This document shows, piece after piece, positions 1 to 64,000 of a DNA stretch of 64,000 nt. The notes under the pieces were generated by a model. The model saw nothing but the letters and a program-made list of their open reading frames with translations, made no database searches and was not told the origin of the DNA. The DNA is taken from NCBI GenBank assembly GCA_963705915.1, contig OY970126.1:10035-74034 (forward strand). Direction: 5' to 3'. Positions within the stretch are counted from its first letter, which is position 1; every line of letters begins with the position of its first letter. The stretch comes from an uncultured bacterium. GTDB taxonomy: Bacteria > Patescibacteriota > Minisyncoccia > UBA6257 > 2-01-FULL-56-20. The translations under genes were made by a program, and so were the position numbers.

Positions 1-1
1 T

Positions 2-817
2 GACGGGGCAGGATATATTGCAAAGCTTACTGGCTTTATCCATTCACAAAATCCCAGCGTGCCTATCGTCATTTCTTCACACGACGGCCCTCCCAATAAC
101 TACAATTCCGCGTTCGCCGACTCCGAAGCGGTCATGGCGCAAGGCAATGGCATCGGGTTTGGACAAGAAAGCATTACGATCAACGACCCGATCTCATGGA
201 GCGAAAATCTTGTGCCGTCTTCTTATCACGACTGGGCCCTCAATTTTGGCACCTATAGCACAGAGCCTATCGTCCGCTACGCCCAAACCACATGGCCAGG
301 GCCTTTCACGGGGAGTCAGTCGGAAGTATTCGCCATCCAGAATATTAAAGTTGCCGGGAACGGCCTTGCGACCGCAACGTGCAACCAAGATTGCACACCC
401 CTTTGCAATAGCACGGTTTACTTTACGAATCCCAGCAATCCGAACGATCCTTTCAATAACACTACTGTGCAAGACGTTACCGGCGCGGAAAATATCCTGA
501 CGTGCCAGGCAAATGGCAGCACCGGGCAATTCACATTCAATACATCCGCCGTGGTCGGCGGCGTTGGATCGATCAGCCCGGGAACGTATATGACGGGTGG
601 CGACGTCTGGGCGGCGGAATATCTGCCGGTCGTAATACCGTTCGCACAGCAGCATTATGTCACTTCGCTTGAACTTCACGAGTGCACGCTCGATTATGCG
701 TACGGAGCAAGCTCATCCCTCCATTCTTGCACCGGATTGATGCCGACTGGTGGCGACACAACGTACCAGGCCGCAATCAAGGACGCCATCACCGGCACGC
801 TCGATCCTGCGCCATAA
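2..817 (+). CDS. C-terminal part of a secreted hypothetical protein; reading frame stays open to the window start
   Basis: The frame of ORF 59..817 has no stop codon back to position 2. The protein is rich in NxS/T and Cys. No catalytic motif was recognised. Confidence 0.4.
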   Translation, partial: DGAGYIAKLTGFIHSQNPSVPIVISSHDGPPNNYNSAFADSEAVMAQGNGIGFGQESITINDPISWSENLVPSSYHDWALNFGTYSTEPIVRYAQTTWPGPFTGSQSEVFAIQNIKVAGNGLATATCNQDCTPLCNSTVYFTNPSNPNDPFNNTTVQDVTGAENILTCQANGSTGQFTFNTSAVVGGVGSISPGTYMTGGDVWAAEYLPVVIPFAQQHYVTSLELHECTLDYAYGASSSLHSCTGLMPTGGDTTYQAAIKDAITGTLDPAP

Positions 818-853
818 TTTGACTCTCCCGTTCCTGCGTGTATACTGTCCCGT

Positions 854-1072
854 ATGGCTATTGAAGCTCGCAAAAAAGAAGGGGAATCAGGCAATTCATT
901 GCTCTATGCTTTCACGCGCAAAGTGAAGCGCAGCGGCATCTTAAAAGAAGTCCGCCATCGCAAGTTCCGTGATCGGCCCGTGAGCCGGCTCAAACGGCGC
1001 GTTTCTGCGATCCATCGCGAGGCAAAGCGTGCAGACATTGAACGGCAAAAGAAGCTTGGGCTTTTGCAGTAG
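854..1072 (+). CDS. rpsU: 30S ribosomal protein S21
   Basis: 72 aa and very basic. The pattern FTRKVKRSGILKEVRHRKF..RP..RLKRR...HREAKR is typical of bS21. Confidence 0.85.
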   Translation: MAIEARKKEGESGNSLLYAFTRKVKRSGILKEVRHRKFRDRPVSRLKRRVSAIHREAKRADIERQKKLGLLQ

Positions 1073-1107
1073 TATAATGCGGCGCATGCCCGCGTCCACA
1101 CAACCGA

Positions 1108-1554
1108 ATGGCTCTCTTCCAGAACATTAACGACGATCTGAAGACCGCAATGAAATCCGGCGACAAAACTCGCGTGGAAGTTTTGCGTTTCTCGCTCGCG
1201 GGATTGAACAGTGCGCTTAAGGAGAAAGCATTGAAGGAGCCGGGCGCTACGCTCACCGACGAAGAAGTGATTGCGAATTTGCAAAAGGAAGCCAAGCGCC
1301 GCCGCGAATCGGTCGAGCTCTTCAAGCAGGGGAACCGCAACGACCTTGTACAAAAAGAAGAAGGTGACCTCACGATCATCATGGGCTATCTTCCGGAACA
1401 GATGTCGCGCGAAGAAATCGAAAAAGTGGTTGCCGACCTGAAGGAAAAAGGCTTCACAGAATTCAACACGCTCATGCGCGAATCGATGAAAGTTCTAAAA
1501 GGACGCGCCGACGGGAAATTGGTTGGTGACGTTGTGAAGGCCAATGTCGGCTAA
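1108..1554 (+). CDS. yqeY: GatB/YqeY domain protein
   Basis: 148 aa. N-terminal DLKTAMKSGDK.R..VLR and C-terminal GKLVGDVVKA motifs of the YqeY family. It follows rpsU as in many operons. Confidence 0.8.
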   Translation: MALFQNINDDLKTAMKSGDKTRVEVLRFSLAGLNSALKEKALKEPGATLTDEEVIANLQKEAKRRRESVELFKQGNRNDLVQKEEGDLTIIMGYLPEQMSREEIEKVVADLKEKGFTEFNTLMRESMKVLKGRADGKLVGDVVKANVG

Positions 1555-1960
1555 GCCGCGCCGCGCCGCGCCGGGACCCCGCCTCGATCGGCTCGCTCGT
1601 CTCGCAAATAAATTCTTGCGCGAACTCAAGATTCAAGGTGGCATCCTCGATATTTTTTTGCTTCCGAATGCAGAAATGAAAGCGATCAAGAAGAGAATGT
1701 TTCGTGGTAAAGTCCGCTTTAGCGAACCGAACGTCGTTTCGTTTCCCGAACCGGAGCATTTTCCGCATCCCGAACTCCGCCGCGGCAAAAAATATCTCGG
1801 CGAAATTTATTTAAATAAGGACATCATCAAAAAATCTCCCGAACGCGCTGCGCCATTGCTCCTGCACGGCATTTTGCACCTCCTCGGACATGACCACAAA
1901 AAGAAGAACGAGGCTCAAAGGATGGAAAAGCTAGAAAGGAAAATACTGGGGAGGTTCTAG
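1544..1960 (+). CDS. ybeY: rRNA maturation endoribonuclease YbeY
   Basis: Zinc-binding motif HGILHLLGHDH near the C-terminus. 138 aa. Overlaps yqeY by 11 nt. Confidence 0.85.
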   Translation: MSAKPRRAAPGPRLDRLARLANKFLRELKIQGGILDIFLLPNAEMKAIKKRMFRGKVRFSEPNVVSFPEPEHFPHPELRRGKKYLGEIYLNKDIIKKSPERAAPLLLHGILHLLGHDHKKKNEAQRMEKLERKILGRF

Positions 1961-2029
1961 GAGGGGAAAGCATGGCTTTTGAGGCACTTGTTCTTACTGG
2001 GTGATTCAAAAGCCATGCTTCCCCCCTCC
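1960..2029. repeat. Near-perfect inverted repeat: 23-bp arms GGAGGGGAAAGCATGGCTTTTGA / TCAAAAGCCATGCTTCCCCCCTCC with a 23-nt loop
   Basis: Read directly from the sequence. It starts at the ybeY stop codon. No U-tract follows. Confidence 0.85.
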
Positions 2030-2038
2030 TAGTTGTAT

Positions 2039-2066
2039 CCACAGGGTATTTCCACCCTGTTTTCCA
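2039..2066 (+). terminator. Small hairpin (ACAGGGT / ACCCTGT) followed by TTTCC; weak terminator-like element ahead of ftsA
   Basis: Stem-loop plus a short T-run. A TAAAAT -10-like box follows at about 2070. Confidence 0.35.
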
Positions 2067-2083
2067 TGCTAAAATGAGCCTAT

Positions 2084-3331
2084 ATGAAGCTCAAGGGACT
2101 TTCGGGCGGGGGAGATTTTGTGACGGGCCTCGATATAGGCACATCTTCTATTAAGGTTGTTGTCGCTGAATTGCGCGGCAAGCGTCCCGTCATTGTCCAC
2201 GTCCACAAAGAAGTGTGCTCCGGCATGCGCAAGGGTGCCGTGATCGACCTTTCCGAGGCCTCACAAGCGATCAATCGCGCGCTTTCCGAAGTGAAAAAGA
2301 TTTCAAAATCCGCTACGAGGAATATCTATATGAGTATCGGTACGCCGCAAGTTAAAATGCAGGCGTCCCGCGGGATCGTCGCCGTTTCCCGTGCCGACGC
2401 GGAAATTTATCAAGACGATGTTGATCGTGCGGTGCGCGCGTCGCAGGCGGTGAACCTTCCGCAGAACCGGACGATCATCCACACGCTCACCAAAGAATTC
2501 GTCGTCGACGGCGTGGGGGACATCGTTGATCCGCTTGGCCTTTCAGGAAGCCGCCTCGAGGTGCAGAGCCTCATCATCGACGCGTTTTCTCCCCACATCA
2601 AAGCGCTCATGCGCGCCGCAGAACTCGCCGGCGGCGAAATTGGTGGACTCGTATTCGGCCCGCTCGTCGCCGCGCGCGCCGCGCTTTCAAAACGGCAAAA
2701 AGATTTGGGCACGGCGATCGTTGACCTTGGATTCGGCACGACTGGCCTCGCGGTCTATGAAGAAAATCGTCTGGCTGGCACATCAAAGTTTCCGGTGGGC
2801 GCCGGAAATATTTCAAACGACCTCGCCGTCGGCTTAAAGATCGGCGTCGACTCGGCGGAAGAAGTGAAATTGCATTACGGCTACGCGCTTTCCAAAGAGG
2901 TGAGCACCAAAGAGACCGTCGACCTCAAAAAGTTTTCGAGCGAAGCAAAGAGCACGGCATCGCGCCGGTTTATCGCTGAGATCGTTGAGTCGCGCCTCGA
3001 GGAAATTTTTGACCTCGTGAATGCCGAACTTAAACTGCTCCAAAAATTCGGCGAATTGCCCGGCGGCGTGGTCCTCGTCGGTGGCGGCGCAAAGCTCCCC
3101 GGCCTCACTGATCTCGTAAAGCAAGAAATGCGGCTCTCGGCACAAATCGGCTGCACCCTGGCCGAAGCCTGGGAAGGCGGCGGAGGCGCTTTCAAGGAAT
3201 ACCTCGAAGACCCGGAATATGTGACCGCTTTTGGCCTTGTTTTATGGGGGATAACCGGCGAGAGCGGCGGCGACATGCCGGAACCCGAAGGGATGAATAT
3301 TAAAAACTTCTTTAAATACTTCACGCCCTAG
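2084..3331 (+). CDS. ftsA: Cell division protein FtsA
   Basis: 415 aa, actin-like ATPase. N-terminal GLDIGTSSIKVVVAE. Sits immediately upstream of ftsZ. Confidence 0.9.
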   Translation: MKLKGLSGGGDFVTGLDIGTSSIKVVVAELRGKRPVIVHVHKEVCSGMRKGAVIDLSEASQAINRALSEVKKISKSATRNIYMSIGTPQVKMQASRGIVAVSRADAEIYQDDVDRAVRASQAVNLPQNRTIIHTLTKEFVVDGVGDIVDPLGLSGSRLEVQSLIIDAFSPHIKALMRAAELAGGEIGGLVFGPLVAARAALSKRQKDLGTAIVDLGFGTTGLAVYEENRLAGTSKFPVGAGNISNDLAVGLKIGVDSAEEVKLHYGYALSKEVSTKETVDLKKFSSEAKSTASRRFIAEIVESRLEEIFDLVNAELKLLQKFGELPGGVVLVGGGAKLPGLTDLVKQEMRLSAQIGCTLAEAWEGGGGAFKEYLEDPEYVTAFGLVLWGITGESGGDMPEPEGMNIKNFFKYFTP

Positions 3332-3339
3332 AAGGCCTA

Positions 3340-3348
3340 TGGTAAAAT
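3340..3348 (+). promoter_or_regulatory. Extended -10 element TGGTAAAAT in the ftsA-ftsZ spacer
   Basis: TGnTAAAAT lies 28 nt upstream of the ftsZ ATG. Confidence 0.35.
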
Positions 3349-3376
3349 TCGATTAAATTCAAAGCTTTTATTCCCG

Positions 3377-4735
3377 ATGCCAAACGCCAAACGAGAAAAA
3401 TTCCAGCCGCTATCCGCAAATGTCAAAGTGATTGGCATCGGCGGCGGGGGAGGCAATGCGGTGGCTCGTATGTCCCGAAATTTTTTCCGTGGCGTTGACT
3501 TCGTTGCTATCAACACCGATCATCAGGATCTCGACCACTGCGATGTAAAACATAAATTGTATATCGGCAAAGGACTCACGAAAGGTCTTGGCACCGGTAT
3601 GAACCCGGATCTTGGCCGCCAAGCAGCGGAAGAGAATCGTTCTGAAATTAGTGAAACAGTAAAAGGCGCCGACCTCGTTTTTCTCGCCGCTGGCTTTGGC
3701 GGCGGCACGGGCACGGGCGCCACGCCGGTTGTTGCGGAAGCCGCAAAGCAAGCCGGAGCGCTCACGATCGCCGTTGTCACAAAACCCTTCAGTTTTGAAG
3801 GCAGCCAGCGGGAACGGGTTGCGGCGGAAGGCCTCGCCAAATTGCGCGACAAAGTTGATGCGCTCATCGTTGTCCCGAACGACCGCATTTTCACCGTGAT
3901 CAGCAAAGACACGCCGATCGTGAAAGCATTCGAATCGATCGACGATATTTTGCGTAACGCCTTGAAAGGACTCGTCGAGATCATCGCGATGCCCGGCATT
4001 GTGAATGTTGATTTTGCGGATGTGAAAAACATCATGCAAGACGCCGGCGTTGCGATTGTTGGTGTTGGCCTCGCGACCGGCCCTGACCGCGCCGTGAAGG
4101 CCGTTCAATCGGCGCTCCATTCGCCGCTCCTCGAAACGAGTCCCGAAGGCGCAAAGGCAGTCCTTCTTGGCATCACGGGCGGTCGCGACCTCAAGATGAA
4201 CGAAGTAAACGATGCAGCGAAGATCGTCGCGCAAACCGCGGATCCTTCCGCGCGAATCATCTTTGGCGCCTATTACGACCGCAATCTCAAACCGGGCCAG
4301 CTCAAGATCACCGTGGTTGCCGCAGGGTTTAATAATCAGCAAGGAACAGCGCTTTTTGGCGGCGGCGCAGGCAGCCTCTATGGCCGCGGCGAGCCCGTTT
4401 TTGGCGGCCGAACCCCGATGGACGGCAAAAAGGCTTCCACCCCAACCCGCGAACCAATGTCGTATGGAAAAGAAGGATATGCCAAGGAAGTCGTGCGTGC
4501 CCGCGGCGACCGCGGTGACGAATCAGCCGACGAGCTCATGTCTGTCGCCTCGCGCAATCCATCCGCATCGCTTGATCGGAAGCCCATACAAAGCAACCTG
4601 CACGGCTCAAACGGCAGCAACGGTAACAGTGGGAACGGAAATGCAAACGGAAGTGGAGACACGAACTCAAACAGCAAAGAAAAAGAAAGCGACGCGTGGG
4701 ATATCCCCGCATTTCTCCGTAGGAGAAAGAAGTAA
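3377..4735 (+). CDS. ftsZ: Cell division GTPase FtsZ
   Basis: GGGTGTG tubulin signature and VIGIGGGGGNAV. Long N/G/S-rich linker. C-terminal peptide DIPAFLRRRKK that binds FtsA. Confidence 0.95.
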   Translation: MPNAKREKFQPLSANVKVIGIGGGGGNAVARMSRNFFRGVDFVAINTDHQDLDHCDVKHKLYIGKGLTKGLGTGMNPDLGRQAAEENRSEISETVKGADLVFLAAGFGGGTGTGATPVVAEAAKQAGALTIAVVTKPFSFEGSQRERVAAEGLAKLRDKVDALIVVPNDRIFTVISKDTPIVKAFESIDDILRNALKGLVEIIAMPGIVNVDFADVKNIMQDAGVAIVGVGLATGPDRAVKAVQSALHSPLLETSPEGAKAVLLGITGGRDLKMNEVNDAAKIVAQTADPSARIIFGAYYDRNLKPGQLKITVVAAGFNNQQGTALFGGGAGSLYGRGEPVFGGRTPMDGKKASTPTREPMSYGKEGYAKEVVRARGDRGDESADELMSVASRNPSASLDRKPIQSNLHGSNGSNGNSGNGNANGSGDTNSNSKEKESDAWDIPAFLRRRKK

Positions 4736-4825
4736 AAAGATATTAAAAAATTATTAAACAAAACTTGCGCTGCTTATCTGCGGTGGTATTCTTGTCGTAG
4801 TCGAAATAAAAATAATCATAAATGT

Positions 4826-5098
4826 ATGGCAGAAAAAATGACGCTCGACAAGCTTGCCCTCATAACTGCACATGGTTTTGAGGAGCTGCACGGAAAAGTG
4901 GATGAGTTTCGCGGAAAAGTAGATGAGTTGCGCGGGGAAGTGGATGAGTTTCGCGGAGAAATAAAAAGTTTAAAAAAGGAATTGAAAGCGGAAATCAATG
5001 ATTTGCGGAAAGAAGTTCGCGCCGGATTCAAATTAGTGCAAAGCCACTATGACGGCCACGAACGGAGGATCACGCGCCTCGAAGAGAAGGTGCTTTAA
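4826..5098 (+). CDS. Small coiled-coil protein with a three-fold heptad repeat (KVDEFRG)
   Basis: 90 aa, helical and charged. The 21-bp DNA tandem repeats keep the frame. Confidence 0.5.
   Translation: MAEKMTLDKLALITAHGFEELHGKVDEFRGKVDELRGEVDEFRGEIKSLKKELKAEINDLRKEVRAGFKLVQSHYDGHERRITRLEEKVL
4897..4959 (+). repeat. Three tandem 21-bp repeats (GTGGATGAGTTTCGCGGAAAA-like)
   Basis: Direct repeats inside ORF 4826..5098; 2-4 mismatches between copies. Confidence 0.8.
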
Positions 5099-5099
5099 A

Positions 5100-6143
5100 T
5101 CACAGCAACTTCGTCACTTCATCGTCCTCTTCCACGACCTTCCCAATTTTTAATATATCCTTGTCGATTTTGCCGAACTCCTTGAAGGCGGTATTGTAGG
5201 CGTTTGTCGTCGTTGTGAGATGCGTTCCGATTTTCTCAAGATATTCTTCGTATCGTTCCAAATGCCGCTGGAGCTCCATCACATTTTTGCGGATCTGTTC
5301 CGCAGACCTATTGATCTCGATTTGGCGGATGCCCTGGAGCGCCATTTGGAGGTAGGCGTAGAACGTGGTGGGGGAAACGGGATAAACGCGTTTCTCGCCG
5401 GCATAGGCGATGAGGTCGCGTTCCGCAGCGCCGCCGATTTTGTTCACGAGGAGGTCGTAGTAGAGCGCTTCGGACGGGATGAACATAAACGCAAAGTCCA
5501 CGGTGTTCTCCGACGGTTTGATATATTTCGACGTCTCATCGATGCGGGTTTTTAAATCCATTCGTAAGGCGTCTTCCGTGCGCTTGCGCTCGTCGTCGGT
5601 CAACGTCCCGCTTGCGAGGCGGTTATAATTTTCCAAACTGAACTTTGAGTCGATGGGGATCACCTGTTCTTGGTAGAAAATAACGGCATCCACTTTTGTG
5701 CCGTCTGCAAAGGGATATTGCAATTGGTAGGCGCCCGGCGGCAAAACATTTTTTAAAACCGTTTCGAGGAAATATTCGCCGAGCACGCCGCGCTGTTTGG
5801 TGTTTTTCAAAATATCGTTCAAATTTTTAAGCTGATCGTTGAGCGCCGAAACCTGCTTTTGACCTTCAATCACCTTGGTGAGCTCAGAGGTCACCTCTTT
5901 CACAATTTTCGTGCTCTCGCCAGCCTGGGCAAGGACCGTTTTTGTGGAATCATTCAGGCGGGCGTCGAGCGTTTGCGAAAGCCGGTGCATCTGGTCGCTG
6001 ATCTGCTTTTGCTGATCCTGGATCTGGTTTTGGAGGAGAACCAGTGAGCCCTCGTCTTGTTTCTTCTCCGCCGGCGGCTTCCAAAGCCGATAGACGACGA
6101 CGGCGAGCATAATGATGATGAGCGCGAAGAGGATGATGTCCAT
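5100..6143 (-). CDS. rmuC: DNA recombination protein RmuC
   Basis: N-terminal TM helix, long coiled-coil, then the RmuC C-terminal domain (VDFAFMFIPSEALY...). Start taken at the internal Met (MDIILF). Confidence 0.8.
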   Translation of the reverse strand: MDIILFALIIIMLAVVVYRLWKPPAEKKQDEGSLVLLQNQIQDQQKQISDQMHRLSQTLDARLNDSTKTVLAQAGESTKIVKEVTSELTKVIEGQKQVSALNDQLKNLNDILKNTKQRGVLGEYFLETVLKNVLPPGAYQLQYPFADGTKVDAVIFYQEQVIPIDSKFSLENYNRLASGTLTDDERKRTEDALRMDLKTRIDETSKYIKPSENTVDFAFMFIPSEALYYDLLVNKIGGAAERDLIAYAGEKRVYPVSPTTFYAYLQMALQGIRQIEINRSAEQIRKNVMELQRHLERYEEYLEKIGTHLTTTTNAYNTAFKEFGKIDKDILKIGKVVEEDDEVTKLL

Positions 6144-6195
6144 AGATATAGTGTAAGCGCCGTTCACGCTTTTGTCATTCGCACGACAAAACAAA

Positions 6196-6228
6196 AACCG
6201 CGCCGAAGCGCGGTTTTTGTTTTGGGCA
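6196..6228 (-). terminator. Rho-independent terminator (AAACCGCGC..GCGCGGTTT followed by a T-run) after the RRM gene
   Basis: GC-rich hairpin flanked by A- and T-runs, so it can act in both directions. Confidence 0.7.
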
Positions 6229-6239
6229 GTCGAGCCGGT

Positions 6240-6551
6240 TTATTGCCAGCTGCGTCCGCCACCATTCCCGCCGAAGCCGCGGTCGCCGCGAGGCGCACGG
6301 GGTTCGAGAGGCTTGGCTTCATTCACGGTGAGCTTGCGCCCAGCGAAATCTTTGCCATTCCACATTTCGATCGCCGCTTGGGCATCGGAATCGGAACCCA
6401 TTTCGACAAAACCGAATCCGCGTGAGCGGCCGGTCATTTTATCCATGATGATGCTCGAAGAAACAACCTGTCCCGCTTTCGAGAAGGCGTCTTGGAGTTC
6501 GTCTTGGGTCGTCGAGTAGGGAAGACCTCCAACGTATAATTTCGTAGCCAT
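6240..6551 (-). CDS. RRM-type RNA-binding protein with a Gly/Arg-rich tail
   Basis: RNP-2 motif LYVGGL and RNP-1 motif RGFGFVEM. 103 aa. Confidence 0.85.
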   Translation of the reverse strand: MATKLYVGGLPYSTTQDELQDAFSKAGQVVSSSIIMDKMTGRSRGFGFVEMGSDSDAQAAIEMWNGKDFAGRKLTVNEAKPLEPRAPRGDRGFGGNGGGRSWQ

Positions 6552-6672
6552 TAAATCGTTACTAACTTGTTGCTAATTGCTAATGTAAGTCGACCAATTT
6601 ATTTTTTCCTCTGCTTCTCCGACCAACTTGCGTAGGACTTCGAAACTTACGGGAACCCTTACATACCAAGTA

Positions 6673-6702
6673 TTATACCATAAAGTCGCCAAAAAATGCA
6701 AG
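6673..6702 (-). promoter_or_regulatory. Sigma70-like promoter: -35 TTGCAT, 18-nt spacer, extended -10 TGGTATAAT; about 120-nt leader to the RRM gene
   Basis: Hexamers read on the minus strand. Confidence 0.5.
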
Positions 6703-6715
6703 GGGCTCCTTTTAT

Positions 6716-6750
6716 CATATAAAAAGCCCTACCGGTGGCGGTAGGGTGCG
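6716..6750 (-). terminator. Terminator hairpin (CCCTACCG..CGGTAGGG plus T-run) overlapping the stop codon of the 6729 gene
   Basis: Hairpin followed by TTTTTATAT on the minus strand. Confidence 0.55.
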
Positions 6751-7124
6751 AATTCGTTTTCCATAGAGGCGAATACATCAGCAATCTCGCTCTCTATCTC
6801 CCAAATTCGGAAAGTTCGGATAGTCCTCGTTCCGAGGATCCATCCTCCAAGAAAGCTTACGATCGCTATCGTAGGGAGCAGGATGAGCATTCCGAGGAAT
6901 TTTTCCCCGCGGCAGTCGAATAGGTCATTCATAAAGCCGCCCGCAAAACCGATGCATGCGTTAACCGACCCCCAGCAGAAAAGACCTTGCTCTTTGTTGT
7001 ACAAGCCGAACAGGAAGCCACATACGGCACATGCCACGATGTTGTAGCGTGCAGGCGCCGTTATGAGCACGAGAAGCGTTGCCAAAAGAATCATCAAGTG
7101 AACAAAAACAGCCTGTCTGCGCAT
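6729..7124 (-). CDS. Small integral membrane protein (3-4 TM helices)
   Basis: Hydrophobic ORF. Start taken at the internal Met (MRRQAVF) to avoid overlap with the divergent gene. Confidence 0.45.
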   Translation of the reverse strand: MRRQAVFVHLMILLATLLVLITAPARYNIVACAVCGFLFGLYNKEQGLFCWGSVNACIGFAGGFMNDLFDCRGEKFLGMLILLPTIAIVSFLGGWILGTRTIRTFRIWEIESEIADVFASMENEFAPYRHR

Positions 7125-7190
7125 AAAAGCCCTCCGCGAATTCTTTGAAGACTGTAGCACAAGAAAAAGAACTTTGCTACCGTATACAAG

Positions 7191-8075
7191 ATGGAGGCAA
7201 AAGCGTTTAACCAGATCGTAAAGAACTATTATCGCCATCACGGCCGCCACGATCTTCCGTGGCGTAAAACAAAAGACCCGTACCGGATTTTGGTTTCAGA
7301 AATCATGCTACAACAAACCCAGGTGAGTCGCGTTATCCCGTTTTATGAAAATTTCATAAAACAATTCCCGAATTTTACTAAACTCGCGCAAGCAAAGACA
7401 TCCGACGTGCTCCGGACGTGGCAAGGCCTCGGCTACAACCGGCGCGCGATTGCACTCCAAAAATTATCAAGAATTGTTTTAGAAAAATTTAATGGAACAT
7501 TGCCACGCACAAGGGAGGAACTCGAAAGCTTGCCTGGCATCGGCAAGGGAACATCCGGTTCGCTCATGGCGTTTGCGTTTAATCAGCCGGAGATCTTCGT
7601 CGAAACGAATATCCGCCGCGTTTTCATCCATCATTTTTTCCCGGCCCACAGCGCACCCCAAAAAGCACATAAAAAATTCGTAACCGACGCCGAAATCGAA
7701 CGTTGTATCAAAAGGACGATCAACAAGAAAAACCCTCGCGAATGGTATTGGGCTTTGATGGATTACGGATCGTCACTCGCTTCGCGGTCAAAAGTAGAAA
7801 ACCCCAATCGTCGCAGTGCGCACTATGCGCGGCAAAGCAAATTCACGGGATCTGATCGCGAATTGCGCGGGAAGATTCTCAAGTTGCTTTTGGTGGAAAG
7901 CTTTGAAAAGCCGACGATGAAGAACGCAGCGAGAATAGTGATCCAACCAAAAGACATCGCAGCCGAATTCACTGAACCGCTTGCCCGTGTGAAGAAAATT
8001 CTCAAAGGGCTTGTCCGGGACGGATTCATCCAAAACATTGCAACAAAAGGCCAGCAATATTGTATTAATAATTAA
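7191..8075 (+). CDS. HhH-GPD base-excision glycosylase, MutY/Nth-like, without a 4Fe-4S Cys cluster
   Basis: N-terminus LPWRKTKDPYRILVSEIMLQQTQV is MutY-like. HhH motif LPGIGKGTS. No C-x6-C-x2-C-x5-C motif. C-terminal 80 aa not recognised. Confidence 0.7.
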   Translation: MEAKAFNQIVKNYYRHHGRHDLPWRKTKDPYRILVSEIMLQQTQVSRVIPFYENFIKQFPNFTKLAQAKTSDVLRTWQGLGYNRRAIALQKLSRIVLEKFNGTLPRTREELESLPGIGKGTSGSLMAFAFNQPEIFVETNIRRVFIHHFFPAHSAPQKAHKKFVTDAEIERCIKRTINKKNPREWYWALMDYGSSLASRSKVENPNRRSAHYARQSKFTGSDRELRGKILKLLLVESFEKPTMKNAARIVIQPKDIAAEFTEPLARVKKILKGLVRDGFIQNIATKGQQYCINN

Positions 8076-8090
8076 GATCTGAATCTTCAT

Positions 8091-9341
8091 ATGCATATGA
8101 AACGACTGTTCCTCGGCGTTGGAGTCGGAGTCGTAGCCATCACAACGTTTTCCTTTATATCGGCCGCCCGCGGCGGCGTTTTCGGCGCGAAAATGGCGGC
8201 GGCGCCAACGGCCGAGGCGGCCACAACGGGAGCGGCCACCACGGCCTCCACCAAGCTCATCTACGGCGCCTGGGTGCCCTACTGGCAATCCCAGCCGGGC
8301 GAGGAAGATATTGCCATCCATCTCGATAGCCTTAACGAAGTGAGCCCGTTTTCATACGAAATCGGCCAAGGCGGCAGTCTCATCGACGATTTGAACATCA
8401 ACAACGGGTCCTGGGCCGGTTGGTTTTCGGCCATCAGCGAACTGAACGTCAAAATCATCCCGACGATCGCAGACTTTGACGCGACGGCAATTTACAATCT
8501 CCTCTCAAACACGCAAAGCCGCCAGGCGGAAGAAGATAACATTGCAGCGCTCGTGAAGGCGCAGGGCTTTAATGGCATCGACATAGATTTTGAAGGCATG
8601 TCGCCGGCCACCCGCCCGTACTATTCATTATTCATAGAGGGCCTCGCCATTCGTTTGCATCCGATGGGGGACATGCTCACGTGCACCGTCGTTCCGCGCG
8701 TGCCGCCGAGCCAAATTTATAACGTGGTTCCGAGCAATATCGTTTACCCGGAAAGTTATCCGGTACTCAACCAATATTGCGACGAAGTCCGTTTGATGGC
8801 GTACGACCAGGAAACGAGCGACCTCACGCTCGATTCGGAAAAAGGCGATGGCACGCTCTATGCGCCGGTCTCGGATCCCACGTGGGCAAAATCAGTCATC
8901 ACGACGGCGCTCCAATATATAAGCCCAAAGAAGATCATGCTTGGCGTTCCAACGTATGGCTACGAGTACGAAGTCTCGTGGGCAAACGATGAGACCACCT
9001 ATCAGCTTGTGCGGAGCTGGGATTACTTTGGCGCCATGGATCGCGCCGATTCGCTTGGTATCGAGCCAACGCGCGATAATGCCGACGAACTGAGCTTCAC
9101 GTTCGCCTCGAGCACCTACATCGCGGAACCCGCAGACCTTGTGACGACCGTCCAGTCGTCCGAGCCAACGCTCCTCACGCAGCCGAACCCCCAGAACCTC
9201 ACGCAATTCTTCGTTTCATTCCCGGATGCCCAGTCCGTGGCGGACAAAGTGGCACTTGCGAAGGAATATGGTCTCCGCGGCGTTATGCTCTTCAAAGCCG
9301 ACGGCGAGATGGACCCGAACATCTGGAACGTCCTGAACTAA
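8091..9341 (+). CDS. Secreted glycoside hydrolase family 18 (chitinase-like)
   Basis: Signal/TM segment, Ala/Thr linker, GH18 catalytic motif FNGIDIDFEG (DxxDxDxE). Confidence 0.75.
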   Translation: MHMKRLFLGVGVGVVAITTFSFISAARGGVFGAKMAAAPTAEAATTGAATTASTKLIYGAWVPYWQSQPGEEDIAIHLDSLNEVSPFSYEIGQGGSLIDDLNINNGSWAGWFSAISELNVKIIPTIADFDATAIYNLLSNTQSRQAEEDNIAALVKAQGFNGIDIDFEGMSPATRPYYSLFIEGLAIRLHPMGDMLTCTVVPRVPPSQIYNVVPSNIVYPESYPVLNQYCDEVRLMAYDQETSDLTLDSEKGDGTLYAPVSDPTWAKSVITTALQYISPKKIMLGVPTYGYEYEVSWANDETTYQLVRSWDYFGAMDRADSLGIEPTRDNADELSFTFASSTYIAEPADLVTTVQSSEPTLLTQPNPQNLTQFFVSFPDAQSVADKVALAKEYGLRGVMLFKADGEMDPNIWNVLN

Positions 9342-9349
9342 CTAAAAAA

Positions 9350-9408
9350 AGAACCCTCTCTCATGTCACCCAGTAAGAACAAGTGACACGAGAGAGGGTT
9401 CTTTTTTT
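9350..9408. terminator. Bidirectional terminator (19-bp stem GAACCCTCTCTCATGTCAC / GTGACACGAGAGAGGGTTC, flanked by A7 and T7)
   Basis: Lies between the convergent GH18 and 3D-domain genes. Confidence 0.75.
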
Positions 9409-9417
9409 GCTGTTTAA

Positions 9418-9894
9418 CTATTTGACTGCCACTGCCAGTGCAGTTGTTTGCGTGCTTGTGCCCGCCGTTTGCGCAACGCTCGGTCCCGGGGGGATCACGA
9501 CGATCTCCGCGCGATGCACGCCGAAGACGATCGCTTTGCCGACCGAAGGCATCCAGATGTCCACCGAATTTTTGAAGTACGGCGCCATCCGGTCTTCAAC
9601 GGTGAAGACTTTGTTGCCAAAGAGGCTTGGGATCATGACCTCCGTGCCGAACGGCAGGAAGTTGGCTGCGATGATGCCGTTGTGGACCACCGTGCCATTC
9701 GCCGTGATGAACGGCGTACTGTCGGTCTCATCCGCGACGCTCGCATAGGCTGTAATGCGCACATTGAGCGTTGTCGGCGCTCCCGGCACATCGCCGGGGG
9801 TGGTTGGGCCTGAACCTGCTTTGGTGACCGCAAAGGGGAGCAAATATCCTGCAATGGAAAGGAGCGCTGCAATCACTACGATTTTCTTTTTCAT
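9418..9894 (-). CDS. 3D-domain protein (RlpA/MltA-like barrel; cell-wall binding, YuiC-like)
   Basis: Signal peptide. Motif ITAYASVADETDSTPFITANGT is characteristic of 3D domains. Confidence 0.7.
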   Translation of the reverse strand: MKKKIVVIAALLSIAGYLLPFAVTKAGSGPTTPGDVPGAPTTLNVRITAYASVADETDSTPFITANGTVVHNGIIAANFLPFGTEVMIPSLFGNKVFTVEDRMAPYFKNSVDIWMPSVGKAIVFGVHRAEIVVIPPGPSVAQTAGTSTQTTALAVAVK

Positions 9895-10189
9895 AATAAG
9901 GGTAAGAAAAGCGATATGGGCCGTTCACGCGGGCTTCCAACAAAAACGCCCCTCTCGGGGCTATACCATACCGTATTTAATTACCGGGTAATTCTAGCGC
10001 GGTTTGGCCAGGAAGTCAATATGGCCCTGGATAGGCCGTAAAATATGCCTAAAAACGAGCAAAAACAGGGGTTCTAGCCGGAGGGAAACGAAACCTCCGA
10101 AGAGATTTCCCGACTAAGGCCCCTGCTTCTGACCGCTTTTTAGGGAGCTAAAATGTGCCCGGATGATAGCAAATTAGCCAAAAAAAAGA

Positions 10190-10216
10190 AAGCCGCAGGG
10201 TTGGTGCGGCTTTTTG
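10190..10216. terminator. Terminator hairpin AGCCGCA..TGCGGCT flanked by A8 and T5
   Basis: Just downstream of the minus-strand gene at 10236..10739. Also fits a plus-strand transcript from the 9.96-10.18 kb spacer. Confidence 0.6.
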
Positions 10217-10235
10217 GGGAGGGACTACTCAGGCG

Positions 10236-10739
10236 TCAGCGGGAGAAGGTGACATGCTTGATTTCCCAAGCTTGCGGTGGCTTCTTGATCCACTTTTGGC
10301 CCATGTGCTTCCGGATCTTTTTGAGATCCTGGATGTCTTTTACGAGCTGGGAATCTTCGTCGAAATAGGAGACGACGATCCTTCGGTAAGGGTTCTCTGC
10401 GGTGAGGACGATATCCCGTCCTTTGATCGAGAGGTCTGCTTCATCCACCATCTTCATGGAGGCTTGGGAGTTCATCTTGAGGTCGGGGTAGAGACTCAAC
10501 CTATCCAAGTGCCTCCGGAGATCTTCGCGGACGCGCCGATCCTTTTCCACGTAGCGACCTTCGCGGAGATTGTCGTAGGTGCCGGCGTTCTGCGCGAGGT
10601 TTTGCTCGCTTGCCCCGATGCCGAGCGTTTCCCGCTCGAATATATCGTAGCGTAGCTGTAGCACATGGCGAGCAGCCAAGACCACGAGAGCGGCCGTGAA
10701 CATCATGAGCAATACCATAGTGTAAGACATATCGAACAC
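10236..10739 (-). CDS. Membrane-anchored hypothetical protein
   Basis: N-terminal TM helix and a charged soluble domain. No motif recognised. Confidence 0.5.
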   Translation of the reverse strand: MFDMSYTMVLLMMFTAALVVLAARHVLQLRYDIFERETLGIGASEQNLAQNAGTYDNLREGRYVEKDRRVREDLRRHLDRLSLYPDLKMNSQASMKMVDEADLSIKGRDIVLTAENPYRRIVVSYFDEDSQLVKDIQDLKKIRKHMGQKWIKKPPQAWEIKHVTFSR

Positions 10740-10799
10740 TCCTCTATTATTGAGATGTGATATCCGTGGTTCTGAGGTTATTATAACCTAAAAAATAGA

Positions 10800-11285
10800 T
10801 TATTGCAAGGGGGCGGATTTTCGCTTTGCAAGCCACTCGTGGAGGATGAGGCCGATGAGGATAACGTCGAAGACGGTGAGGAGGATGATGAGGAGTGAGT
10901 GGAAATAAACGTAGCTGTAGATCTGATAGAAGGCGAGGGCGCCAAAGACTGCTGCGGCGGCGGGGTAGGCCCAGAGTTTTCCGTAGTATATGGCGATGAG
11001 GGCAGCGATCTTCGCGATGCTGTGAGATACGAGGATGAACGCCCAGAACGATTGCGCCGGGCCGAGGAATGATTGGTAGCCCTGGATGAATAATCCCCAA
11101 AGAAGATCGCGCGGCTGCTCGTTCATTTCTCCGCCGATAAAGAACGCAAGCAAGCCGTTCAAGCTCGCCGCGCTCATCACATACAAAAGGACGCCTCCGA
11201 TGAGTTCAATCACGGTGAGGACCGCTTTGATCCACATCCCTATGTCAAAAAGGAGGTGGTAGCGTTTTTCGGTGAGGGCGGGCAT
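10800..11285 (-). CDS. Polytopic membrane protein (DUF2127-like)
   Basis: Start taken at the MPALTEK Met, which overlaps the upstream stop as ATGA/TAATG. 4-5 TM helices. Confidence 0.5.
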   Translation of the reverse strand: MPALTEKRYHLLFDIGMWIKAVLTVIELIGGVLLYVMSAASLNGLLAFFIGGEMNEQPRDLLWGLFIQGYQSFLGPAQSFWAFILVSHSIAKIAALIAIYYGKLWAYPAAAAVFGALAFYQIYSYVYFHSLLIILLTVFDVILIGLILHEWLAKRKSAPLQ

Positions 11286-11515
11286 TATTTTTCGTGTCGC
11301 AGGATATTCCAAATAAAGAACGAAATCATGGAAACTGCGAATGACAGGGAGCCAAACGTATCTTCGCGCGGCCAATCAACGAAGTGGGTAAGTGGCATGG
11401 ACAGCGTCCAGGGGTGTATGGCCGAATTCAAAACAATATAAAGCCAGCCCAGGAGGCCGAAGACGAATAACGTAAGAAATAATGACTGCCAGATTTTCAT
11501 AGAGTCATTATACAT
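11285..11515 (-). CDS. Small membrane protein (2 TM), translationally coupled to the downstream membrane gene
   Basis: 76 aa and hydrophobic. 4-nt overlap with the next gene. Confidence 0.4.
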   Translation of the reverse strand: MYNDSMKIWQSLFLTLFVFGLLGWLYIVLNSAIHPWTLSMPLTHFVDWPREDTFGSLSFAVSMISFFIWNILRHEK

Positions 11516-11571
11516 GACGTAGCGATAAATGTTCTATTTCTGGACATTTTACGTATTATCTGTTATATTTT

Positions 11572-12918
11572 GTGCTTCATATATCAACTCACATGAGCAA
11601 AAAAATCTGCATCGTGGGCGCGGGCCTCGTGGGATCACTTATGGCTATTTTTTTGGCCGAAGCCGGATTTAACGTTGATGTTTACGAGAAAAGAAAGGAC
11701 CCGACAAAAGACACAAAAACCCGGGGCCGTTCGATCGGATTATCACTTTCCGACCGCGGATGGAAAGCATTGCGCCAAGCTGGCTTGGAAAAAGAAATTA
11801 AGGCACACACCCAGCCTGCGTACGCTCGCGTGGTCCATGAAGAAGACGGAACAACCGTCACGCAATTCTATGGCGATGGCTCTCAGGCAATCTATACGGT
11901 GAACCGAAATTATTTGAATGCCACGCTCATCAAGAAAGCTGCGTCGACCGGCCGAGTTTCGTTCTTCTTTGAACAAGGCAAAGGAAACCTTTCAGACCTT
12001 AAAGACTACGACCACGTGATTGCCGCAGATGGTGTGTTTTCTGAACTCCGCAGCGCGCTGTTTGATGAAGGTGCATTCGAAACATCGCTACTCAGCTTTG
12101 GATACAAGGAGCTGTGCATACCATCAAAGCCAGGGGAGGCGCACGCGCTCAATAAGGAACGTATCCATGTGTGGCCGAGAAAAAATTCTTTCCTCATTGC
12201 GTTCCCCACCATTGAGGGTGAATTTGTTTCAACGCTCTTTCTCCCTGCGGCCGGGCCCGATTCGCTTGAGGCAATAACCACAAAGAAGCAGCTGATGGAT
12301 TTCTTTGCACGGGAATATAAAGAGGTGATCGATCTCGTGCCAAACCTTGAAAAGGAATTTTTCCATAATCCTTTTTCCACAATCACCGAGGTGCAAGGCG
12401 GTCCCTGGAATTTCCAAGATCGCGTGCTCTTTTTAGGAGATGCTGTTCATGCCATAACACCGTTCTATGGTATGGGCATGAACATCGGCTTCGAAGACTG
12501 CACAGTATTTATGGACCATCTCGAGAAAAATAAATTTGATTTTGGGAAAACCTTCAAAGAATTTACCGCCATCCGCAAGCCAGACACCGATGCCATGCGA
12601 GAGCTTTCGTTCAAGAATTTTAAGAGCATCGAGGAAAGCCCCGATCCCTTATATCAAACCAAGTGGCACCTTGAGCGGAGGATTTGGAAGCTTTTTCCGA
12701 ACCAATGGATGCCAGCGTATCCACTCATCACGCTTTCCGAAGTCCCGCTGCGCGTGGTGCCGGAGATCAAAGATCGGCAAGATAGGATCATCGATGAACT
12801 CGTCCGCGACATGCCAGGCATTGGCGAGATTGGTGATAAAGAATTGAAAGATGTGGTGCTGGGGAAGATGAAGGAATACTTGCCCGCCACCAAACTCTAT
12901 GATATACAGAAAATCTAA
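11572..12918 (+). CDS. kmo: Kynurenine 3-monooxygenase-like FAD-dependent monooxygenase
   Basis: FAD-binding ICIVGAGLVGSLMAIFLAEAGFNVDVYEKR. GD motif GDAVHAITPFYGMGMNIGFEDC closely matches KMO. The start could be the internal MSKKIC at 11593. Confidence 0.7.
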   Translation: MLHISTHMSKKICIVGAGLVGSLMAIFLAEAGFNVDVYEKRKDPTKDTKTRGRSIGLSLSDRGWKALRQAGLEKEIKAHTQPAYARVVHEEDGTTVTQFYGDGSQAIYTVNRNYLNATLIKKAASTGRVSFFFEQGKGNLSDLKDYDHVIAADGVFSELRSALFDEGAFETSLLSFGYKELCIPSKPGEAHALNKERIHVWPRKNSFLIAFPTIEGEFVSTLFLPAAGPDSLEAITTKKQLMDFFAREYKEVIDLVPNLEKEFFHNPFSTITEVQGGPWNFQDRVLFLGDAVHAITPFYGMGMNIGFEDCTVFMDHLEKNKFDFGKTFKEFTAIRKPDTDAMRELSFKNFKSIEESPDPLYQTKWHLERRIWKLFPNQWMPAYPLITLSEVPLRVVPEIKDRQDRIIDELVRDMPGIGEIGDKELKDVVLGKMKEYLPATKLYDIQKI

Positions 12919-12941
12919 ACTAAAGACGGATAATATAAAAC

Positions 12942-13934
12942 ATGAAGAGGATACTTATCACTGGGGGAGCTGGCTTTATTGGTCATCATTTTGTTGATTA
13001 TCTTTTGCGAAACACAGACTGGGAAATTGTTTTGCTCGAACGACTGAGTCATTCTGGTAATCTTAACCGCATATCGCAGCTCGACTCATATAAGGCTAAT
13101 CCTGATCGTGTCACTGTGATTCATCACGATCTTCGTTCCCCGGTCAATCAATATGTTACAAAAGGCATTGGCGACGTCCAATACATCGTACACTTCGCCG
13201 CATCTACGCATGTCGACCGGTCGATTGAGGATCCTATGTCGTTCGTGCTCGACAATGTAGTCGGTACCACGAATTTGCTTCAATTTGCACGAACCTTACC
13301 CCATCTTCAGTTAATGGTGAATTTCAGCACTGATGAGGTATTCGGCCCTGCGCCCGCAGGCGTGTACCATAAAGAAGATGCACCACACCATCCTTCAAAT
13401 GCCTATTCTGCAACGAAAAGCGGGCAGGAAAAAATAGCAGAAGCATTTTTTGTGACTTATAAATTTCCCGTGATTAATACGCATACGATGAATAATTTTG
13501 GCGAACGGCAGCATTCAGAAAAATTCATCCCGAAGCTTGTGAAAAATATTTTAGAAGGCAAGCCAATGCCGATCTATGCGACGGTAGAAAATGGCGTTGT
13601 GAAGGATATCGGTAGTCGCGTGTGGATGTATGCCCAGAATACGGCTGACGCGATTTATTTTTTGCTTCAAAATGCGACAGCAGGAGAGGAATATAATGTC
13701 ATCGGATTTGATGAGCTTAATTTGATTCAACTTGGCGACATGATAGCGGAAATTATTGGAAAGCCCCTTATAAAAGAATACGTTGGCTTCTATGGTGCGC
13801 GACCTGGTCACGATCGACGCTATGCACTCGACGGCACTAAGATGAAAAACCTTGGATGGAATCCGCCATCAAATCTTAAGGAGTCTTTGGAGAAAACGGT
13901 CAAATTTACCGTTGATCATCCAGAATGGCGATAA
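12942..13934 (+). CDS. rfbB: NAD-dependent sugar-nucleotide 4,6-dehydratase/epimerase (dTDP-glucose 4,6-dehydratase-like)
   Basis: Rossmann motif ILITGGAGFIGHHF; SDR-type YSATK active site. 330 aa. Confidence 0.7.
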   Translation: MKRILITGGAGFIGHHFVDYLLRNTDWEIVLLERLSHSGNLNRISQLDSYKANPDRVTVIHHDLRSPVNQYVTKGIGDVQYIVHFAASTHVDRSIEDPMSFVLDNVVGTTNLLQFARTLPHLQLMVNFSTDEVFGPAPAGVYHKEDAPHHPSNAYSATKSGQEKIAEAFFVTYKFPVINTHTMNNFGERQHSEKFIPKLVKNILEGKPMPIYATVENGVVKDIGSRVWMYAQNTADAIYFLLQNATAGEEYNVIGFDELNLIQLGDMIAEIIGKPLIKEYVGFYGARPGHDRRYALDGTKMKNLGWNPPSNLKESLEKTVKFTVDHPEWR

Positions 13935-14641
13935 AGGGCATCATCCTTGCGGGAGGATTGGGAACGCGTTTGCGGCCCCTGACTTACATTACCAATAAAC
14001 ACTTGCTTCCGATTTATAACAAGCCGATGATATTGTATCCGCTTGAAACGCTGAAACAGGCTGGCGTGACCGAAATCATGATCGTTTGTGGCAAGGAGCA
14101 CGGCGGAGGATTTATGAATTTTTTAGGATCCGGGAAAGATTACGGGCTAAAACTCTCTTATGCTTTACAGAACGGTTCCGGCGGGATTGCGGAAGCGCTC
14201 TCGCTTGCCGAGGATTTCGCAGCTAACTCAAAAGTCGCTGTCATTTTGGGCGACAATATTTACGAAGATAACTTTGTAGAGCACTTTTCAAAATTTGAGA
14301 AAGCTTCAGGAGCTATGGTTTTTTTGAAGCAGGTCGCTGATGCAAATCGCTTTGGTGTTGCCGAAGTGAGTGGCGAAAAAATCATCAAAGTTGAGGAAAA
14401 GCCTAAAACGCCAAAATCCAATTTGGCAGTCACTGGAATCTATCTCTACGACCCGGATGTATTCCAGAAAATCAAAACGTTGAAGCCTTCGGGGCGTGGG
14501 GAGCTTGAAATAACGGACATTCAAAATCTCTATATTAAGGAAGGAAAATTAAGTTTTGTTGAAGTCAGAGGATTTTGGTCTGACGCTGGGACGTTCGAAT
14601 CACTCTTAAGAACTGCAAATTGGATCGCTAAGAAAGATTAG
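13925..14641 (+). CDS. rfbA: Glucose-1-phosphate thymidylyltransferase, short form
   Basis: GIILAGGLGTRLRPLT nucleotidyltransferase signature. Overlaps rfbB by 10 nt. Confidence 0.8.
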   Translation: MAIKGIILAGGLGTRLRPLTYITNKHLLPIYNKPMILYPLETLKQAGVTEIMIVCGKEHGGGFMNFLGSGKDYGLKLSYALQNGSGGIAEALSLAEDFAANSKVAVILGDNIYEDNFVEHFSKFEKASGAMVFLKQVADANRFGVAEVSGEKIIKVEEKPKTPKSNLAVTGIYLYDPDVFQKIKTLKPSGRGELEITDIQNLYIKEGKLSFVEVRGFWSDAGTFESLLRTANWIAKKD

Positions 14642-15975
14642 TTAGTAGGTTCAATGAGGTTTTTGAGGGTGGTATAGGCGGGCTTAGGAGTACCATCATA
14701 GCGAAGAAGACCGAAAAAGTTTTCGTTAGTGATTGTTGATGTCCCAAGGTCCTGATAGCTGTACCAGAAAAAGGGTCCGGCCCACGGTAGTTGTTCAACC
14801 GAAGTTACTGCTTCGGAAAGCATTTGTGCTTGTAGAGCCTCAGTTACATGATCAGGCATTCCAGAGAAATTCGCTAAACTTCCATCGGTTGCCAGCGGCC
14901 CTGGTCCTCCAGTTGGTGCTCCGTATTCTGTGAGCCAAACTTTTTTTGCCGCGTCGCCATTCGCGAGCATAATACCCCTGATACTTTCAGGTGTGCTCGC
15001 CATTTGCGACCACGCGTTCCAAGGTTGGTAATTTAACGGTAGAGCTGGGAATGAATAAGGATGATCTCCGACGGCGTCAAAATAATTTTTCCCTCCATCT
15101 GCGTAGACGTCGGTCAAAAAATCCAACGGAGCGATGTTGCCATTGCTCGTTGCTGACGGCCCGAGACCTCCTGTTATAACTGTCGACGATGGCTCTACGC
15201 TTTTTATGGCTGCGTAAGTATCTTGAAGAAGTGTCGTATAGGCAGCCGGACTAGGCATGGGCTGCCATGATTCGGTTAAGTTCGGTTCATTCCATATTTC
15301 CCAAGCTGTAATTCCTTCTTGTCCGTAACGTTGGGCGGCCGCCTTGGCGAAAGCTGCAAAGTTTGCTGGATTACTTGGCGCACAGTTATAAGAATAACAG
15401 CCTGCTGGTCTTGCCCATGCTGGTGTATAATGCAATATCGCCAAGATTTTTAGATTCCTTGCATTTGCTGCTGCGACGATTGTATCGAAGAAGCCCCAAT
15501 TGTAATGAGCGCTGTCGGTCGGTTGAACGCCGCTCCACGGCAAGTCAACTCGTATCCAGCCGATGCCTAACGATGTAATATCGCTGAGTTCTTCACCAGG
15601 ATCACTTACGGCCATGAGATCGTCCGTCGCTATACCAAATTGATAGTTCAAACTGCTGCTGGCTGGGGTTATGATAGGAGCGGATGAAGTCGGGATACTC
15701 GTTGTTGGGGTGCTGATCGGTTGCGGATTGTCAATCGGAGGCAATATTGGAGAGATAGGAGGAGTCGTTGTTTGCTCACTTGTTGTACTCACCTGAGTAG
15801 AAGTGGCTTGAGTCGAAGACGAGTTGTTCGGTAGGGTGGTATTTGAATTATTGGAATTGGAACCATTCCAATCGATAGCCAAGCTTACCAAGCCCACTAT
15901 CAATATCGTTATTAACAATAAAAGAATCGCTCGCTGCGTATGCTTTTTTTGATCAGAAATGTATTTTGGTGACAT
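14638..15975 (-). CDS. Membrane-anchored glycoside hydrolase family 5
   Basis: TM anchor, S/T/P-rich linker, GH5 acid/base motif EIWNEPN and nucleophile motif WLTEYGAP. Confidence 0.75.
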   Translation of the reverse strand: MSPKYISDQKKHTQRAILLLLITILIVGLVSLAIDWNGSNSNNSNTTLPNNSSSTQATSTQVSTTSEQTTTPPISPILPPIDNPQPISTPTTSIPTSSAPIITPASSSLNYQFGIATDDLMAVSDPGEELSDITSLGIGWIRVDLPWSGVQPTDSAHYNWGFFDTIVAAANARNLKILAILHYTPAWARPAGCYSYNCAPSNPANFAAFAKAAAQRYGQEGITAWEIWNEPNLTESWQPMPSPAAYTTLLQDTYAAIKSVEPSSTVITGGLGPSATSNGNIAPLDFLTDVYADGGKNYFDAVGDHPYSFPALPLNYQPWNAWSQMASTPESIRGIMLANGDAAKKVWLTEYGAPTGGPGPLATDGSLANFSGMPDHVTEALQAQMLSEAVTSVEQLPWAGPFFWYSYQDLGTSTITNENFFGLLRYDGTPKPAYTTLKNLIEPTN

Positions 15976-16005
15976 AGACTCAATGAGCCCATGATACCAA
16001 ATGAA

Positions 16006-18180
16006 TTACAATCCTTGCAAAAGTAAACTCTTCATCGTTTGGTAAGCCGGCTTAGTGGTTCCATCGTAGCGAATCAAACCAAAAAAGTTTTGATTCGTGC
16101 TCGTGGAGGTTCCGAGGTCTTTATAGCTAAACCAGAACATCGGACCAGCCCAGCTATCTTGGCTAATTGAGGTGACTGCATCAGAAAGCATTTGACTCTG
16201 TAGTGCTTCTGTAACGTGATCGGGCATACCCGGGAAGCTATTTCCAGTGCCATCCGATGCGATATTTCCTGGACCACCGGTTGGTGCTCCGTATTCTGTA
16301 AGCCAGATCCGTTTGGTGGTATCGCCATTCGCAATCATGACACTCCGCAAGCTCGGTGTCGTTGCTGACATCTGCGACCATGCATTCCATGTTTGGAAAT
16401 TACTTGGGAGTGCGGGGAATGAATAAGGATGGAAACCTAAGGCGTCAAAGTAGGGCTCTGCGCCAGCCGCATACATTTGCGTTAAGAAAGTAATCGGGGC
16501 AATATCGCCACCCGTACTCGTTGCCGGAGCCAATCCACCGGATATTATGCCGGCAGCAGGATAAGCAGTTTTTATAGCCTTATAGCTATCTTTAAGGAGC
16601 GTCGTGTAGGCAGTGGCGCTTGCGGCCGGTTCCCATGAACCTGCCAGGTTTGGTTCATTCCAAATTTCCCAATCGATGACTCCTTTTGGAAAATATCTTG
16701 CAACCGCTGTTTCTGCGAAGTTGGCGAATTGTTGAGGGTTGACCGGCGGACATCGATCATCTTGAGCTGTACAATTGGGTGACATTGCCCATGATGGAGT
16801 GTAATCGACAACTGGTAGCGCTCTCAGCCCATGAGCGTTGAGTGCTGCAATAAAGCTATCAACGTAGCCCCAATTATAGGTTGACGAGTTATTAGGTTGG
16901 ACATGGTCCCACTGTATGTCGAACCGAACCCATCCAATGTCGAGCGATACGATGTCGTTAAGGTCATAGTTCAATGTAGCACTGCTCAATCCCATCAAAT
17001 TCTCACCGACTGATATGCCAAACCTGAGGTTTAGTCCGTTTTGTTGAGTAGTCACAATCACCGAACTTGAGATGGGAGAAGTATTTCCCGCTGCATCATA
17101 AGCAGAAACTGCAAATGAAAAAGTGGTACTTGGGGTAAGTCCCGCATCAGTAAAAGACGCCTCTGTAACGGTGCCGATACTGCTGCTTCCTTGATAAACA
17201 TTGTAACCAGCAACACCCACGTTATCTGTTGACGGAGTCCACGATAACGAAACAGAGGAAGTAGTGATTTTTACAATTGATGGCTCCCCAGGTGTCGAAG
17301 GGGGAGTCGTATCAGGAGGAGGCGGAGGACTGCCACCACCCCCACCCCCACCTCCACCTCCACCGCCCCCGCCCCCGCCCCCGCCTGAATAACCTCCACC
17401 CCCTCCGTATTGAGGAGTACTGTTAATAATTGTGATTTGCGAAGAAGACGCTGTCGAAGAAGGCGTAGAGACGGTTGTCGAATTCAGATCTGAATTTTCT
17501 GAAGGTAAAGAAGAATCCGTTTGCGCTTCTGTGTTCAGGCGCTCCATCTCCGCCCGACTTAGTGGTCCAAAGAAACCTGTTTGTGGAAGATCGTTTGTAC
17601 CTTGCCATTCTAAAACCGCGTTTGCGGTCATCTCTCCAAAAAATCCTGTCGGCTTAGTAAGCGAAAGATAATCATTCGCAATAAAAAATGATTGAAGTAT
17701 CGTTACATCCACACCGGAGTCGCCAATGGTGAGGTTGCGGGGATAGATATAACCGGTCGACGATGCGAAAGAGGCGACTGAAGTCGTCGTTCCTACTGAG
17801 GCTGTAGATATGGAGGTCGGCGTCTCTACGCCCGCAGTTTCATCGCCAGTGATTGCGGCGCGGCTCAACGGTCCAAAAAATCCTGTTGCAGGAAGCCCAT
17901 TCGATCCTTGCCATCCCGAAAGTGCGATTGCTGTGAGAGGGCCAAAAAATCCTGTCGGGTTTGGTACGTTAAGAAAGCCTTGTTTAATAAGGAAAGATTG
18001 TAGAGCGGATACATCTGCTCCGGTGCTTCCGACGGTGAGATTTCGTGTATATTCTTCTGAATTTGCTGCTGTCTGGGCTTTGGCTGAATAAAGTGGCAGA
18101 ATAGCAGTAATGGTAAGTGCTCCGATGAATAACAGAAAAACTGGGCGGAGCGTCCCTATGCTTCGGTTGCGTATACTCAT
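16006..18180 (-). CDS. Multidomain cell-surface protein: two peptidoglycan-binding (PG_binding_1-like) repeats, poly-Gly/Pro linker, FN3-like domain, C-terminal GH5 domain
   Basis: Repeated LQSFLIKQGFL...TGFFGPLT motifs. GGGGYSGGGGGGG..PPPPP tract. DWEIWNEPN and WLTEYGAP. The GH5 domain is paralogous to the 14638 gene. Confidence 0.75.
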   Translation of the reverse strand: MSIRNRSIGTLRPVFLLFIGALTITAILPLYSAKAQTAANSEEYTRNLTVGSTGADVSALQSFLIKQGFLNVPNPTGFFGPLTAIALSGWQGSNGLPATGFFGPLSRAAITGDETAGVETPTSISTASVGTTTSVASFASSTGYIYPRNLTIGDSGVDVTILQSFFIANDYLSLTKPTGFFGEMTANAVLEWQGTNDLPQTGFFGPLSRAEMERLNTEAQTDSSLPSENSDLNSTTVSTPSSTASSSQITIINSTPQYGGGGGYSGGGGGGGGGGGGGGGGGGSPPPPPDTTPPSTPGEPSIVKITTSSVSLSWTPSTDNVGVAGYNVYQGSSSIGTVTEASFTDAGLTPSTTFSFAVSAYDAAGNTSPISSSVIVTTQQNGLNLRFGISVGENLMGLSSATLNYDLNDIVSLDIGWVRFDIQWDHVQPNNSSTYNWGYVDSFIAALNAHGLRALPVVDYTPSWAMSPNCTAQDDRCPPVNPQQFANFAETAVARYFPKGVIDWEIWNEPNLAGSWEPAASATAYTTLLKDSYKAIKTAYPAAGIISGGLAPATSTGGDIAPITFLTQMYAAGAEPYFDALGFHPYSFPALPSNFQTWNAWSQMSATTPSLRSVMIANGDTTKRIWLTEYGAPTGGPGNIASDGTGNSFPGMPDHVTEALQSQMLSDAVTSISQDSWAGPMFWFSYKDLGTSTSTNQNFFGLIRYDGTTKPAYQTMKSLLLQGL
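17316..17410. repeat. Low-complexity GC-rich tract (CCCCCG hexamer repeats, GGN codons) encoding a Gly/Pro linker
   Basis: Simple-sequence repeat inside the 16006..18180 CDS. The 6-nt unit keeps the frame. Confidence 0.6.
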
Positions 18181-18230
18181 ATAGAGGAAGGTCGATAATT
18201 ACTACTAGTAATTATAAACGATTCTTTCGT

Positions 18231-19487
18231 TTATAAGGAACGGCTGATCTTCCACCACATTTTGCGGAATATTCTGCGAAAATAGAGATGATCAATCAAA
18301 ATGATATTTTTTAATATCCTCTCTTTCCCGTTGTCATGAATATCGACTACGTTTTGAAGACCTCTCTCTATAGCTTTCTGCAATTCTGGATCGACTTTTT
18401 TTCTTTGTAGATCAGCTAAGTGATGTTTATAGGTAACTTCCGCACCGAATCCCGAGCCGGCGACTGCTTCGGTCACTAATTGGTAATCAAATGTATGCGG
18501 AAATGTTTTTGCTTCGTTCAATTTTCCAGCAATGCGAAGTTCTATCATTGTTCTTATGCACTTTTCACACTCTCCGCAGTTATATTCGCCTTTGAGATTC
18601 ATATAGCAGACTCGCAAATATTCCAACGCAAGAGGGGATTTTGCAATTTGCCATTCAACTTTATCAAGTCGCGTAGCTTCAGCCCCGTCATGTTCGAATG
18701 ATATCTGTTCAGTATTCCAATTTTTATCGATCTCCGGGCTTGAGCCCCATTTCACGTTTTGGGCGCTACTGAATGTTGCAGCGATATAAATCTTTTTGAA
18801 TCCGTTGCGGAGGCACAAGCCAACTCCCGCAAGGAGCCCTCCATGTGTGAAACCCGCATCAAGTATCGGCTCTATGAGATATTGGAAATTTGACTCAACT
18901 TCAACAACTTCTACGCCAGCTTTTTCTGCAATCTTCTCTACGGTTTTTTTGGTTGCCTTCCATAAACTTTCATTATCGAGATCAATATCGTTGCCGTTCA
19001 TCAAGATGAAATGAGTAATACGATCCTTCTCGTCGTGTTGATGTTTTAAATAGGTATAAAAAGAATCAACTCCTCCTGAAAAGAAAGTTGCTACTTTTTT
19101 CGGGTTGCCAGTATCTTGCTTGATCTCTTGCGCCTGGATCTTAATACGATGTAATTTTATTTCCCAATCCCATCCCGCCATCATATCCATAATCCGATGC
19201 ATCCCATCATATAATTCTTTAGAAACAGACCCATCGATAATCAAATCTTCATTGCGGAACATTGATGGAATAAGTAGCGCTGCAGCAAACGGGCTTCCGT
19301 CGCATACAAGATCGTCTTTATATTTTTTGTTGAACTTAAAATAAAGAGTATCCCAGCCGACAGGACGAATTTTACAGTCGGCGGAGAGCGTTATACTGTT
19401 CGAATCTTCTTTTAAATGGATGTTTTTTACTCGCATAGCATTTCCAGAAATCTTGTAATTTATATCAGAAAGTGTAGAATTTGGCAA
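18231..19487 (-). CDS. PP-loop ATP pyrophosphatase family protein with a QueC-like zinc motif; N-acetyl-sugar amidotransferase (WbuX/PseA)-like candidate
   Basis: SGGVDSFY PP-loop about 125 aa from the N-terminus. C-terminal C-x2-C-x2-C (NCGECEKCIRT). Embedded in a glycan gene cluster. Confidence 0.5.
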   Translation of the reverse strand: MPNSTLSDINYKISGNAMRVKNIHLKEDSNSITLSADCKIRPVGWDTLYFKFNKKYKDDLVCDGSPFAAALLIPSMFRNEDLIIDGSVSKELYDGMHRIMDMMAGWDWEIKLHRIKIQAQEIKQDTGNPKKVATFFSGGVDSFYTYLKHQHDEKDRITHFILMNGNDIDLDNESLWKATKKTVEKIAEKAGVEVVEVESNFQYLIEPILDAGFTHGGLLAGVGLCLRNGFKKIYIAATFSSAQNVKWGSSPEIDKNWNTEQISFEHDGAEATRLDKVEWQIAKSPLALEYLRVCYMNLKGEYNCGECEKCIRTMIELRIAGKLNEAKTFPHTFDYQLVTEAVAGSGFGAEVTYKHHLADLQRKKVDPELQKAIERGLQNVVDIHDNGKERILKNIILIDHLYFRRIFRKMWWKISRSL

Positions 19488-20752
19488 TGTGGCAAAATTT
19501 AAAGAATCTGTACGGAGATAGCCTGTTCCGCAACTCTTTTTACTTAATGCTCAATGCCGGCGTTCAAGGAGCGATCGGCTTTTTCTTTTGGCTTATATGC
19601 GCGAGGATATTCACTCCTAGCGATGTTGGGTTAGCGACATCGCTAATTTCCGCAGCTAGCCTTATGTCTGTTTTCAGCATGTTGGGCTTCAATAATGTCA
19701 TCGTTCGTTTTTTACCGACGTCAGGACGAAAGAATGAACAACTCTCAACAGCATTCGTGCTTACGAGCATTGCGAGCATCATAGCAGGCGCAGCTTTTTT
19801 ATTGTGGGCATTTTCTACTCATAATCCTATTGTCCAAACCACCCACCCGCACCTCCTGTCAGTCATTTTCATGGTTTACGTTCTTTTCATAACGCTCAAC
19901 GCCGTTCTTGAGGCCGCTTTCATCGCCTACAGATCAACGGTATACATCCTCATTAAAAATGCGATTCTGAGTTCTTTAAAAATCGTCTTTATTTTTTTTG
20001 TGGTTAGCATAGGCTATATCGGAATCGTAAATTCAGTAACAGGTGCTACAGCGATTGCTTTCCTTCTTGGATATGCGTGGCTCATAAATAAATTTAAGTA
20101 TCGGCCGATGTTGGTCGTCGATAAGGAGACGATTAGTGAGACCAAGAACTTCGCCATCGGAAATTATTTCGGAACCCTATTCGGCGTTTTGCCGACGATG
20201 GCGTTGACGCTCATCGTCGTTTCCAGGCTCGGAGCGCAAGACGCAGCTTTCTTTTATATACCATCAGTAATGGTGACTTTGCTTGGCATCATTCCGAGCT
20301 CAGTTTCGCAATCATTATTTGCAGAGGTTTCGCATGATGAAAATGGCTTTGCAAAGTTTTTTAAGAATGCATTGCGAAATATGTTCACACTTTTAATACC
20401 CGCAGTCGTTATCATGGCGGTTTTTGGGAAATTTATCCTGCGCTTCTTCGGCGCTGGCTACGCTGAAGCAGGTGCTGTGCCCCTCGCTATTCTTGCTGGT
20501 GCAAGCCTTATCAATGCTGCGAATATTTTGGGTGATACATTACTGAATATCAAAAAGATGGCAAGTTTCTATCTTTTTATGAACATACTGAACGCCGTCA
20601 TGGTTGTCGTGCCTGCTTATTTTGCGGCTCCGTATGGTCTGGCTGCCGTTGCGTGGAGCGCCCTGTTTGGTCAGGCTGTCACCGCAATAATATATATCAT
20701 TATGAATTGGCACCTTCTCGCACACTTAGACGAGATTCGTATTCCGACATAG
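19481..20752 (+). CDS. Polysaccharide biosynthesis protein / oligosaccharide flippase (Wzx, MOP superfamily)
   Basis: 423 aa with about 12 TM helices; typical Wzx N-terminal region. Confidence 0.7.
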   Translation: MAMWQNLKNLYGDSLFRNSFYLMLNAGVQGAIGFFFWLICARIFTPSDVGLATSLISAASLMSVFSMLGFNNVIVRFLPTSGRKNEQLSTAFVLTSIASIIAGAAFLLWAFSTHNPIVQTTHPHLLSVIFMVYVLFITLNAVLEAAFIAYRSTVYILIKNAILSSLKIVFIFFVVSIGYIGIVNSVTGATAIAFLLGYAWLINKFKYRPMLVVDKETISETKNFAIGNYFGTLFGVLPTMALTLIVVSRLGAQDAAFFYIPSVMVTLLGIIPSSVSQSLFAEVSHDENGFAKFFKNALRNMFTLLIPAVVIMAVFGKFILRFFGAGYAEAGAVPLAILAGASLINAANILGDTLLNIKKMASFYLFMNILNAVMVVVPAYFAAPYGLAAVAWSALFGQAVTAIIYIIMNWHLLAHLDEIRIPT

Positions 20753-22001
20753 ACGCTTCGTATGTTTGCCTAATGATTTGCGGGAGTTGATCGGCCTGTT
20801 GGACGTATGCTGGCAAAACGAGCATAAGGTGTTTTTGGTAAGCATCATGCTTGTTGATGAGCCCCTGGAAGAGAAGCTCCAATTTTTCGGAAGTCACATC
20901 CTCGATTTTTATAACCCATGTATCCAGCCCTAGGTCCTGCATGATGCCACTCGTTTTATGTTCGTATTCAATGGCAATTGCTGGAACATAACTTGTTATA
21001 GCGAAAATGACGGAATGAAATCGCGTTCCCACCATATAGTCCAGGCTGCCATACATCGCCTTGATAGTCGCATGATCATAGTGTTCCATTAGCACATGCG
21101 TTGACTCTTTATGGGCGATAGATTCGTAGATTTTTGCGCCAGCACTCCGGTCGTCATCTCCGTGATGTTCTGCGGTGACTTGGGGGATGAAAACAACTAC
21201 AGCATTATATTTTTCTATAATGTGATCAGCGAGTTTTGCGATGGATTGTTCGTAAGTCGTTTGCTTTTTACCATCGAGCCATTTTCGCGCTGTAATGCCC
21301 ACTAAAATTTGATCAGGTTGGACGTCAAATCTTTTCCGTAAATCAATTTTTGTATTACTCGAGAAAATAAATCCGCCATCGATAGATCGACGAGCATTTT
21401 TTGTTATCCCTAATGTTTTCAAGAGACGCAGTGAAACATCCTCGCGAACCAGTACGAGGCGCACTCTCTTCAAGGCAAATTTAGCGATCCCTTTTTGGAG
21501 CCAACCGTAAAAAGGACCGACTGACTGTGTATATAATATTGTCGGCTTGCCGATGATATGACTTACGATAAGAGGATGGACCGTGAGCGCCAAATTAATG
21601 GTACTTCCAAAGCCTGGGCCGCCTCGTATGTAGCCACCGCCGACGGGGATGATGAGATCGGTCTCTTTGTAGGCATCGGTGACTTTTCTAAGATATTTTG
21701 GAAGCGGAAAATCTTTTTTTGTTAGTTGATAGGTATAAGCCCATAAGATTGTGACGGTTGCTACAAAAAAAGAGTAGAGTAATTTTACTAGCCGATTTCC
21801 TTTGCGACTGGCCGTATAGTACATGAAGCTATTGCCGACAGGAATGTCTTCGAAGAGTTTTCCGTCCTCAATTTTATCCATGGTCAAAATTTTTATGTCA
21901 GGCGAATCAAAAGCAACCCGGATGTCGCGGATGAGTACGCTCAGCAATGCTGCATCGCCTTTGTTGTCCTCGGAATAGACGTGGGAAATAAGAATTTTCA
22001 T
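20700..22001 (-). CDS. Polysaccharide pyruvyl transferase (CsaB/WcaK family)
   Basis: 433 aa. KGDAALL N-terminal motif; GTRFHSVIFA and PAIAIEYEHK motifs of the pyruvyl transferase family. Confidence 0.7.
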   Translation of the reverse strand: MKILISHVYSEDNKGDAALLSVLIRDIRVAFDSPDIKILTMDKIEDGKLFEDIPVGNSFMYYTASRKGNRLVKLLYSFFVATVTILWAYTYQLTKKDFPLPKYLRKVTDAYKETDLIIPVGGGYIRGGPGFGSTINLALTVHPLIVSHIIGKPTILYTQSVGPFYGWLQKGIAKFALKRVRLVLVREDVSLRLLKTLGITKNARRSIDGGFIFSSNTKIDLRKRFDVQPDQILVGITARKWLDGKKQTTYEQSIAKLADHIIEKYNAVVVFIPQVTAEHHGDDDRSAGAKIYESIAHKESTHVLMEHYDHATIKAMYGSLDYMVGTRFHSVIFAITSYVPAIAIEYEHKTSGIMQDLGLDTWVIKIEDVTSEKLELLFQGLINKHDAYQKHLMLVLPAYVQQADQLPQIIRQTYEASMSEYESRLSVREGANS

Positions 22002-24370
22002 TATCGGTAGACTTCTGCGCCTCCATTGTTATAGATGAGATCTTTATTGTCAGAGAGGAACTGCAAAGGGTACGCATAATTCACAGGATCTGCGTTGTAG
22101 ACCACGGTTGCTCTTTGCCCAATTACCGTAGTTGGATTAAGGAACACGTATGCATCTTTTTGGATCACTCCAGGGAAAATGTCGGTGTCGGCGCCCAGGT
22201 CGGTGAGCGACGCAAATTTATTGTATTTTGTAGTTTGAATTTCAAGACGAACACCGTTTGAGTTCGATGAACTTGCATTTGCAGTTAGCCAGTCCACTCC
22301 ATAAACCTCTGTCGCTTGAATCAGGTAATTGTCATAATACGTTCCGGTATTACTCAAGTGCAGTACGGCAGGTGCGCCACCGATGAGATACGGCATAAAT
22401 GAGGTTGAGTAGAAAAAGAATATTACCGCCAAAGTAAACGAAAACGTTTCACCGGTAAGATATTTTTTCCCGCGTCTCACATACCTCGCGAGTGCCCTGA
22501 AGAGCGCGGCTGCTCCGAGTGCTATGATAGGCGCCATGATAAACATCGCCTGCTGCATAGCCCTATAAATTCCATACTCTGTTGAAAGTACCGGGAGGAT
22601 AATACATGCCAATATAAATATCAGGTAGAAGACCGACATTAGATAAATGTCCCCGTCGATATATTTAATTACGCCCTTGCGGAAAAGTACGTATAGCATT
22701 CCAATCGGAGCCAATATCTCCATGAGTTTTGCCAAAAGTTCCCCGAAGATGGTCATCGCTCCTAGGCCATCGATGCCGATATGTCCCAAAAATGTTCCGA
22801 CCGTTGTGACGGGCACGGTTTCGTCGTTCAACGCAACGAAAGGATATTGGCTGTATGACTGCACACTGTAATAATCTTGAGGATTGCTGTTTCTTATGGG
22901 GTCAACGTCGTTAAGGATATAGTCCTGCAATTCTTGGTTTTGGTTGGGCTTCGTGAACGACAGGAGGCTGGTTGCGTCAATTGACCGGTTGCCGCTTCCT
23001 CCAAAGCCGTTTTCTACCGCCGAGAATGTTTGACTGAAGACATAGGCGAGGTTTCCTCCTGTGTTTGTGATCACCTGCGTCCAAACAAAACTCAATACAA
23101 AGAGGATGACTACCATGAAGATAGTAATCTTTTCTCTTCGAGGAACAGTTCGCTCATCTATTATAAGCGCCGAATCTTTGGACCAATTTCTATTTTTCAA
23201 CCACGTAACAAATTTATTGTATAAAGGCCGCGAAATAACCAAGAGGCCGAAAATCGCGAGAATCGTATACGTAGTCGAATAATGAGATAATATAACGCCG
23301 ATGCCCATTAGCATGAACAATAATTTTCGCATGGATAGCTCCAAATTCGGATTGAAAATGAGATAAAGCATTAACCCATAGAAAAGGAATGCGACTTCTT
23401 GTCGGACCAAAAATGGCATATCTGTAAAGAATGTTGGAAAGGCAATAAAATAAATCGTGGCGAGCAGGGAGATTCTGCGGCTAGTCCAATTTCTCGCAAT
23501 GAGATAAACAAGAACCGGGCAGATTGCGAAAAAGATTTGGAAAAAGAATTTAAAAATATAAGGATCCGGAACATTCAGTAAGTTGAAAAATACGGTTGGT
23601 AAGATGGTGATGCTGAGACATGCATTGTAAGCGTCACGGTATGCGGCGATGTTCCAGAATCCGGCGTTCTTCGCCAATTCGAAAACTTTATATTCATTTT
23701 GTATATCGTGCCCAGTTATATACCAGCCTCGCATGCTCGTCATAAGAAGTAGCGAGAGCGCCATGAAGAATATGGCGGTCGGCGTTGTATTTTCGTCCGA
23801 TTCCTTCACGTGACTTAACAGAAGAATGAGATAAAGTCCCATGCTGCCAAGCATGACCATGGTTAAGATATTGCCCCCACCATCATTCAGGCTGATAGTT
23901 CCAAATATACTTAATATGACAAATACGATCGGGAAAAATGCAATAACGTAATCACGCAAATTATCAAAGAACCAACTACCTTTTACTTTTATATCTATCT
24001 CTTTTACGCGAAACCATGCGAAGGCAGCCAAAACGCCAACCAAAAGATAGAGTTCTATAAGCAGCGGCCCTTTATTAAGTGGCTGAGATATCCCCAAAAA
24101 TGGCAAGAAGGTATTTCCAAGAAGGGCCGTCAACATCAGTTCAAGAAGGCTGAAGCCGACTATAAGCGCTAGATAGCCCCAGAATGTGAGCCCCTTTATC
24201 TTTGCCAATACGACCGTTAAAAGGCCGGGAACAATCGTTAGGAATAAAAATCCGACAATATTTAAAAGTTGAAATTGATTAAAGTTGTAAGCTGACAAAG
24301 CGACGAAAAGCAACCACCAGGCAAGGATGGGTAGGAGTATCTTTTTTTGCGTAAGGTGAATGGTTCTCAT
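22001..24370 (-). CDS. Large polytopic membrane protein with an extracytoplasmic C-terminal domain (DUF2206 / GT-C-like); candidate polymerase or lipid-linked-sugar transferase
   Basis: 789 aa. About 13 N-terminal TM helices and a large C-terminal soluble domain. No STT3 WWDYG motif. Confidence 0.45.
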   Translation of the reverse strand: MRTIHLTQKKILLPILAWWLLFVALSAYNFNQFQLLNIVGFLFLTIVPGLLTVVLAKIKGLTFWGYLALIVGFSLLELMLTALLGNTFLPFLGISQPLNKGPLLIELYLLVGVLAAFAWFRVKEIDIKVKGSWFFDNLRDYVIAFFPIVFVILSIFGTISLNDGGGNILTMVMLGSMGLYLILLLSHVKESDENTTPTAIFFMALSLLLMTSMRGWYITGHDIQNEYKVFELAKNAGFWNIAAYRDAYNACLSITILPTVFFNLLNVPDPYIFKFFFQIFFAICPVLVYLIARNWTSRRISLLATIYFIAFPTFFTDMPFLVRQEVAFLFYGLMLYLIFNPNLELSMRKLLFMLMGIGVILSHYSTTYTILAIFGLLVISRPLYNKFVTWLKNRNWSKDSALIIDERTVPRREKITIFMVVILFVLSFVWTQVITNTGGNLAYVFSQTFSAVENGFGGSGNRSIDATSLLSFTKPNQNQELQDYILNDVDPIRNSNPQDYYSVQSYSQYPFVALNDETVPVTTVGTFLGHIGIDGLGAMTIFGELLAKLMEILAPIGMLYVLFRKGVIKYIDGDIYLMSVFYLIFILACIILPVLSTEYGIYRAMQQAMFIMAPIIALGAAALFRALARYVRRGKKYLTGETFSFTLAVIFFFYSTSFMPYLIGGAPAVLHLSNTGTYYDNYLIQATEVYGVDWLTANASSSNSNGVRLEIQTTKYNKFASLTDLGADTDIFPGVIQKDAYVFLNPTTVIGQRATVVYNADPVNYAYPLQFLSDNKDLIYNNGGAEVYR

Positions 24371-26598
24371 TGTTCTATTTCTTTATAAACCATTTCAAGT
24401 TTTTGTATGAGTTTTTCCCATGAATATTGCTGAGCCTTTTGTAGGCTCTTTCTACGAAGTGCCTGTAACTCATCAGGATTTGAGGCTAAATTATCGATCG
24501 CTTTGGCAAACGTTTCTGGACTTGGATTCTTCACCAAAATGCCGACTCCGTCAACAAGTTCATGGATGCCGAGGACATCGGATCCACAAATCGGAAGGCC
24601 GGTTGCCATTGCCTCTAATAATACGAGAGGCATGCCTTCTCGATCAGAAGGAAGAACGAAAACATCAGCGTTCCTATAGGCGTCGAGTAATTTTTCGCCG
24701 TCTAGTCTTCCGGGGAATACGATATTCGTCAACTTAAAGTTGCTGACCATAAGTTCCAATTTTTGACGATCTTCTCCTTCGCCGACCATGGTAAGCGTTG
24801 CGTCGGATTTGATTAAAGACATTGCTTCAATCAATCGGTCAGGCCTTTTTTGAACCGAGAAACGTGCGACAAAAAGTAATCGTAACGGTTTCTCAAACGT
24901 ACGTTCTTCGTCGCCGATTTTTAGAAAGTTTTCCCCGACGCCATTGCTAATAAAATATATTTGATTGATCGGCTTTCCGTATCGTTCGTTGATGAGTTTG
25001 ACCTGATCAGGGGATAAAGTTATCACCGCCGATGCACCTCTTATAATAGTTGGCTGAATCCAGCGCTTCCATAGATCAAATATAAATCCTAATTTTCCAG
25101 ATCTTTCTACGTCCAAATGGAAATGCACAACATAAGGAACGTTTCTTATCTTTGCTGCAAGCCAAACCATCTCCGGCACATATGCTTGCGCAAGGTGCAG
25201 ATGGAAAATGGCTGGTTTGCGGACGCGAACCAATTGCCACAGCAAACCGGGCATGAATGCGGTGTGGGCAAATTCAAACGACCGCAAGCGCCTTACTGTC
25301 AGGTTTTTTTTGATTTCGACTGCTGGCAAATTTTTTGCATGCAAATTCGACGTGAGGACAATGACATTATAGCCATCGTTTGCCAATTGATTTGCTGTTT
25401 CTTCTGCGACACGTTCTAGCCCTCCCAAGAATGGGGGATAGTGTGCAGAGATATGCACAATCGTCGGCGATGCCAGCGTCTTGCAAAGTGTGTCATAAGA
25501 GCGAGCTCGAGAATTCCATTGAAAATCTTTTACCGCTTTGTCACGCCCGAGTTCGCCGAACTTGGCAGAACGATTTCCGGTCAACGTTTCAATGATATTT
25601 TCTGCAAGTGCCTCCGGGTTATTCGGTGGCACTAGAAATCCTGTTTTTCCATCATCGACGAGCGTCAATAAGCCGCCTACATTTGTTGCGACAACAGGCA
25701 ATCCGGACGACATTGCTTCCAAGACGACCATGCTGAAGCTTTCATTTGAAGAAGAAAGTATAAATGCAGTCGCTCTTTGATATTCTTCTGCAAGAATGCG
25801 TCCAGTTAGGCGTCCCTTAAAATGAACTACATTTCTAATGTCAAGATCTTCGGCAAGTTTTTCATATTCAGACTTCATATCGCCATCACCAACAACCTCC
25901 AATGTCAGTGATGGGATCTTTTTATGCACGATTTGTACGGCGTGCAAAAGGGTATCCAACCCCTTATATTTTTCAGATCGGTTCAACCCAGCGACAAAGA
26001 GAATTACTGGCGACAAGCTCTTTTTACCATTCGGCTTAAAAAATTCACTATCGACTCCCGGTGTTATTGTCGTGCTTTTCTCTAAGTAGTGATCTAGGAA
26101 ATTAAAACGCAGGAAATCTGAAGTGCAGACGATGCGATCGGCACGGTTTAAAAGCGTTTTAAGCAGGCCATGTTCATAGAGCCAAACAAAGATATCCGGA
26201 AGAAGTTTACCTTTCCGCATGCTGCCGGCGTGATACGTAACAATAATCGGGGTTTTTTCGGATACAGATGAAGTGACGTCACCGATGCCTGGAACTGGTG
26301 TGTGTATATTTATGACGCAGGGGTTTTCTTCCCTGAGGATTTTGCGTATTTTTCTACTCCACGAAAAAGAAAACGGTGTATTTGAGAATTTAAAGCTATA
26401 ACTTAAGCGATAAACAATAAGACCGTCCATTTCCTCTTTGATGTCGGTTTTTTGTTCTCCGGATGTGATAATGACAACTCGCCAGCCAAATTCCTTCAAT
26501 AGACGGATCGCGATTTCGTAAGCATATTTTTCAAGCCCGCCACCATAAGGAAGGAAATAAGGAGTCGTTATGACAATGGTTTTCTGGTCGGTCTTCAT
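24367..26598 (-). CDS. Tandem fused GT4 glycosyltransferase (two complete GT-B modules)
   Basis: Two repeats of the GT4 architecture (N-terminal PYF.PY.GG..K and C-terminal E..G.P..EAMA.G.P). Confidence 0.8.
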   Translation of the reverse strand: MKTDQKTIVITTPYFLPYGGGLEKYAYEIAIRLLKEFGWRVVIITSGEQKTDIKEEMDGLIVYRLSYSFKFSNTPFSFSWSRKIRKILREENPCVINIHTPVPGIGDVTSSVSEKTPIIVTYHAGSMRKGKLLPDIFVWLYEHGLLKTLLNRADRIVCTSDFLRFNFLDHYLEKSTTITPGVDSEFFKPNGKKSLSPVILFVAGLNRSEKYKGLDTLLHAVQIVHKKIPSLTLEVVGDGDMKSEYEKLAEDLDIRNVVHFKGRLTGRILAEEYQRATAFILSSSNESFSMVVLEAMSSGLPVVATNVGGLLTLVDDGKTGFLVPPNNPEALAENIIETLTGNRSAKFGELGRDKAVKDFQWNSRARSYDTLCKTLASPTIVHISAHYPPFLGGLERVAEETANQLANDGYNVIVLTSNLHAKNLPAVEIKKNLTVRRLRSFEFAHTAFMPGLLWQLVRVRKPAIFHLHLAQAYVPEMVWLAAKIRNVPYVVHFHLDVERSGKLGFIFDLWKRWIQPTIIRGASAVITLSPDQVKLINERYGKPINQIYFISNGVGENFLKIGDEERTFEKPLRLLFVARFSVQKRPDRLIEAMSLIKSDATLTMVGEGEDRQKLELMVSNFKLTNIVFPGRLDGEKLLDAYRNADVFVLPSDREGMPLVLLEAMATGLPICGSDVLGIHELVDGVGILVKNPSPETFAKAIDNLASNPDELQALRRKSLQKAQQYSWEKLIQKLEMVYKEIEQ

Positions 26599-27293
26599 AT
26601 GAGTGAGCGATTTGTCACATAAGTGGCGTCGGAATCGTTGGCGATATACTTAAAAACGTTTTCGAGCCGCTCCCAATCATTATTCTTTTCAATTTCCCAA
26701 GAATGACCCCAGATATGAAAGACTCCCTTTTCGGTTTTAGCGCGATTAAAAAGATCGATTGCGAGGCCATCCCAATTGAAATAATATTTTAAAAATTTTC
26801 CATTGTGAGAATTTGAGAAAATTGGAGACACATCTGACCAGTGTCGGTAGGCATGTATTGTCGTTGGAAGAGCAAATGGATCGCTGCCAACACTAGTTGC
26901 AAAACGATCTACGGTGCGTCCAAGTGCGAAGCCAGCTTCCTTGACCATGAGTTTATGTTTATCTTCATAGTCGCCACCTGGATAACAAAAACTTGATATC
27001 TCGCGTCCAATGGTATCTTCTAGGTTCTTCTTTGAAAAAGCGATTTCTTCCTTGGCCTCGGCATCATCAATTTTTGATAACCTGGGATGGGTCATGGTAT
27101 GCGCGCCAATTTCAAAATCTTTTGAAAGTTCCACGATTTGATCTTTCCTAAGCCGTTGCTCGAAAGGGATCTCATGATCTGCTGGTGAAATATAAAAAGT
27201 ACCTGCCAAACTATATTTTTTTAACAGTGAGGCAAGTTTTAAGTCGAGGATATGTCCATCGTCCCAGCTCGTTGTAACCAGTATCTTTTTCAT
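26595..27293 (-). CDS. Polysaccharide deacetylase (CE4, NodB homology domain), cytoplasmic
   Basis: NodB motifs TSWDDGH, HTMTHP, YPGG. No signal peptide. Confidence 0.8.
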   Translation of the reverse strand: MKKILVTTSWDDGHILDLKLASLLKKYSLAGTFYISPADHEIPFEQRLRKDQIVELSKDFEIGAHTMTHPRLSKIDDAEAKEEIAFSKKNLEDTIGREISSFCYPGGDYEDKHKLMVKEAGFALGRTVDRFATSVGSDPFALPTTIHAYRHWSDVSPIFSNSHNGKFLKYYFNWDGLAIDLFNRAKTEKGVFHIWGHSWEIEKNNDWERLENVFKYIANDSDATYVTNRSLI

Positions 27294-28453
27294 TAGCTTT
27301 TTTCTTCTATCGCTCTTTTGAATATCGACTCAGTCTTGGCTACGAGGCCATCCCAGCCAAATTCTTTTTCCGCACGGATCGCGCCAGCCTTACCCATTGC
27401 TTCCGCTAATTGCCGGTCGTTATGAAGTTTTTCGATCGCTTCTGCGAGGGCAGGAATATTTTTTGGTTCGACCAGCAGGCCAGTTATGCCATCCTGTATA
27501 GCCTGCGGTATTCCTCCTGCATGTGTGCCGATCACCGGCGTGCCGCAAGCATTCGCTTCGATGAGCACCATCCCAAAGCCCTCTGCGCTTGTCGTTGTCG
27601 GGAGAATAAGTACGTCTGCCCCGGCGTAATATTTTGGCAAATCATCATCACTTACATAGCCAGGCAGCACGATATCGGCAAAGCCCTCTTTCTTCGCATA
27701 TTCTTTATAATATTCTATTGCATCTCCACGGCCTACAGCGATGAGTTGGAGGTCGTAACCTTTCTTTTTGAGAAGAGATGCAGTCGAGATGAGAATGTCG
27801 AGACCTTTGTGAGCGTGCGTTTTGTCCATCTGTGAGACAAATAATATCGTATAGCAGTTCCGATAATTATTTTTGAGCCAAGACGCATCGGCTTCTCTAT
27901 TAAAAAGGTGAAGATCGACACCTGGAGGTACGATATCGATTGGTTTTGGAAGATTCTTAAGATACGGAGAGACGGCTGCATAATATGCTGATGTTGCAAT
28001 CACAGCGTCCGCTTTGCGGAGTGTTTTGTTTGCGCCGAACATATAAGTCATCTTCGCCAACGTTCCCGCGATGAATGTATCTTTTACTAGATCATTATGA
28101 TACGTGACGATAAAAGGAATTGATCCCCGCACTCGTTCTGCAAAGTCGCCCATGAAAGGCCACGGAAGATGAGCGTTGATGACATCTGGCTTTTCCGCCC
28201 GCAAGATTTTTTTAAATTCCTTTCTCCAGGAAATACTCACTGGCGTATTGGAAAGCCGCGCCGTCATTGGGAGTCGATATGTCTTAAGGCCGTTTACATC
28301 TTCTAAGATCGCATGAGAAACGCGCTCGTGATTGAGAGTTATAACCACAATATCGTGCCCGAGTCTTTTTAAACCTAGGGCGATCTGATAGGCGTAATTT
28401 GTTTGTCCGCCCGGCTTTGGGTAGAAATAGGGAACTATAAAGAGTATTTTCAT
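27293..28453 (-). CDS. GT4 family glycosyltransferase
   Basis: N-terminal PYFYPKPGGQ and C-terminal EGFGMVLIEANACGTPVIGT motifs. Confidence 0.85.
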   Translation of the reverse strand: MKILFIVPYFYPKPGGQTNYAYQIALGLKRLGHDIVVITLNHERVSHAILEDVNGLKTYRLPMTARLSNTPVSISWRKEFKKILRAEKPDVINAHLPWPFMGDFAERVRGSIPFIVTYHNDLVKDTFIAGTLAKMTYMFGANKTLRKADAVIATSAYYAAVSPYLKNLPKPIDIVPPGVDLHLFNREADASWLKNNYRNCYTILFVSQMDKTHAHKGLDILISTASLLKKKGYDLQLIAVGRGDAIEYYKEYAKKEGFADIVLPGYVSDDDLPKYYAGADVLILPTTTSAEGFGMVLIEANACGTPVIGTHAGGIPQAIQDGITGLLVEPKNIPALAEAIEKLHNDRQLAEAMGKAGAIRAEKEFGWDGLVAKTESIFKRAIEEKS

Positions 28454-28459
28454 GAAGAT

Positions 28460-30547
28460 CTATTTCCAATACCACCGCTGCCCACTCAGGTAGTCTCGCT
28501 TCACTCGTTTACTGAAAAGCCATTCACTGCGTCCCATCTGGATAGCGATGAAGCGGATCATGTTACGGAAGATCGCTTCGGGGATCAATTTGGCGTTGCC
28601 AGAATTATATAAATCTTTAATTTCCTGAGTGAGAATCTTCAAGCCGCGATTTATAAATGCGGGGAGGTTGGCATTGTGATAAATGCTTCGATATGAAATA
28701 CCGATATCGAAATTACGCTGGAACAACTGTTTCAAAGTGTAAGAGTGTGAGTGCATTACTGTCGCGTCGTTTGCATAGACGATCTTATAGCCGAGTCGTA
28801 ACATTCTTGAAGCCCATTCATAATCTTCGCTCACAATGATCTCGTTCTTATAGGCATGCTCCAGGATCGCACTCTTGCGAACCGCGGAGTTTGCATCAGA
28901 AAAGATGTTATCGCCTTCAGTCCAATTGCCTCCCTCCCAGGTTATTGGTTGGTCGCCATATAAACTCAACTGGAAATGTCGTTCAATGGCTCCATGCTCA
29001 TCTTTTGGAATCTGACGTCCGTAAACACCAACCACTTTAGGATCGGTAAATTTCTGAACAAGATTAGCAAGCCAATCTTCACGCTCTGGCGCAGCGTCGT
29101 GTGAAAGATAAATCACAAACTCTCCCCGGGCGATACGCGCAGCATAATTGCGGGTTTTGCCGTGGCCGAAATCTTCAGGCTTGATTGTGATAATTTGGAA
29201 AGGATATTTTTCGAGAATTTCTCGAGTACCATCAGTTGAGGACGTATCAACACAAAGCACCTCGAAGCTATCGAATTTTTGCTTTGCTATTCCTTCGACG
29301 ACCGGTTTAACGAACCTGATTGAATTGGACGTTAGAAGTACTACGGTCCCCTTGAATAAGTTTTGTTCAGGAACAACTTCCTTCAACGGATACTTATAGA
29401 TGAGGTCGGGACCGTAAACCTGCATAAGTTCTGGGATGATATGGCTCCAGTCATATTTTTCAGCATAACGCACATAAGCCTCTGGACTTTTACGTTTGGC
29501 GAGCGCTGAGTTTATTGCGTTAGCAAAATCTTTTTCGTTAAACTCAGAGAGTTCTCCGTTGCCATTTTTCTGGATTAGCGCTTTTGCTGCATTCTGTGGG
29601 TGATCGATAGTAACCACTGGCAGACCGCAAGCATCGGCTTCGATGACCATAATGCCAAATCCTTCACGCGTTGAAGGAAGTGCAAAAACTTTGGACGCGT
29701 GCATCAAAGCATATAGATCATTATGGTCTTCAAAGAAATCCATAAATGCGACGTTGTTTTCTAGGTATAGGTCCGAAGCAAGCTTTTCTAAATTTTCCTT
29801 CTCGGGTCCTTCGCCGACAATGATGGCTCTTATTCCATCATTTTCTTTCTTGAGTATCTTGATTGCACGCAAAAGGAGATCGACATTTTTATGGGACAAT
29901 AATCGCCCCGCAAAAATTATGTCGGATGTGATTTTCGACGGAGCAATGCTCCGTATCGATTTCACGTCGAGACCGTTTGGTACGGTCACAATTTTGCGCT
30001 TCGTTTCTAATATACGTTGGAGGTCGTAGGTGGTGTGATCTGAGACAGAAATAATAACATTCGGAAGTTTTGCACTGATTTTCTCAATGCGGTAAGCAAT
30101 GGTACCAGCCGGCTTCCCTAGATATTTTTCCCAATACGCTTGTCCCCAGACCTCATGCCATGTCGCAATCATCTTTTTGCGACGAAGAAGGCAAACGAAT
30201 TTTGCTGTAAAAAGAGTTAGCTGAGGAATGTGGTCGACGTCGATTATGTCGAATTCTTCGCCCATGAGCTTTAAGCAATGTAACGAGAAGAGAATTGCTT
30301 GCTTAATGGAACGCCGCTTATCAACGTAAACTGGATAATAAGGACTTATCGCGTAGAATTTTACACCATCTTTTACGAAGGTTGTTTCGCCCTCCCACCA
30401 TCGCATGCAATAAATTGTCACATCGTGTCCCTGAGCGGCGAGGCGAGTGGAGATGTCATAAATACGCTTTTCTTTTCCTCCTTTATTAAAGGGATAGACA
30501 GCGTCGGAAACGATAGCTATTTTCTTTTTGGTTTGTGGGTCGGCCAT
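28460..30547 (-). CDS. Fused GT4 (N-terminal) and GT2 (C-terminal) glycosyltransferase
   Basis: N-terminal half is GT4 (EGFGIMVIEADACGLPVV). C-terminal half is GT2 (VDTSSTDGT, DxD-type YLSHDA). Confidence 0.8.
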   Translation of the reverse strand: MADPQTKKKIAIVSDAVYPFNKGGKEKRIYDISTRLAAQGHDVTIYCMRWWEGETTFVKDGVKFYAISPYYPVYVDKRRSIKQAILFSLHCLKLMGEEFDIIDVDHIPQLTLFTAKFVCLLRRKKMIATWHEVWGQAYWEKYLGKPAGTIAYRIEKISAKLPNVIISVSDHTTYDLQRILETKRKIVTVPNGLDVKSIRSIAPSKITSDIIFAGRLLSHKNVDLLLRAIKILKKENDGIRAIIVGEGPEKENLEKLASDLYLENNVAFMDFFEDHNDLYALMHASKVFALPSTREGFGIMVIEADACGLPVVTIDHPQNAAKALIQKNGNGELSEFNEKDFANAINSALAKRKSPEAYVRYAEKYDWSHIIPELMQVYGPDLIYKYPLKEVVPEQNLFKGTVVLLTSNSIRFVKPVVEGIAKQKFDSFEVLCVDTSSTDGTREILEKYPFQIITIKPEDFGHGKTRNYAARIARGEFVIYLSHDAAPEREDWLANLVQKFTDPKVVGVYGRQIPKDEHGAIERHFQLSLYGDQPITWEGGNWTEGDNIFSDANSAVRKSAILEHAYKNEIIVSEDYEWASRMLRLGYKIVYANDATVMHSHSYTLKQLFQRNFDIGISYRSIYHNANLPAFINRGLKILTQEIKDLYNSGNAKLIPEAIFRNMIRFIAIQMGRSEWLFSKRVKRDYLSGQRWYWK

Positions 30548-30566
30548 GGGTTAGTCGCTTATCTCG

Positions 30567-31346
30567 TTATAACACCACCTTTCTTGTCCGCTTCAGTTTC
30601 TCTTCTTGGGCTTTCTGTTTTTCCTTTTCGTTTTCCGGCCGCCATTTTAAATTGCGGAGGAACATGGCAAGAATGCGCGTGCCGTCATAGATTGGCCGGA
30701 GATTTGTTTGGCCGGAGCGAGGATGGTAGCTAATCGGCACGCAGGTAATTTCTTCACCGAGGCGCGCCATCTTTGTGACCATTTCCATTTCGATCGCAAA
30801 ACCCTCCGAGGTGATATGAGGTCGGAGCCTTTCGAGAGCGTCGCGTTTCCATGCAAAATAACCGGTCAGAACGTCCGTCATGTTGACGCGATAGAAATGG
30901 CGCACAAGATGGGAATACATCCAGTTGCCAAAGCGGTTAAACGCACTCATAGAGCCATCGAAAATTTTTCCACCGAGGCGCGAACCGATGACGACGCTCG
31001 CAAAGCCGGAGTCGAGCGGCTCGATGAGGCGCAAAATCTCATCTGGGCGATACGTGTTATCGCCGTCGAGCATCACCACGTAGTCGGTATCCTCATCAAT
31101 AGACCAAAAACCGCGGCGCATGGCGTTACCTTTGCCTTTGTTCGGTTCGTGGATGACTTTCGCGCCGGCAGCTTTGGCGATTTCGGCGGTTCGATCCTTT
31201 GAGTTATTGTCGATCACAACGACCTCGAGCTTGTAGCCGTGTTTACGGATCTTCTCCAACGGAAAATTATCGATGACGTTGCCAATTCCGCCTGCTTCGT
31301 TATAGCAGGGGATGAGGACTGTTATTTTTTTAGGTGAATTTTTCAT
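30567..31346 (-). CDS. GT2 polyprenol-phosphate glycosyltransferase (DPM1/GtrB-like)
   Basis: LIPCYNEAGGI, VVVIDNNSKDRT and MLDGDNTY (DxD) motifs. Soluble, 259 aa. Confidence 0.8.
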   Translation of the reverse strand: MKNSPKKITVLIPCYNEAGGIGNVIDNFPLEKIRKHGYKLEVVVIDNNSKDRTAEIAKAAGAKVIHEPNKGKGNAMRRGFWSIDEDTDYVVMLDGDNTYRPDEILRLIEPLDSGFASVVIGSRLGGKIFDGSMSAFNRFGNWMYSHLVRHFYRVNMTDVLTGYFAWKRDALERLRPHITSEGFAIEMEMVTKMARLGEEITCVPISYHPRSGQTNLRPIYDGTRILAMFLRNLKWRPENEKEKQKAQEEKLKRTRKVVL

Positions 31347-31358
31347 GAGGGCGCGAGG

Positions 31359-31817
31359 TTAAGGATTGGTATCCGGAAGGATAAAGTCGATCGTCTGATT
31401 CAAATTGGAGAGATCCACGACAACTTGTCCCTCAAGGTTTGACGTGGCGAATGTGTGATAGATCGTGATTGATGAACTTGCGTCGCTCGCAAGGGTGATG
31501 CTGGTTGACGCGAAGACATCTTTTGCGCCATTCGGATAGGCAAAATAGACATTGTAGGGGTAGGTGGTCGTGACCCCTTCAACGTTGTGGATGGTGAATG
31601 AAAAAGCGACTGGCTGTCCTGCGACGGTGTTTTTGGGAAGCGCGGCGTAGTCGTTGAAATAGAGCTCGGTAAAGGCCTCGTTCTGGGGCACTAATTTGAG
31701 GTTATTCATCTCTGCATACACTTTGCCTCGTTCTGCGTATATAAAGATGGCGATGGCCAAAAGGACGACCAATGTCGCCACAAGAAAGATACGGCCGCGA
31801 TTGTTCCGAGTGTCCAT
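31359..31817 (-). CDS. Membrane-anchored hypothetical protein; first gene of the minus-strand glycan operon
   Basis: Single N-terminal TM helix. No motif recognised. Confidence 0.45.
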   Translation of the reverse strand: MDTRNNRGRIFLVATLVVLLAIAIFIYAERGKVYAEMNNLKLVPQNEAFTELYFNDYAALPKNTVAGQPVAFSFTIHNVEGVTTTYPYNVYFAYPNGAKDVFASTSITLASDASSSITIYHTFATSNLEGQVVVDLSNLNQTIDFILPDTNP

Positions 31818-31934
31818 AGGGTAAATACTTGATTATTTCTAGCTTTTGTGTTTATATAAGCCCTGCGAGCGAAAGCACTCGTATTTCTAACATTCTTTTC
31901 AAGATTTGTCTAGTCCCAGGATGCACACTGCTTC

Positions 31935-33476
31935 ATGAATCCAGAACGTAAAAAAGAGCTTAAAATTTTCCTTGTCGCCCTCGCTGCTATCGTGGTGAGT
32001 TTTGCTGGCGGAGTTTTGTATTTGCGCGGGAACTCACTTGAGGGTAACGCCGGTCTCCTTGCCGACGTTTCGGGTGTTGTGTCGGCAGAAACATCATCCA
32101 CATCGCCTTCGCAGTCAATTCCGACGAGTTCCGCGTCGGTGATCCCGCTCGTGGCACCGGCCGCGACGAGCACGTCAAGCGGCGCGTCCGCTCAGTCGTC
32201 TTCCTCGTCCACGCAGCCTGCGCCTATTACGCCGAAGAAGTTGCCGTACGTAACGAAAACATTCGCTGCTGCGGATTGGCTCAATGATTGGGGCGATGTC
32301 TCATTCACCGGTGGCACGTTGAACTACGGTGCTTCTTCCGAAACTGCTGGCGGCGCAGAATATCTTTTGGGTTCAACGGCGTGGACGAATTACAATCTCC
32401 AGGCGAACGTCGATTGGGTGAATGGTGAAGCATTCGATATCGTTGCACGTGAATCGAACGACCAGAACTTTATCTACTGTGAATTTGGTGCCAACTTTAC
32501 AAACATCATTGAACGCGTCGCGGGCACTGACACCGAAATTGCTTCATCAAATAGTACGACTCAGGGGCCTGGTTCCGTTTCAGTGCTTGGCGTCCGCGTA
32601 TATGGCAACGACGTTGCTTGCACCGTTGGGGGCAGTGATGTGCTCACGGCAGCCGTAAAGACTGGTGAATTGTCAACGGGCGGCATTGGATTTATCTCTT
32701 GGGATCAAACAGACAATGTGAGCCAAATAAAGATTTTGGGTGTGAACGTCCAGCCACTTTCGACTGATAACATCGTTATCCCTCCGCCGGCGCCACCTGC
32801 GCCTCCGGCTCCCACGTCAACGGCCCAAACCTCAACGCCGCCAGCGCCGCCTCAGGCACCTCCCATCAGCCTCCCGTATTCCATCGGCACGTTTGGCAAT
32901 GGTTTTGCAAGCGACACCGCCTGGACCGATTGGCAGGGAACCGTCCTTCGCCCTGGTTCGGTGCTCACGATCGCATCGCCGGCTTCTGGTACGACCGGCG
33001 GCGCATTACTCGCGGGCAGTGACGCGTGGACTGATTTTACATTCTCCACAAACATCGATTGGAATTCCGGCGAGGCATTCGGCCTCATTGGCCATTACGT
33101 CGACGACAACGACTACGTGGTCTGCGGGTTTGACCAGGATATTCCGGGTAATATTCACATGACGATCCATGAGCTTGTGAATGGTAGCGATATCGACTTG
33201 GCAGATGGCGATATCCCGAACTATAACGAGGTTGGCGGCGCTGGCATAAACGTCGGTATGTCCGTTCAAGGTAATCAAGCAACGTGTGGATTTAATGGCT
33301 ATGTGATTTCCACGCTCGTTGCGAGCACTAAATTAACTGGACCGTTGCACGGTGAGATCGGTTTCGATACCTACGATCCAGCAAACGGCAACAGCGAGAT
33401 CACCGTCCATACCGTTGGCGTTGTCTCGCAGGCATACAACTTGGGCACGGATAACGTCCAGGATCCGGCGCAATAA
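31935..33476 (+). CDS. Secreted protein with two internally duplicated beta-sandwich-like domains joined by a PPAPPAPPAP linker
   Basis: Signal anchor. Repeated WTNYNLQANVDWVNGEAF / WTDFTFSTNIDWNSGEAF modules. Confidence 0.55.
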   Translation: MNPERKKELKIFLVALAAIVVSFAGGVLYLRGNSLEGNAGLLADVSGVVSAETSSTSPSQSIPTSSASVIPLVAPAATSTSSGASAQSSSSSTQPAPITPKKLPYVTKTFAAADWLNDWGDVSFTGGTLNYGASSETAGGAEYLLGSTAWTNYNLQANVDWVNGEAFDIVARESNDQNFIYCEFGANFTNIIERVAGTDTEIASSNSTTQGPGSVSVLGVRVYGNDVACTVGGSDVLTAAVKTGELSTGGIGFISWDQTDNVSQIKILGVNVQPLSTDNIVIPPPAPPAPPAPTSTAQTSTPPAPPQAPPISLPYSIGTFGNGFASDTAWTDWQGTVLRPGSVLTIASPASGTTGGALLAGSDAWTDFTFSTNIDWNSGEAFGLIGHYVDDNDYVVCGFDQDIPGNIHMTIHELVNGSDIDLADGDIPNYNEVGGAGINVGMSVQGNQATCGFNGYVISTLVASTKLTGPLHGEIGFDTYDPANGNSEITVHTVGVVSQAYNLGTDNVQDPAQ

Positions 33477-33517
33477 CCCTTGCGTTCTTTTGTGTCTTGT
33501 GGTATTCTGCGCACACT

Positions 33518-35152
33518 ATGGAAAGTATGAAAAAATCGCTTATCGCAACTGGTGTGGCCTTTAGCGCCGTTTTGGCGTTTAGCCTGTTTGGCCTCGGGAA
33601 CGGCGGAACGCTTGTCGCCCATGCCGATGGCGCCAATTTGATAGTGAATCCCAGCTTTGAACAGCAGAACGCAAACGGAACGCCGGTTGGTTGGGAGCAA
33701 GGTTCCTGGGGCGATGCCTCAAGTGCCGTCTTCACGTATCCAGTTGCGGGCGAGGATGATAACTTTGCCGCGCAGGTTTCGATCGGCACCTATAATGGCG
33801 TCGGTGAAGGCAACGGCGCGGCGGAATGGTATTTCGACAACGTGCCCGTGACGCCGAATACACTCTATGATTTTCATGATTGGTATCAGTCGAATGCAAA
33901 CAGTTATTTGATTGCGCAATGGACGCTCACCGACGGTTCGTTCGCGTATGATTCGATCACGACGCTTCCGCCGACGGCGAGCGGCACGTGGACCGAAACG
34001 CCGGATGAACTTTTCACGGCACCGGTGAACGCGGTTTCAGTCACGGTTTTGCATTTGCTCCAGAGCGCCGGTTCGCTCACAATCGACAATGCGTTTCTCG
34101 GCACGGCAACGCCGTCCGGCCAGAATACATTCCCGCAGGGGATGGTCACGCTCACGTTTGATGACGGCTACACCTCGCAATACAACAATGCGTTCCCGAT
34201 TTTGACGAAGGCCAATGTGCCGGGCACGTTCTATATCATTACGAGCCTCATCGACACCGCGCCGCCGGACAATCTTTTTGACGACTCAGGCGTTTCGACG
34301 AGCACAGTCACAACCACATCGACCGCCGAATGGGATGGCCTTTATACCGACCCCACATACCAGAACTACGTTTTGTCCGGCATGACGATGGCGACTGCGC
34401 CGGCCACGGTCCAGCTCCACTATCTTTTGAACGGCACGCAAACCACGCAGACGCTCGGCATGGTGCCGGCATCGGCGCCAAAAATGCAGAGCATCAATTT
34501 TATGTTGCCGACGAATAGCGACGGCACAACGGTGAGTCCGATCGACATCACGATGACGCTCACGAAGAAAGGAACGCTTGTGGTGAGCCAGCCGTCGCTT
34601 GTTGAATATCAAACCTATATGAACGTGAGTGATTTGCTCGCGATGCAGGCAGGCGGCGAAGAAATGGATTCGCACACGGAAACGCATCCTGACCTCACGG
34701 CTTTGACGGTTGCCGAAGACACGCAGGAAATCGCCGGTTCACGCACCGCGCTCATCAACTGGGGTCTCGCACCGGTTGACACGCTCGCGTATCCCTTCGG
34801 CGATTACAATACGACGATAGAAGGCATCGTTGCGGGCGCTGGCTATGCCGCTGCCCGTACCGTGGACGTTGGTTACAACGATACGGCGGCGAACGCCTAT
34901 GCTTTGAAGAGCTACAGCGTTGTGGAGTCAACCACGCTCCCGCAGGTTGAAACATGGATCAATACGGCGGCACAGAACCATTGGTGGCTCATCCTCACGT
35001 TCCACGATATCGATCCGGCAAATATTCTCCAGAAGAACGGCGAGATTTACGGCACGACGCCGACGATGCTCCAGCAAATCATTTCGTACTTGAAGCAGAA
35101 CAATATAGAGACGCCAAGCATGGATCAGGCGCTCTCGGTGTGGGGGAAGTAG
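33518..35152 (+). CDS. Secreted polysaccharide deacetylase (CE4) with an N-terminal carbohydrate-binding-like domain
   Basis: Signal peptide. NodB motifs LTFDDGY and HTETHPDL. Start taken at MESMKK (the track ORF begins at 33497). Confidence 0.75.
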   Translation: MESMKKSLIATGVAFSAVLAFSLFGLGNGGTLVAHADGANLIVNPSFEQQNANGTPVGWEQGSWGDASSAVFTYPVAGEDDNFAAQVSIGTYNGVGEGNGAAEWYFDNVPVTPNTLYDFHDWYQSNANSYLIAQWTLTDGSFAYDSITTLPPTASGTWTETPDELFTAPVNAVSVTVLHLLQSAGSLTIDNAFLGTATPSGQNTFPQGMVTLTFDDGYTSQYNNAFPILTKANVPGTFYIITSLIDTAPPDNLFDDSGVSTSTVTTTSTAEWDGLYTDPTYQNYVLSGMTMATAPATVQLHYLLNGTQTTQTLGMVPASAPKMQSINFMLPTNSDGTTVSPIDITMTLTKKGTLVVSQPSLVEYQTYMNVSDLLAMQAGGEEMDSHTETHPDLTALTVAEDTQEIAGSRTALINWGLAPVDTLAYPFGDYNTTIEGIVAGAGYAAARTVDVGYNDTAANAYALKSYSVVESTTLPQVETWINTAAQNHWWLILTFHDIDPANILQKNGEIYGTTPTMLQQIISYLKQNNIETPSMDQALSVWGK

Positions 35153-35156
35153 TTAG

Positions 35157-36323
35157 TTATTGCGCCGTTGACGTGGCCACCGCTGCCTGGAACGCGGCGA
35201 GTGCTGCCGGGTCGGAATTCACGAGCCAATCCTGCTCTTTATTTTGATTGAACCAAATCCAGCCGGCGATGGGATATTCTTGCATACTCGTTGTGAGCGC
35301 GTCGGTTATCCATGCGGCTTTTTGCGGACCCTCGGCTGAAGCCATCGAGAATATATAGATGGGCTTGTCATAGATTTGGAGCTGGCCTATCGCTGGTGCA
35401 AAAACGTCGGCGAACGATTGCCAGGGATCGCCAAAGTTGAACCCGTCCACGCCGACGTAGTCCACGTACGCGCTGCCCGGATAGTAGACCGCGATGCTGT
35501 TTGAGGCGGTGTCCGGTTCTGAAACGTTGTTTACGTCCCATGCAAATTTTACGTTCGCCGTTGGAGATGAGCCCGCAACGCCCGCTGCCTCAAAAATATT
35601 GTAGACATGCTGCCATGCGGCAATGAACGAACTCGGGCTGTTGCCGTTCACGGTGCCATCCCACGGATCCCAGTTGCCGTTCATCTCTTCGAATGGCACG
35701 AGAATAATCGGGCCGTTGTAGGCCTTCGCCGCTGCGGCGAACGATTGGAGATAATGATCCCACGTGCCGCCCGAGATGCTCGCATAGTTGTAGTTCGGTT
35801 CCGTAAGGTTGCCCGATCCGTCGCTCGGCTCCCAGAAGATGACGAGCGTTTTATGCTCGCCCGCAACGGCCTGCTCGAAGTTCGATGGGAATGCGCCGTT
35901 GTTGCCCCAGCCGACGAACACAGCCACCATATCCATCTGTTGGCCGACGAGCGCTTCAAAGTTTGCATCGTCGCTCGGCGTGTCGCCGGCGAATGCGCCC
36001 CAAGAAACGGTATAGGGTGCGACCGTTGCCGGGGGGATGTTGGTTGACGTTGCGAACGGGGTGGTCGTTGTTGAAATGTCGTTTACGCCGAGCGGGCTTC
36101 CGGACACGGACGCTGTGCCCGTGGATGATGCTTCGGCGGACACTGAAGATGACGCCGAAGACGATGCGATGAGTTGTGCGATGTCGGGCGGAAGCGAGCT
36201 TGAACTTGTCGAGGCACTTGCACCAGAAAAGACACCCGGTGGCGCAGAAATGAGCGTAAAAATAATGAGACCTCCCACGAGGACGATGGCAACGATGCAA
36301 ACAAAAAGCAAGAACTTTTTCAT
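35157..36323 (-). CDS. Secreted glycoside hydrolase, GH26 (beta-mannanase)-like
   Basis: TM/signal anchor, Ser-rich linker, FWEPSDG and VPFEEMNGNWDPW motifs resembling the GH26 acid/base region. Confidence 0.5.
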   Translation of the reverse strand: MKKFLLFVCIVAIVLVGGLIIFTLISAPPGVFSGASASTSSSSLPPDIAQLIASSSASSSVSAEASSTGTASVSGSPLGVNDISTTTTPFATSTNIPPATVAPYTVSWGAFAGDTPSDDANFEALVGQQMDMVAVFVGWGNNGAFPSNFEQAVAGEHKTLVIFWEPSDGSGNLTEPNYNYASISGGTWDHYLQSFAAAAKAYNGPIILVPFEEMNGNWDPWDGTVNGNSPSSFIAAWQHVYNIFEAAGVAGSSPTANVKFAWDVNNVSEPDTASNSIAVYYPGSAYVDYVGVDGFNFGDPWQSFADVFAPAIGQLQIYDKPIYIFSMASAEGPQKAAWITDALTTSMQEYPIAGWIWFNQNKEQDWLVNSDPAALAAFQAAVATSTAQ

Positions 36324-36362
36324 ATCTTTTTAATAATACTTAATAATACCGCAACTGGCCTG

Positions 36363-36761
36363 TTATTCGCAGGGATGAACGCGGGTCATCTCGACGATCT
36401 TTGAGGCAGCCGTTGAGGCGTAGGCTACGTTCGTAGTCCCTTGGAATGCTTCGTGCAGCAATTGCCAGCCGACGATGCTGATCATGATGATGAGGGTCGT
36501 CATGATGGAAAAAGCGAGATAGCGGCGGGCCGGGCTCGTGAATATGGGAGGCGGCAACGGGATGGAAATCGGCGCGAGCGTGGGATATTTTTTGAGTTGT
36601 TTGATGATCTGCATGTATCCGGCGACCGGACCGTATTGCGGCCGGCGCAAGACGACCCACTGGATGCGAACCCAAAGTTTTTTGAACTGGTCGCGGATCC
36701 AGCTATAGACGATGATGCCGACGTGGAGGATGAGGGACAAGCCCCCGGGAAGGATGTTCAT
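36363..36761 (-). CDS. Small membrane protein, DUF2304-like, commonly found downstream of GT2 genes
   Basis: 132 aa with 3 TM helices. Position immediately 3' of a GT2 gene. Confidence 0.45.
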   Translation of the reverse strand: MNILPGGLSLILHVGIIVYSWIRDQFKKLWVRIQWVVLRRPQYGPVAGYMQIIKQLKKYPTLAPISIPLPPPIFTSPARRYLAFSIMTTLIIMISIVGWQLLHEAFQGTTNVAYASTAASKIVEMTRVHPCE

Positions 36762-36764
36762 GGA

Positions 36765-37793
36765 TTACATATGGATACGCTGGGGTTGGTGCCAGGACAT
36801 ATCGCGTTCTTTAAAGAATATCTCGCGCACGAACCGTTCGATAAAAACCCAAAGGTTTACGAACATGAGAAAGAGATACGCCGGAGAATAAAAGAAAATG
36901 TCGGGACGTTTGCTTTCAATGGAGGCATAGAGGCCTGAGAGCAGGGTGAATCCCAGTGAGAATACAAGGGTATAGATGAAGTAACGGATATTGATGAATG
37001 GCGTGACAAGAAGGATGACCGAAAAAATAATGCCTTCGGTATACATGAGCGTGAGTTCGAGTGCCGCAAGCGGTGATTCGATCACCCAGAAGTGTTTCAC
37101 GAGATTCTGCCATCCGCCGGCATACCAGCGGCGCACCTGGGCGATATAGGAACCCAATGTTGGCGGATCTTGCGTGTAGACCATCGCTTTTTTATCGTAG
37201 GCAATCTTCAAATTATTTTTATGGAATTTGAAGGTGAAGTCGAGATCTTCGGCGACGGTGTCGTGGTCGAACGTGATATATTTTCTGAAAAGCTCGGTGC
37301 GGAATGCGCCCGAGCATCCTGGAATGACGAACAAAAAGTTGAGATACGATTGCGCACGCTTATGAATTTCCTGGCTCACGCTGTATTCCATCTGGCGCAA
37401 CGCGGTGAGCCAGTTGTAGCGGATGCTTCGGATGCCGCCGCAGACGGCGGCAACCTGCGGGTCGGCAAAGTCGCGCTCGATGTATTCAACGTAGCGCGGG
37501 TCGAGAATGGTGTCGCCGTCGGTGGCGATGAAGATGTCGGTGCGGATAAAGGGGATTGCGCTCTCTTGTACGAAACTTTTATTACCCAAATTCTTTTCGA
37601 GGGCGAGCACTTCCACCTCGAGGCCAAAGCTCCGGGCGATCGCAACGGTGTCGTCGGTCGAGGCATCGTCCACGACGAGGATTTGATCGAGCTTTCTCGT
37701 CTGGGCAAGGCACGATTCGAGGCATGACCGAATGCCCGCGGATTCGTTATGAGCAGGGATGAGGATGCCGATGGTGAGGCGTTTTTCCGGCAT
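36765..37793 (-). CDS. GT2 glycosyltransferase with a C-terminal TM region
   Basis: ILIPAHNE, VVDDASTDDT and ATDGDT (DxD) motifs. C-terminal TM helices. Confidence 0.8.
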   Translation of the reverse strand: MPEKRLTIGILIPAHNESAGIRSCLESCLAQTRKLDQILVVDDASTDDTVAIARSFGLEVEVLALEKNLGNKSFVQESAIPFIRTDIFIATDGDTILDPRYVEYIERDFADPQVAAVCGGIRSIRYNWLTALRQMEYSVSQEIHKRAQSYLNFLFVIPGCSGAFRTELFRKYITFDHDTVAEDLDFTFKFHKNNLKIAYDKKAMVYTQDPPTLGSYIAQVRRWYAGGWQNLVKHFWVIESPLAALELTLMYTEGIIFSVILLVTPFINIRYFIYTLVFSLGFTLLSGLYASIESKRPDIFFYSPAYLFLMFVNLWVFIERFVREIFFKERDMSWHQPQRIHM

Positions 37794-37849
37794 GGTTGAG
37801 TGACAGAGTTATACCAGAAAATTATTGAAAAAGCAAGTGTTTTTGCATA

Positions 37850-37880
37850 AAAAAACGCCACTCAATAATGAGTGGCGGTT
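37850..37880 (-). terminator. Terminator hairpin GCCACTCA..TGAGTGGC preceded by A7 (on the plus strand)
   Basis: Overlaps the stop codon of the 37862..38281 gene. Confidence 0.5.
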
Positions 37881-38281
37881 GTGCGGGGGTCTTCCACGCG
37901 GATAGGGCCTTCGGCACATCCAGGGACGATGTGGATTTCCGGGTTCGCGTCGATAATTTCCCGGAATCGGCGGTCGGCAATTGTTTTGCTGGAGAATATC
38001 TCCCACCTGAGGTTGAACATGTTGGGCGTAGCGAGGGCGGCGTCCGGATCAAAGAAGGGAGCGCTATTCCTTGCGTAGGGTTTGAAAACGAGTTCGGCGT
38101 CTTGCAGGTTGGCAGCCTGGATGCGGATAATCCATGTGCCGGTGTGATGCTCATCGAACAAACAAATGTAATACCGTTCAGCGTGCATATCCATGCCCGT
38201 ACTCCTTTGTATATAATATTGAGAATCTGCTCGCATTATAGTCTTTCGTTGATGCGAATTCAAGAGAGCCTCACGCATCAT
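37862..38281 (-). CDS. Hypothetical soluble protein downstream of the processive GT2 synthase
   Basis: 139 aa. Start overlaps the synthase stop by 11 nt. Confidence 0.4.
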   Translation of the reverse strand: MMREALLNSHQRKTIMRADSQYYIQRSTGMDMHAERYYICLFDEHHTGTWIIRIQAANLQDAELVFKPYARNSAPFFDPDAALATPNMFNLRWEIFSSKTIADRRFREIIDANPEIHIVPGCAEGPIRVEDPRTTATHY

Positions 38282-39671
38282 TCACGCCTTGACGTTGCCA
38301 TCGTTGCCACGTAGCTTCGCGCCGCGTGACGACGGCCCAGAGTGATTTGAGCATCGCATTGTGTTCAACGTACGTTGATATATAGAAGAGAAGCCAGCCG
38401 ATCGGCGCCGCGAGAATGAACGAAGCTTTGCGCGCCTCTTCGCGCTCGCTGAAGAGCTGTACGATGAATATCGAACCAACAACAATCATGCCCGATAAAA
38501 ATATGGAGAAGTTGTTGGTCCAGAAAGAATAGAAATAGAGGAAGATGATAAAGAAGACTTCAACGGCCAGCTGCACGTCGCCAAAAATGGCGACGGGGAA
38601 AATCACCCAGCTCACCAGTTTGTTCATTGTCCCTTCGTTTGAAAAAAATAATGAGCGGTATTTCCAGAATGTCTGCACGCGGCCTTGTCGCCAGCGGGTT
38701 CGCTGGTTCATGAGGCCGCGGATGTCGCTGGCCCCCTCGGTGTAGACGATGGCGTCGGACGCATACACAATTTTCATACCGGCCATTTGGATGCGGATCG
38801 TGAGTTCGAAGTCTTCGGTGATCACATCGGTCGTGTAGCCGCCGAGCTCTTCGAACACTTCGCGGCGGAAGGCTCCTGCTGCGCCTCCGATAATGTAGAT
38901 GGTATTGAAGAGTGAATCGGCTTTCTTGCAGTAGAAGGAGAACATATATTCGAGGTGCTGGATCGTTCCGACGAGCGTGCGGGTGTTGCCGATCTTCACG
39001 TTGCCGACCGCGGCCATCACATTCGGATCGGCAAACCATTGCACAAAATTTTCAATGGCTGTCGGGGCGACATAGCAGTCGGCATCGATCGATATGATGA
39101 TTTCGCCGGACGACAAGCCGACTCCTGCGTTGAGCGCCCGGGCTTTGCCGCCGTTTTCTTTATATTTATAGACGATGGATTTTCCCGGATGAAGATTGGC
39201 TTCATTTTTATATTCTTTCAAGAACTGGCGTATAATGTTGTCTGATTCGTCGGTCGAGCCGTCGTTTACGATCACGACTTCGATGGACTCGTAGGTGTTC
39301 TCAAGCACCGAGCGGATCGTTGCGAGGATACCGACCGCTTCGTTCCAGCAAGGGATAATAACCGACACATTCGGGCGGTAGTTCGCAATGACATCGCGAA
39401 GCTTGCTCTCGCGCCTGGCCTTCACGATGTCGTACACCGGTGAGAGCATCATGTACACAAAATATTTCACGAGAAGAACCGTGGCGAAGATGGCGATCAC
39501 AAAACGTACCGTCGGGAACGTGGTGTGGTCGTTGCTATGCAAAAAGAACGTCGAGGCAATGATGCCGAGCGTGACGATATACAAAAAAATGTAAACCGCT
39601 ATTTTGACCCCGTTGTGCTTTTTTTCTTTGTATGGTTCCATCGGCCATGGTTTTAATGGTTGATACACCAA
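38271..39671 (-). CDS. Processive family-2 glycosyltransferase (PgaC/IcaA/NodC/cellulose-synthase-like polysaccharide synthase)
   Basis: 2 N-terminal and 3-4 C-terminal TM helices. Motifs VIIPCWNE, DGSTDES, DAD, TED and the processivity motif QRTRWRQG (QxxRW). Confidence 0.8.
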   Translation of the reverse strand: MVYQPLKPWPMEPYKEKKHNGVKIAVYIFLYIVTLGIIASTFFLHSNDHTTFPTVRFVIAIFATVLLVKYFVYMMLSPVYDIVKARRESKLRDVIANYRPNVSVIIPCWNEAVGILATIRSVLENTYESIEVVIVNDGSTDESDNIIRQFLKEYKNEANLHPGKSIVYKYKENGGKARALNAGVGLSSGEIIISIDADCYVAPTAIENFVQWFADPNVMAAVGNVKIGNTRTLVGTIQHLEYMFSFYCKKADSLFNTIYIIGGAAGAFRREVFEELGGYTTDVITEDFELTIRIQMAGMKIVYASDAIVYTEGASDIRGLMNQRTRWRQGRVQTFWKYRSLFFSNEGTMNKLVSWVIFPVAIFGDVQLAVEVFFIIFLYFYSFWTNNFSIFLSGMIVVGSIFIVQLFSEREEARKASFILAAPIGWLLFYISTYVEHNAMLKSLWAVVTRREATWQRWQRQGVNDA

Positions 39672-39934
39672 AGCGCATATCGTCCGGTGATATTCGACGC
39701 GGCGATGCAGGCGAGGAAAAGAGTGACCACCTTATACGACGCGTTGAATGGCGTGACGATGAGATACCATACGGTGGCGATCATGCCGAGGCAGAATACA
39801 ATAAACCCAATGGTGAGCGCCACGTGTTTTGCGACGAGTATCGCATACGCTCCGCGCGCCGCTGCCGGCTTTTCTGCCGGACGCGTGCGGGGAGCGTATA
39901 CAACACGAGGTTGTTCGAGCATGTCAGTTTTCAC
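39653..39934 (-). CDS. Small 2-TM membrane protein, translationally coupled upstream of the GT2 synthase
   Basis: 93 aa. 19-nt overlap with the synthase start. Confidence 0.4.
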   Translation of the reverse strand: MKTDMLEQPRVVYAPRTRPAEKPAAARGAYAILVAKHVALTIGFIVFCLGMIATVWYLIVTPFNASYKVVTLFLACIAASNITGRYALWCINH

Positions 39935-39961
39935 TTTGGATCATACGAGGAGGTCACCCGC

Positions 39962-39982
39962 ATTCGTTACGTTTGATTTGTA
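39962..39982. promoter_or_regulatory. Palindrome CGTTAC-N9-GTAACG in the upstream region of the synthase operon
   Basis: 6-bp arms. A TATGAT -10-like box follows on the minus strand. Confidence 0.3.
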
Positions 39983-40015
39983 ACGGATGCCGTCATCGGC
40001 CCGTAGGTCTCGCCG

Positions 40016-40040
40016 TAAAAAAATCCCGGTCTGAACCGGG
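40016..40040 (-). terminator. Terminator hairpin CCCGGTC..AACCGGG with an A8/T8 run, after the HTH gene
   Basis: GC-rich hairpin followed by a U-run on the minus strand. Confidence 0.6.
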
Positions 40041-40125
40041 CTAAAACTTCTTCGAAATTTTATAGAGAATGATCGCGCCGACCACCATGCCGGCTACGAA
40101 GGTGAGGAGATAACCCATATGCTTA

Positions 40126-40536
40126 TCATTTCGATTTTTTCCGCCAGGTGTGTCCGCGCCAAATATCGTAAATATGGGTTGCAGAAACTTTGAATCGCAC
40201 AGCGAGCTCGCGGGCGGTGAGTCGGGGGTTGTCCTCTTTGAGCTTTCTGATAATCTCGACTTCTTGTGGGGTAAGGCGTGATGCGAGGCGGGCGTAGCGG
40301 CGGCGGTCTTCTGCGGTGCCCGTGCCGGCGGAAGACGCTTCAGATGGCCGCCAGGAAAGGCCATTTAAAATATTGCGCATATGGCTGATCGAAACCCCGA
40401 ACCGTTCTGCGAGCTCATGGGGCGTGATCGACGGGTCTTCTTTTTTTATCTTTCTGATAGCCGCGACTTCGTGTTCGTTGAGGCGCGAGGGGATCCGCGG
40501 GAATCGCCTGCGTTCATTGATGTGGTTATCGTCCAT
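40126..40536 (-). CDS. Tandem helix-turn-helix protein (two repeats of an approximately 45-aa HTH module); putative transcriptional regulator
   Basis: Internal repeat: LNEHEVAAIRKIKKEDPSITPHELAERFGVSISHMRNILNGLSWR and LTPQEVEIIRKLKEDNPRLTARELAVRFKVSATHIYDIWRGHTWR. Confidence 0.6.
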   Translation of the reverse strand: MDDNHINERRRFPRIPSRLNEHEVAAIRKIKKEDPSITPHELAERFGVSISHMRNILNGLSWRPSEASSAGTGTAEDRRRYARLASRLTPQEVEIIRKLKEDNPRLTARELAVRFKVSATHIYDIWRGHTWRKKSK

Positions 40537-40584
40537 AACAATGATTGTAAAATATTTTTACGCATATGTACAAGTGAATACGGA

Positions 40585-40600
40585 AATTCAGATCTGAATT
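40585..40600. promoter_or_regulatory. Perfect 16-bp palindrome AATTCAGATCTGAATT in the divergent promoter region between the HTH gene and the sensor/GGDEF-EAL operon
   Basis: Read from the sequence. Flanked by additional TGAAT repeats. Confidence 0.5.
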
Positions 40601-40646
40601 CTACGAACATTGAATGCCCTTCACAACGTGTGCTAGCATTGAACGG

Positions 40647-41189
40647 ATGCAAGGACAGCCGACCATCAGAGGTATTTTTTTGAAGAGTCATATCCGCGCG
40701 GTCGAGCGTGCGAAGGGCAAGCAGGGGCTTGATCAACTTGAGGCTTGCTTCGGAAAGTCGATCGCTTTCAAAAATTCCGACAACGTTCCGATCCGGGATG
40801 AGGTGGCGCTTCTCGAATGTGCCTTGCGCATTATGGGCGACGAATCAATTCCGCCGGATCGCATTGCATACGAAGCCGGCCGCCTGCATTTTGAAAACTT
40901 CGCGACGACGCCGCTCGGCAAAATCACGCTGCCTTTTTTCAAACATAACTACAAAATGATTATGCTCAACGCGCGGTATCTCGGCGTGCACGTGTTCCAT
41001 GGCGTGAAGTTTGCGAGCGAAGAACTTGGTCCATCAGCCGTCTATCTCGTGATGAGCAACGCCGATTATCCCATCGAACACTTTCAGGGCCTCCTCCAGG
41101 CATGGATGGAATATTGCGAGCTCAAGGGTTCCGTCACGGCAAAAAAGATCGAAGAACATGTACACGCTTATACTATCGAATGGCAATAG
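40647..41189 (+). CDS. Putative sensor or accessory protein (about 180 aa), translationally coupled to the GGDEF-EAL gene
   Basis: Start taken at MQGQPTIRGIF. Stop overlaps the next start as ATGGCAATAG. Family not resolved. Confidence 0.45.
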   Translation: MQGQPTIRGIFLKSHIRAVERAKGKQGLDQLEACFGKSIAFKNSDNVPIRDEVALLECALRIMGDESIPPDRIAYEAGRLHFENFATTPLGKITLPFFKHNYKMIMLNARYLGVHVFHGVKFASEELGPSAVYLVMSNADYPIEHFQGLLQAWMEYCELKGSVTAKKIEEHVHAYTIEWQ

Positions 41190-42724
41190 ACCCACTTGAA
41201 GAATATAAAAAAAAGGTGAAAAACCGGCTCGCGTCGTTCGGGAGTATCTTTGCCAAAGCTTCGATCGGCGATTATTCGGAAGATGCCGTGATCCCGGAAG
41301 ACGAGAGCGACGAGTTTTCGGAACTCGCGGCTGGCATTCAGGTGATGATCGAGGTGATCCGCGAGCGTATCGAGGAACTCGAGGCCGAAATTGCGGATCG
41401 CAAAATTATCGAAGAGCGCATCCGGCACCAGGCGCTCCACGATCCGTTGACTGGCTTGCCGAACCGGAAACTGTTCGAAGAGCGGCTCGCGGTGGTGTTC
41501 CCGGAAGCGTTCCGGGAAAATAAAAAGATGGCGGTTTTATATTTCGATATCGATCGCTTTAAACAGGTGAACGATGTATATGGTCATGAAGTCGGCGATT
41601 TACTCCTCAAAGAATTCACCGCGCGCGTCCGCGACTGCCTTCCGAAAGAAAATGTTTTTGCCCGTATAGGCGGCGATGAATTCGTGGCCGTACTTACCGA
41701 CGTGAAAGAGCGCAACGAGGTGATGAAGATCTTGAAGAAAATCGTTGAAGTGCTCGAGTCGTCGATGCCGATCGAATCAAAAACCATTTTTCTTTCCACG
41801 AGTATCGGCGTCGCCATGTTTCCGCGCGACGGTCGCGACCTTCGCTCGCTCCTCGCAAATTCCGATGTTGCGCTTTCGCATGCAAAGCAGGGTGGGCGCA
41901 ACCATTATCGTTTCTACCGCTCAGTCATGAACAAAGAGGCGTCGGCGCGCCTCGCGATCGTGCAGGAACTCCGCCAGGCGGTGATTGCAAATCAGATGGA
42001 GGCGTTTTACCAGCCAGTCATCAATTTGAAAACCAACCGTATCATGAACGCTGAGGCGCTGCTCCGATGGCGCCATCCTGAACGCGGCATTATTGCAGCC
42101 GCCGATTTCATTCCGCTTGCCTATGACCACGGCATCATGCGCGTGCTCGGCGAGGCCGTGCTCACGTCGGTTTTTCAGGATCAACGTATGTGGCAGCGCC
42201 GGGGGATGCCGCGGATTCGCGTGGCAGTGAATCTTTCTTCGCGCGAATTCACCGATCGCGGTTTTGTGGAAAAACTCAAGCGTATGCTCACCGAATATGA
42301 AATTTCGCCGACGCTCCTCGAGTTCGAAATCGTGGAAAGCCTTGCGATGGAAAACATAAGTCTTGCCAAGGAGCGATTCAAAACGTTCCACAAGCTTGGC
42401 ATTACGATTACGATCGACGACTTCGGCATCGGATATTCCTCATTGAGTTATTTAAAGGGCCTGCCTGTCGACAAATTAAAAATCGACCAGTCATTTATAC
42501 GGAATAGCGTGAAGAGCCGCGAGGATCGCGCCATCATCCAAACGATCATTACGCTCGGCCACAATTTAAATTTGAAAGTGATCGCCGAAGGGGTTGAGAC
42601 AAAGGAGCAGCTCAAGCTATTGCAGGAAATGGGCTGTGACGGCGTGCAAGGGTTCCGCGTCGCGCGGCCGATGTCGTCCGAAGCGCTTGTGCATTGGATT
42701 TCCAAGACCGAACCGATCGTGTAG
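41180..42724 (+). CDS. Bifunctional diguanylate cyclase / phosphodiesterase (GGDEF-EAL)
   Basis: GGDEF active site RIGGDEF. EAL motifs EALLRWRHPE, EFEIVES and DDFGIGYSSL. N-terminal coiled-coil. Confidence 0.9.
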   Translation: MAIDPLEEYKKKVKNRLASFGSIFAKASIGDYSEDAVIPEDESDEFSELAAGIQVMIEVIRERIEELEAEIADRKIIEERIRHQALHDPLTGLPNRKLFEERLAVVFPEAFRENKKMAVLYFDIDRFKQVNDVYGHEVGDLLLKEFTARVRDCLPKENVFARIGGDEFVAVLTDVKERNEVMKILKKIVEVLESSMPIESKTIFLSTSIGVAMFPRDGRDLRSLLANSDVALSHAKQGGRNHYRFYRSVMNKEASARLAIVQELRQAVIANQMEAFYQPVINLKTNRIMNAEALLRWRHPERGIIAAADFIPLAYDHGIMRVLGEAVLTSVFQDQRMWQRRGMPRIRVAVNLSSREFTDRGFVEKLKRMLTEYEISPTLLEFEIVESLAMENISLAKERFKTFHKLGITITIDDFGIGYSSLSYLKGLPVDKLKIDQSFIRNSVKSREDRAIIQTIITLGHNLNLKVIAEGVETKEQLKLLQEMGCDGVQGFRVARPMSSEALVHWISKTEPIV

Positions 42725-42816
42725 TAAAGAGCGCGGCCGGGCGGGCTTTACTTTTTTGGGGAAATGATGTATTATGGGTGCGTCCTTTACCATCATAAAA
42801 AAGAGGAGGCAACCAC

Positions 42817-43515
42817 GTGGCAACGTTACCAGTTGAGCTTGCTTTTCGCGGATCCATCGACAAGATCGCAGAGAATACTGAGGGCTTGTACAAGGGGAGT
42901 CTTGAACATTACGTAGCGGCGGTTTTCAACGACGCGAATAACGTCGACCATCCGTACCACAACTTCTGTCACATGGGGTTCATGTTGTGGCGGTGTCACG
43001 ACGCGTGCCGCTTCTATCAAAAGGTACTTTCAAGGGTCCAGATGCGGAACGTGCTCATCGCAGCTGTCATGCACGATTACGACCACACCGGTACCGCTGG
43101 CCCCGATTCCAGGAATATCCGAAGGGCACATGTGGGACTCGGCACCTGCATTCTTCCTGAGGATTTGGATTCATATGACGATATCACGGGCATCATCGAT
43201 GCCAGCGAATATCCTTACCGGGTGGATTCTCCACCTTCGCACGAACTCCCACTCACGTCGCAGATCATCCGCGACGCCGACCTAACCCAGGTGTTCAGTT
43301 CGACCTGGATCCAACAAGTCCCGTTCGGGCTGGCCAAGGAATGGGGGAAGCGTCCGATCGAAGTGCTGCGGATGCAGATACCTTTTTTGCAGAACCTCCG
43401 CTTTGTCACCGAATGGGCGCGTACGTTGTTCCCGCCGAGCGTCATCGATGAGAAGATCGGAGAAGTGCGAGGCCTCCTCCGAGTTGTAGACAGGGAAGCA
43501 AAGACTTCTCGGTAG
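42817..43515 (+). CDS. HD-domain metal-dependent phosphohydrolase
   Basis: H..H...HD..D pattern (HNFCHM ... VMHDYDH). GTG start preceded by an AAGAGGAGG SD. Confidence 0.7.
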   Translation: MATLPVELAFRGSIDKIAENTEGLYKGSLEHYVAAVFNDANNVDHPYHNFCHMGFMLWRCHDACRFYQKVLSRVQMRNVLIAAVMHDYDHTGTAGPDSRNIRRAHVGLGTCILPEDLDSYDDITGIIDASEYPYRVDSPPSHELPLTSQIIRDADLTQVFSSTWIQQVPFGLAKEWGKRPIEVLRMQIPFLQNLRFVTEWARTLFPPSVIDEKIGEVRGLLRVVDREAKTSR

Positions 43516-43525
43516 TCGCCACGGC

Positions 43526-43556
43526 AAAGCCGGTTCATCGAACCGGTTTTTTCTTT
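43526..43556 (+). terminator. Rho-independent terminator (CCGGTTCATCGAACCGG plus T7)
   Basis: Hairpin and U-tract 10 nt after the HD gene stop. Confidence 0.75.
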
Positions 43557-43582
43557 TATATCTGGTACGACAAACCGGACGT

Positions 43583-43897
43583 CTAGCTCTTGATGTCTCC
43601 GCTCGCGCGGCCAATATGCACAACGTTCAGTTTTTGGTTGGGAAGCGGATTGATAAATTGTTTCTCCTGTGCGAATCGCAATGTTCCGCTATTGTCGAGA
43701 CGATAGGAAAGCGTGACTTTTGCTCCGTCTTTCTTTTTGAAGACGAGCTTGGAGATTCCATTAAGGATTGGCGTCTTGCTGATGTAGCTCATGATGCCGT
43801 CTTCCTTCTCTCGGACGAGCCGTTTTATTTCAAAATCAAGTTTTTGATTAAGTCCGTCTAAGGTGACGGGAATATAGCGAGGGTGAGGTTTCCGCAT
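43583..43897 (-). CDS. Hypothetical protein
   Basis: 104 aa. No motif recognised. Confidence 0.35.
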   Translation of the reverse strand: MRKPHPRYIPVTLDGLNQKLDFEIKRLVREKEDGIMSYISKTPILNGISKLVFKKKDGAKVTLSYRLDNSGTLRFAQEKQFINPLPNQKLNVVHIGRASGDIKS

Positions 43898-44004
43898 TGG
43901 ACTCTCAGTATAGCATGTTTTCCAAAGTCGCGTATTCCGCCCGCGGTGACTGGACGACCTTCGATTCGCTGTAGTATGATGCAGGCAGATCTGAAAGGAG
44001 ATGA

Positions 44005-44244
44005 ATGACCGTGGATGCAGACGATTTACGCAGGTTTATTCCCAATAACGATCTTCGTTGTGTAAGCTGCGGGGCGGTGCTTAGGAAAACTTCTCGTGAT
44101 CCCTCTGGCCGGCTGTGCGGTCCGTGTCGACGGAAAGTGAATGAGTCTCCTCTGGTTGAAGATGTTACCAACCAAATGCCGACCTCCGAGGAGTCGATCG
44201 AGCAACTTGAAGTTCGCCTCCGGCTGGCAGGAATCGTTCAATAG
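44005..44244 (+). CDS. Small zinc-ribbon protein (CxxC...CxxC)
   Basis: CVSCG ... CGPCRRK. 79 aa. Confidence 0.4.
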   Translation: MTVDADDLRRFIPNNDLRCVSCGAVLRKTSRDPSGRLCGPCRRKVNESPLVEDVTNQMPTSEESIEQLEVRLRLAGIVQ

Positions 44245-44277
44245 AAAACTGGACAAGCGTCCAGTTTCTTTTTTTAT

Positions 44278-44982
44278 TTAGAGCGGCACGGCTGACCCTT
44301 GAGGCCAACAAGTTTTCGGCGGCGGTTCGTTGGCGGGGATTGGTCCGGCTATCGTGCACACGTCGCCCGCAGGGCAATCGCTATCGGTTTGGCAAATCTG
44401 CTTACCCTGGAAATAACCGAGCGAGGACGACGACGCGTCGAACGCGTGGAGGGGATTGCCTTGTATGATCGTTTCCACTTCTTGCCAACCATTTGGGTAG
44501 GCGTAATCATATCGCGGCGGCAGAGCGAAGACGTAGGTTGTATTTTCGCCGAGCTCCGAAGGTGGGAATGGCGCTGCGCTCACGGTGAGCGTTCCCGAAG
44601 TAACCGCGCTCCATTCGCTATGGGTGAATATCATGATCGGGATATCCTGCCATGGATTTGTTTGTGTCCACTGGGGATTCCGAATGAGGATCTCCGGGCC
44701 GGTCACCGTCGGACATCCGTTCGCCGGACATCCTTCGTTGCTGTTTCCGTTCCAGGTTGAGGTCACGATCGAATATCCCTGCCAATCGGTTGGCAAGGAG
44801 AACGTGAAACCGTAATCATTATTGGTGTACGTCACACTGCCGGCAGGCGTGGACGTGGATACTATTATATTGCCCGGTGGCTGCACGGGTTGGCCTGTCT
44901 TGTAATACCAAACGATACCGACCGCGATAGCAGCCGCAACGATGATGCCCACACCGAGCGAAAAAGAGATTTGCTTCTTCAT
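44278..44982 (-). CDS. Membrane-anchored extracytoplasmic protein with a Cys-rich C-terminus
   Basis: N-terminal TM helix. Trp-rich beta-type domain. Six Cys near the C-terminus. Confidence 0.5.
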   Translation of the reverse strand: MKKQISFSLGVGIIVAAAIAVGIVWYYKTGQPVQPPGNIIVSTSTPAGSVTYTNNDYGFTFSLPTDWQGYSIVTSTWNGNSNEGCPANGCPTVTGPEILIRNPQWTQTNPWQDIPIMIFTHSEWSAVTSGTLTVSAAPFPPSELGENTTYVFALPPRYDYAYPNGWQEVETIIQGNPLHAFDASSSSLGYFQGKQICQTDSDCPAGDVCTIAGPIPANEPPPKTCWPQGSAVPL

Positions 44983-45059
44983 GGCTTAATTGTAGCACGG
45001 GGGAGCGCGGAAGATTTTTTGCGCATGCCGTCCGAGCGGACGGCACTCATTTTTTTACG

Positions 45060-45221
45060 AACGATGCATAAACCTCAAATAGAACGCTCCGAAGATCAAG
45101 ACGATGCCAATGTTCGCCATCAGCCGTTCCCAGACGTAATTTCTAAAGAATAGGATATCCGCGGCGACTATAACGAGGGCCATGAGCACAATGACGATGG
45201 TTAAAACGTAGGGTGAGTTCA
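45060..45221 (-). CDS. Small membrane protein (53 aa, 2 TM); not in the ORF track
   Basis: ORF MNSPYVLTIVIVLMALVIVAADILFFRNYVWERLMANIGIVLIFGAFYLRFMHRS read on the minus strand. Confidence 0.3.
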
Positions 45222-45265
45222 TTAAAGATACGTGTCGATATACTTGTGACGGCCTTTATATGATT

Positions 45266-46744
45266 TTACCACGCCTCGAGATCGAGTGTCTGGTCGATTT
45301 TGATCTGCTGTATAAAACTCGGCACGTGGCTCACGAGTACCATAGCACCTTCATATTTATCGAGCGCTTTTGCGATTACCGGGATATGGCGGAAGTTGAT
45401 GTGATTTGTCGGTTCGTCGAGAATGAGGAGCCCTGGTTTTTCGAGAGAGATCTTTGCAAAAGCTACTAGTCCTTTTTGGCCCTCCGAAAGCGCGCCGACT
45501 TTGGTTTGTAATAGCTCTGCATTGAGGAGGAATCCGGCGGCCGTTGAGCGGAGTTCTTGTTGCGTGCCGCCTTCCATGGCATCGCGGAGCGTGTCGTAAA
45601 CGGTTTTATCAAAATCGAGAGTCGAGAAGTCCTGCCGGTAATAGCTCACGCGAATGCCGGGCGCAATATGTTCGCCTTTGGCATGCCCCGTGGCAAGGGT
45701 TTCAAGGAGCGTGGTTTTTCCAATGCCGTTCGGGCCGGCGAGAAGAAGCCGTTCTTTTTTCTTGAGCACTACCTTCACCTTTTTTATCGTCGGTTTGTGG
45801 TTTTTCATGATAGAGACCGAATCAAGCTCGAGGATCCGGCCGCTTATATCCGGTTGGCAGGGGATAAAGAAATTTCTGATCGTCTTATCTTCCTCGCGGG
45901 TTTCCACGATGTCGCCTTCGAGTTCTTGAATTTTTTCGTTCATTTTGCGGGCAACGTCACGCATGTGCCCTCCTTTCTGTGCAAAGAAATTTGCCTGGTC
46001 TTTGCGGTGCTGGATATCTTTTTCGAGCCGCACGTTTTTCATGCGTTCGCGCTCTAATCGTTTTTTAATCTCTTCGACCACGTTAAAATAATCCCCGGTA
46101 TATTGTTCAACGGTCTTCGTGAAAATATCGAGATAGAGCACGCCTTGGGTGAACGAGTTCAGGAAATCTGCGTCGTGGGAGATCACGATGCAGGTTTTTG
46201 GATAGGCCTTTAAAAACTCCGTGAGGTGCGCAATGCCCTGCTTGTCGAGATTGTTTGTCGGTTCATCGAGGAGAAGGATATCGGGGTTTTGGATTATGGC
46301 TTGAGCGAGAAGCAGTCGCGCCTGTTGGCCGCCTGAGAACGAGCGCAGGGGCTTATCAAGCGGAGCCTTGAGGTGCACAACGTCCAGAATATTTTTTATG
46401 CGCGGTTCGATGTCGTATATTTTTTTGGAAAATGCTTTTGCAAAGAATTCCTGTACGGTGAGATCCATCTGGTCGCGAGGGATAACTTGGCGGCTGATGG
46501 CCATCGTGAGGCCGCGCTCGATGTGAATGGCGCCTTCTTCGGGTTTGAAGTCGCCCACGATCAATTTGAATATCGTCGTCTTGCCTGCGCCGTTCTGACC
46601 CATGAGCGTCACCTTCGAACCTTCGCGCAAAGAAAAATTCGCTTCGCGAAGAATAGGCGTGCGCCCATATTCAAAGGAAACCTTATCAAATCGCACAATA
46701 ACCTTATTGCTCAGCATGTCGCCTAGTATACCAAAAAAAGGCAT
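45266..46744 (-). CDS. ABC-F family ATPase (two ABC domains, no TMD)
   Basis: Two Walker A motifs (GQNGAGKTT, GPNGIGKTT) and two signature motifs (LSGGQQARLLLA, LSEGQKGLV). Confidence 0.85.
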   Translation of the reverse strand: MPFFGILGDMLSNKVIVRFDKVSFEYGRTPILREANFSLREGSKVTLMGQNGAGKTTIFKLIVGDFKPEEGAIHIERGLTMAISRQVIPRDQMDLTVQEFFAKAFSKKIYDIEPRIKNILDVVHLKAPLDKPLRSFSGGQQARLLLAQAIIQNPDILLLDEPTNNLDKQGIAHLTEFLKAYPKTCIVISHDADFLNSFTQGVLYLDIFTKTVEQYTGDYFNVVEEIKKRLERERMKNVRLEKDIQHRKDQANFFAQKGGHMRDVARKMNEKIQELEGDIVETREEDKTIRNFFIPCQPDISGRILELDSVSIMKNHKPTIKKVKVVLKKKERLLLAGPNGIGKTTLLETLATGHAKGEHIAPGIRVSYYRQDFSTLDFDKTVYDTLRDAMEGGTQQELRSTAAGFLLNAELLQTKVGALSEGQKGLVAFAKISLEKPGLLILDEPTNHINFRHIPVIAKALDKYEGAMVLVSHVPSFIQQIKIDQTLDLEAW

Positions 46745-46770
46745 GCGGTGTGGGCGCGTGCCTTTTTTGA
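46738..46770. terminator. Hairpin GGCATGCG..GCGCGTGCC flanked by A7 and T6
   Basis: Probable terminator of the 46932 gene on the minus strand. Confidence 0.55.
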
Positions 46771-46931
46771 TAACGACGTGGCGGCAGATCCTATTTGCGT
46801 CTCTTGCTCTTCTTCGCCTCTAACATAAGCCGCTTTATCTCCAACCGCTTTTTGGTTTTCTTCGAACTCGATTTTTGTCTATTTATCCAATGTCCTCTTT
46901 TTGCCATGGGAAGTGTTTTTTATTATTTTTA

Positions 46932-47801
46932 TTACGAAACAACTATAGAGGTATTTTTTCTTTTAGTCAAAATAGGCAATAGGAATAGCACCAAAAGTGG
47001 TACGGAGTTCGGATCGGTCGCCGTGCCGAAAGGAAACGATAGCATGCCGCCAAAATTCTGACCGATCCACCAGACGACAGCCAGGAAGCCGATGAGTATC
47101 CACGCCAGTTTTTTATGCGGATAGAATGTTAACAATATGCCGAGAAGGAATGCTATAAGAAAAGCAATTATGTTGCCGAGCACACCCCCAGCAATACTAA
47201 GGGAGCCAAGCCAGTTCGATGCCGCGGGGACACTCGCAAGCATTGAAAGCATGGTTGGTTGTGAGAACATGGGAGAGAAGTTCAGCATGGCTGTGCCGAA
47301 GAGAATCACACCGGCGGCAATGGGCAGGTAGTTGATGGACGACGGTTTTTTCTCTGCATGCAGCAAGAATACCGCGAGGATCAGATAAAGAAGCGCTGCA
47401 CCGGGGGCGCCTGTATACAATGTCGCTGATCCCGTGAATAGATTGCCGAGACCCTCGCCAAAGATCCAAACGATGAGTGCCCATGCGATCGAAAGCCACA
47501 ATCCGACGTTACGAAACTCCTTGCGGAATGGAATTATGAGGAGAACACCGATGAATAATTGGATAAGGGCTGCTATGAGATTCGCCCAAACTATATTGCT
47601 GCTGAAAACGCGGATGCCAAAAGCAATGATCGCACTGATGATATACGGTTGATTTTGCATATTGGGAGCAAGAACCGTATTCACAAAAGTGCTCGTAAAC
47701 ATCGCAGGTTGAAATTGCAGGATGCCATCCAAGACCCAAAGGGCGCCGAGGATGACGGAAATTACTCGCGCAATCTTGCTATCGCTCATAGCAGCGATCA
47801 A
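46932..47801 (-). CDS. Polytopic integral membrane protein (8-9 TM)
   Basis: Hydrophobic throughout. No motif recognised. Confidence 0.5.
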   Translation of the reverse strand: MIAAMSDSKIARVISVILGALWVLDGILQFQPAMFTSTFVNTVLAPNMQNQPYIISAIIAFGIRVFSSNIVWANLIAALIQLFIGVLLIIPFRKEFRNVGLWLSIAWALIVWIFGEGLGNLFTGSATLYTGAPGAALLYLILAVFLLHAEKKPSSINYLPIAAGVILFGTAMLNFSPMFSQPTMLSMLASVPAASNWLGSLSIAGGVLGNIIAFLIAFLLGILLTFYPHKKLAWILIGFLAVVWWIGQNFGGMLSFPFGTATDPNSVPLLVLFLLPILTKRKNTSIVVS

Positions 47802-48397
47802 AATGATCCGGTTTGAACCTCTCCGGCGCGTTCATAGTTAGCGAAGATGACTCCTTTTGGCGAGATCTTACTATCGGTCAATGTAAAGGCGGCCGGAATC
47901 GTACCTTCTGCAAAGAGACGCTTGCCCGAACCGAGCGTAATGGGAAATGTCTTGAGCCAGAGCTCGTCAACGAGATCGTTTTTTAAAAGGGTCTGGATGA
48001 GGTTGCCGCTGCCATGCACCTGCAACTCGGGGCCGTCTTGGGTTTTGAGTTTCTTCACCGCTTCGACAACATCGCCCGAGAGAAGTACCGAATTGTTCCA
48101 TGCAGGTCTAAACGATGCATCATGGGACGCAACGTATTTTATAGCCGCATTCACGCCGGGCCAGCCTTGTTCGTGCTGCGGCCAATATCCGGCGAAAATA
48201 TCATACGTTTTTCTTCCCAAAAGCAAACTGAACTTTCGTGACATTTGCTCTCCCATGACTTTACCTGCGAATTCATCAAAATAGGGAACCGTCCAGCCTC
48301 CATATTTGAAATCACCCGAGGTGTCTTCTTCTGGGCCGCCCGGCGCTTGCATTACGCCATCGAGACTTATGAACGATAGGACAATTAGTTTTCTCAT
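47798..48397 (-). CDS. Dihydrofolate reductase-family protein (RibD C-terminal domain, YwjB-like)
   Basis: LIVLSFISLDGVMQAPGGPEEDT N-terminus and GSG motif typical of the family. Confidence 0.7.
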   Translation of the reverse strand: MRKLIVLSFISLDGVMQAPGGPEEDTSGDFKYGGWTVPYFDEFAGKVMGEQMSRKFSLLLGRKTYDIFAGYWPQHEQGWPGVNAAIKYVASHDASFRPAWNNSVLLSGDVVEAVKKLKTQDGPELQVHGSGNLIQTLLKNDLVDELWLKTFPITLGSGKRLFAEGTIPAAFTLTDSKISPKGVIFANYERAGEVQTGSF

Positions 48398-48439
48398 GAG
48401 ATTATTCTACTTAATTTGCACTTTGCCGACAACTTAGGC

Positions 48440-48484
48440 GATTCGTCAAATCCTCAGCTCCGGCGGGTGGAGGATGTTCGGACC
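48440..48484 (+). repeat. Repeat B copy 1 (GCTCCGGCGGGTGGAGGATGTTCGGACC, 48457-48484) with an adjacent degenerate A-like segment GATTCGTCAAATCCTCA
   Basis: 28-bp direct repeat; see the other copies. Confidence 0.8.
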
Positions 48485-48554
48485 TGGATAGAGCAAGTGG
48501 GGGAGAGTTTTTATGTCCCAAGTTTAGTTAGCCCACCAGGCCGCTCACGATAGA
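48485..48554 (+). repeat. Conserved 70-nt element following repeat B; copy 1 (about 85% identical to 53039-53107)
   Basis: TGGATAGAGCAAGTGGGGGAGAGTTTTTATGTCCCAAGTTTAGTTAGCCCACCAGGCCGCTCACGATAG. Overlaps the SemiSWEET stop codon. Confidence 0.75.
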
Positions 48555-48817
48555 TTGGGAGATCTTTGCGAATATCTCTTTTTTAAAACTAATTGCACAA
48601 TCCCAATGACAAAGCCAGCTGCATTCGCAATCATGACAGGCGTTGCGCCAATAAGCCAACCATAGGTGGTCCAGATAGCGGAATTTATACAGTAGAGGAA
48701 TATCATCCCCAGCGATACGTCGTCCGCGTGTTTTGTCTTCGCCATCTTCACGATCTGCGGGATCATGATCGAGACTCCAACCACCGCGCCTATATAACCG
48801 AGGATATCTGAGAGCAT
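48545..48817 (-). CDS. SemiSWEET / PQ-loop sugar transporter (3 TM)
   Basis: 90 aa, 3 TM helices, PQ motif MIPQIVKMAKTK. Confidence 0.75.
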   Translation of the reverse strand: MLSDILGYIGAVVGVSIMIPQIVKMAKTKHADDVSLGMIFLYCINSAIWTTYGWLIGATPVMIANAAGFVIGIVQLVLKKRYSQRSPNLS

Positions 48818-48835
48818 AATTATATTTTACTATAA

Positions 48836-48880
48836 AAATCCCGATTCGGTATATTCGAATCGGGATTGTGAAAAAAAGGC
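48836..48880. other. Stable hairpin (ATCCCGATTCG / CGAATCGGGAT, 7-nt loop) in the SemiSWEET upstream region
   Basis: 11-bp perfect stem flanked by A-runs on the plus strand. Confidence 0.5.
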
Positions 48881-48927
48881 GAGGTTGATCAAGTCAATTA
48901 TTTATTAAAAAAAGAAAACTCGCACAA

Positions 48928-48960
48928 AAGATAAAATCGTGCGAGCTATAAATTAAAACC
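48928..48960 (-). terminator. Terminator hairpin CTCGCAC..GTGCGAG plus a T-run, for the 48946 gene
   Basis: Hairpin followed by a U-run on the minus strand. Confidence 0.55.
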
Positions 48961-49356
48961 ATATTCCCGAAATTGTTGCAATCTTTTTAAATATTCCAAC
49001 TTACGACATCCGTCGCAACAATCATTTGGATCGCGTCCTTTGTTGATGACGCTACTACGCCTTGTTACAAAATCTCCGCAGCTACAGCGAACAACCCAGA
49101 CCGATCCGGTGCTACCTCCTGCTTCCTTCTCGGAAGCAAACAGGCCCACCACCGTGAATCGTCCAAAAGTTCTGCCGGTCAGGTTCGGCATATTTCTCGG
49201 GACCTTTTTCAAGGGTGGTTGATTTTTCCAATGTCTTTGGGCGATCTTGACGTTGGGTTGTTCCGAAAAACCGGGTTTACTGACCCTCTGAGCGACACGG
49301 TTTACCGGATTGATCACTAAAAGCGTTGATTCGAAAATCCGATTCTTTTTTAGCAT
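48946..49356 (-). CDS. MGE-type Cys-rich small protein (LTGRTFGRFTV...W.VRCSCG...CDGC motif family seen in phage and island ORFs)
   Basis: 136 aa. GRFTVVG ... VWVVRCSCGDFVTRRSS ... CCDGCRK pattern. Confidence 0.4.
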   Translation of the reverse strand: MLKKNRIFESTLLVINPVNRVAQRVSKPGFSEQPNVKIAQRHWKNQPPLKKVPRNMPNLTGRTFGRFTVVGLFASEKEAGGSTGSVWVVRCSCGDFVTRRSSVINKGRDPNDCCDGCRKLEYLKRLQQFREYGFNL

Positions 49357-49378
49357 GCTGATCCTCGCTGTGCAGTAT

Positions 49379-49408
49379 TATAATTTGGAAATTATTAATG
49401 TCAAATAT
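49379..49408 (-). promoter_or_regulatory. Promoter: -35 TTGACA, 16-nt spacer, -10 TATAAT, upstream of the 48946 gene
   Basis: Hexamers read on the minus strand. Confidence 0.4.
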
Positions 49409-49441
49409 ATTTTTTCTATCGCTAATGTTAGCAGCGCTAAT

Positions 49442-49529
49442 GGTTCGAATCCTCGCGCGGGTAATAAAAATTGACCGCATAAAACCTATGAATCTTTAGC
49501 TGCTCCGGCGGGTGGAGGACGTTCGGACC
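49442..49529 (+). repeat. Composite repeat unit 2: A (GGTTCGAATCCTCGCGCGGGTA, 49442-49463), 38-nt spacer, B (49502-49529)
   Basis: The A segment looks like a tRNA T-arm plus acceptor 3' end. The unit ends are imperfect inverted repeats (GGTTCGAA...TTCGGACC). Confidence 0.8.
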
Positions 49530-49530
49530 G

Positions 49531-49857
49531 CTATTCGCGACCCATTTCATTCATAAGAGCCTCAGCCTGTTCAAAGAGATTCTCATCGTTCTCATTATGT
49601 GCGGCAACCCTTGCGGCCTCTAAGCTTGCCCATGCTTCTGTTTGAAATCCTGCCGCTCGATATAATTTTGCTTTTTTAAGGTCAAGCTCAATACCAGCCC
49701 GCGAAGTGTTTAATTCGGCCACCCTTGCTTCTTCAGCTGCGCACCATGCAAGGAGTAGCTCTTTTGACTGCGGGTCATCGATTCCGTTTTCTCGAAGTTT
49801 GGAAATCAACGCCAGCTCATTTTCGGAAAATTCAGATTCGGGAGACTTTTCTATCAT
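49531..49857 (-). CDS. Hypothetical acidic helical protein
   Basis: 108 aa. No motif recognised. Confidence 0.4.
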   Translation of the reverse strand: MIEKSPESEFSENELALISKLRENGIDDPQSKELLLAWCAAEEARVAELNTSRAGIELDLKKAKLYRAAGFQTEAWASLEAARVAAHNENDENLFEQAEALMNEMGRE

Positions 49858-49887
49858 GCCATGAATATATCACATTCTAGCAATATC

Positions 49888-49975
49888 GGTTCGAATCCTC
49901 GCGCGGGTAGCAAAAATTGCCCCCATAAAGCCTATGAATCTTTAGCAGCTCCGGCGGGTGGAGGATGTGAGAACC
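49888..49975 (+). repeat. Composite repeat unit 3: A (49888-49909), 38-nt spacer, B (49948-49975)
   Basis: About 90% identical to unit 2. Confidence 0.8.
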
Positions 49976-49982
49976 TTACAGC

Positions 49983-50016
49983 GAAAGACATTGACTCACA
50001 GTGATCTTATGCTATA
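49983..50016 (+). promoter_or_regulatory. Promoter: -35 TTGACT, 16-nt spacer, -10 TGCTATAAT (extended), then an AAGGAG SD for the 50045 gene
   Basis: Hexamers read on the plus strand. Confidence 0.45.
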
Positions 50017-50044
50017 ATAGTCTTCAGCGGTTAAGGAGATCTAC

Positions 50045-50266
50045 ATGGCATCTTTAGCGCAGCTCTCAGGAGTTGATTCTTTCGAGCGTGTAATCGCATT
50101 GCTTGAGAAAAAAGTTGGCACAACCGAAGCATGTGATCTTATCCTCTCGGATTCGCGGCTCATCGAGGCCGAAGAGGTTGACGGGATATTAGCCGACATC
50201 GATGAGAAGATGTATGGTGAGCCGATCGACTTTCGGGAACCGTGGGAAGATTTGATTTCCTACTAG
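50045..50266 (+). CDS. Hypothetical small acidic protein
   Basis: 73 aa with its own promoter and SD. Confidence 0.45.
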   Translation: MASLAQLSGVDSFERVIALLEKKVGTTEACDLILSDSRLIEAEEVDGILADIDEKMYGEPIDFREPWEDLISY

Positions 50267-50437
50267 TACTAAAGAGATCGACGTTTGCGCAAAGGGTCCG
50301 ATAGAGATATCGAACCCTTTTTATTTTGCTCGCTTGAGCAGACGGCTTGCGAACAGTGGATCGCGGCATTCCGGGCCTACGATTGGGAGAAGGCGATACG
50401 AGATCCGGCTGTAGCGTTAAAACAAATAAGGCAATTA

Positions 50438-51283
50438 CTAGCGCTTGTTTGATGCAGATGCTTTGCTGTAAAACTGGAACTGATTGCCGCCCCGCTTTTT
50501 GGCTTGATAAAGAGCCGTATCGGAAAGCCGGAGCAAGTCCGCCGGTTTCTTCCCATTGAGCGGATATAATGCAACCCCGATGCTGACCGAGGTTTTAATG
50601 ACTCTTTTTTCAATGAGGATTGGAATATCGAAAGCTCGCACGATCTTCTTTGCAATACGAATTGCATTCGCTTTACTTTCTAATTGTTTTGCCAGAACAA
50701 CAAATTCATCTCCTCCAAATCGAGCGGCGATGTCGGAACTTCGTACGGCATGACTCAGGCGATGTGCCACTTCTATCAGTACCAAGTCGCCAAACCGATG
50801 GCCCTCTTCGTCGTTAGTGCGTTTGAAGTTGTTAAAATCGAGATAAAGAATCGCGAGCAACTTTCCTCTTTTGGTCCTCTTGATAGATTCAAGAAAATCT
50901 TCCTCAAAAAAACTGCGGTTTGGCAGTCCCGTCAGAAAATCATGGGTTGAATTGTGGACGGCTAGCGTATGAAGATCGTTTTGCTGAGAAACGTCCCTCA
51001 TGATTTTTGAAAATCCCTGACTTGTTCCGTACTTGTTTCTCGTCGAGGTCAGCACGCCGCTGCTCCAAAATTTAGTTTTATTTTTTCGTACGTATTGCCG
51101 TTCATCCAAATACTTGCCTTCACTCACGGCATTTTTCATATCGGAACCGGGAGTGCCTCGTCGAATGTCTTCTTTTGTGAAAAGAATAGAAAAATCCTTG
51201 CCGATAATTTCTGCTCGCTTATAACCGAAGAGTTTTGCCCCCCCCTGGTCCCAGCTGGTAATCTTGCCTTTCTTGTCGAGCAT
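50438..51283 (-). CDS. PAS-GGDEF diguanylate cyclase; the PAS domain appears N-terminally truncated
   Basis: GGDEF site RFGGDEF. A PAS core (ITSWDQGGAKLFGYKRAEIIG) begins about 8 aa from the start. Confidence 0.8.
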   Translation of the reverse strand: MLDKKGKITSWDQGGAKLFGYKRAEIIGKDFSILFTKEDIRRGTPGSDMKNAVSEGKYLDERQYVRKNKTKFWSSGVLTSTRNKYGTSQGFSKIMRDVSQQNDLHTLAVHNSTHDFLTGLPNRSFFEEDFLESIKRTKRGKLLAILYLDFNNFKRTNDEEGHRFGDLVLIEVAHRLSHAVRSSDIAARFGGDEFVVLAKQLESKANAIRIAKKIVRAFDIPILIEKRVIKTSVSIGVALYPLNGKKPADLLRLSDTALYQAKKRGGNQFQFYSKASASNKR

Positions 51284-51465
51284 AAAAATCGCGTAATCTC
51301 GTATGCTTTCAACGAGGGTGCGATAGTTCTGTTCGGTATTGGTCTTTTCTTTGCGACGTTCGATGCTTATGTCGTAAGTATGGACTTATGGCTAGGAATA
51401 GCAATTATTTCTCTGTTTTGCAGGGGGTTTGTTATATTACGACGATTTCTTTATGAGGTTTTTTA

Positions 51466-51492
51466 TTCCGGCGCGTGGAGGATGGTAGAACC
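51466..51492 (+). repeat. Repeat B copy 4 (TTCCGGCGCGTGGAGGATGGTAGAACC)
   Basis: Ends 6 nt before the stop codon of the ICMT gene. Confidence 0.75.
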
Positions 51493-51497
51493 TGTCC

Positions 51498-52064
51498 TTA
51501 CCAGATAAACGGCAAGAGCCGCTTGGTATGCGCTTGATAGGGTGGATACTGGTCAGGGAAAAGATCGAGCATCGCACGCTCCTCTTTGTGGATACGCCGC
51601 AAACAGAAGATGATGCTTATAATAAACAGCGCAACGGCCACGATACTTCCGGTCAATGCGCCGCCAAAGAGCGCGAGTATCGCGCCCGCATAGATCGGAT
51701 GGCGGACATACGCGTATGCGCCGTTCGTTACGAGCTTATGATCTTCTTTCGGATGTGTTCCCCAGTCGCGTCCTAAGTCGTATCGCCCCCAGATCGCGAA
51801 CGCGACACCGATAACGGTTAACAATGCGCCAACCCAACTGACCGCGAGACCGAAATTGAAGAACGCATATTCAAGGACGAACGCATCGCCCTGTAAATTT
51901 CGAGTAAGAGCATACATCAATAGTGCTAACAAAAAGAGTAGTAGGAGTGGAGGAAGGCTCTTTGAGTGGCTCGAAGCGTCGCGCTTGGCGGTAAAAGCAC
52001 CTACCACCCATACTGTTATAAGCACCAACCAACTTGCGATGATGACATAACCATAGTCGTACAT
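51498..52064 (-). CDS. Isoprenylcysteine carboxyl methyltransferase (ICMT) / phospholipid methyltransferase family membrane protein
   Basis: YAYVRHPIYAG motif. 5 TM helices. The track ORF extends to a TTG at 52106 and would translate the A5 repeat, so the start is uncertain. Confidence 0.7.
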   Translation of the reverse strand: MYDYGYVIIASWLVLITVWVVGAFTAKRDASSHSKSLPPLLLLFLLALLMYALTRNLQGDAFVLEYAFFNFGLAVSWVGALLTVIGVAFAIWGRYDLGRDWGTHPKEDHKLVTNGAYAYVRHPIYAGAILALFGGALTGSIVAVALFIISIIFCLRRIHKEERAMLDLFPDQYPPYQAHTKRLLPFIW

Positions 52065-52080
52065 GTGATCATCATACCGC

Positions 52081-52136
52081 AGTTCGAATCCTCGCGCGGG
52101 TAGCAAAAATTAGGGCGGGTGGAGGATGCGAGAACC
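52081..52136 (+). repeat. Composite repeat unit 5: A (52081-52102), 10-nt spacer, B (52113-52136, 5'-truncated)
   Basis: The spacer between A and B is deleted relative to units 2 and 3. Confidence 0.75.
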
Positions 52137-52207
52137 TGTTATAGGGGAAGATTGATATAACTCGGTGGATATGATAATTTCTTGGATAGATCTGGAGGAG
52201 GTCTCCT

Positions 52208-52471
52208 GTGCCGAAAATTGATGAAAATAAGATCTTAAATACCCTCAGCCATACCGTATGGAAAACTCCGTTCGATATCCGGGTAGAAACCGGGCGATCT
52301 ATATCGCTTAGAGAAATCTATCGTCATCTCGAGGCGTTTGAGGTTCGGCAACTTGTCGAACGTCGAGATAAGCAACTGACAGCGACTCAGCTCGCTCTAC
52401 GGGGTGGCAAGCCCGCGATTGAATTTCGATTACTGCCAGCTGGTGTCCGTCGAAAGGGCGAGGTTTCGTAG
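52208..52471 (+). CDS. Hypothetical protein (possibly winged-helix)
   Basis: GTG start preceded by GGAGGAGG. 87 aa. Confidence 0.4.
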   Translation: MPKIDENKILNTLSHTVWKTPFDIRVETGRSISLREIYRHLEAFEVRQLVERRDKQLTATQLALRGGKPAIEFRLLPAGVRRKGEVS

Positions 52472-52572
52472 AAAATCAAAGGGGTATCGATAGGGATGCC
52501 ATGTCCTGTCAGAGCCTAGTCTCGTCGAAACAATCTCCGGGTCAATCCAAAGTGATTGGCCCTTTTATTTTT

Positions 52573-52600
52573 GCTCCGGCGGGTGGAGGATGTTAGAACC
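52573..52600 (+). repeat. Repeat B copy 6 (GCTCCGGCGGGTGGAGGATGTTAGAACC; matches the consensus)
   Basis: Flanked by convergent terminator hairpins at about 52528-52572 and 52613-52640. Confidence 0.85.
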
Positions 52601-52653
52601 CGGATGAAATAAAAACTGCGCGTCCAAAGCCGCGCAGTTCTCGAAGTAATTCT

Positions 52654-52935
52654 TTACTGTTTAATCCCTAGGGCACCCTTGATCTTTGCAGTGACTTCGT
52701 CTGGTTGAGGCAACGCTTTGGAAATGAGTCCTGGGAGTGCCTGCCCGACCAAATCCAGTAAAACCCTTGTGTCGATTTCATACCAATCCTTGCTGGCGGA
52801 CGAAGCAAGAAATTCGACCTCCTGCGTTTCAAGGATGCGTCGAGCAAATGCCTCTTGTTTCTTGTAGACCCTAAGTTTGCAGTAGCTCAACGCAAAAGCA
52901 AAATAGATTTCAACAGTCGGAAAGTTGCTTTGCAT
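52654..52935 (-). CDS. Hypothetical protein
   Basis: Start taken at MQSNFPT, which has a GGAGG SD. The track ORF extends to 52977. Confidence 0.35.
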   Translation of the reverse strand: MQSNFPTVEIYFAFALSYCKLRVYKKQEAFARRILETQEVEFLASSASKDWYEIDTRVLLDLVGQALPGLISKALPQPDEVTAKIKGALGIKQ

Positions 52936-53010
52936 CGACGCCTCCAGATAATCGCATAACTGAGGACAGAATAACACTGCCCCTTTAAAATTTCAATGAC
53001 GAAACGATCT

Positions 53011-53038
53011 GCTCCGAATCGTGAATAAAGTTAGAACC
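53011..53038 (+). repeat. Repeat B copy 7 (GCTCCGAATCGTGAATAAAGTTAGAACC; ends conserved, middle diverged)
   Basis: Same length and orientation as the consensus. Followed by the conserved 70-nt element. Confidence 0.6.
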
Positions 53039-53107
53039 GAGATAGAGCAGGCGGGGGAGAGTTTTTATGTTCCAAGTTTAGATACCCCACCACTCCGTTC
53101 ACGGTAG
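53039..53107 (+). repeat. Conserved 70-nt element, copy 2
   Basis: GAGATAGAGCAGGCGGGGGAGAGTTTTTATGTTCCAAGTTTAGATACCCCACCACTCCGTTCACGGTAG. Confidence 0.75.
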
Positions 53108-53117
53108 TTTCGAAAGA

Positions 53118-53142
53118 AAAAGCCACCGGTTAAGGTGGCTAA
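53118..53142 (-). terminator. Terminator hairpin GCCACC..GGTGGC plus a T-run after the alphaCTD gene
   Basis: Hairpin followed by TTTTTCTTTCG on the minus strand. Confidence 0.6.
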
Positions 53143-53164
53143 CGAGTCGAGGAGTAGGCGATGG

Positions 53165-53557
53165 TTACCACTTGCGTAACGAAAGATTTCTTTCGGTCAG
53201 AACATCTTTGATCTCTCTCAGTGACTTTCTACCAAGAGTCCTGATTCTCAAGAGGTCTAACTCGGTTTTTCCGATAAGCTCGGTGATCGTGTTGATGTTC
53301 CCATTCTTCAAGCAATTGTAGGAACGATTAGAAATATCCAGCTCTTCGATCTTACCAAGGGCTGAGTCGATCGCTGATTCCCTGGTGAAGGTTAGCTTCA
53401 TTCCGAAGATTGGCTCAAATGGATTTTCGGAAACCACAAATCCTTCATTTCGGAGTGCGATCATCTTGTAGATTGCATCCACCAAGCTTTCGAGCTTCTT
53501 GTCTGGTGCAACCTCTACAACTGTAGTAGTTGTCACAGGAATCTTGTTATCGGTCAT
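53165..53557 (-). CDS. Stand-alone RNA polymerase alpha-subunit C-terminal domain (alphaCTD) protein with an unrelated 70-aa N-terminal region
   Basis: [56 protein letters not shown] aligns to the RpoA alphaCTD (R265-like and G296/K298/S299-like residues present). Strong promoter TTGACG-17-TATAAT plus AAAGGAGAAG SD. Confidence 0.75.
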
Positions 53558-53622
53558 CTCGCTTCTCCTTTTCGATTAGTGCCGTACAGATTATATCATT
53601 ATTTAATTATCTCGTCAAATTT

Positions 53623-53651
53623 GCTCAGGTAGGGCGGGGAATGTTAGGACC
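53623..53651 (+). repeat. Repeat B copy 8 (degenerate: GCTCAGGTAGGGCGGGGAATGTTAGGACC), adjacent to an A-like CTCGTCAAAT
   Basis: The reverse complement of the adjacent A-like segment supplies the TTGACG -35 of the alphaCTD promoter. Confidence 0.55.
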
Positions 53652-53710
53652 TTGCTTTCTTAATTTGGCGCGAGTATAAAGAATTTAGATTTATCGGATG
53701 GGAGACTGAT

Positions 53711-53953
53711 GTGAAACGTATAAATGGAGAAAAGTGGTTGACTCCTACGGAAGCAGGAAAGATATTGGGAGTGAGCAAGAGAACCATCATTCGATGGTGT
53801 GCGGATGGCTCGAATCAGGATCGTAAACCCGAAGACCCTCCGAACCTCAATCCTAGGCGAGGACCAAATCGGCGATTATATTTTCGAGAAAGCCACATCA
53901 AATCTCTCGCAAACCATTACTTTGGGATCGGTCAAAATGAGGGCGGCGCATGA
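53711..53953 (+). CDS. Excisionase/AlpA-like HTH DNA-binding protein
   Basis: 80 aa. LTPTEAGKILGVSKRTIIRWCADG HTH segment. GTG start with a GGGAG SD. Confidence 0.55.
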   Translation: MKRINGEKWLTPTEAGKILGVSKRTIIRWCADGSNQDRKPEDPPNLNPRRGPNRRLYFRESHIKSLANHYFGIGQNEGGA

Positions 53954-54074
53954 TTAAAAGCGACGCCCTCTTTTTTTGCTCCCCACCTCGGACTTGAATC
54001 CCGCCAGTGCAAGCCCCACAAGCATCCCAGAGGATCGTCCGGAGAAGGGGAATGACGCCTCTCGGTCAGGGATC

Positions 54075-54123
54075 AAATGAGACAAATGAGACACTTTTAG
54101 CGTGTCTCGGGACGTGTCTCATT
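54075..54123. promoter_or_regulatory. Operator-like array: two direct AATGAGACA repeats and two inverted GTGTCTC repeats (palindrome AATGAGACAC-N19-GTGTCTCATT)
   Basis: Read from the sequence. Lies immediately upstream of a strong promoter. Confidence 0.55.
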
Positions 54124-54163
54124 TGCTCTTTATATAAGGAAAACAGGCCTTCCGGAGGAGCAT

Positions 54164-54192
54164 TGACAATATACTATAAATCGTTGTATAAT
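54164..54192 (+). promoter_or_regulatory. Sigma70-like promoter: -35 TTGACA, 17-nt spacer, extended -10 TGTATAAT
   Basis: Consensus hexamers about 60 nt upstream of the 54261 gene. A leader hairpin GTTGCGT..ACGCAAC lies in between. Confidence 0.6.
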
Positions 54193-54260
54193 ATACCCAG
54201 ATCATTAAATCCAAGGCGGTTGCGTGCCTACTGAAACGCAACACAAGGAGGGTGACTCCA

Positions 54261-54752
54261 ATGGCAAATATCAGAGTGATGTGGTTCCGTTATGCTGGCG
54301 TTGATAGCATCACGCCCGAGTTGCTGGCGAAGTATTCAGGAACGTACACCATCGCGCGCGATATGGGCGCATGCAAACACGTTGGTCGCGACACCGAGTA
54401 TTACACCTTGGAATTCGCGCCGACGCCGCACGTTGACCTGCTGCTTGTTACTCGACAAATCATCGAGGACATTCGCTATCAAGCGCATCCGATGTCGGGA
54501 TTCGGTCACGTGGAACCGTTCCGTAAGTTCGTGCCTTCCAAAGAGGAAGAGACGGGAATTGATCAGATGAACGAAACGTTGACCGCGCTCGACAACACGC
54601 TCGACAGCCTGAAAGAATCCGAAGGCTGGCGCAAACGTGCGAAAGAGTCAGTAAAGATCTCGGCGCAAACTCTGAAAGAGACCCGTTCGATTTTCGGGAG
54701 CAAAGCGATTGCGAGCGTTCGTCGCAGCCTCGAAGCGATTGCCGCAAATTAG
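54261..54752 (+). CDS. Hypothetical protein
   Basis: Start taken at MANIRV, 9 nt after the AAGGAGG SD. The track ORF starts at GTG 54252. Confidence 0.5.
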   Translation: MANIRVMWFRYAGVDSITPELLAKYSGTYTIARDMGACKHVGRDTEYYTLEFAPTPHVDLLLVTRQIIEDIRYQAHPMSGFGHVEPFRKFVPSKEEETGIDQMNETLTALDNTLDSLKESEGWRKRAKESVKISAQTLKETRSIFGSKAIASVRRSLEAIAAN

Positions 54753-54872
54753 ATTCATACCCTTCATACCGAGGGATCTCGTACAGATCCCTCTCCCACT
54801 AAAGTATTTTCAACGAGAATTCTTTAGCGGGAGAAATCCCGATAGTTCTTCAAAACTTCAGAGGAGGATGTT

Positions 54873-55298
54873 ATGAGATATGTTTTTGCGGTACTGGTGC
54901 TGATCGCCTGCGTCTACACAATCGTGATGTTGCCAAAAGATATGCGTCGCACAGAAGAAAACAAGGCAACCGAGGTTCGCGTGGCAGCCGAAAAGGCCGC
55001 TGCTCAGGAGCAGTTCGAGAAGGACATCATCTCTGCAGAGAAACTAACCCGCCCATCCTGTTCCGAAACGCTCGTCGTGGTCGTTTGGCCTCCGGCGAAT
55101 CTCCCAGAAGCAAAACCACGGGTTGTCATCGCAGGCTACAACGTCGAGGACTTCAACTCGATGAGCGTCAATTTCCACAAAAATCATGACGGCGGATTCG
55201 AATTGAGAGCCAACGGCGGCGAGGTGAGTAACAAACTGCCTGTCGATGGAAAATTCTGCCGGACAGAGGCGGAGTACCAACTCAAACATCCCAGGTAG
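54873..55298 (+). CDS. Membrane-anchored hypothetical protein
   Basis: N-terminal TM helix. AGAGGAGG SD. Confidence 0.5.
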   Translation: MRYVFAVLVLIACVYTIVMLPKDMRRTEENKATEVRVAAEKAAAQEQFEKDIISAEKLTRPSCSETLVVVVWPPANLPEAKPRVVIAGYNVEDFNSMSVNFHKNHDGGFELRANGGEVSNKLPVDGKFCRTEAEYQLKHPR

Positions 55299-55325
55299 AA
55301 CATAATTCTCTAGTAGCCAACAACG

Positions 55326-55367
55326 GCGACCCAATTCATATTTTGTATGGGCCGCCGTTTTCTTTTA
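55326..55367 (+). terminator. Rho-independent terminator (CGGCGACCCA..TGGGCCGCCG plus TTTTCTTTT)
   Basis: Hairpin and U-run directly before B copy 9. Confidence 0.65.
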
Positions 55368-55395
55368 CTCCGGCGAGTGGAGGATGTTAGAACCT
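55368..55395 (+). repeat. Repeat B copy 9 (ACTCCGGCGAGTGGAGGATGTTAGAACC)
   Basis: Last copy. Lies between convergent genes. Confidence 0.8.
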
Positions 55396-55482
55396 ATTAT
55401 GTGAAAATAGAAAAATGTCCAGAAATAGTGAGGGCCACGCGATCTTTGGCGTGGCCCCTGTGGTTAATTGGCTATGAAACAA

Positions 55483-56322
55483 CTACTCGGAGGAGGGGCG
55501 CATCACCCAGATTTCTTGTGTCTGGATTTCTTCCGCAACCTCTGAACTAAAAACTGTGCAGTGGATACCCGGCGTGAAATCGATCTGCCGATGCCTTTCG
55601 ACACGAAAGCCAACGTTCTCAAAAAAATGCTGTGCATCTTGGAAATCTTCGAAAAGGTTGTCGTTCATGTTGCGTCCAGTCGTCGTCGCGATTTGCTTCT
55701 GCGCTGGACTACTCGCCATCCTTTTCTCATGATGCTCTTTGATAAGAATGTCTGGAGTGATCCAAACCCCCGAAAAAAGGTTGAGTACCCCAGCAATGCT
55801 TCCGGCCAACTCCCGTTTTTCGTCATTGTTGAGGTACGGCATAAGACCTTCGTGAATGATGGCAACGGGCGCTGTTTTGAAACGAGCAGTAGCCGATTGT
55901 AGTTCGCCCTGCTCCAAGGCGTTAGCGGAAGCGAAGTGGTAGTTCGGCCGCTTCTTTGTTCCGAGCAGTTCCGAAACGATCTCCTGTTTTTCTGCGAGCA
56001 TTCCCGGTAGGTCGGTTTCGACAAATGTGATCTCTGGATTTTCAGTCAAGATCAACCCACGAGGAGAAAGTCCCGAAGCAATTTCAAGCACTTGATTAAC
56101 CCCGACGTGAGGCAGGATGCCGCTCAATGATTTGAAGCGTAGTTCTGCGAGAGGTGCCCTTTTGAGCGCCGCTTCCATGTTGCCGTTGAAGTACGTTTTT
56201 GCGATCGCTTCGGCGTCGCACATGGTGGCGATTTCTCGAGAGTAGGGGATGTCCGACATTGCCCGCATGAAAGCCACGAGCTTTGCGGTTGGACTGATTT
56301 GATGAAAATCGTGTTCGTTCAT
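55483..56322 (-). CDS. Class I SAM-dependent methyltransferase (leucine carboxyl / TcmP-like family)
   Basis: Start taken at MNEHDF, which has a GGAGAA SD. ISPTAKLVAFMRA N-terminal family signature. Confidence 0.65.
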   Translation of the reverse strand: MNEHDFHQISPTAKLVAFMRAMSDIPYSREIATMCDAEAIAKTYFNGNMEAALKRAPLAELRFKSLSGILPHVGVNQVLEIASGLSPRGLILTENPEITFVETDLPGMLAEKQEIVSELLGTKKRPNYHFASANALEQGELQSATARFKTAPVAIIHEGLMPYLNNDEKRELAGSIAGVLNLFSGVWITPDILIKEHHEKRMASSPAQKQIATTTGRNMNDNLFEDFQDAQHFFENVGFRVERHRQIDFTPGIHCTVFSSEVAEEIQTQEIWVMRPSSE

Positions 56323-56369
56323 TTGTTCTCCAGTTAGTGGGATGAGTTGGATGAATGATAACATCCAAA

Positions 56370-56398
56370 ATTGACAAATCGGTTCTGCGGATGTTATA
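56370..56398 (+). promoter_or_regulatory. Promoter: -35 TTGACA, 17-nt spacer, -10 TTATAA(C), for the 56457 gene
   Basis: Hexamers in the divergent intergenic region. Confidence 0.45.
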
Positions 56399-56456
56399 AC
56401 ATAGCCAGCAGTTAGCGTCAATTCAATCGTGGCAGGAAGCCACAAGGAGATGCGTT

Positions 56457-57038
56457 ATGAAGTTCAATATCGTTCTGATGTGCACCGGCCTTGGCCTCCT
56501 CGCCATGGCCTTGTATCGGATGGGCGCGATTAAGATCGACCGAAAGTTCATGGTGGATCTCTTGCCGCTCATCATCGTGACTGCCGTGCTTGCTGGATGC
56601 GCCTATCGAATCGGCGGATCAAAACTTGCTAACGATGGAGCGATCCTTTCAGCAAAGATGATCGCCGCCTATGCACCGCTTCTCACCGTGATGTTTCTTG
56701 CGATGGGTGAGGCGACAGCGATCATCAATCTTTACCGGCCAGCTCTGCTCGCGTACCTCGCAGGCAAGCAAGGTGTCTTCGGCGCACTGGCCGCAGCACA
56801 CCTCATTCCGGGAAGTTTGACGAGTATGCCGATCGTGCGTGAGCTGTGGGATGCGGGAGCCAATCCCGTGCCGTTGCTCACGTTCGTGACGACTTCAACA
56901 CTTGTCGGATGGCAGATCGCCATGGTTCGTCAGCCGATTCTCGGTTGGCGGCTCACATTCATCACGTATTGCCTTGGAGAACTTGCGGCGCTCTCTATCA
57001 CAGGCGTCGGTTGGGTTCTCATGACGGTTCGAGCTTGA
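56457..57038 (+). CDS. Integral membrane protein (6 TM), unknown family
   Basis: AAGGAG SD. Hydrophobic. Confidence 0.5.
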   Translation: MKFNIVLMCTGLGLLAMALYRMGAIKIDRKFMVDLLPLIIVTAVLAGCAYRIGGSKLANDGAILSAKMIAAYAPLLTVMFLAMGEATAIINLYRPALLAYLAGKQGVFGALAAAHLIPGSLTSMPIVRELWDAGANPVPLLTFVTTSTLVGWQIAMVRQPILGWRLTFITYCLGELAALSITGVGWVLMTVRA

Positions 57039-57054
57039 AATCAAAGGAGGCCAT

Positions 57055-57408
57055 ATGCCACCACCACTCATTGCTCACACCCGCGAGGAATTTATCACGA
57101 ATCTGATCTGCATTTTCGTGATTTTGCCCTTCGCGATCTTCTGTATGTTTCATCCACCCTCGACATGGGGCCCGCACATGGACCTGACGGCACTTTCCGG
57201 ACCGCAGGTGCTCGTGAGCGTTGAAAATGGAACAGCAAAATTCAAGGGCACCGACGGAGATGTAATCGTCCTTGAAATCGATACGCGCGGGCTCGAAGTT
57301 GGTGCGACGTATGCGGTGGAAGACCACCCCTTTCGGGGTACGTGGGGATTGCTCCACAACTACTCCTTAAAAAAGTTGCAAAATCCCATGAGCTTCACTG
57401 GTCCTTAG
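57055..57408 (+). CDS. Hypothetical protein with one TM helix
   Basis: AAAGGAGG SD. 117 aa. Confidence 0.45.
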   Translation: MPPPLIAHTREEFITNLICIFVILPFAIFCMFHPPSTWGPHMDLTALSGPQVLVSVENGTAKFKGTDGDVIVLEIDTRGLEVGATYAVEDHPFRGTWGLLHNYSLKKLQNPMSFTGP

Positions 57409-57478
57409 TCGAAAACTAGGACTTGCGTTGCTCGGCCGACCATGAATACGTGGCGGCCTTTTTTGCTAATTGGTTCGT

Positions 57479-58087
57479 TTAGATTTTTAGCCCCAGCTTT
57501 TTGAGGTCGGATTTAAGCTGTTCGTTGTTCTTGAAAAGAATCGGCGCGTAACCGATCTCCGCTGCTTTTTCCAAACTTTTGGCAGAATCGTCCACGAAGA
57601 CGACTTCTTTAGGGCGAACGTCCAGCTTCTTGAATGCAACCTCGAATGCCTCGCGGTGCGGTTTCTGATGGCCGATTTCGCCGGAGACCACAATCTCGTC
57701 CACGAGCTTTGCTATACCTTCGTTTTCCAATCGAGTCCGCAGTTCTGAGGTCGCATTGCTCAAAATGGCGACTTTCAATCCCTGGTTGCGCAGCACCGAA
57801 AACAGAGACAGGAGATCGGTGTTGATCCTGTTTCCCGCGCTATAGGTTTGTATAAATGTTCTGATGCGATCTTTTGTTGCCGCACTATCATCAAATACCC
57901 GCACGACTTCAATGATCATATCTTCCCATCTCACGTTGGTCACATTCGAAAGATGATTGTGTTCGTAATAAGCCTGTTGAAATTTATCGAACGGAACGTC
58001 GAGCATCCGGGCGATCTGCCTCAATATGTTCTCGCCGTCGTTTAACTGGATGACGCCGCCAAAATCAAAAATTACAGCTTTGATCAT
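57479..58087 (-). CDS. HAD-superfamily hydrolase (subfamily IA)
   Basis: Motif I VIFDFGGV, motif II ILSNAT and motif IV FVDDS. Confidence 0.8.
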   Translation of the reverse strand: MIKAVIFDFGGVIQLNDGENILRQIARMLDVPFDKFQQAYYEHNHLSNVTNVRWEDMIIEVVRVFDDSAATKDRIRTFIQTYSAGNRINTDLLSLFSVLRNQGLKVAILSNATSELRTRLENEGIAKLVDEIVVSGEIGHQKPHREAFEVAFKKLDVRPKEVVFVDDSAKSLEKAAEIGYAPILFKNNEQLKSDLKKLGLKI

Positions 58088-58815
58088 ATTGCAAAATCTA
58101 ATGTTACCGCCAAGTGGTCCGAGACCTCATCCGGCAGTACGGTGAAATCGTTGACCTTGATGCCCGGCGTTACGAGGACGTAGTCGGCATATCGGATCGG
58201 ACTTGTCTTATAGAGCGAGCTGCGGGTCGAGGTGATGTCGTGTTCTTTAATAAGGTTACGCATGCCATGTTCGAGAATTCTGATACTTTCGCCATCGGGA
58301 AGGAGGTTGAAATCGCCGCAGATAATTTTTTCGCCGGGGAAGGAGTCTAAAATCTTCCGAATGTGATGCGATTGCTCAATCCGTTCCGGCGTATCTTTCT
58401 TATGGGTATCCTTGATCCACATACCGTGGAAATTGCAGATGGCGAGCGGAGCATTGCCCGCTTGGATCGTCATAAACTGGGCTTTGGCGATCGCATTTTT
58501 CCGCCAATCGTGTCCGGCATCGGAAACGATGTTGAACATCTCGTCATACGAGAGGATGGGGATGCTCTCTTTAATAAAGATAGCGTTGCCGAAATTGATA
58601 TCCTTGCCGATGAAGCCGCTATAGTCGTAGCCCTTTGATTTTGGACTGTGGAAGGCGCGGTAGGACGTGAGAATTTCTGAGATGTCTTCATGCAAGCTCG
58701 CCCGCGCCCCATCGGCGATTTCCATATCAGCATTCGTGCTGAACACTTCTTGGAAGCAGAAGATGTCAATCTCACCATCGAGCCGCTCAATGAGCTTGAG
58801 GAGGGGACCATGCAC
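58084..58815 (-). CDS. Endonuclease/exonuclease/phosphatase (EEP) family protein
   Basis: DIFCFQEV, ICGDFN and SDHLAV motifs. Homology continues about 30 nt upstream of the first ATG with no canonical start codon. Confidence 0.65.
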   Translation of the reverse strand: MHGPLLKLIERLDGEIDIFCFQEVFSTNADMEIADGARASLHEDISEILTSYRAFHSPKSKGYDYSGFIGKDINFGNAIFIKESIPILSYDEMFNIVSDAGHDWRKNAIAKAQFMTIQAGNAPLAICNFHGMWIKDTHKKDTPERIEQSHHIRKILDSFPGEKIICGDFNLLPDGESIRILEHGMRNLIKEHDITSTRSSLYKTSPIRYADYVLVTPGIKVNDFTVLPDEVSDHLAVTLDFAI

Positions 58816-58922
58816 TTTGCCGCCCCACGTGTTGAGCGTCAGGAGTTTTATACGGCAATTATATCAGATTTCTTTGCTGAAATGGTTTGAAAAAGTTATT
58901 ATTGCCCTATATACCTATATAA

Positions 58923-59678
58923 ATGGAGAATTTTTTTGTAACGATAGCGCCTATTGTTGAAGAAGCAGGCAGGGAACTTGCGAGGGATTTTGGCAAGGTT
59001 GACGCGGTTTTGTATAAGACGGCCAATCAGGGTTCTGCCGTCACGGAACTTGATCGAAAGACGGAACGATTCCTTGCCGACCGGTTCCAGAAGCTTTATC
59101 CAGACATTGCGTTTTTCGGCGAGGAATTCGGTGGCAATAAAAACGCCGAGCGATTTTGGCTTGTCGATCCGATCGACGGCACGGGCAATTTCATTCGTGG
59201 CATTCCATTTGCAACGACGATGATTTCACTCGTGCAGAGCGGTCAGGTGACATTCTCGCTTATCTATAACTTCGTCACGAAAGAAATGTATTCGGCTGAA
59301 AAGGGTGGCGGAGCAAAGCTGAACGGCCAATCTATCCACGTAAGCAACCGTTCCGGAAGCCATGCGACTGTGGGCATGGAGACGCATCGGAATAAGAAGG
59401 AGAATCTCGATAAGTTTCTCCTCGTCAATTCAAAATACTCTATCATTACGACCCATAATTCCGGGTTTGAGCACTGCTTGGTCGCAAGTGGAAAAATTGA
59501 GGGGCGGATATGTCTCGATCCCCATGGGGAAGATTGGGATTACGCGCCGGGGAGTTTGCTTATTTCCGAAGCTGGAGGGATTGTGAGGAACATCGGCAGC
59601 GACTCCTATGATTTTCGGAACCACGATTTTATTGCTGCGAATCCGTTGGTGTACGAAGAATTGATCAAATTATTTTAG
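58923..59678 (+). CDS. Inositol monophosphatase family protein
   Basis: WLVDPIDGT and WDYAPG motifs. Confidence 0.8.
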   Translation: MENFFVTIAPIVEEAGRELARDFGKVDAVLYKTANQGSAVTELDRKTERFLADRFQKLYPDIAFFGEEFGGNKNAERFWLVDPIDGTGNFIRGIPFATTMISLVQSGQVTFSLIYNFVTKEMYSAEKGGGAKLNGQSIHVSNRSGSHATVGMETHRNKKENLDKFLLVNSKYSIITTHNSGFEHCLVASGKIEGRICLDPHGEDWDYAPGSLLISEAGGIVRNIGSDSYDFRNHDFIAANPLVYEELIKLF

Positions 59679-59681
59679 CCG

Positions 59682-61754
59682 ATGTCCTACGATCCAACGC
59701 AGCCACGACCGGCAACAAGGGAATCGGATTTCAAGGAAACGATTCACGGTACCGTGATCCGCGATCCCTATCGCTGGCTCGAAGGCGACGCTAAAGAGGT
59801 GAAACAGTGGACTGCAAGGCAGGACAGTTTCGCTCATGCGATGTTGTCGAAGCTACCCCAGCGCCGATGGTTCGAGAACCGTTTCGGCCAGTTATTTAAG
59901 ACCGGCTCAATCGGCGTCCCATATCCGAAGAATGGCTACTATTTCACCATGGATCGAAAACCCAATCAGGATTTGGGTGTGCTCTACGTCCAGAAGGGGT
60001 TGCATGGAAAGAAGCGGGTCCTTATTGATCAGAACAAGCTTTCCAAAAAAGGGACTACCACACTGCGGCAGTGGAGCGTGTCCGAAGATGCGACGCTCTT
60101 GGCATACACGCTTTCCGAAGCAAGTAACGATCAAAGTTCGGTGCATGTTCTCGATATCAGGACCGGCAAAAAATTAAAGGATTTCATCCCGTCCGAATTT
60201 TATCCTGCGATGCATAGCGGCATCTATTGGAATTCGGACGGAAGCGGATTCTGGTATTCGCGCCGACAGGGCAAGGCCGTGAAGGGCGAAGAGAAGTTTA
60301 ATCAAAAAGTGTTCTATCACAAACTCGGCGATGATTATCGAAAAGATAAAATTGTATTCGGCAAAGGCCTTGCCAAAGATCAGTTTCCATCTGCATCGGT
60401 ATCGGAAGACGGCAGATATCTCATTGTGTCGGTGGACATCATAACGGGCAAGATGCGCCACAATGATCTTTACCTAAAAGATTTGTGGGATCCAAAGGGC
60501 GCGTTCAAGACAGTCCTCAAGGGCATCGAAGCCGAGTTTGAACCAAGGATGCATCGCGATATGCTTTTCGTCACGACGAATTATAAAGCCCCAAATTGGA
60601 GGGTCATGGGCGTGCCGCTTGCTAGGGCAACCAAAGGAATAAAACATTGGAAAACGATCGTTCCGGAAAAACGTTTCCCGCACGACTACGTAAGCATTAT
60701 CAAAGACCGGATTTTTCTCCGCTACCTTGAGAACGCACACTCAATCATCCGCATCTTCGATCTGAAGGGTAAATTCATCGATACCATTTCGTTGCCATTG
60801 GGATCGACCGATTATGTTGTAGGGGATGACGAAGGTGATGAAGCATTTTTCGCTTTCACCTCATTTACGGTGCCAAAGCGCATCTATCGCTACGATCTTA
60901 CGAAAAAGAAATTGCAACTTATCAACGAGCTGAAGGTGAAAGGCGTTAATTTCAATAATTTTACAGCAGAACAAGTATGGTACAAGTCGAAAGACGGAAC
61001 CAAAGTGCCGATGTTCCTGGTCCACAAAAAAGGATTGAAGCGCACCGGAAAAAATCCGACACTGCTCTATGGTTATGGTGGGTTTAACAGCAGCATGACG
61101 CCGGGATATGGCGCAACGGTCATGGCGTTCTTGGAGAAAGGAGGTCTCTACGCGGAGCCGAATCTTCGAGGTGGCGGGGAGTTTGGCGAGAAGTGGCACG
61201 AAAGCGGTACAAAAGCCAAGAAGCAAAATGTGTTTGACGATTTCATCGCCGCTGCAGAATGGTTGATACAAAACAATTATACCGACTCGCAGCACCTCGC
61301 CGCATTCGGCTGGAGCAATGGCGGACTTCTTACGGGCGCGATGATCACGCAACGGCCCGAATTATTCAAAGTAGTTGCGGTGGGTGCCCCGGTGATTGAT
61401 ATGCTGCGTTATCACAAATTCCATGGGGGTAAATTTTGGATTCCCGAATATGGAAATCCTGACGACCCGAAAGCATTCAGATATCTTTTGAAATATAGCC
61501 CATATCATCGAGTGAAAGATGGCGTGAAGTATCCCGCAATACTGATCGTCACGGCGGAAGGCGACGATCGTGTGCATCCGGCGCATGCCTATAAATTCGC
61601 TGCGCGATTGCAGAAGGCGAGCGCTTCAGAAAATCCGATCATCATTACGATTGAGCGAAAAGCTGGTCACAGCGGCGGTGCATCCATCTCCAACTACGTG
61701 AGACAACGGGCGGACATTTATGGCTTCATTGCGTGGCAGTTAGGAATGAGATAA
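59682..61754 (+). CDS. Prolyl oligopeptidase (S9A serine peptidase)
   Basis: N-terminal beta-propeller. Catalytic GWSNGG. 690 aa. Confidence 0.85.
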   Translation: MSYDPTQPRPATRESDFKETIHGTVIRDPYRWLEGDAKEVKQWTARQDSFAHAMLSKLPQRRWFENRFGQLFKTGSIGVPYPKNGYYFTMDRKPNQDLGVLYVQKGLHGKKRVLIDQNKLSKKGTTTLRQWSVSEDATLLAYTLSEASNDQSSVHVLDIRTGKKLKDFIPSEFYPAMHSGIYWNSDGSGFWYSRRQGKAVKGEEKFNQKVFYHKLGDDYRKDKIVFGKGLAKDQFPSASVSEDGRYLIVSVDIITGKMRHNDLYLKDLWDPKGAFKTVLKGIEAEFEPRMHRDMLFVTTNYKAPNWRVMGVPLARATKGIKHWKTIVPEKRFPHDYVSIIKDRIFLRYLENAHSIIRIFDLKGKFIDTISLPLGSTDYVVGDDEGDEAFFAFTSFTVPKRIYRYDLTKKKLQLINELKVKGVNFNNFTAEQVWYKSKDGTKVPMFLVHKKGLKRTGKNPTLLYGYGGFNSSMTPGYGATVMAFLEKGGLYAEPNLRGGGEFGEKWHESGTKAKKQNVFDDFIAAAEWLIQNNYTDSQHLAAFGWSNGGLLTGAMITQRPELFKVVAVGAPVIDMLRYHKFHGGKFWIPEYGNPDDPKAFRYLLKYSPYHRVKDGVKYPAILIVTAEGDDRVHPAHAYKFAARLQKASASENPIIITIERKAGHSGGASISNYVRQRADIYGFIAWQLGMR

Positions 61755-61758
61755 GACT

Positions 61759-62316
61759 ATGAAAAACGTAATCATCATTCATGGTTGTTCGTCCGGACCC
61801 GAAGAAAGCAAAGAATATCCCGAAAACAAGCATTGGATGCCGTGGGTTCGGGGACAATTAGTCGCTCGCGGCATATCTGCTACAACGCCGCTTATGCCGG
61901 AGTCGTGGGCACCAGATTATGAACGATGGAAAGCGGAGTTTGAAAAGCAAGATATCAATGGAGAAACGACACTCATCGGGCATAGCTGCGGATGTGCGTT
62001 TTTGGTTCGCTGGCTCGGTGACGCGAAGCGACAAATCGATAAGCTTATTTTAATTGCTCCATGGAAAATCGGCACAACTAGCGAGGCAAAGAAAAAATTC
62101 TACGATTATCCGATAGACGAGACGATCAAACAGCGTGTAAGCAAAATTGTCATGTTCACTGCTGATAACGAAGAGCAAAACGGAAAGAAAAGTATGGAGA
62201 TGTTTAAAAACGCTCTTGGTGGCACAGTCATCGAACTGAAGGGGTGCGGACACTATACCTACGAAGACATGAAGACAGAGGAGTTTCCGGAATTACTAGC
62301 AGAGCTATTGTCGTAA
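61759..62316 (+). CDS. Alpha/beta serine hydrolase (YdeN/RBBP9-like)
   Basis: Nucleophile elbow GHSCG. 185 aa. Confidence 0.6.
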   Translation: MKNVIIIHGCSSGPEESKEYPENKHWMPWVRGQLVARGISATTPLMPESWAPDYERWKAEFEKQDINGETTLIGHSCGCAFLVRWLGDAKRQIDKLILIAPWKIGTTSEAKKKFYDYPIDETIKQRVSKIVMFTADNEEQNGKKSMEMFKNALGGTVIELKGCGHYTYEDMKTEEFPELLAELLS

Positions 62317-62329
62317 TATTTATACAATC

Positions 62330-62677
62330 ATGTCCTTGTTCACCGAAATCCTTCCGCAGCTTCCCGTCTGGCTCCTCGTCACCTTGAGCGCCTGCGGCGT
62401 TGTCTTCGGAGACTATAGTGCGAAAACGTGGTCAACGAACCCAAACCCGTTGTGGCTTGTTCTGGCATTTGCCGGATACCTCATGTCATCATTTTTCTAT
62501 ATCCCTTCATTATTAAAGGAAGGGCTCGTCGTAACGAGTATCTTATGGGATTTGCTTTCCCTCGTTGGCTTCCTCGTGATCGGCCTCATCATCTTCAAAG
62601 AAACGCTTACGCCATGGCAGACGGTAGGAGGCATATTCGGCGTAATAGCCCTCGTCATTCTTATGGCAGGTAAATAA
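62330..62677 (+). CDS. Small 4-TM DMT/SMR-like membrane transporter
   Basis: 115 aa with 4 TM helices. GDYSAK segment resembles the SMR TM1 region. Confidence 0.5.
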   Translation: MSLFTEILPQLPVWLLVTLSACGVVFGDYSAKTWSTNPNPLWLVLAFAGYLMSSFFYIPSLLKEGLVVTSILWDLLSLVGFLVIGLIIFKETLTPWQTVGGIFGVIALVILMAGK

Positions 62678-62719
62678 ACATATTCGAAACGTCCGTCGCT
62701 TATGCGGGAAAAATAAGAG

Positions 62720-62745
62720 GCCGCTGGGTTTGATTCCAGCGGCCA
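62720..62745. terminator. Hairpin GGCCGCTGG..CCAGCGGCC
   Basis: On the minus strand it is followed by TCTTATTTTT. Confidence 0.4.
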
Positions 62746-62749
62746 AGGA

Positions 62750-62947
62750 TTAATCGAGGCGGCGAAGAAATTCGAGAGTTTCCTCTTGGTATTCGTCAGC
62801 TTCTTGTCGAGCGATCTGGACGATGTCACCGGGCCCAAGACCACCGGGATCTCTGCTCAGTTCTTCAATGCGCCTGGTTCTCATTTCCGTGGCTCTCCGC
62901 ACGACTTGTTGTTCATCGCTTTCCCGCATGGCTTCACCTTCCTTCAA
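62750..62947 (-). CDS. Hypothetical small charged protein; may be spurious, antisense to the open frame leading into the recombinase
   Basis: 65 aa. Terminator-like hairpin downstream. Confidence 0.25.
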   Translation of the reverse strand: MKEGEAMRESDEQQVVRRATEMRTRRIEELSRDPGGLGPGDIVQIARQEADEYQEETLEFLRRLD

Positions 62948-62956
62948 GGGTTCCTA

Positions 62957-64000
62957 GCTGAAGCATACCAAAATCGCTCAAAGGTCGCCAAGAAAGAGAG
63001 CTTGAATATCATCGCGGAATTTGAGGAGCGGCAGACCGCCAAGATTCCGGGCCGCCCCGTGTTTAATGAGATGATGTCTCGCATAAGCGCGGGTGAAGCG
63101 CAAGGCATTATCTGTTGGAAGATAGATCGTTTAGCTCGCAATCCGGTGGACGCGGCGCAAATCCAATGGCTCTTACAGAGGGGGACGATAGCGCACATTC
63201 AGGCCTATGACCGAAGCTACTATCCTTCCGACAACGTGCTTCTGATGTCCGTCGAGTTCAGCATGGCGAACCAGTATATCCGCGACCTTAGTTCCAACAC
63301 CTCGCGCGGACTTGAACGAAAAGCGGGACGAGGCGAGTTCCCCTGCGTGGCTCCCGTCGGTTATCTCAATAATCCGCGCACGAAGCTTATTGTGGTAGAC
63401 AAAAAGAAAGCTCCCGTGATAAAGGCGGCCTTTGAGCTGTACGCCAAGGGCGATTCCCGCATCCAAGACGTAGCTAGATTCCTTTTTGATAACGGCGTGA
63501 AAAGTTTGTACGGCAACGAGATGCACGAAGACCGCGTGAAGTTCATCCTCACCAACCCGTTCTACTATGGCCATTTTATCTACAAGGGAGAACTGCTTGA
63601 AGGCAAGCATACGCCGATCATCGAGAAGCGGCTTTGGGACAAAGTGCAGAAAATCATCGTGAAGCGCGGCCATCCGCAGACGGCGACGAAAAACCCGCAA
63701 GCCTTGTGCGATCTGCTCACCTGCGGCGAGTGCCATATGGCGATCACGGCCGAGGAACGGATAAAGCGGCAGAAGAACGGCAACGTCCATCGCTATGTCT
63801 ATTATCGTTGTACCAAAAAGTCGGCGGTTCGCTGTTCGCAACCGTACATCCGAGAAGAAACCCTTGTTGCTGATTTATCTTCGCTCTTGTCCCAATACGC
63901 CATGCCGCCAGTCATCGCCCAATACTACGAGCAGAGGATGAACGAGGACGAACGGGAAGCCGGAAAAATCGCCTCCCAAGCGATCCAATCCCTGCGGGAG
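62957..64000 (+). CDS. Large serine recombinase (resolvase catalytic domain, recombinase domain and zinc ribbon), 3'-partial, with no canonical start codon found
   Basis: GIICWKIDRLARN, PCVAPVGY, LYGNEMHEDRVKFILTNPFYYGHF and CGECHM...YYRCTKK motifs. The frame is open from 62717 to the window end, but no ATG/GTG lies upstream of the YQNRSK catalytic-Ser region. Confidence 0.65.

Follow-up and report, generated by a model that had tools for sequence, protein, structure and literature searches.

Among the described systems, those closest to the genes analysed here are the Staphylococcus icaADBC locus for PIA/PNAG, the Escherichia coli pgaABCD locus for PNAG, in which PgaC-PgaD is activated by c-di-GMP and PgaB joins CE4 to GH153, and NodC/NodB together with the class I hyaluronan and chitin synthases. 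A cellulose-synthase-like fold with QxxRW is likewise known from PcManGT, which is non-processive, and the CE4 family also includes O-acetyl esterases, e.g. acetylxylan esterases. In Streptomyces, the PNAG system MatAB has a GT2 fused to an extracellular CE4, and its authors were likewise unable to distinguish a β-1,4 from a β-1,6 linkage on the basis of sequence (PMC5972031).

The window, i.e. the whole 64,000-nucleotide stretch of contig OY970126.1 that was analysed, holds between 12,942 and 39,934 three adjacent, independent glycan gene sets (Table 1), not the single 27-kb locus proposed in an earlier note on this DNA. The chromosome is that of an uncultured, ultra-small CPR bacterium, probably Paceibacterota-like to judge by its closest relatives. 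The GC content is 0.41-0.47 across 12-32 kb versus 0.51-0.56 beyond, minus-strand terminator-like hairpins set apart the HTH gene, module A and module B, and the 77% and 70% relatives have in common with the window only the HTH, smallTM, synthase and GGDEF-EAL neighbourhood. The interpretation in that note is partly supported: the single locus is wrong, but the gene inventory is largely right, including the QxxRW processive-type GT2 of PgaC/IcaA topology, one cytoplasmic and one secreted or anchored CE4 protein, the GH26 and nearby GH18 proteins, the pyruvyl transferase, the Wzx-like and RfbB-like/RfbA-like proteins, and five GT4/GT2 genes. We consider the three-unit reading as a whole, including an ica-like module B and a heteroglycan island, somewhat more probable than its negation. 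It is based on the domains and motifs present, on fold predictions, on synteny statistics, on a residue substitution and on the hairpins; from these we infer sugar identity, linkage, export route, the roles of the small TM proteins and regulation.

Table 1. Positions of the three gene sets, their genes and flanking features in the window
Feature	Position	Strand	Characteristics
GH18 protein	8091-9341	+	N-terminal anchor; NGIDIDFE; PF00704, E 1.6e-22
Unit 1	12.9-31.8 kb		Low-GC island; putative lipid-linked Wzx-type heteroglycan
RfbB-like NDP-sugar 4,6-dehydratase	12942-13934	+	TIGR01181, 256 bits (cut-off 365)
RfbA-like thymidylyltransferase, short	13925-14641	+	TIGR01207, 243 bits (cut-off 361)
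Two paralogous secreted PslG-like hydrolases (GH39 / clan GH-A)	14638-18180	-	N-terminal TM segments
418-aa soluble protein	18231-19487	-	PP-loop motif FFSGGVDSFY (SGGxDS)
Wzx-like flippase	19481-20752	+	~11 TM (hydropathy); PF13440, 41.6 bits (cut-off 23)
Polysaccharide pyruvyl transferase	20700-22001	-	PF04230, E 5e-28
13-TM DUF2206/PMT_2 membrane protein	22001-24370	-	PF09971, 66 bits
Double GT4	24367-26598	-	Pfam
Cytoplasmic CE4, 232 aa	26595-27293	-	DD / HTMTH / H in translation
GT4	27293-28453	-	Pfam
GT4-GT2 fusion	28460-30547	-	Pfam
AglJ/DPM-like GT2	30567-31346	-	TIGR04182 (AglJ), 207 bits (cut-off 325)
152-aa TM protein	31359-31817	-	
Unit 2 (module B)	~31.9/33.5-37.8 kb		342-aa QxxRW GT2, 2-TM protein, GH26-like protein, secreted CE4
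513-aa secreted protein	31935-33476	+	Two repeated domains, no Pfam match
CE4sec, 551 aa, membrane-anchored or secreted	33497-35152	+	PF01522, E 7.5e-22, two stretches
GH26-like protein	35157-36323	-	N-terminal TM, Ser/Thr-rich linker
orf132, 132-aa 2-TM protein	36363-36761	-	Conserved N-terminal P-x-G-L-S-L-I-x-H; IcaD position
GT2_342, minimal processive-type, 342 aa	36765-37793	-	DDAS..D, DGD, AED, QVRRW
Intrinsic-terminator-like hairpin	37856-37877	-	9 bp stem, then T7; module A/module B boundary
Unit 3 (module A)	37.9-39.9 kb		466-aa PgaC-like synthase and small membrane partner
139-aa ORF	37862-38281	-	No domain, no homolog in relatives; doubtful as gene
PgaC/IcaA-topology GT2 synthase, 466 aa	38271-39671	-	TTG start; DGS..D / DAD / TED / QRTRW
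smallTM, 93-aa membrane protein	39653-39934	-	Conserved beside synthase across CPR relatives
Terminator-like hairpin	40040-40025	-	By tandem-HTH gene, before module A
Tandem-HTH protein	40126-40536	-	Conserved neighbour of module A
DUF2378	40614-41189	+	Neighbour of module A; among relatives matched only in L003
GGDEF-EAL	41102-42724	+	Conserved in window, L001/L002 and L003

The synthase of module B, GT2_342, has three C-terminal TM helices and, unlike the ica synthase, no two N-terminal ones, and QxxRW is invariant throughout its family. Its AF2 model (pLDDT 90.8) is closer in Foldseek to hyaluronan synthases (HAS; TMq 0.78-0.82) than to PcManGT (0.64), and its best family models are PgaC/IcaA, ahead of CelA. 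The earlier note most likely counted this protein among its five GT4/GT2 enzymes. An HMM built from the ORFs downstream of GT2_342 homologs matched only orf132 among the 534 ORFs of the window (E 1.6e-8). Neither orf132 nor the smallTM protein of module A is similar to IcaD or PgaD. In 3 loci a weak homolog of the 513-aa protein immediately precedes the GT2_342 homolog, which makes this protein a possible accessory to module B.

From 74 dereplicated metagenome loci of the GT2_342 family, those with at least 5 kb downstream were evaluated. A CE4 or DUF2334 deacetylase lies within 5 kb downstream in 24 of these 27 loci (~89%), versus 0/8 contexts of the 466-aa synthase family (Fisher p = 7e-6). 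The synthase-CE4 core described in the earlier note is therefore real and conserved, but with GT2_342 rather than with the 466-aa synthase. Of the 19 loci in which 5 kb or more is available on either side, 15 have a GH26-like or GH18 gene. The usual order in the relatives, GT2, small TM protein and secreted CE4, mirrors icaA-icaD-icaB; in most of them CE4 directly follows the small TM gene, whereas CE4sec of the window lies on the opposite strand, convergent with the GH26-like gene. In L021, the GH26, GT2, small ORF and CE4 genes are all on one strand, with 42-46% identity. Variant loci carry a TM-anchored DUF2334 protein instead of CE4, often followed by a GH18 protein with a DxDxE motif, and LysM was found in one scanned DUF2334 variant. 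The fusion partner of the deacetylase in variant loci is the small TM protein, and not the GT2 as in MatAB. The GH18 protein of the window, ~26 kb from GT2_342 and outside any module, belongs to the same subfamily as the GH18 proteins adjoining GT2_342 homologs in other CPR loci (phmmer matches to GH18 ORFs in L045, L062, L025, L086 and L064).

CE4sec, whose database start is probably at 33,518, has an N-terminal TM or signal anchor, followed by a beta-rich domain, which in relatives resembles CBM_4_9, and a CE4 domain split by an insert of ~115 aa; D222, D223, H393, H397 and H503 are conserved among 61 homologs, and the best PDB matches include PgaB, BpsB and IcaB. As to the CBM-like domain ascribed to it, Pfam finds no CBM in CE4sec itself even at E<=1, but many relatives have CBM_4_9, and some have PG_binding_1. 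The GH26-like protein matches CtLic26A, the GH26 lichenase CelH of C. thermocellum, over its full length (2bv9, E 1.2e-40). The acid/base motif of Glu109 is conserved (FEEMNGNW), whereas the nucleophile Glu222 is replaced by Ser (IFSMASAE), a substitution found in all syntenic CPR homologs (about 28-29 compared) and in 103 of the set formed by the window protein and its 150 best representatives. Unlike CtLic26A, this protein has a membrane anchor and is associated with a synthase and a deacetylase.

Module B, like icaADBC, is devoid of outer-membrane components, and PgaC_IcaA is the top curated model for both GT2s of the window. In contrast to the ica system, it lacks IcaC and has gained a GH26-like partner, and CE4sec, with its extra N-terminal domain and its insert, is twice as large as IcaB. 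As in pgaABCD, a CE4 is paired with a glycoside-hydrolase-type protein, although neither the PgaA porin nor PgaB is present here. MatAB is likewise a monoderm system, in which an intracellular GT2 is coupled with a CE4 outside the cell and with an accessory protein whose fold is unknown (PMC5972031), whereas the GT2 and CE4 of module B are encoded by separate genes. With NodC and the class I hyaluronan and chitin synthases, the GT2s share the QxxRW processive fold, the structures that match best being the HAS of Chlorella virus and of Xenopus, and Pfam gives weak Chitin_synth matches; the synthase has a deacetylase partner, as NodC has NodB, and GH18 and LysM occur in variant loci. However, the NodC model gives 58-86 bits (cut-off 550), the deacetylase, in contrast to NodB, lies outside the cell, and the module contains no UDP-GlcA supply gene.

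The 466-aa synthase of module A (456 aa in its database form, with an ATG at 39,641) resembles PgaC in having two N-terminal and three C-terminal TM helices, a small membrane protein beside it and a GGDEF-EAL gene close by; the small gene, however, lies upstream rather than downstream, and its product has no sequence similarity to PgaD. The synthase is not DPM- or GtrB-like, the first ground on which the earlier note would have been refuted: both GT2s of the window carry QxxRW, and the models of both align structurally with processive synthases embedded in the membrane, namely BcsA and the HAS of Chlorella virus (TMq 0.66-0.82). The small TM partner adjoins the synthase in 7/7 CPR contexts (window, L001/L002, L003, L016, L018, L102, L103); its gene stops 11 nt short of the ATG of the synthase, or overlaps the synthase gene if TTG is the start. 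In Ktedonospora, smallTM is fused to a larger protein and a GH18 gene follows the synthase homolog. In the place of the 139-aa ORF, relatives encode a ~520-aa partner protein. The neighbour genes of module A in L001/L002 and L003 are 50-74% identical, and the HTH and GGDEF-EAL neighbours suggest c-di-GMP-linked control. Module A would probably make a polymer different, or differently regulated, from that of module B.

Unit 1 was probably acquired horizontally. The genes from 24,367 to 31,817 form a minus-strand operon, overlapping or nearly abutting. The cytoplasmic CE4, devoid of a TM segment or signal peptide, is translationally coupled to the GT4 genes within the low-GC island and is part of this pathway, apart from the synthase modules. 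Both hydrolases had been called GH5, but their top match in the PDB is PslG (GH39; 5bx9, E 1.9e-24 by phmmer), whereas the Pfam GH5 matches are weak, one being under the cut-off; where the earlier note counted two enzymes with peptidoglycan-binding domains, only one protein has them, that at 16,006-18,180, with two copies of PG_binding_1 as well as an fn3 domain (Pfam) and a run of Gly. RmlC and RmlD were not seen beside the RfbB-like and RfbA-like genes, and the pyruvyl transferase is under the cut-offs of both the WcaK and CsaB models. The suggested amidation has its sole basis in the SGGxDS motif of the 418-aa protein, which has no significant family match (tRNA_Me_trans and QueC only weak). 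A second, Wzx-type glycan is plausible from domain content, but Wzy, an initiating phosphoglycosyl transferase and a chain-length regulator were not detected in unit 1.

Unit 1 resembles Psl and Wzx-Wzy EPS loci in its PslG-like hydrolases, its Wzx-like flippase, its GT4/GT2 enzymes and its pyruvyl transferase, and the AglJ-like GT2, the Wzx-like (AglR-like) protein and the DUF2206/DUF1616-type membrane proteins recall archaeal Agl N-glycosylation; an AglB-type oligosaccharyltransferase, however, was not detected, and every match is under its equivalog cut-off. The unit would assemble a heteroglycan on a polyprenyl carrier, built by the AglJ/DPM-like GT2 and several GT4/GT2 enzymes, with an intermediate de-N-acetylated by the cytoplasmic CE4 in an HfsH-type logic. 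Decoration by the pyruvyl transferase and flipping by the Wzx-like protein would be followed by transfer or polymerisation through the 13-TM protein, a candidate GT-C-type transferase or polymerase, and the PslG-like hydrolases would trim the product.

The earlier note had proposed one β-1,6-GlcNAc PNAG system around the 466-aa synthase, served by both CE4s and the nearby hydrolases, and we regard this as improbable. PgaC_IcaA is indeed the best NCBIfam model of that synthase over its full length, the small TM partner and the close GGDEF-EAL gene recall PgaD/IcaD and c-di-GMP control, the N-terminal motif region of CE4sec matches the PgaB, BpsB and IcaB structures, and, with the usual ~520-aa partner absent, proximity might give module A the use of module B enzymes. 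However, the synthase family lacks CE4 in all 8 contexts, a terminator-like hairpin separates the synthase from module B, the cytoplasmic CE4 lies 11 kb off in a GT4 operon of different GC, and no GH153- or GH20-type PNAG hydrolase is present. The equivalog thresholds for PgaC/IcaA, NodC, IcaB and PgaB were none reached, and PNAG identity is not established at 181 bits (466-aa synthase) and 121 bits (GT2_342) versus a PgaC_IcaA cut-off of 422, and for CE4sec at 30 versus 248 for IcaB and 58 versus 322 for PgaB.

Nearly as doubtful is that module B makes an O-acetylated β-glucan, mixed-linkage or cellulose-like, in which case CE4 would act as O-acetyl esterase and the GH26-like protein would be a lichenase-type processing enzyme. 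The full-length match to CtLic26A, the acetylxylan esterases within CE4 and the presence of BcsA among the structural matches of GT2_342 point this way, but the whole clade of the GH26-like protein lacks the nucleophile Glu, so that classical lichenase chemistry is unlikely; MBOAT, Acyl_transf_3 or IcaC-type O-acetyltransferases are absent among the module ORFs, variant loci carry HexNAc-associated GH18, LysM and DUF2334, and CelA ranks behind PgaC/IcaA. A rather better, though still minor, chance is that CE4sec, the GH26-like protein and GH18 modify or scavenge wall or host glycans, e.g. as a peptidoglycan GlcNAc deacetylase, with GT2_342 acting non-processively on a lipid or wall acceptor and the synteny expressing a shared envelope function. 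PG_binding_1 in several CE4sec relatives, LysM in a DUF2334 variant, the anchored and apparently wall-associated GH18 subfamily and the minimal but non-processive fold of PcManGT are in line with it. To our knowledge, however, a peptidoglycan deacetylase normally does without a GT2 of its own, and the order of GT2, 2-TM protein and secreted deacetylase in ~89% of informative loci, the invariant QxxRW and the model closer to HAS than to PcManGT argue against it. Recycling of host biomass has also been proposed for CPR bacteria (bioRxiv 10.1101/2022.04.20.488981), which favours scavenging.

In the ica-like reading of module B, GT2_342 with orf132 would polymerise an N-acetylhexosamine chain, most likely of GlcNAc, from a UDP-sugar and thread it through the membrane; outside the cell, the anchored CE4sec would partially de-N-acetylate the chain, and the GH26-derived protein would bind, cleave or transglycosylate it. 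The closest relative of the latter being a β-1,3-1,4-glucanase and not a HexNAc-active enzyme counts against this proposal, and PG_binding_1 in some CE4sec relatives fits with peptidoglycan as substrate or anchor. If anything, GH18 and LysM in variant loci and the associated GH26 lean to a β-1,4 rather than a β-1,6 linkage. Judged from sequence, the synthase-deacetylase-hydrolase trio of module B is widely conserved and resembles the staphylococcal ica system.

The low-GC portion, the synthase neighbourhood and the genes between them do not behave as one unit. ORF listing and Pfam/NCBIfam scans, on which the gene map below is based, confirmed most of the gene content in the earlier note; its observation stands in part, and its interpretation is partly supported. 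The single 27-kb locus that it proposed is composite by GC content, terminator-like hairpins and limited synteny. GC is 0.41-0.47 across 12-32 kb and 0.51-0.56 on both flanks. One strong terminator-like hairpin (a 9-bp stem, then T7) lies between orf139, an ORF of 139 residues, and the gene of a 342-aa GT2; a second separates the HTH gene from a small TM gene. The synthase neighbourhood has its closest relatives in two MAGs, one uncultured (77% identity), the other from Candidatus Paceibacterota (70%; L003). HTH, small-TM, synthase and GGDEF-EAL genes are common to the window and both of these, and DUF2378 also to the window and the 70% relative, but nothing downstream of the synthase is shared with either. 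We refer to the parts as the low-GC island (12.9-31.8 kb), module B (from about 31.9 or 33.5 to 37.8 kb: the 342-aa GT2, the 132-aa protein orf132, a GH26-like protein and the secreted deacetylase CE4sec) and module A (37.9-39.9 kb: a 466-aa PgaC-like GT2 and a 93-aa TM protein). A tRNA scan for an island boundary marker found no tRNA. The presence of FtsA and FtsZ at 2-4.7 kb indicates that the region is chromosomal. For all three key families, the great majority of homologs come from Parcubacteria/Paceibacterota and other CPR, the 466-aa family being found in Ktedonobacteria too, and from these relatives we infer that the sequence belongs to CPR.

Positions of genes and other features in the window and in related loci
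Feature	Sequence	Position	Strand
GH18	window	8091-9341	+
RfbB-like	window	12942-13934	+
RfbA-like	window	13925-14641	+
Secreted clan GH-A hydrolase 1, PslG-like	window	14638-15975	-
Secreted clan GH-A hydrolase 2, PslG-like, with PG_binding_1 x2	window	16006-18180	-
418-aa protein, SGGxDS PP-loop motif	window	18231-19487	-
Wzx-like (AglR-like) flippase	window	19481-20752	+
Pyruvyl transferase	window	20700-22001	-
13-TM DUF2206/PMT_2 protein	window	22001-24370	-
Tight gene run: double GT4, 232-aa CE4 without TM, GT4, GT4-GT2 fusion, AglJ/DPM-like GT2, small TM protein	window	24367-31817	-
259-aa AglJ-like GT2	window	30567-31346	
Weak DUF1616-like TM protein	window	31359-31817	
513-aa secreted protein (sec513)	window	31935-33476	+
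Membrane-anchored CE4 (CE4sec)	window	33497-35152	+
GH26-like	window	35157-36323	-
132-aa 2-TM protein (orf132)	window	36363-36761	-
342-aa GT2	window	36765-37793	-
Terminator-like hairpin	window	37877-37856	-
139-aa ORF (orf139)	window	37862-38281	-
466-aa GT2	window	38271-39671	-
93-aa TM protein	window	39653-39934	-
Second terminator-like hairpin	window	40040-40025	-
GGDEF-EAL, tandem-HTH and DUF2378 proteins	window	40126-42724	
PAS-GGDEF	window	50438-51283	
~520-aa partner	L001	11347-12912	
~520-aa partner	L016	11396-12949	
~520-aa partner	L018	11323-12984	
~520-aa partner	L103	9437-10978	
GH18 of Ktedonospora formicarum	L017	11676-12539	

The earlier note had placed a processive QxxRW GT2 together with a CE4 deacetylase at the core of the locus. 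Such a GT2 is present, although there are two of them, and the synthase-deacetylase pairing is real but belongs to the 342-aa GT2 rather than to the 466-aa synthase. The deacetylase link to the 342-aa GT2 was first seen in the context of a CE4sec homolog. In one related locus, L021, the GH26-like gene, the 342-aa GT2, a small ORF and a CE4 lie on one strand, with 42-46% identity to the window proteins. A metagenome scan with the family alignment of the 342-aa GT2, which is widespread in CPR at ~50% identity, returned 80 loci, forming 74 clusters after 90% dereplication. Among the 27 dereplicated loci with at least 5 kb of downstream sequence, a deacetylase gene follows the GT2 within 5 kb in 24, whereas none of eight independent contexts of the 466-aa family has a linked CE4 within 8-10 kb (Fisher p = 7e-6). 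Where at least 5 kb is available on both sides (19 loci), a deacetylase is found in 17, a GH26-like gene in 13 and GH18 in 2.

The usual order in these relatives is GT2, small 2-TM protein and secreted CE4, which is the order of icaA-icaD-icaB; the window departs from it, with CE4sec encoded on the other strand and converging on the GH26 gene. The ORFs immediately after the GT2 homologs share the N-terminal motif P-x-G-L-S-L-I-x-H and carry two TM segments, and an HMM built from these ORFs in the other loci matches orf132 alone among 534 window ORFs (E 1.6e-8). Module B also has a variant form (L025, L036, L040, L045, L046, L062, L067, L086, L093, L097 and L100): in several of these loci, the ORF directly downstream of the GT2 joins the N-terminal part of the small TM protein to a DUF2334/CE4-like domain. 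LysM is present in one scanned example (L025), and a GH18 with a DG-x-D-x-D-x-E motif is often next, where it replaces CE4sec and GH26.

CE4sec had been described as a secreted CE4 with a CBM-like domain. The CE4 assignment holds: each of the residues D222, D223, H393, H397 and H503 is retained by 55-61 of the 61 sequences, and together they provide the Asp-His-His metal triad, the catalytic Asp base and the His acid. As to the binding domain, Pfam detects no CBM in CE4sec even at E<=1; CBM_4_9 occurs in many relatives. Weak matches among solved structures include PgaB, BpsB, IcaB and PplD, and the protein scores 29.9 bits against IcaB (TIGR03933; cut-off 248) and 58 against PgaB (TIGR03938; cut-off 322).

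The GH26-like protein of module B scores 26.9 bits against PF02156 (cut-off 20.2) and is matched over its full length (residues 108-383, E 1.2e-40) by CtLic26A, which is the lichenase domain of CelH from C. thermocellum; by these alignments it is a genuine GH26 relative. It keeps the acid/base Glu (Glu109 of CtLic26A), but the column of the nucleophile Glu222 holds Ser, and hence the pair of catalytic Glu residues of a retaining clan GH-A enzyme is incomplete. The same Ser is found in all 28 syntenic CPR homologs (L021-L101) and, in an exhaustive search, in 103 of the set formed by the window protein and the best 150 representatives; most Glu-type sequences score below ~205 bits, with only three above. 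That the Ser is invariant and the acid/base residue kept speaks against mere decay. The Ser form may instead work by substrate-assisted catalysis on a 2-acetamido sugar, carry out transglycosylation or serve in binding. No mention of a nucleophile-less GH26 clade was found in the literature searched. For the study of glycosidase mechanism, this large GH26 clade, with its invariant Glu-to-Ser change and its genetic ties to a synthase and a deacetylase, offers an unusual test case provided by nature.

The 466-aa synthase of module A has two N-terminal and three C-terminal TM helices by hydropathy and AlphaFold2, as in PgaC/IcaA, and the motifs DGSTDES, DADC, TED and QRTRW. The 342-aa GT2 (DDASTDD, DGD, AED, QVRRW) has the three C-terminal helices only; the catalytic motifs are invariant in both family alignments. 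In the structure search that had been suggested as a check, both models fitted hyaluronan synthase (HAS) best and also matched BcsA. The 342-aa model (AF2, pLDDT 90.8) gave TMq 0.78-0.82 for HAS, 0.71 for BcsA and 0.64 for PcManGT; the 466-aa model (pLDDT 85, pTM 0.85) superposed best on Chlorella virus HAS (TMq 0.66-0.70), then on PcManGT, BcsA and chitin synthases. A DPM- or GtrB-like identity of the GT2s applies only to the 259-aa AglJ-like enzyme of the island.

Every CPR context examined has a homologous small TM gene that touches or overlaps the start of the 466-aa synthase, and in Ktedonospora formicarum (L017) the homologous domain forms the C-terminus of an upstream 341-aa protein. 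The synthase homolog in that locus is directly followed by a GH18 gene. These contexts were taken from exact-protein look-ups, because a genome-collection scan with the 466-aa synthase alone used patterns that were too specific and yielded two close loci and unrelated GT2s. In four relatives (L001, L016, L018 and L103), the synthase is directly followed by a ~520-aa partner that combines a TM segment with a DUF11-like Ig domain and a ~290-aa C-terminal domain without known family; beyond the Ig domain it has no Pfam domain, nor a match among solved structures. The partner has no tblastn match in the window at E<=0.01 and is missing from the 70% relative as well. The candidates orf139, orf132 and sec513 are all unrelated to it; the orphan orf139 occupies its place in the window. 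A GGDEF-EAL gene beside module A is conserved in the window, L001/L002 and L003, and no PilZ domain is present. In the window, tandem-HTH and DUF2378 proteins accompany the GGDEF-EAL gene, and a separate PAS-GGDEF gene lies 8 kb further on, in what is probably a CPR genome. Module A resembles pga in its PgaC topology, PgaD-like arrangement and nearby c-di-GMP enzymes, but lacks the deacetylase linkage.

The content of the island fits heteroglycan assembly on a lipid carrier, as judged from its gene families. The Wzx-like protein scores above the cut-off of PF13440, and the pyruvyl transferase below those of the WcaK and CsaB models. Other members are a GT-C-like 13-TM protein and the PslG-like hydrolases. 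The latter had been labelled GH5, but both match PslG (GH39) best, and the peptidoglycan-binding domains ascribed to two hydrolases are in one protein only, as two copies of PG_binding_1. In this protein, a run of ~24 glycines (GGGGYSGGGG...) and a proline-rich stretch join these repeats to fn3 and PslG-like domains. The cytoplasmic CE4 (motifs DD, HTMTH and H) is encoded by a gene overlapping its GT4 neighbours; its combination with GT4/GT2 enzymes is analogous to a pathway in which an HfsH-type enzyme deacetylates an intermediate. The ORFs scanned yielded no domain of the Wzy/O-antigen-ligase, Bac_transf or Glycos_transf_4 type, and no chain-length regulator was detected in the island; the 13-TM DUF2206/PMT_2 protein and the AglJ-like GT2 (207 bits to TIGR04182, cut-off 325) may stand in for Wzy and the initiating enzyme. 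The RfbB-like and RfbA-like proteins score 256 (cut-off 365) and 243 bits (cut-off 361), and neither RmlC nor RmlD was found in the ORFs scanned, so that two of the four dTDP-rhamnose genes of the RfbABCD pathway are present. The AglJ-like GT2, the 13-TM protein, the flippase and the weak DUF1616-like protein form an archaeal-looking set, which hints at acquisition from archaea or an Agl-like lipid-monophosphate pathway. Between the hydrolases and the flippase sits the gene of a soluble 418-aa protein with a PP-loop ATP-pyrophosphatase motif (FFSGGVDSFY) and a C-terminal CxxC pair, with no significant Pfam or NCBIfam family.

As to the product, PNAG, which the earlier note predicted, is unproven, since the equivalog scores for PgaC/IcaA, IcaB and PgaB are all missed. 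Against PgaC_IcaA (TIGR03937, cut-off 422.3), the 466-aa and 342-aa GT2s reach 181.3 and 121.4 bits. It is the top curated model for the 466-aa synthase, aligned over nearly the full length and followed by XrtG-associated GT, NodC and CelA; NodC (TIGR04242, cut-off 550) gives 85.7 and 58.2 bits for the two GT2s. Source annotations label members of both families PgaC or poly-beta-1,6-N-acetyl-D-glucosamine synthase, and a few 342-aa GT2s peptidoglycan-N-acetylglucosamine deacetylase. Annotation pipelines assign PgaC and PNAG synthase names although neither family reaches the curated threshold. For module B, the deacetylase linkage, LysM and GH18 in the variant loci, the nearest family models and the missing nucleophile favour HexNAc as the probable sugar. 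The known targets of the GH18 and GH26 families are β-1,4 and β-1,3 linkages, and for the module B product we consider a β-1,4 linkage no less likely than β-1,6.

Module B seems to work like the synthase-dependent HexNAc systems of the ica, pga and Mat type (for MatAB, PMC5972031). It is not a member of them, because all equivalog scores are missed and the GT2, partner and gene set differ: the GT2 has no TM pair at its N-terminus, the small partner shows no relation to IcaD/PgaD, IcaC and PgaA are absent, and a GH26-derived protein takes the place of GH153. Neither of the two adjacent small TM proteins showed similarity to IcaD/PgaD in Pfam or NCBIfam, and their likeness to these proteins is one of position and predicted topology. 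The literature searched held nothing relevant on PgaC, PNAG, chitin synthase or deacetylase in CPR, and module B, conserved across CPR, is apparently undescribed there.

On the boldest reading, module B would be a CPR-wide minimal synthase system for a partially de-N-acetylated GlcNAc polymer, chitosan-like or PNAG-like, for surface attachment of ultra-small episymbionts; its Ser-type GH26 would act by substrate-assisted (2-acetamido) catalysis or as a transglycosylase, and module A would add another synthase, under c-di-GMP control and common to CPR and Ktedonobacteria. We consider this joint reading speculative and rather improbable as a whole. If true, the mechanism of the Ser-type GH26 would be new for GH26 and for clan GH-A.

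CPR, or Patescibacteria, make up a large share of bacterial diversity and live mostly attached to host cells, and to our knowledge almost nothing has been established about their surface chemistry. Conservation is high in both GT2 families, whose members from many CPR lineages are 50-60% identical. With its fixed partners (the 2-TM protein, the secreted deacetylase and the GH26 that lacks the nucleophile), the 342-aa family offers a specific candidate, open to experiment, for a polymer of the CPR surface or for adhesion.

Follow-up and report, generated by a model that had tools for sequence, protein, structure and literature searches.

Tandem elements that are flanked by att sites and carry no integrase are an established phenomenon, and such units, the CIMEs, can be acted upon by a recombinase whose gene lies elsewhere (PMC5704250). 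In CIME accretion arrays, for example in the islands related to ICESt1 and ICESt3 and in the composite islands at streptococcal tRNA-Lys genes, they lie stacked one behind the other, in direct orientation, where a conserved gene or tRNA has its 3' end. The island reported here was analyzed in a stretch of 64 kb of patescibacterial DNA (in the following "the window"). It shows the same stacking, and its units are likewise flanked by att sites and free of recombination or transfer genes, which is the hallmark of a CIME. The units nevertheless differ from those of the known arrays in their much smaller size (~0.45-1.7 kb in the window) and in their greater number (9-11 per array). Remains of decayed mobility genes are missing from them, and the place of the host's own gene end is taken by a conserved 28-bp site that mimics a tRNA.

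A functional likeness exists to integron arrays and CALINs, where many small cassettes each end in one conserved site, the sites being co-oriented. The location beside a fixed chromosomal site, the recombinase-less cassettes and the high accessory turnover are also shared. In contrast to integrons and CALINs, attC hairpin arms and IntI are missing, the cassettes have own promoters and both gene orientations occur; the chromosomal entry is a tRNA gene 3' end and not attI.

Islands at tRNA and tmRNA genes (Islander/TIGER type, tandem arrays included) are, so far as the accounts in PMC4383910 and PMC9580842 go, similar in their regenerated tRNA at one end (as observed in four related genomes), in the co-oriented repeats of its displaced 3' fragment and in a synteny that is broken exactly at the tRNA 3' end. 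Unlike them, the island has no integrase, the repeat deviates from the resident tRNA end (5-nt insertion, acceptor bases), and in the lineage of the window the array is more than 8 kb away from the tRNA, which is located outside the window. Partial-tRNA repeats inside islands are established for the tycheposons of Prochlorococcus, where scattered copies mark successive integrations with older cargo pushed inward, and where streamlined genomes and tRNA-adjacent islands resemble the situation found here (10.1101/2020.12.28.424599). Tycheposons differ in being several kb long and in having tyrosine recombinases and replication modules, nothing of which is seen here.

The staphylococcal SCC islands at rlmH and the pdif modules of Acinetobacter plasmids provide a further likeness, as they are recombinase-less, have short conserved sites (28 bp for pdif) and rely on enzymes encoded elsewhere. 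They differ from the array in that SCC involves large serine recombinases and the end of a protein gene, and pdif modules have an 11-6-11 Xer architecture and alternate in orientation.

Repeat copies and cassettes of the window

Searching the window with the 28-bp consensus and at most three mismatches led to five matches (48457, 49502, 49948, 52573 and 55367), all on the plus strand, compared to 0 expected in shuffled sequence. Repeat finding and nhmmer added 51465 and 52109 as well as two decayed copies at 53011 and 53623. The resulting seven clear and two decayed copies are all intergenic and on the plus strand, and they occur at one place only (48457-55394); the rest of the 64 kb contains no further copy on either strand. 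This confirms the nine same-strand copies of an earlier note on this DNA, whose start positions were correct within 1-4 nt, and with one locus and one strand also its view that random MITE scattering is unlikely. Copy 7 was judged to be real because the segment 53008-53110, made up of the 28-mer and 75 nt more, matches 48454-48556 with 78% identity. In addition, a tenth, variant site was found.

The site is tRNA-like. On the minus strand the repeat (GGTTCTAACATCCTCCACCCGCCGGAGC) corresponds to a pseudo 3' end of tRNA-Asn(GTT), with a T-loop-like part, GGTTCTAACATCCTCCAC, and behind it the acceptor 3' strand with the discriminator, CGCCGGAGC; copy 1 has this layout, and in an alignment the tRNA-Asn 3' end with its flank matches the repeat with its flank. 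The acceptor sequence in the window repeats is CGCCGGA, and the tRNA-Asn of the window genome (L045) has the 5' strand TCCGCGG, implying CCGCGGA. As the repeat acceptor differs from the host tRNA-Asn, the sites move along with the cassettes and do not represent copies displaced from the host tRNA. Within the 64 kb there is no tRNA gene; the tRNA-Asn belonging to the array would be expected past the right window end on the minus strand.

The edges of the 28-bp site are sharp, with an information content of 1.5-2 bits within the 28-mer and approximately 0.2 bits on either side. Positions 10-11 are genome-specific (GG in the window, CG in L064, GC in the Minisyncoccia arrays). Read from the sequence, GCTCCGGCGGG and ATGTTAGAACC, the two halves of the 28-mer, show no inverted symmetry to each other, and all copies share one orientation. 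The repeat thus does not agree with a Xer/dif-type site (IMEX, pdif), which has partly palindromic XerC and XerD arms in an 11-6-11 layout and alternates in orientation in pdif modules. The inverted arms next to three copies (Table 1) are read by us as captured downstream flank and not as an attC arm. The extension next to copies 1 and 7 contains the motif TTA(C/G)CCCACC-N6-TCACnrTAG, which likewise accompanies repeats in L003, L035, L027 and L022.

Pfam identified SemiSWEET, PAS-GGDEF, ICMT, the RNAP alpha-CTD and HTH_17 in the island, in agreement with the gene content listed earlier. Seven genes are located on the minus and five on the plus strand. Promoters and terminators of their own, which had been claimed for most genes, were confirmed for part of the cassettes: four strong sigma-70-like promoters inside cassettes (scores of 11-12 out of 12) and some five terminators were counted. 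Cassette promoters adjoin the repeat site; that of the alpha-CTD cassette consists of TTGACG, 17 nt and TATAAT (53618-53590, minus strand). The hypervariable region reaches past 55395, to ~58.9 kb. This extent, the site at 53978-54005 and the pseudo-tRNA-Asn nature of the repeat are points absent from the earlier note.

Table 1. Features of the island and its right flank; for repeat sites and inverted arms the strand is that of the pseudo-tRNA 3' end.
Feature	Position	Strand	Remark
Repeat copy 1	48457..48484	-	GCTCCGGCGGGTGGAGGATGTTCGGACC on + strand
Conserved extension beside copy 1	48485..48556		second instance beside copy 7, 53039-53110
Variable cassettes as a whole	48545..53953		none present in L064 syntenic array
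SemiSWEET	48545-48817	-	variable cassette
Cys-rich, 136 aa	48946-49356	-	variable cassette
Inverted pseudo-tRNA 3' arm GGTTCGAATCCTCGCGCGGGTAATA	49442..49466	+	other copies 49888-49912, 52083-52106
Repeat copy 2	49502..49529	-	composite unit with inverted pseudo-tRNA arm 49442-49466
108 aa	49531-49857	-	variable cassette
Repeat copy 3	49948..49975	-	composite unit with inverted arm 49888-49912
73 aa	50045-50266	+	variable cassette
PAS-GGDEF	50438-51283	-	variable cassette
Repeat copy 4	51465..51492	-	4 mismatches; T-run immediately before
ICMT	51498-52106	-	variable cassette
Repeat copy 5	52109..52136	-	5' part decayed; fused to inverted arm 52083-52106
87 aa	52208-52471	+	variable cassette
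Repeat copy 6	52573..52600	-	perfect consensus; immediately follows terminator 52539-52572
107 aa	52654-52977	-	variable cassette
Repeat copy 7	53011..53038	-	decayed
Alpha-CTD	53165-53557	-	variable cassette
Repeat copy 8	53623..53651	-	decayed, one indel; adjoins -35 box of alpha-CTD cassette promoter
HTH_17	53711-53953	+	variable cassette
Conserved block, 166-aa and 141-aa genes	53972..55364	+	between site 10 and copy 9
Tenth site, variant pseudo-tRNA 3' end GCTCCCCACCTCGGACTTGAATCCCGCC	53978..54005	-	after T-run
Repeat copy 9	55367..55394	-	L064 homology stops past its first 5 nt (..CTCC|)
Variable slot, LCM-type methyltransferase	55395..56366	-	L064 has two unrelated genes instead
Framework common to window and L064	56367..58870		variable slot inside, between m193 and HAD

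Arrays in related genomes and the recombinase search

The closest relative, L064, is syntenic to the window with 89-92% identity in four blocks. Within this shared framework (~90% identical) it has a syntenic array of 11 copies, which is located 19-28 kb downstream of tRNA-Asn and co-oriented with it, and not a single cassette is common to both. The conserved block is 91.7% identical to L064 12151-13545, the m193 gene (56367-57066) 90.6% and the HAD and EEP genes (57478-58870) 89.4%. Homology to L064 sets in exactly at the tenth site (T-run|GCTCC), and copy 9 marks a recombination breakpoint at its GGAG end, where this homology ends. Cassette turnover between the relatives is complete, with breakpoints at the site edge (GGAG|); the earlier note had regarded cassettes identical and syntenic in relatives as speaking against its reading, and every one was found to differ.

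The search of related genomes recovered single-strand arrays of the same repeat elsewhere in Patescibacteria (11 copies in L003/L064, 11 in L027+L032, six in L058) and smaller sets in L036, L035 and L034 (two copies each) and L022 (one copy); L037 and L043, both from the genome of L064, contain none. The arrays of the relatives are linked to tRNA-Asn and co-oriented with it: in L022, L027, L036 and L058 the array directly follows an intact tRNA-Asn gene, and the orientation also agrees in L043/L064. Direct repeats which copy the 3' portion of a tRNA gene and share its orientation characterize tRNA-targeted islands, as does a content varying between relatives with breakpoints at att repeats, observed for the window and L064 as well as for L058 and L027. 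Core synteny between the latter two ends exactly at the tRNA 3' end. One L027 repeat bears the flank type found after the L058 tRNA-Asn, and arrays have taken in foreign tRNA-downstream flanks. In the related lineage L046 small genes follow tRNA-Asn, but there are no repeats. In the L058 population, six contigs obtained from different samples have identical arrays, and turnover is therefore not rapid at the strain level.

No tyrosine recombinase was found in the window (motif patterns, phmmer), nor in the ten related loci that were scanned (~190 kb in all; Pfam for the related loci). The absence of a tyrosine integrase, previously stated for the island, holds for the entire 64 kb, and no integrase gene was found within the island. 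Approximately 45 cassettes from at least six arrays, with a median spacing of ~0.65 kb and intact genes with promoters and terminators, are free of integrase remnants. One large serine recombinase is encoded outside the arrays, in an element between tRNA-Asn and the array in L043. Viral, phage and plasmid sequences gave no matching site, and circular or excised cassette forms were not observed. The acting enzyme would be a recombinase with its gene elsewhere, most likely a member of the tyrosine family.

Possible routes to the array

We consider it slightly more probable than not that the island results from serial site-specific accretion and exchange of small, integrase-less cassettes at an att-type site mimicking tRNA-Asn. 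The 28-mer would be the recombination site, imitating the tRNA-Asn(GTT) 3' end, and the island a tandem array of cassettes with one to three genes, without integrase and often with their own promoter. Conservative site-specific recombination would have built and reshuffled the array, with a 28-mer carried by a cassette as one partner and either the 3' end of tRNA-Asn or a second 28-mer as the other, and with the crossover at or beside the GGAG(C) end, and each new insertion would move older cassettes farther from the tRNA. The mobile unit would be the single cassette. In favor are also the restriction of the copies to one locus and one strand, the sharp edges of the site, its acceptor sequence differing from that of the host tRNA-Asn, the cassette promoters adjoining it, and the ICMT cassette, whose similarity to its copy in another relative, L041, exceeds that of a core gene. 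The island is best read as integron-like in its working and organized as a tandem CIME/tRNA-island array, and not as an integron, CALIN or MITE. From the earlier note, which had offered two readings, this retains repeated integration at a duplicated att core, well supported by the tRNA-Asn 3'-end mimicry, by arrays starting at and co-oriented with tRNA-Asn and by the complete cassette turnover with breakpoints at the edge; the integron or CALIN with attC-like sites is not supported. Several findings count against accretion at such a site. Relative to a real tRNA T-arm the repeat has a 5-nt insertion, and its halves lack the inversion that a simple tyrosine-recombinase core site would usually show. 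No tyrosine recombinase was found in the window or the related loci scanned, the window has no tRNA gene, the arrays of the L058 population are identical across samples, and L046 has no repeats behind its tRNA-Asn. Circular or excised forms were not observed, and viral, phage and plasmid sequences gave no matching site.

A different route would be that integrase-bearing phages or ICE- and IME-like elements integrated serially at tRNA-Asn and decayed by deletion to att-flanked remnants, in which case the small units themselves are not mobile. Being the standard way to tandem arrays (PMC5704250; tycheposon islands, 10.1101/2020.12.28.424599), this CIME route would agree with the array stability within the L058 population, with the decay of several sites and with the large serine recombinase element in L043. 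We nevertheless regard it as unlikely, as the ~45 small cassettes have intact genes and no integrase remnant, as the 28-mer is unlike the host tRNA and yet conserved across lineages with sharp edges, and as turnover is complete at ~90% genome identity although the arrays are 19-28 kb from the tRNA. It is quite improbable that the 28-mers now act chiefly as portable homology, cassettes being swapped between arrays by RecA-dependent recombination after DNA uptake and site-specific recombination being relevant to the historical origin only. CPR bacteria are thought to depend on DNA uptake, and the within-genome signatures at positions 10-11 fit gene conversion or recombination among copies. However, 28 bp are barely long enough for homologous recombination, the breakpoints observed fall on the edge of the site (GGAG|), in the same position as the tRNA|flank junctions, and conservation that stops sharply on both sides suggests that a protein recognizes the site.

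That the repeat has no role in recombination, being a MITE/REP or a protein-binding or regulatory site (operator, polar fork barrier), seems very unlikely to us. While the repeat is intergenic, occurs in the promoter regions of several minus-strand genes and has a 3' half resembling ATGTT..AAC, the XerD-arm and Ter-core motif, it is restricted to one locus and one strand, shows neither terminal inverted repeats nor target duplications, keeps no constant distance to the starts or ends of genes, and coincides with synteny breakpoints and tRNA-Asn. Hardly any credence is left for a CALIN or the cassette array of a chromosomal integron, with homogeneous attC sites, which is already largely refuted by the lack of attC hairpin arms and IntI and by the tRNA-derived site. 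Integron-sized cassettes, co-oriented sites and an inverted left arm in three units would fit, and the repeat end GTTAGAA is near GTTRRRY, the attC R' consensus. At least 26 out of 32 copies, though, have no inverted partner within 220 nt (approximately six have an inverted arm), composite units do not fold any better than shuffled sequence (z -1.5 to +0.5), the left arm is tRNA T-loop sequence and not RYYYAAC, genes with own promoters run in both orientations, no integrase was found, and the site is demonstrably derived from tRNA-Asn. An Rfam match was not obtained.

Going beyond accretion in this island, we tentatively propose, at somewhat less than an even chance, that Patescibacteria (Paceibacteria and Minisyncoccia) possess an undescribed integron-like gene capture with 28-bp pseudo-tRNA-Asn sites and a recombinase encoded elsewhere. 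The cassettes, self-expressed and holding one to three genes, would each end in a 28-bp site, and they would be inserted or exchanged where tRNA-Asn has its 3' end or where any 28-mer is already resident. If true, the reduced genomes of Patescibacteria would have a dedicated hypervariable accessory locus.

Two observations concern individual cassettes. L036 has a repeat on each side of the HAD gene, which there forms a cassette of its own. The ICMT cassette has 85% nucleotide identity to L041, the corresponding value for the core ABC-F gene being 76%.

Repeat copies and genes of the island

The consensus GCTCCGGCGGGTGGAGGATGTTAGAACC was matched with up to three mismatches at five positions of the window, all on the plus strand, compared to zero matches expected from shuffled sequences. 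Repeat finding and a profile search added two further and two decayed copies (see Table) and gave no additional match on either strand in the rest of the 64-kb window. This bears out the nine same-strand copies claimed in the earlier note, and every copy is intergenic. A tenth site, which reads GCTCCCCACCTCGG... directly behind a T-run, is another pseudo-tRNA 3' end.

Pfam assigns SemiSWEET, PAS-GGDEF, ICMT, RNAP alpha-CTD and HTH_17 to the island, in agreement with the gene content noted before, and places a RibD_C protein gene and an LCM-type methyltransferase gene at its flanks. Promoters scoring 11-12 out of 12 against the sigma-70 consensus occur in four cassettes and terminators in about five; one flank class has the -35 box of its promoter immediately next to the site. 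The cassette genes are predicted to be self-expressed. The GC content of the island (0.45-0.48) lies below that of its surroundings. With the repeat copies, the Pfam content, the promoters and terminators and the GC as found, the first description of the island is correct. Exact-protein look-ups of window genes returned no match on record.

A long low-GC stretch (0.40-0.48) elsewhere in the window holds genes of sugar-nucleotide/cell-envelope type (NAD-dependent epimerase-like, nucleotidyltransferase-like ORF, large secreted proteins) and may be a second variable region. Past the terminator of the 73-aa gene, a T-run plus GCTCGCTTGAGCAGACGGCTTGCGAACA agrees with the repeat in 14 of 28 bases, in surroundings like those of copies 4, 6 and 9, and is a candidate for an eleventh, strongly decayed site. 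The promoter of a conserved 193-aa membrane-protein gene (TTGACA..CGGTTCTGCGGATGTTATAAC) includes GGATGTTATAAC, which matches the 3' half of the repeat in 11 of 13 bases perhaps by chance, perhaps as the trace of a decayed site. Some repeats are accompanied, at a distance of 40-75 nt, by a second conserved motif, TTACCCCACC-N6-TCACnrTAG. The G-rich segment ahead of this motif could pair with CCCCACC, and some of its copies include ACTCACTATA, presumably the core of T7-type promoters.

Coordinates of repeat sites, syntenic blocks and neighboring features
Feature	Locus	Positions	Remark
28-mer, up to three mismatches	window	48457, 49502, 49948, 52573, 55367	plus strand
28-mer, further copies	window	51465, 52109	
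28-mer, decayed copies	window	53011, 53623	
Tenth site	window	53978-54005	
Candidate eleventh site	window	50316-50355	
Promoter adjoining site	window	53618-53590	TTGACG, 17 nt, TATAAT
Promoter of 193-aa protein gene	window	56372-56405	
L064-syntenic block	window		small m55 gene
L064-syntenic block	window	53972-55364	91.7% identity
L064-syntenic block	window	56367-57066	90.6% identity
L064-syntenic block	window	57478-58870	HAD + EEP, 89.4% identity
Low-GC stretch	window	11000-31000	
Motif TTACCCCACC-N6-TCACnrTAG	window	48524-48556, 53079-53110	
Same motif	L003	3102-3133	
Same motif	L035	427-468	
Same motif	L027	4425-4455, 7010-7040, 7250-7285	
Diverged repeat variant	L041	7678-7701, 9831-9854, 11165-11190	..C(T/G)GGGGACGTAG.A..
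55-aa membrane-protein gene	window	45055-45279	
Same gene	L027	7041-7246	
Same gene	L041	11285-11449	
Same gene	L064	416-590	
tRNA-Asn(GTT) with intron	L036	6947-7235	
Same	L043	~10745-11050	
Same	L045	~1165-1377	window genome
Prophage-like element	L043	12732-20500	
tRNA-Gln(CTG) mini-insert	L037	5597-6241	

Resemblance to the tRNA-Asn 3' end

Among species-representative genomes, the 28-mer was also detected in L003 (uncultured bacterium, six copies) and in L027 and L022 (Minisyncoccia, Paceibacterota MAGs), always on a single strand per locus, and a metagenome scan yielded five extra repeat-bearing loci (L032-L036). An intact tRNA-Asn(GTT) gene lies immediately upstream of the array in both L027 and L022, where the repeat, read as its reverse complement, has the same orientation as the tRNA gene and terminates with the acceptor 3' strand and discriminator of the tRNA, CGCCGGAGC. 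In L058, on a 496-kb Minisyncoccia contig, six co-oriented copies likewise follow tRNA-Asn. The tRNA 3' end with ~35 nt of downstream flank can be aligned with the repeat and its flank, the repeat having a 5-nt insertion compared to the true T-arm. Across 30 copies the information content is 1.5-2 bits within the 28-mer and falls to ~0.2 bits immediately outside on both sides. Scans of the window for tRNA and Rfam families gave no match.

The tRNA-Asn of the window genome itself is partly seen in its locus L045, where the 5' acceptor strand TCCGCGG implies a 3' strand CCGCGGA. The repeats carry CGCCGGA instead and therefore did not arise by displacement of the resident tRNA; the 28-mer sites travel with the cassettes. 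This gene, like those of L036 and L043, contains an anticodon-loop intron of ~220 nt or more and is therefore not called by ARAGORN. In Rfam the intron has a weak group I intron match (21 bits, E = 0.003, under the gathering score). In L022, L027, L046 and L058 the tRNA-Asn is intron-less.

Cassette content in related genomes

The closest available relative of the window is represented by one 913-kb contig comprising L003, L043 and L064. L064 carries 11 repeat copies on a single strand in a locus syntenic with the window, and a serine hydrolase gene at window ~62.2 kb matches the adjoining L043. Between the syntenic blocks the two genomes have zero cassettes in common, so that in presence and absence of cassettes the contents differ wholly. 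Their homology starts exactly at the tenth site and extends no further than the first five bases of copy 9 (..CTCC), the GGAG end in the tRNA-like reading. The arrays of this relative lie co-oriented 19-28 kb downstream of tRNA-Asn, separated from it by an ABC transporter, a large-serine-recombinase element and framework genes. From this synteny, the tRNA-Asn of the window genome should lie past the right end of the window on the minus strand.

The element between tRNA-Asn and the island in L043 is prophage-like and encodes a large serine recombinase, with the domains Resolvase, Recombinase and Zn_ribbon_recom, together with HTH, ParB-methyltransferase and LexA-like genes. A 55-aa membrane-protein gene recurs in four genomes at or within the distal part of the arrays, followed in L027 by an apparent remnant of the ABC-F 3' end. 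ABC-F, a 289-aa membrane protein and RibD_C are found between this gene and copy 1 in the window but not in L064, which indicates a local rearrangement. ABC-F was dropped as an anchor, the gene being placed elsewhere in relatives.

Further observations support an exchange of cassettes. The core synteny of L058 and L027 (72-76% identical) ends exactly at the tRNA 3' end, and one L027 repeat is flanked by the sequence type found behind the tRNA-Asn of L058, a sign that cassettes and captured flanks were transferred jointly. The ICMT cassette is 85% identical to its copy in L041, another related locus, compared to only 76% for the core ABC-F gene, and has other neighbors and diverged repeat variants there. 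The HAD gene, outside the island as first delimited in the window, is a cassette between two repeats in L036. As the profile built from window copies failed to detect the L041 variant, exact-pattern scans probably underestimate how widespread such arrays are. No array is present in the related loci L037 and L038, and the tRNA-Asn locus of the L046-L055 population holds small genes and no repeats; its contigs are all identical and thus uninformative on polymorphism.

Proposed recombination at the repeat

Random scattering of a MITE, already argued against in the earlier note, as well as a REP or regulatory site, is rejected because the repeat is confined to a single locus and strand and coincides with synteny breakpoints. 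The suggested integron or CALIN with attC-like sites did not hold: most copies lack an inverted arm, the cassette genes point in either direction and have promoters of their own, and the folding of the three composite units does not surpass that of shuffled sequence. The left arm of these units is itself a pseudo-tRNA 3' end and is best read as a captured downstream flank. An internal hairpin CTCC..GGAG was discarded since variants disrupt the pairing without compensation, and a dif/Xer 11-6-11 reading, as well as a Ter-like reading of ATGTT..AAC, since the repeat has no palindromic partner arm.

The other proposal, repeated integration at a duplicated att core, is the simplest account of the tRNA-like site, the breakpoints at the repeat edge and the cassette turnover. 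Conservative site-specific recombination at a tRNA-like att site, with a crossover at or beside GGAG(C), would lead to tandem accretion. The complete turnover between ~90%-identical genomes, in arrays far from the tRNA, implies that the 28-mers are themselves competent sites. The arrays could still be fossil remnants of decayed elements, and those on the six contigs of one population (L058-L063) are indeed identical, with no strain-level polymorphism among them. Against this, ~45 cassettes from six or more arrays, spaced at a median of about 0.65 kb, have intact and apparently self-expressed genes and contain neither a recombinase nor a remnant of one, which together with the turnover exceeds the ordinary decay of large elements. 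Homologous recombination between 28-mers may likewise be at work and would fit the genome-specific signatures at positions 10-11 of the copies. The feature as such is real and is explained in kind as a form of tRNA-linked tandem accretion that behaves like an integron in CPR bacteria, with a putative enzyme and putative current activity.

As the earlier note had stated for the island, no tyrosine recombinase was detected by regex, phmmer or Pfam listings in the window and ten related loci (~190 kb in all); the phmmer queries were XerD and lambda Int sequences, and the search is weak for very divergent enzymes. The sole recombinase in the scanned loci is the large serine recombinase of L043, and such enzymes are not known to yield 28-bp direct repeats. 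The 28-mer was matched neither in viral contigs scanned for the repeat nor in phages and plasmids searched with repeat units by BLAST.

The same organization is found in tandem accretion with CIMEs (PMC5704250), in tRNA-island arrays (PMC9580842, PMC4383910) and in Prochlorococcus islands strewn with partial tRNAs (10.1101/2020.12.28.424599), while the functional likeness is to integrons. The 28-mer arrays differ from all four in their very small cassettes and number of sites, in a conserved tRNA mimic instead of the host's own tRNA end, and in having no recombinase nearby. Literature searches found no published description of such arrays in Patescibacteria, whose genomes are below 1 Mb and whose acquisition and exchange of accessory genes are poorly understood. 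A conserved, tRNA-Asn-linked 28-bp site on promoter-bearing mini-cassettes in several lineages would define a dedicated gene-shuffling locus, and would provide a simple sequence tag by which the accessory gene pool can be found in metagenomes, as well as a concrete substrate with which to identify the recombinase. The arrays also show that a tRNA att site of the ordinary kind can give rise to integron-like organization. Were they only fossils, they would be a tidy but ordinary case of tandem accretion.

In L037, a mini-insert without integrase is enclosed by tRNA-Gln(CTG) and, 560 bp downstream, a 15-nt sequence (TCCAGGCCCGGCAGC) that repeats the 3' end of this tRNA exactly; tRNA 3' ends in the lineage thus seem to receive tiny att-flanked inserts quite generally.

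Follow-up and report, generated by a model that had tools for sequence, protein, structure and literature searches.

The question raised by this locus is what kind of element places a sequence resembling the end of a tRNA, three times over, in a stretch of chromosome that carries no tRNA. The window, by which we mean the whole 64-kb stretch of DNA analyzed, has no tRNA gene according to ARAGORN, and over 47.5-56.5 kb Rfam gave no tRNA match at E<=5, its only hits on the array described below being chance matches, none of them on the repeats. A sequence-only reading had likewise seen no full cloverleaf and had proposed composite units of about 88 bp that could be tRNA-end fragments, integron attC sites, or MITE-like palindromes. 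We interpret the 88-bp elements as long-form junctions in a chromosomal array of att-type sites, an array which would have arisen by serial site-specific insertion of cassettes, and put the probability of this reading at roughly 0.6. It draws on the anatomy of the array, its homology with tRNA-Asn, synteny and cassette modularity in related genomes, and the comparison of one occupied tRNA end with empty ones.

A co-oriented repeat array in the window

The tRNA-like sequence, block A (GGTTCGAATCCTCGCGCGGGTA), is found exactly at 49442-49463 (A1) and 49888-49909 (A2) and with one mismatch at 52081-52102 (A3), always on the + strand; three copies are seen where shuffles of the window predict 0.02 matches. 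Its layout is precisely that of a tRNA 3' part, with GG followed by the 7-nt T-loop TTCGAAT, the 5-nt T-stem strand CCTCG, the 7-nt acceptor strand CGCGGGT, and the discriminator A, and the motif GGTTCRANTCC occurs twice in the window, both times within A. The canonical T-loop and acceptor-like end noted earlier from the sequence are thereby borne out. A second block, B, lies downstream of every A (3/3), giving units at 49442-49529 (88 nt), 49888-49975 (88 nt), and 52081-52136 (56 nt). All three proposed composites are thus A-B units, but the third is missing the bulk of its spacer along with the initial GCTCC of B (5 nt) and is therefore 56 nt long, not 88. The imperfect inverted termini described for these units are also present, as 12 of 15 matching positions with a 2-nt gap over the outer 13-15 nt (P ~0.02-0.12 per unit against shuffles), whereas the reported identity of about 75% between A and the reverse complement of B, rc(B), does not extend over the whole of A.

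B, not A, is the constant and primary unit of the family; A is a clade-restricted accessory, and the 88-bp elements are long versions of a repeat of ~34 bp. This reverses the earlier suggestion that solo B copies are half-sites or scars of the composite. Read on the minus strand, B is CAGGTTCTAACATCCTCCACCCGCCGGAGC, with the consensus CAGGTTCTnACrTCsTCCAsnCGCCGGAGC. The window has seven strong copies, with 3' ends at 48484, 49529, 49975, 51492, 52136, 52600, and 55394, and two degenerate ones, every one of them on the + strand, and its solo copies outnumber those first reported.

The whole array spans 48440-55397 and comprises nine co-oriented B units (three with an upstream A) and 13 short genes. 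The unit most distal in the tRNA sense is the B at 48457-48484 (GCTCCGGCGGGTGGAGGATGTTCGGACC, E=1.7e-8), which is followed by a RibD_C gene and preceded at 48440-48455 by a degenerate A-like stretch, GATTCGTCAAATCCTC. Composite 1 opens with A1, an inverted pseudo tRNA-Asn 3' end (T-loop, T-stem 3' strand, and acceptor 3' strand) of apparent attB-type geometry, and continues through a 38-nt spacer (49464-49501, + strand) into its B at 49502-49529, whose 3' edge abuts the stop codon of a minus-strand gene (49531-49857). The B of composite 2 lies at 49948-49975 (E=6e-10) and is followed by a solo B at 51465-51492 (ATTCCGGCGCGTGGAGGATGGTAGAACC). In the 56-nt composite, the shortened B occupies 52114-52136. 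The solo B at 52573-52600 has the family consensus and comes after a terminator-like hairpin (52539-52562); beyond it lie the two degenerate copies, GCTCCGAATCGTGAATAAAGTTAGAACC at 53011-53038, whose right-hand 81 nt are 83% identical to the sequence right of the B at 48457-48484, and GCTCAGGTAGGGCGGGGAATGTTAGGACC at 53623-53651. The most proximal unit in the tRNA sense, a solo B at 55367-55394, lies ~90 nt past the stop codon of an LCM-methyltransferase gene on the minus strand (55483-56445).

Each interval between B units holds one to three short genes, which are functionally unrelated and lie on either strand. Their products include a SWEET/PQ-loop protein, a PAS-GGDEF protein, an ICMT-family methyltransferase, a protein consisting only of the RpoA C-terminal domain, an HTH_17 protein, and several orphans. 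The remainder of the window is ordinary chromosome, with FtsA/FtsZ, RmuC, glycosyltransferases, and a GGDEF-EAL protein, and no recombinase is found among the window's open reading frames of >=180 amino acids.

Relationship of the repeats to the 3' end of tRNA-Asn

When the end of tRNA-Asn(GTT) is aligned with rc(B), as CAGGTTCGA--GTCCT---GGCGCCGGAGC, three blocks are identical. They are bounded by the start of the T-stem and by one base past the discriminator, and rc(B) has 5 extra nucleotides in between. Both rc(B) (P ~0.005) and A (P<0.0005) align to positions 48/50-73 of tRNA-Asn genes from CPR bacteria (Patescibacteria), and the B and A profiles weakly match real tRNA-Asn ends on the same strand and in the same register as the array. 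The homology continues beyond the gene, as a copy of the ~35-nt tRNA trailer (ACCTAGTAAAAGTATCGGGGAGACCGAGAGG) follows many rc(B) units. On the strength of this alignment, B can be described as a descendant of the tRNA-Asn 3' end, running from the start of the T-arm through the acceptor 3' strand to the discriminator and one further base, with 5 bp added between. The proposal that these are tRNA 3'-end fragments of the kind duplicated at att sites is supported by these results.

Several other identities for B were considered and set aside. A forward-sense match of B to the 5' part of a tRNA is not significant, and a permuted or split tRNA does not fit, the acceptor strands of A and B not being complementary as 5' and 3' halves. 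As a Xer/dif site, B lacks a dyad; as a promoter (TTGCTC-17-TAGAAC), it lacks the final T and, in most units, a gene downstream that it could transcribe. The idea that rc(B) forms an RNA hairpin or terminator was rejected because the stem is not conserved between clades.

A tRNA-Asn(GTT) gene, antisense to B as written, lies just past the proximal end of the array in loci L027, L005/L025, and L032/L033. The gene is interrupted in the anticodon loop in L030, L031, L012, L039, and the window's own genome (L038), and these copies were missed by ARAGORN because of the interruption. In L030 and L031, where both ends could be read, the insertion measures ~215-250 nt, and its match in L030 to a group I intron model falls below threshold (E=9.5e-4). 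The window's array is not beside this gene: its genome's tRNA-Asn lies elsewhere, the 5' exon being present on a 1.4-kb contig, and the array in L015 is likewise away from its own genome's tRNA-Asn locus. The B core, CGCCGGAGC, differs at two of nine positions from the tRNA end of the window's own clade, CCGCGGAGC. A tRNA ending exactly as A does had also been predicted; the exact 21-mer is present in 0 of 185,579 species-representative genomes, so no tRNA with precisely that end was found, and the nearest is tRNA-Asn.

Arrays and cassettes in related genomes

A degenerate B pattern retrieved 12 metagenome contigs and, from species-representative genomes, Patescibacteria MAGs that include Minisyncoccia SPRUCE_501, a Candidatus Paceibacterota bacterium, and three genomes of 0.89-0.91 Mb (two of them complete chromosomes). 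Matches of the degenerate pattern in high-GC genomes (L014, L016, L018, L019, L022-24, L026, and L029) were judged to be due to chance. With a B profile, 58 strong units are recognized in 15 loci (one unit being common to overlapping loci), and within each locus the orientation is 100% uniform. The median spacing of these units is 729 bp (range, 97-3378), and the densest arrays have up to 12 or more units at ~0.7-kb intervals. Only 16/58 units have the stop codon of an oppositely oriented gene close to where rc(B) starts, in the interval from -15 to +30 nt, against 8.4% for random positions. Degenerate copies are found at the distal array ends in L020 and L021 as well. The non-tRNA middle of B (TnACrTCsTCCAs) is conserved across genomes whose cassettes differ entirely, and the half of the unit beyond GGAGC shows no conservation.

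Searches of IMG/VR with the A and B patterns gave no true match on a viral contig, the single candidate (L013) being rejected as a family member, so no free attP donor is known. The window's own genome belongs to a Paceibacteria-like CPR bacterium; its ABC-F protein has a 100% identical match on an 827-kb contig, and the relatives that bear names fall in Patescibacteria, Paceibacterota, Liptonbacteria, and Wolfebacteria. The ABC-F neighborhoods of relatives are not syntenic with the window and have no B units.

The position of the arrays becomes clear from synteny. At least five CPR genomes (L027, L030, L032, L012, and L005/L025) share a block of pentose-phosphate pathway genes, GAPDH, DUF192, a lamin-tail-domain protein, a gene of ~205 amino acids, and tRNA-Asn. 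In four of the five, a variable set of genes follows the tRNA, most of them followed in turn by rc(B) in the tRNA sense; in the fifth, a single rc(B) comes after two genes. The arrays of relatives therefore do coincide with a tRNA boundary, as had been suspected; in at least five of these CPR genomes they begin immediately past an intact tRNA-Asn gene. What is found past the tRNA differs completely from genome to genome, for instance GrpB, APH plus NUDIX, and a Na/Ca exchanger in L032 and an ars-like module and GalT in L030.

Individual cassettes can nevertheless be traced between arrays, and the homology blocks common to different arrays break within 0-10 nt of B edges. Thus, L017 4345-5086 matches L030 14954-15698 and ends 0-3 nt from B edges in both, while L021 2900-4332 matches L030 15670-17087 with ends at 2, 2, and -1 nt from B edges. 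A LiaF-TM cassette (L030 17127-17518, ends at 10 and -5 nt) recurs in L020 and L021 among different neighbors, and L021 has two extra genes where L030 has just a B unit. As the shared unit spans from the end of one core to the end of the next in two of three informative cases, the cassette ends with its B arm.

A large serine recombinase at the tRNA-Asn locus

In one relative, the tRNA end is occupied by an element with its own recombinase. L031 has, directly after tRNA-Asn, a gene for a 539-amino-acid large serine recombinase (LSR) that overlaps the 3' exon of the tRNA; the domains of the protein are Resolvase, Recombinase, and Zn_ribbon_recom, and its relatives include SPbeta SprA/YokA and the A118 integrase. 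At its distal end, ~9.6 kb away, the element reads CAGGTTCG-TACAGCCACTAAGC (15 nt)-CGCCGGAGC and passes into the native tRNA trailer. When the occupied end in L031 is compared with the unoccupied tRNA ends of L027 and L030, attL, attR, and attB share just the core. A second LSR is found near the same locus in L039, a relative within the window's clade whose genome also holds L015. The window, over its open reading frames of >=180 amino acids, and the cassette arrays proper have none. There is no recombinase within 8-10 kb of most arrays and no tyrosine recombinase beside the arrays of L005, L006, L012, L015, L017, L020, L021, L028, L030, and L032.

The distance from the outer motif CAGGTTC to the core is 9 nt in the tRNA, 14 nt in rc(B), and 15 nt in the arm of the L031 element. 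The attP and attB half-sites of serine integrases have the same outer motif for the zinc-ribbon domain, which lies 5 bp nearer the crossover in attB (PMC3783163). The 5-bp offset between the tRNA arm and the B arm is, as far as the alignment goes, the attP/attB geometry of LSRs. Should the crossover fall at CGCC|GG, the arms would be 20 and 25 nt, which are the canonical values, and we infer that an LSR could bind and cleave at both the B and the tRNA sites. No dyad symmetry of the LSR type can be demonstrated by eye in the full sites.

It can therefore be hypothesized that small pieces of DNA carrying one to three genes, as a rule together with promoters for them, would be inserted one after another by a site-specific recombinase acting in trans. 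Each insertion would leave behind one P-type arm and the core, and the outcome would be a co-oriented array in which every cassette ends in such a unit. The likeliest enzyme would be an LSR of the CcrB/DsiB/SprA kind, as in the tandem arrays of SCC and ssrA islands. In the relatives, such arrays would begin at the tRNA-Asn gene, and the one in the window genome would occupy a secondary locus. Weighing against this reading are the lack of a recombinase in the window and near most arrays, the absence of a tRNA gene beside the window's array, the two mismatches in the core, the variable half past GGAGC, the minority of units close to a stop codon, and the failure to find A or B sites on viral contigs. 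A broader form of this idea, which we regard as possible and advance tentatively, is that CPR/Paceibacteria possess a platform for gene capture resembling integrons but of separate evolutionary origin. Cassettes of one gene, ending in a 34-bp, tRNA-Asn-derived P-type arm for a serine recombinase, would be inserted, excised, and reshuffled in trans at tRNA-Asn and at secondary sites, with an inverted, attB-like A permitting insertion in either orientation.

The composite units and block A

A-type blocks proper are confined to the window's clade, where the window and L015 have three each (one of those in L015 being partial) and L009 has one, so that the bearers of A make up 7 of ~58 units. In all three loci, A shares the strand of B and has a B as its next downstream neighbor, at a distance of 11-38 nt. 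The 38-nt spacer is conserved in four composites (window units 1 and 2, L015, and L009), the flanks of which are unrelated. In contrast to the B arm, the arm of A measures 9 nt, the attB-type length, and A is inverted relative to rc(B).

Comparison of GGTTCGAATCCTCG-CGCGG-GTAGCAAAAA with GGTTCGAGTCCTGGCCGCGG-AGC... identifies A, to judge by the match, as an inverted and less diverged copy of the clade's tRNA-Asn end and trailer, which is why A and B can be paired on paper as a three-stem, 19-bp hairpin. A is probably a second att-like site in the opposite orientation, tail-to-tail with B. The composite might then consist of two convergent att-like sites arranged tail-to-tail, which is our best reading of it, held with low confidence. 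The site centers are 47 nt apart, approximately the sum of two right half-sites, and, read on the minus strand, the B part of the 56-nt unit is truncated precisely at the CGCC| position within the core.

The role of A we infer indirectly; A-type sites may take cassettes inserted the other way round. Window genes on the + strand lie downstream of A2 and A3, at 50045 and 52208, and L030 has its minus-strand ars-like module downstream of an inverted A-like block (13147-13165). A1 and the copies of A in L015, however, show no clear fit to such a pattern.

Alternative explanations

Some of what is described above could also be accommodated without a dedicated recombinase. B might be a conserved intergenic element, such as an operator or another protein-binding or regulatory site, or a homology handle, with cassettes swapped by homologous recombination. 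This is the mode of exchange of the PeSL "mobile regulatory cassettes" of T4-type phages, which recombine between their copies. Most arrays have no linked recombinase, a 34-nt repeat of ~85-90% identity could support RecA-mediated exchange, and exchange at B edges is equally expected from homologous recombination between repeats. Strong sigma-70-like promoters (n=4) and several terminator-like hairpins also adjoin units; however, none is part of the conserved block, their strand and their distance from it vary, and in total they are no more numerous than in shuffles. The orientation of the units is constant whatever that of the genes, and a passive repeat leaves unexplained the homology with the tRNA-Asn end and trailer, the start of arrays at the tRNA, the exact 5-bp arm offset, and the occupied end in L031 against the empty ones in L027 and L030. 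We consider this explanation unlikely, though it deserves to be kept in mind. Somewhat harder to sustain is the possibility that the units are inert scars, that is, decaying direct repeats of integrase-bearing islands or prophages which once occupied tRNA-Asn and then shrank by deletion until one or two genes were left, with no present function. An origin from a tRNA end with no integrase left, the degenerate copies in the window (53011 and 53623) and at the distal array ends of L020 and L021, and the location of the window's array away from a tRNA would all suit such a history. Against it, the non-tRNA middle of B is conserved despite unrelated cassettes, which argues for selection or ongoing spread and not decay, arrays reach up to 12 or more regularly spaced units, and the same cassettes appear in different contexts.

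The two identities suggested from the sequence alone, an attC-like site and a MITE-like palindrome, fare less well. In the former, the arrays would be integron-type attC sites without an integrase (CALINs), each A...B unit acting as a single-stranded DNA hairpin recombined by the tyrosine recombinase IntI. Such a site has two inverted and mutually complementary 7-bp cores, R'' (RYYYAAC) and R' (GTTRRRY), within a stable single-stranded hairpin of R box, spacer, and L box with extrahelical bases, and a complete integron has intI, attI, and the promoter Pc adjoining the array. The co-oriented array of mostly single-gene units with unrelated functions is reminiscent of this arrangement, stop codons often adjoin the unit, the composites can be drawn as the 19-bp hairpin mentioned above, and the 3' end of B, GTTAGAA, agrees with GTTRRRY at 6/7 positions. 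The resemblance does not go further. Folds of either strand are no better than those of shuffles (z ~ -1), a complementary partner arm is absent from the 25 B copies tested, and A accompanies only a minority of units. The composites pair as GGTTC/GAACC and not as RYYYAAC/GTTRRRY, which leaves GTT in an internal loop, and there is no complementary R''; five composite sequences yield one compensatory pair. Neither IntI nor any other tyrosine recombinase is found among the window's open reading frames of >=180 amino acids or beside the arrays named above, and the units are homologous to a tRNA end and their arrays start at a tRNA gene, neither of which is known of attC sites. We regard an attC identity as very improbable. 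A non-autonomous, MITE-like transposon with the A and B ends as terminal inverted repeats is more doubtful still and has hardly any claim on the data. The imperfectly inverted 13-15-nt termini, the conservation of a ~90-nt composite as a unit in L015 and L009 with different flanks, and the 2.1-kb module of L030 between inverted T-arm-like sequences would fit it. Yet all window copies are co-oriented within one 7-kb stretch of the 64 kb, where a MITE would have copies scattered in both orientations, target-site duplications are absent, most units have a single "end," and no transposase is associated, the one IS481 copy in L017 being unrelated.

Comparison with known systems

To return to an array of att-type sites built by serial insertion, serine recombinases are known to produce tandem accretion at tRNA-like genes. 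Among described systems, the nearest analogue is the ssrA-island array of Dehalococcoides, in which tandem islands downstream of ssrA are bounded by direct repeats of the ssrA 3' end and an adjacent conserved motif that is not part of ssrA (PMC3146451). These islands insert in the T-loop, and attL is overlapped by the gene for a CcrB-like serine recombinase; roughly half of them have no integration module and are thought to have been mobilized in trans or by accretion (PMC3146451). The present arrays look like a miniaturized version. They too are composed of tandem co-oriented units downstream of a tRNA-like gene and in the same sense (L027, L030, L032, L012, and L005/L025), with a repeat in which the gene's 3' end is joined to a neighboring conserved motif that cannot be aligned to it. 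Insertion is in or near the segment from the T-loop to the 3' end, the LSR gene of L031, which lies outside the cassette arrays proper, overlaps attL in the same way, and many units lack an integration module. The differences lie in the target, which here is tRNA-Asn, often intron-containing, and in scale, with units of median 0.7 kb and mostly one gene against islands of ~10-20 kb and much denser repeats, up to 12 or more per array. Some arrays here, the window's among them, sit at secondary loci that lack the target gene, one clade has the inverted second site A, and the host is a CPR genome of ~0.8-0.9 Mb.

SCCmec and related SCC elements, moved by the LSRs CcrAB or CcrC at the 3' end of rlmH, similarly form tandem cassettes at a conserved gene end bordered by direct repeats that copy that end. 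Their target is protein coding, their cassettes measure tens of kilobases, and they show no tRNA mimicry. SCC cassettes without ccr genes can be moved by recombinases in trans (PMC3146451). With integrons, the arrays have in common co-oriented short recombination sites, each after a small and unrelated gene cassette, and with CALINs the lack of an adjacent integrase. They differ in having no attC hairpin, R''/R' cores, or IntI, in sites derived from a tRNA end, and in cassettes that commonly have their own promoters and lie in either orientation. Classical tRNA islands with tyrosine integrases, and CIMEs/IMEs, also have direct repeats of a tRNA 3' end at their boundaries, and tRNA-Asn is a well-known island hotspot, for example in the asn tDNAs of Klebsiella (PMC4891358). 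Classical islands, however, are large and integrase-bearing and have exact tRNA-end repeats, whereas in the present arrays the units are single genes and the repeat, expanded by 5 conserved bp, has a middle that is not tRNA sequence.

We found no published account of dense and conserved single-gene cassette arrays like these in CPR bacteria, nor anything relevant on integron-like arrays in them. With minimal genomes of ~0.8-0.9 Mb, CPR bacteria are generally credited with limited machinery for gene exchange. A dense single-gene array at, or derived from, tRNA-Asn would amount to a dedicated hotspot for accessory genes in this group, functionally parallel to integrons and SCC islands yet built of tRNA-derived sites with the geometry of serine recombinases. 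Reading the locus in this way would also explain why automated tools (tRNA finders, Rfam, and integron logic) are blind to it. The consensus CAGGTTCTnACrTCsTCCAsnCGCCGGAGC could serve as a signature for finding the flexible gene pool of Paceibacteria in metagenomes, and the compact att sites would form a testable set for new LSRs.

Two genes just outside the window's array, a HAD gene at 57479-58087 and one for a 55-amino-acid membrane protein at 45055-45222, have homologs elsewhere that are B-bracketed cassettes.

Split tRNA-Asn genes and an insertion behind the trailer

In several of these CPR genomes, that of the window included, the anticodon loop of tRNA-Asn(GTT) is interrupted between CTGT and TAAGGAG, and because the genes are split at this point they were missed by ARAGORN. 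The split genes lie at 10698-10979 in L030, at about 10724-11031 in L031, at about 6945-7227 in L012 and at about 10727-11019 in L039, all tRNA-Asn loci of related genomes, and from about 1172 in L038, the 1.4-kb contig that carries the 5' exon in the window's own genome. At the two loci for which both ends of the insertion could be read, L030 and L031, its length is approximately 215 to 250 nt. The insertion gives a full-length, sub-threshold match to the Rfam group I intron model RF00028 (22.6 bits, E=9.5e-4).

Directly behind the trailer that follows tRNA-Asn in L030, a 2.1-kb module encoding a rhodanese, an ArsP permease, a thioredoxin and an HTH_5 protein is inserted. The module is bordered by inverted T-arm-like sequences at 11041-11058 and 13147-13165 (GTTTCGAGTCCTTGAC ... 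GTCCAGGATTCGAACC) and is followed by a second copy of the trailer.

Cassette features of the window array

Two cassettes of the window array have an 81-nt segment in common, with 83% identity between 48476-48556 and 53030-53110. Both copies are located in the 3' regions of their cassettes (SWEET and RpoA-CTD) and directly to the right of a B unit, which is just ahead of B in the tRNA sense, and the segment may represent an extended arm common to the two. A free-standing RNA polymerase alpha C-terminal domain is unusual; here it is the sole domain (PF03118, E=1e-20) of a 130-aa cassette protein (53165-53557, minus strand), whose N-terminal part is unrelated sequence. Also within the array, an 80-aa HTH_17 (excisionase/MerR-like) protein (53711-53953, plus strand) could be a directionality factor, or could merely be cargo.

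Other features of the window and its relatives

In a B array of OY970175.1 (L017), one spacer contains an IS481-family transposase (rve, HTH_28; 1000-1950, minus strand). A haem-copper oxidase cluster (COX1, COX3, COX4_pro, COX_ARM and UbiA), unexpected in a CPR genome of approximately 0.9 Mb, is found at 14170-18838 of L034, from a relative of the window's genome and on the same 913,682-bp contig as the B array L015. Within the window, 18000-30000 has a G+C content of 0.41 to 0.44, against 0.50 to 0.55 in its flanks, and covers a glycosyltransferase and polysaccharide gene cluster, possibly a surface-polysaccharide island gained horizontally. Shortly 3' of ftsZ, at 4880-4963, a 21-nt unit resembling GATGAGTTTCGCGGAAAAGTA occurs in three to four tandem copies.
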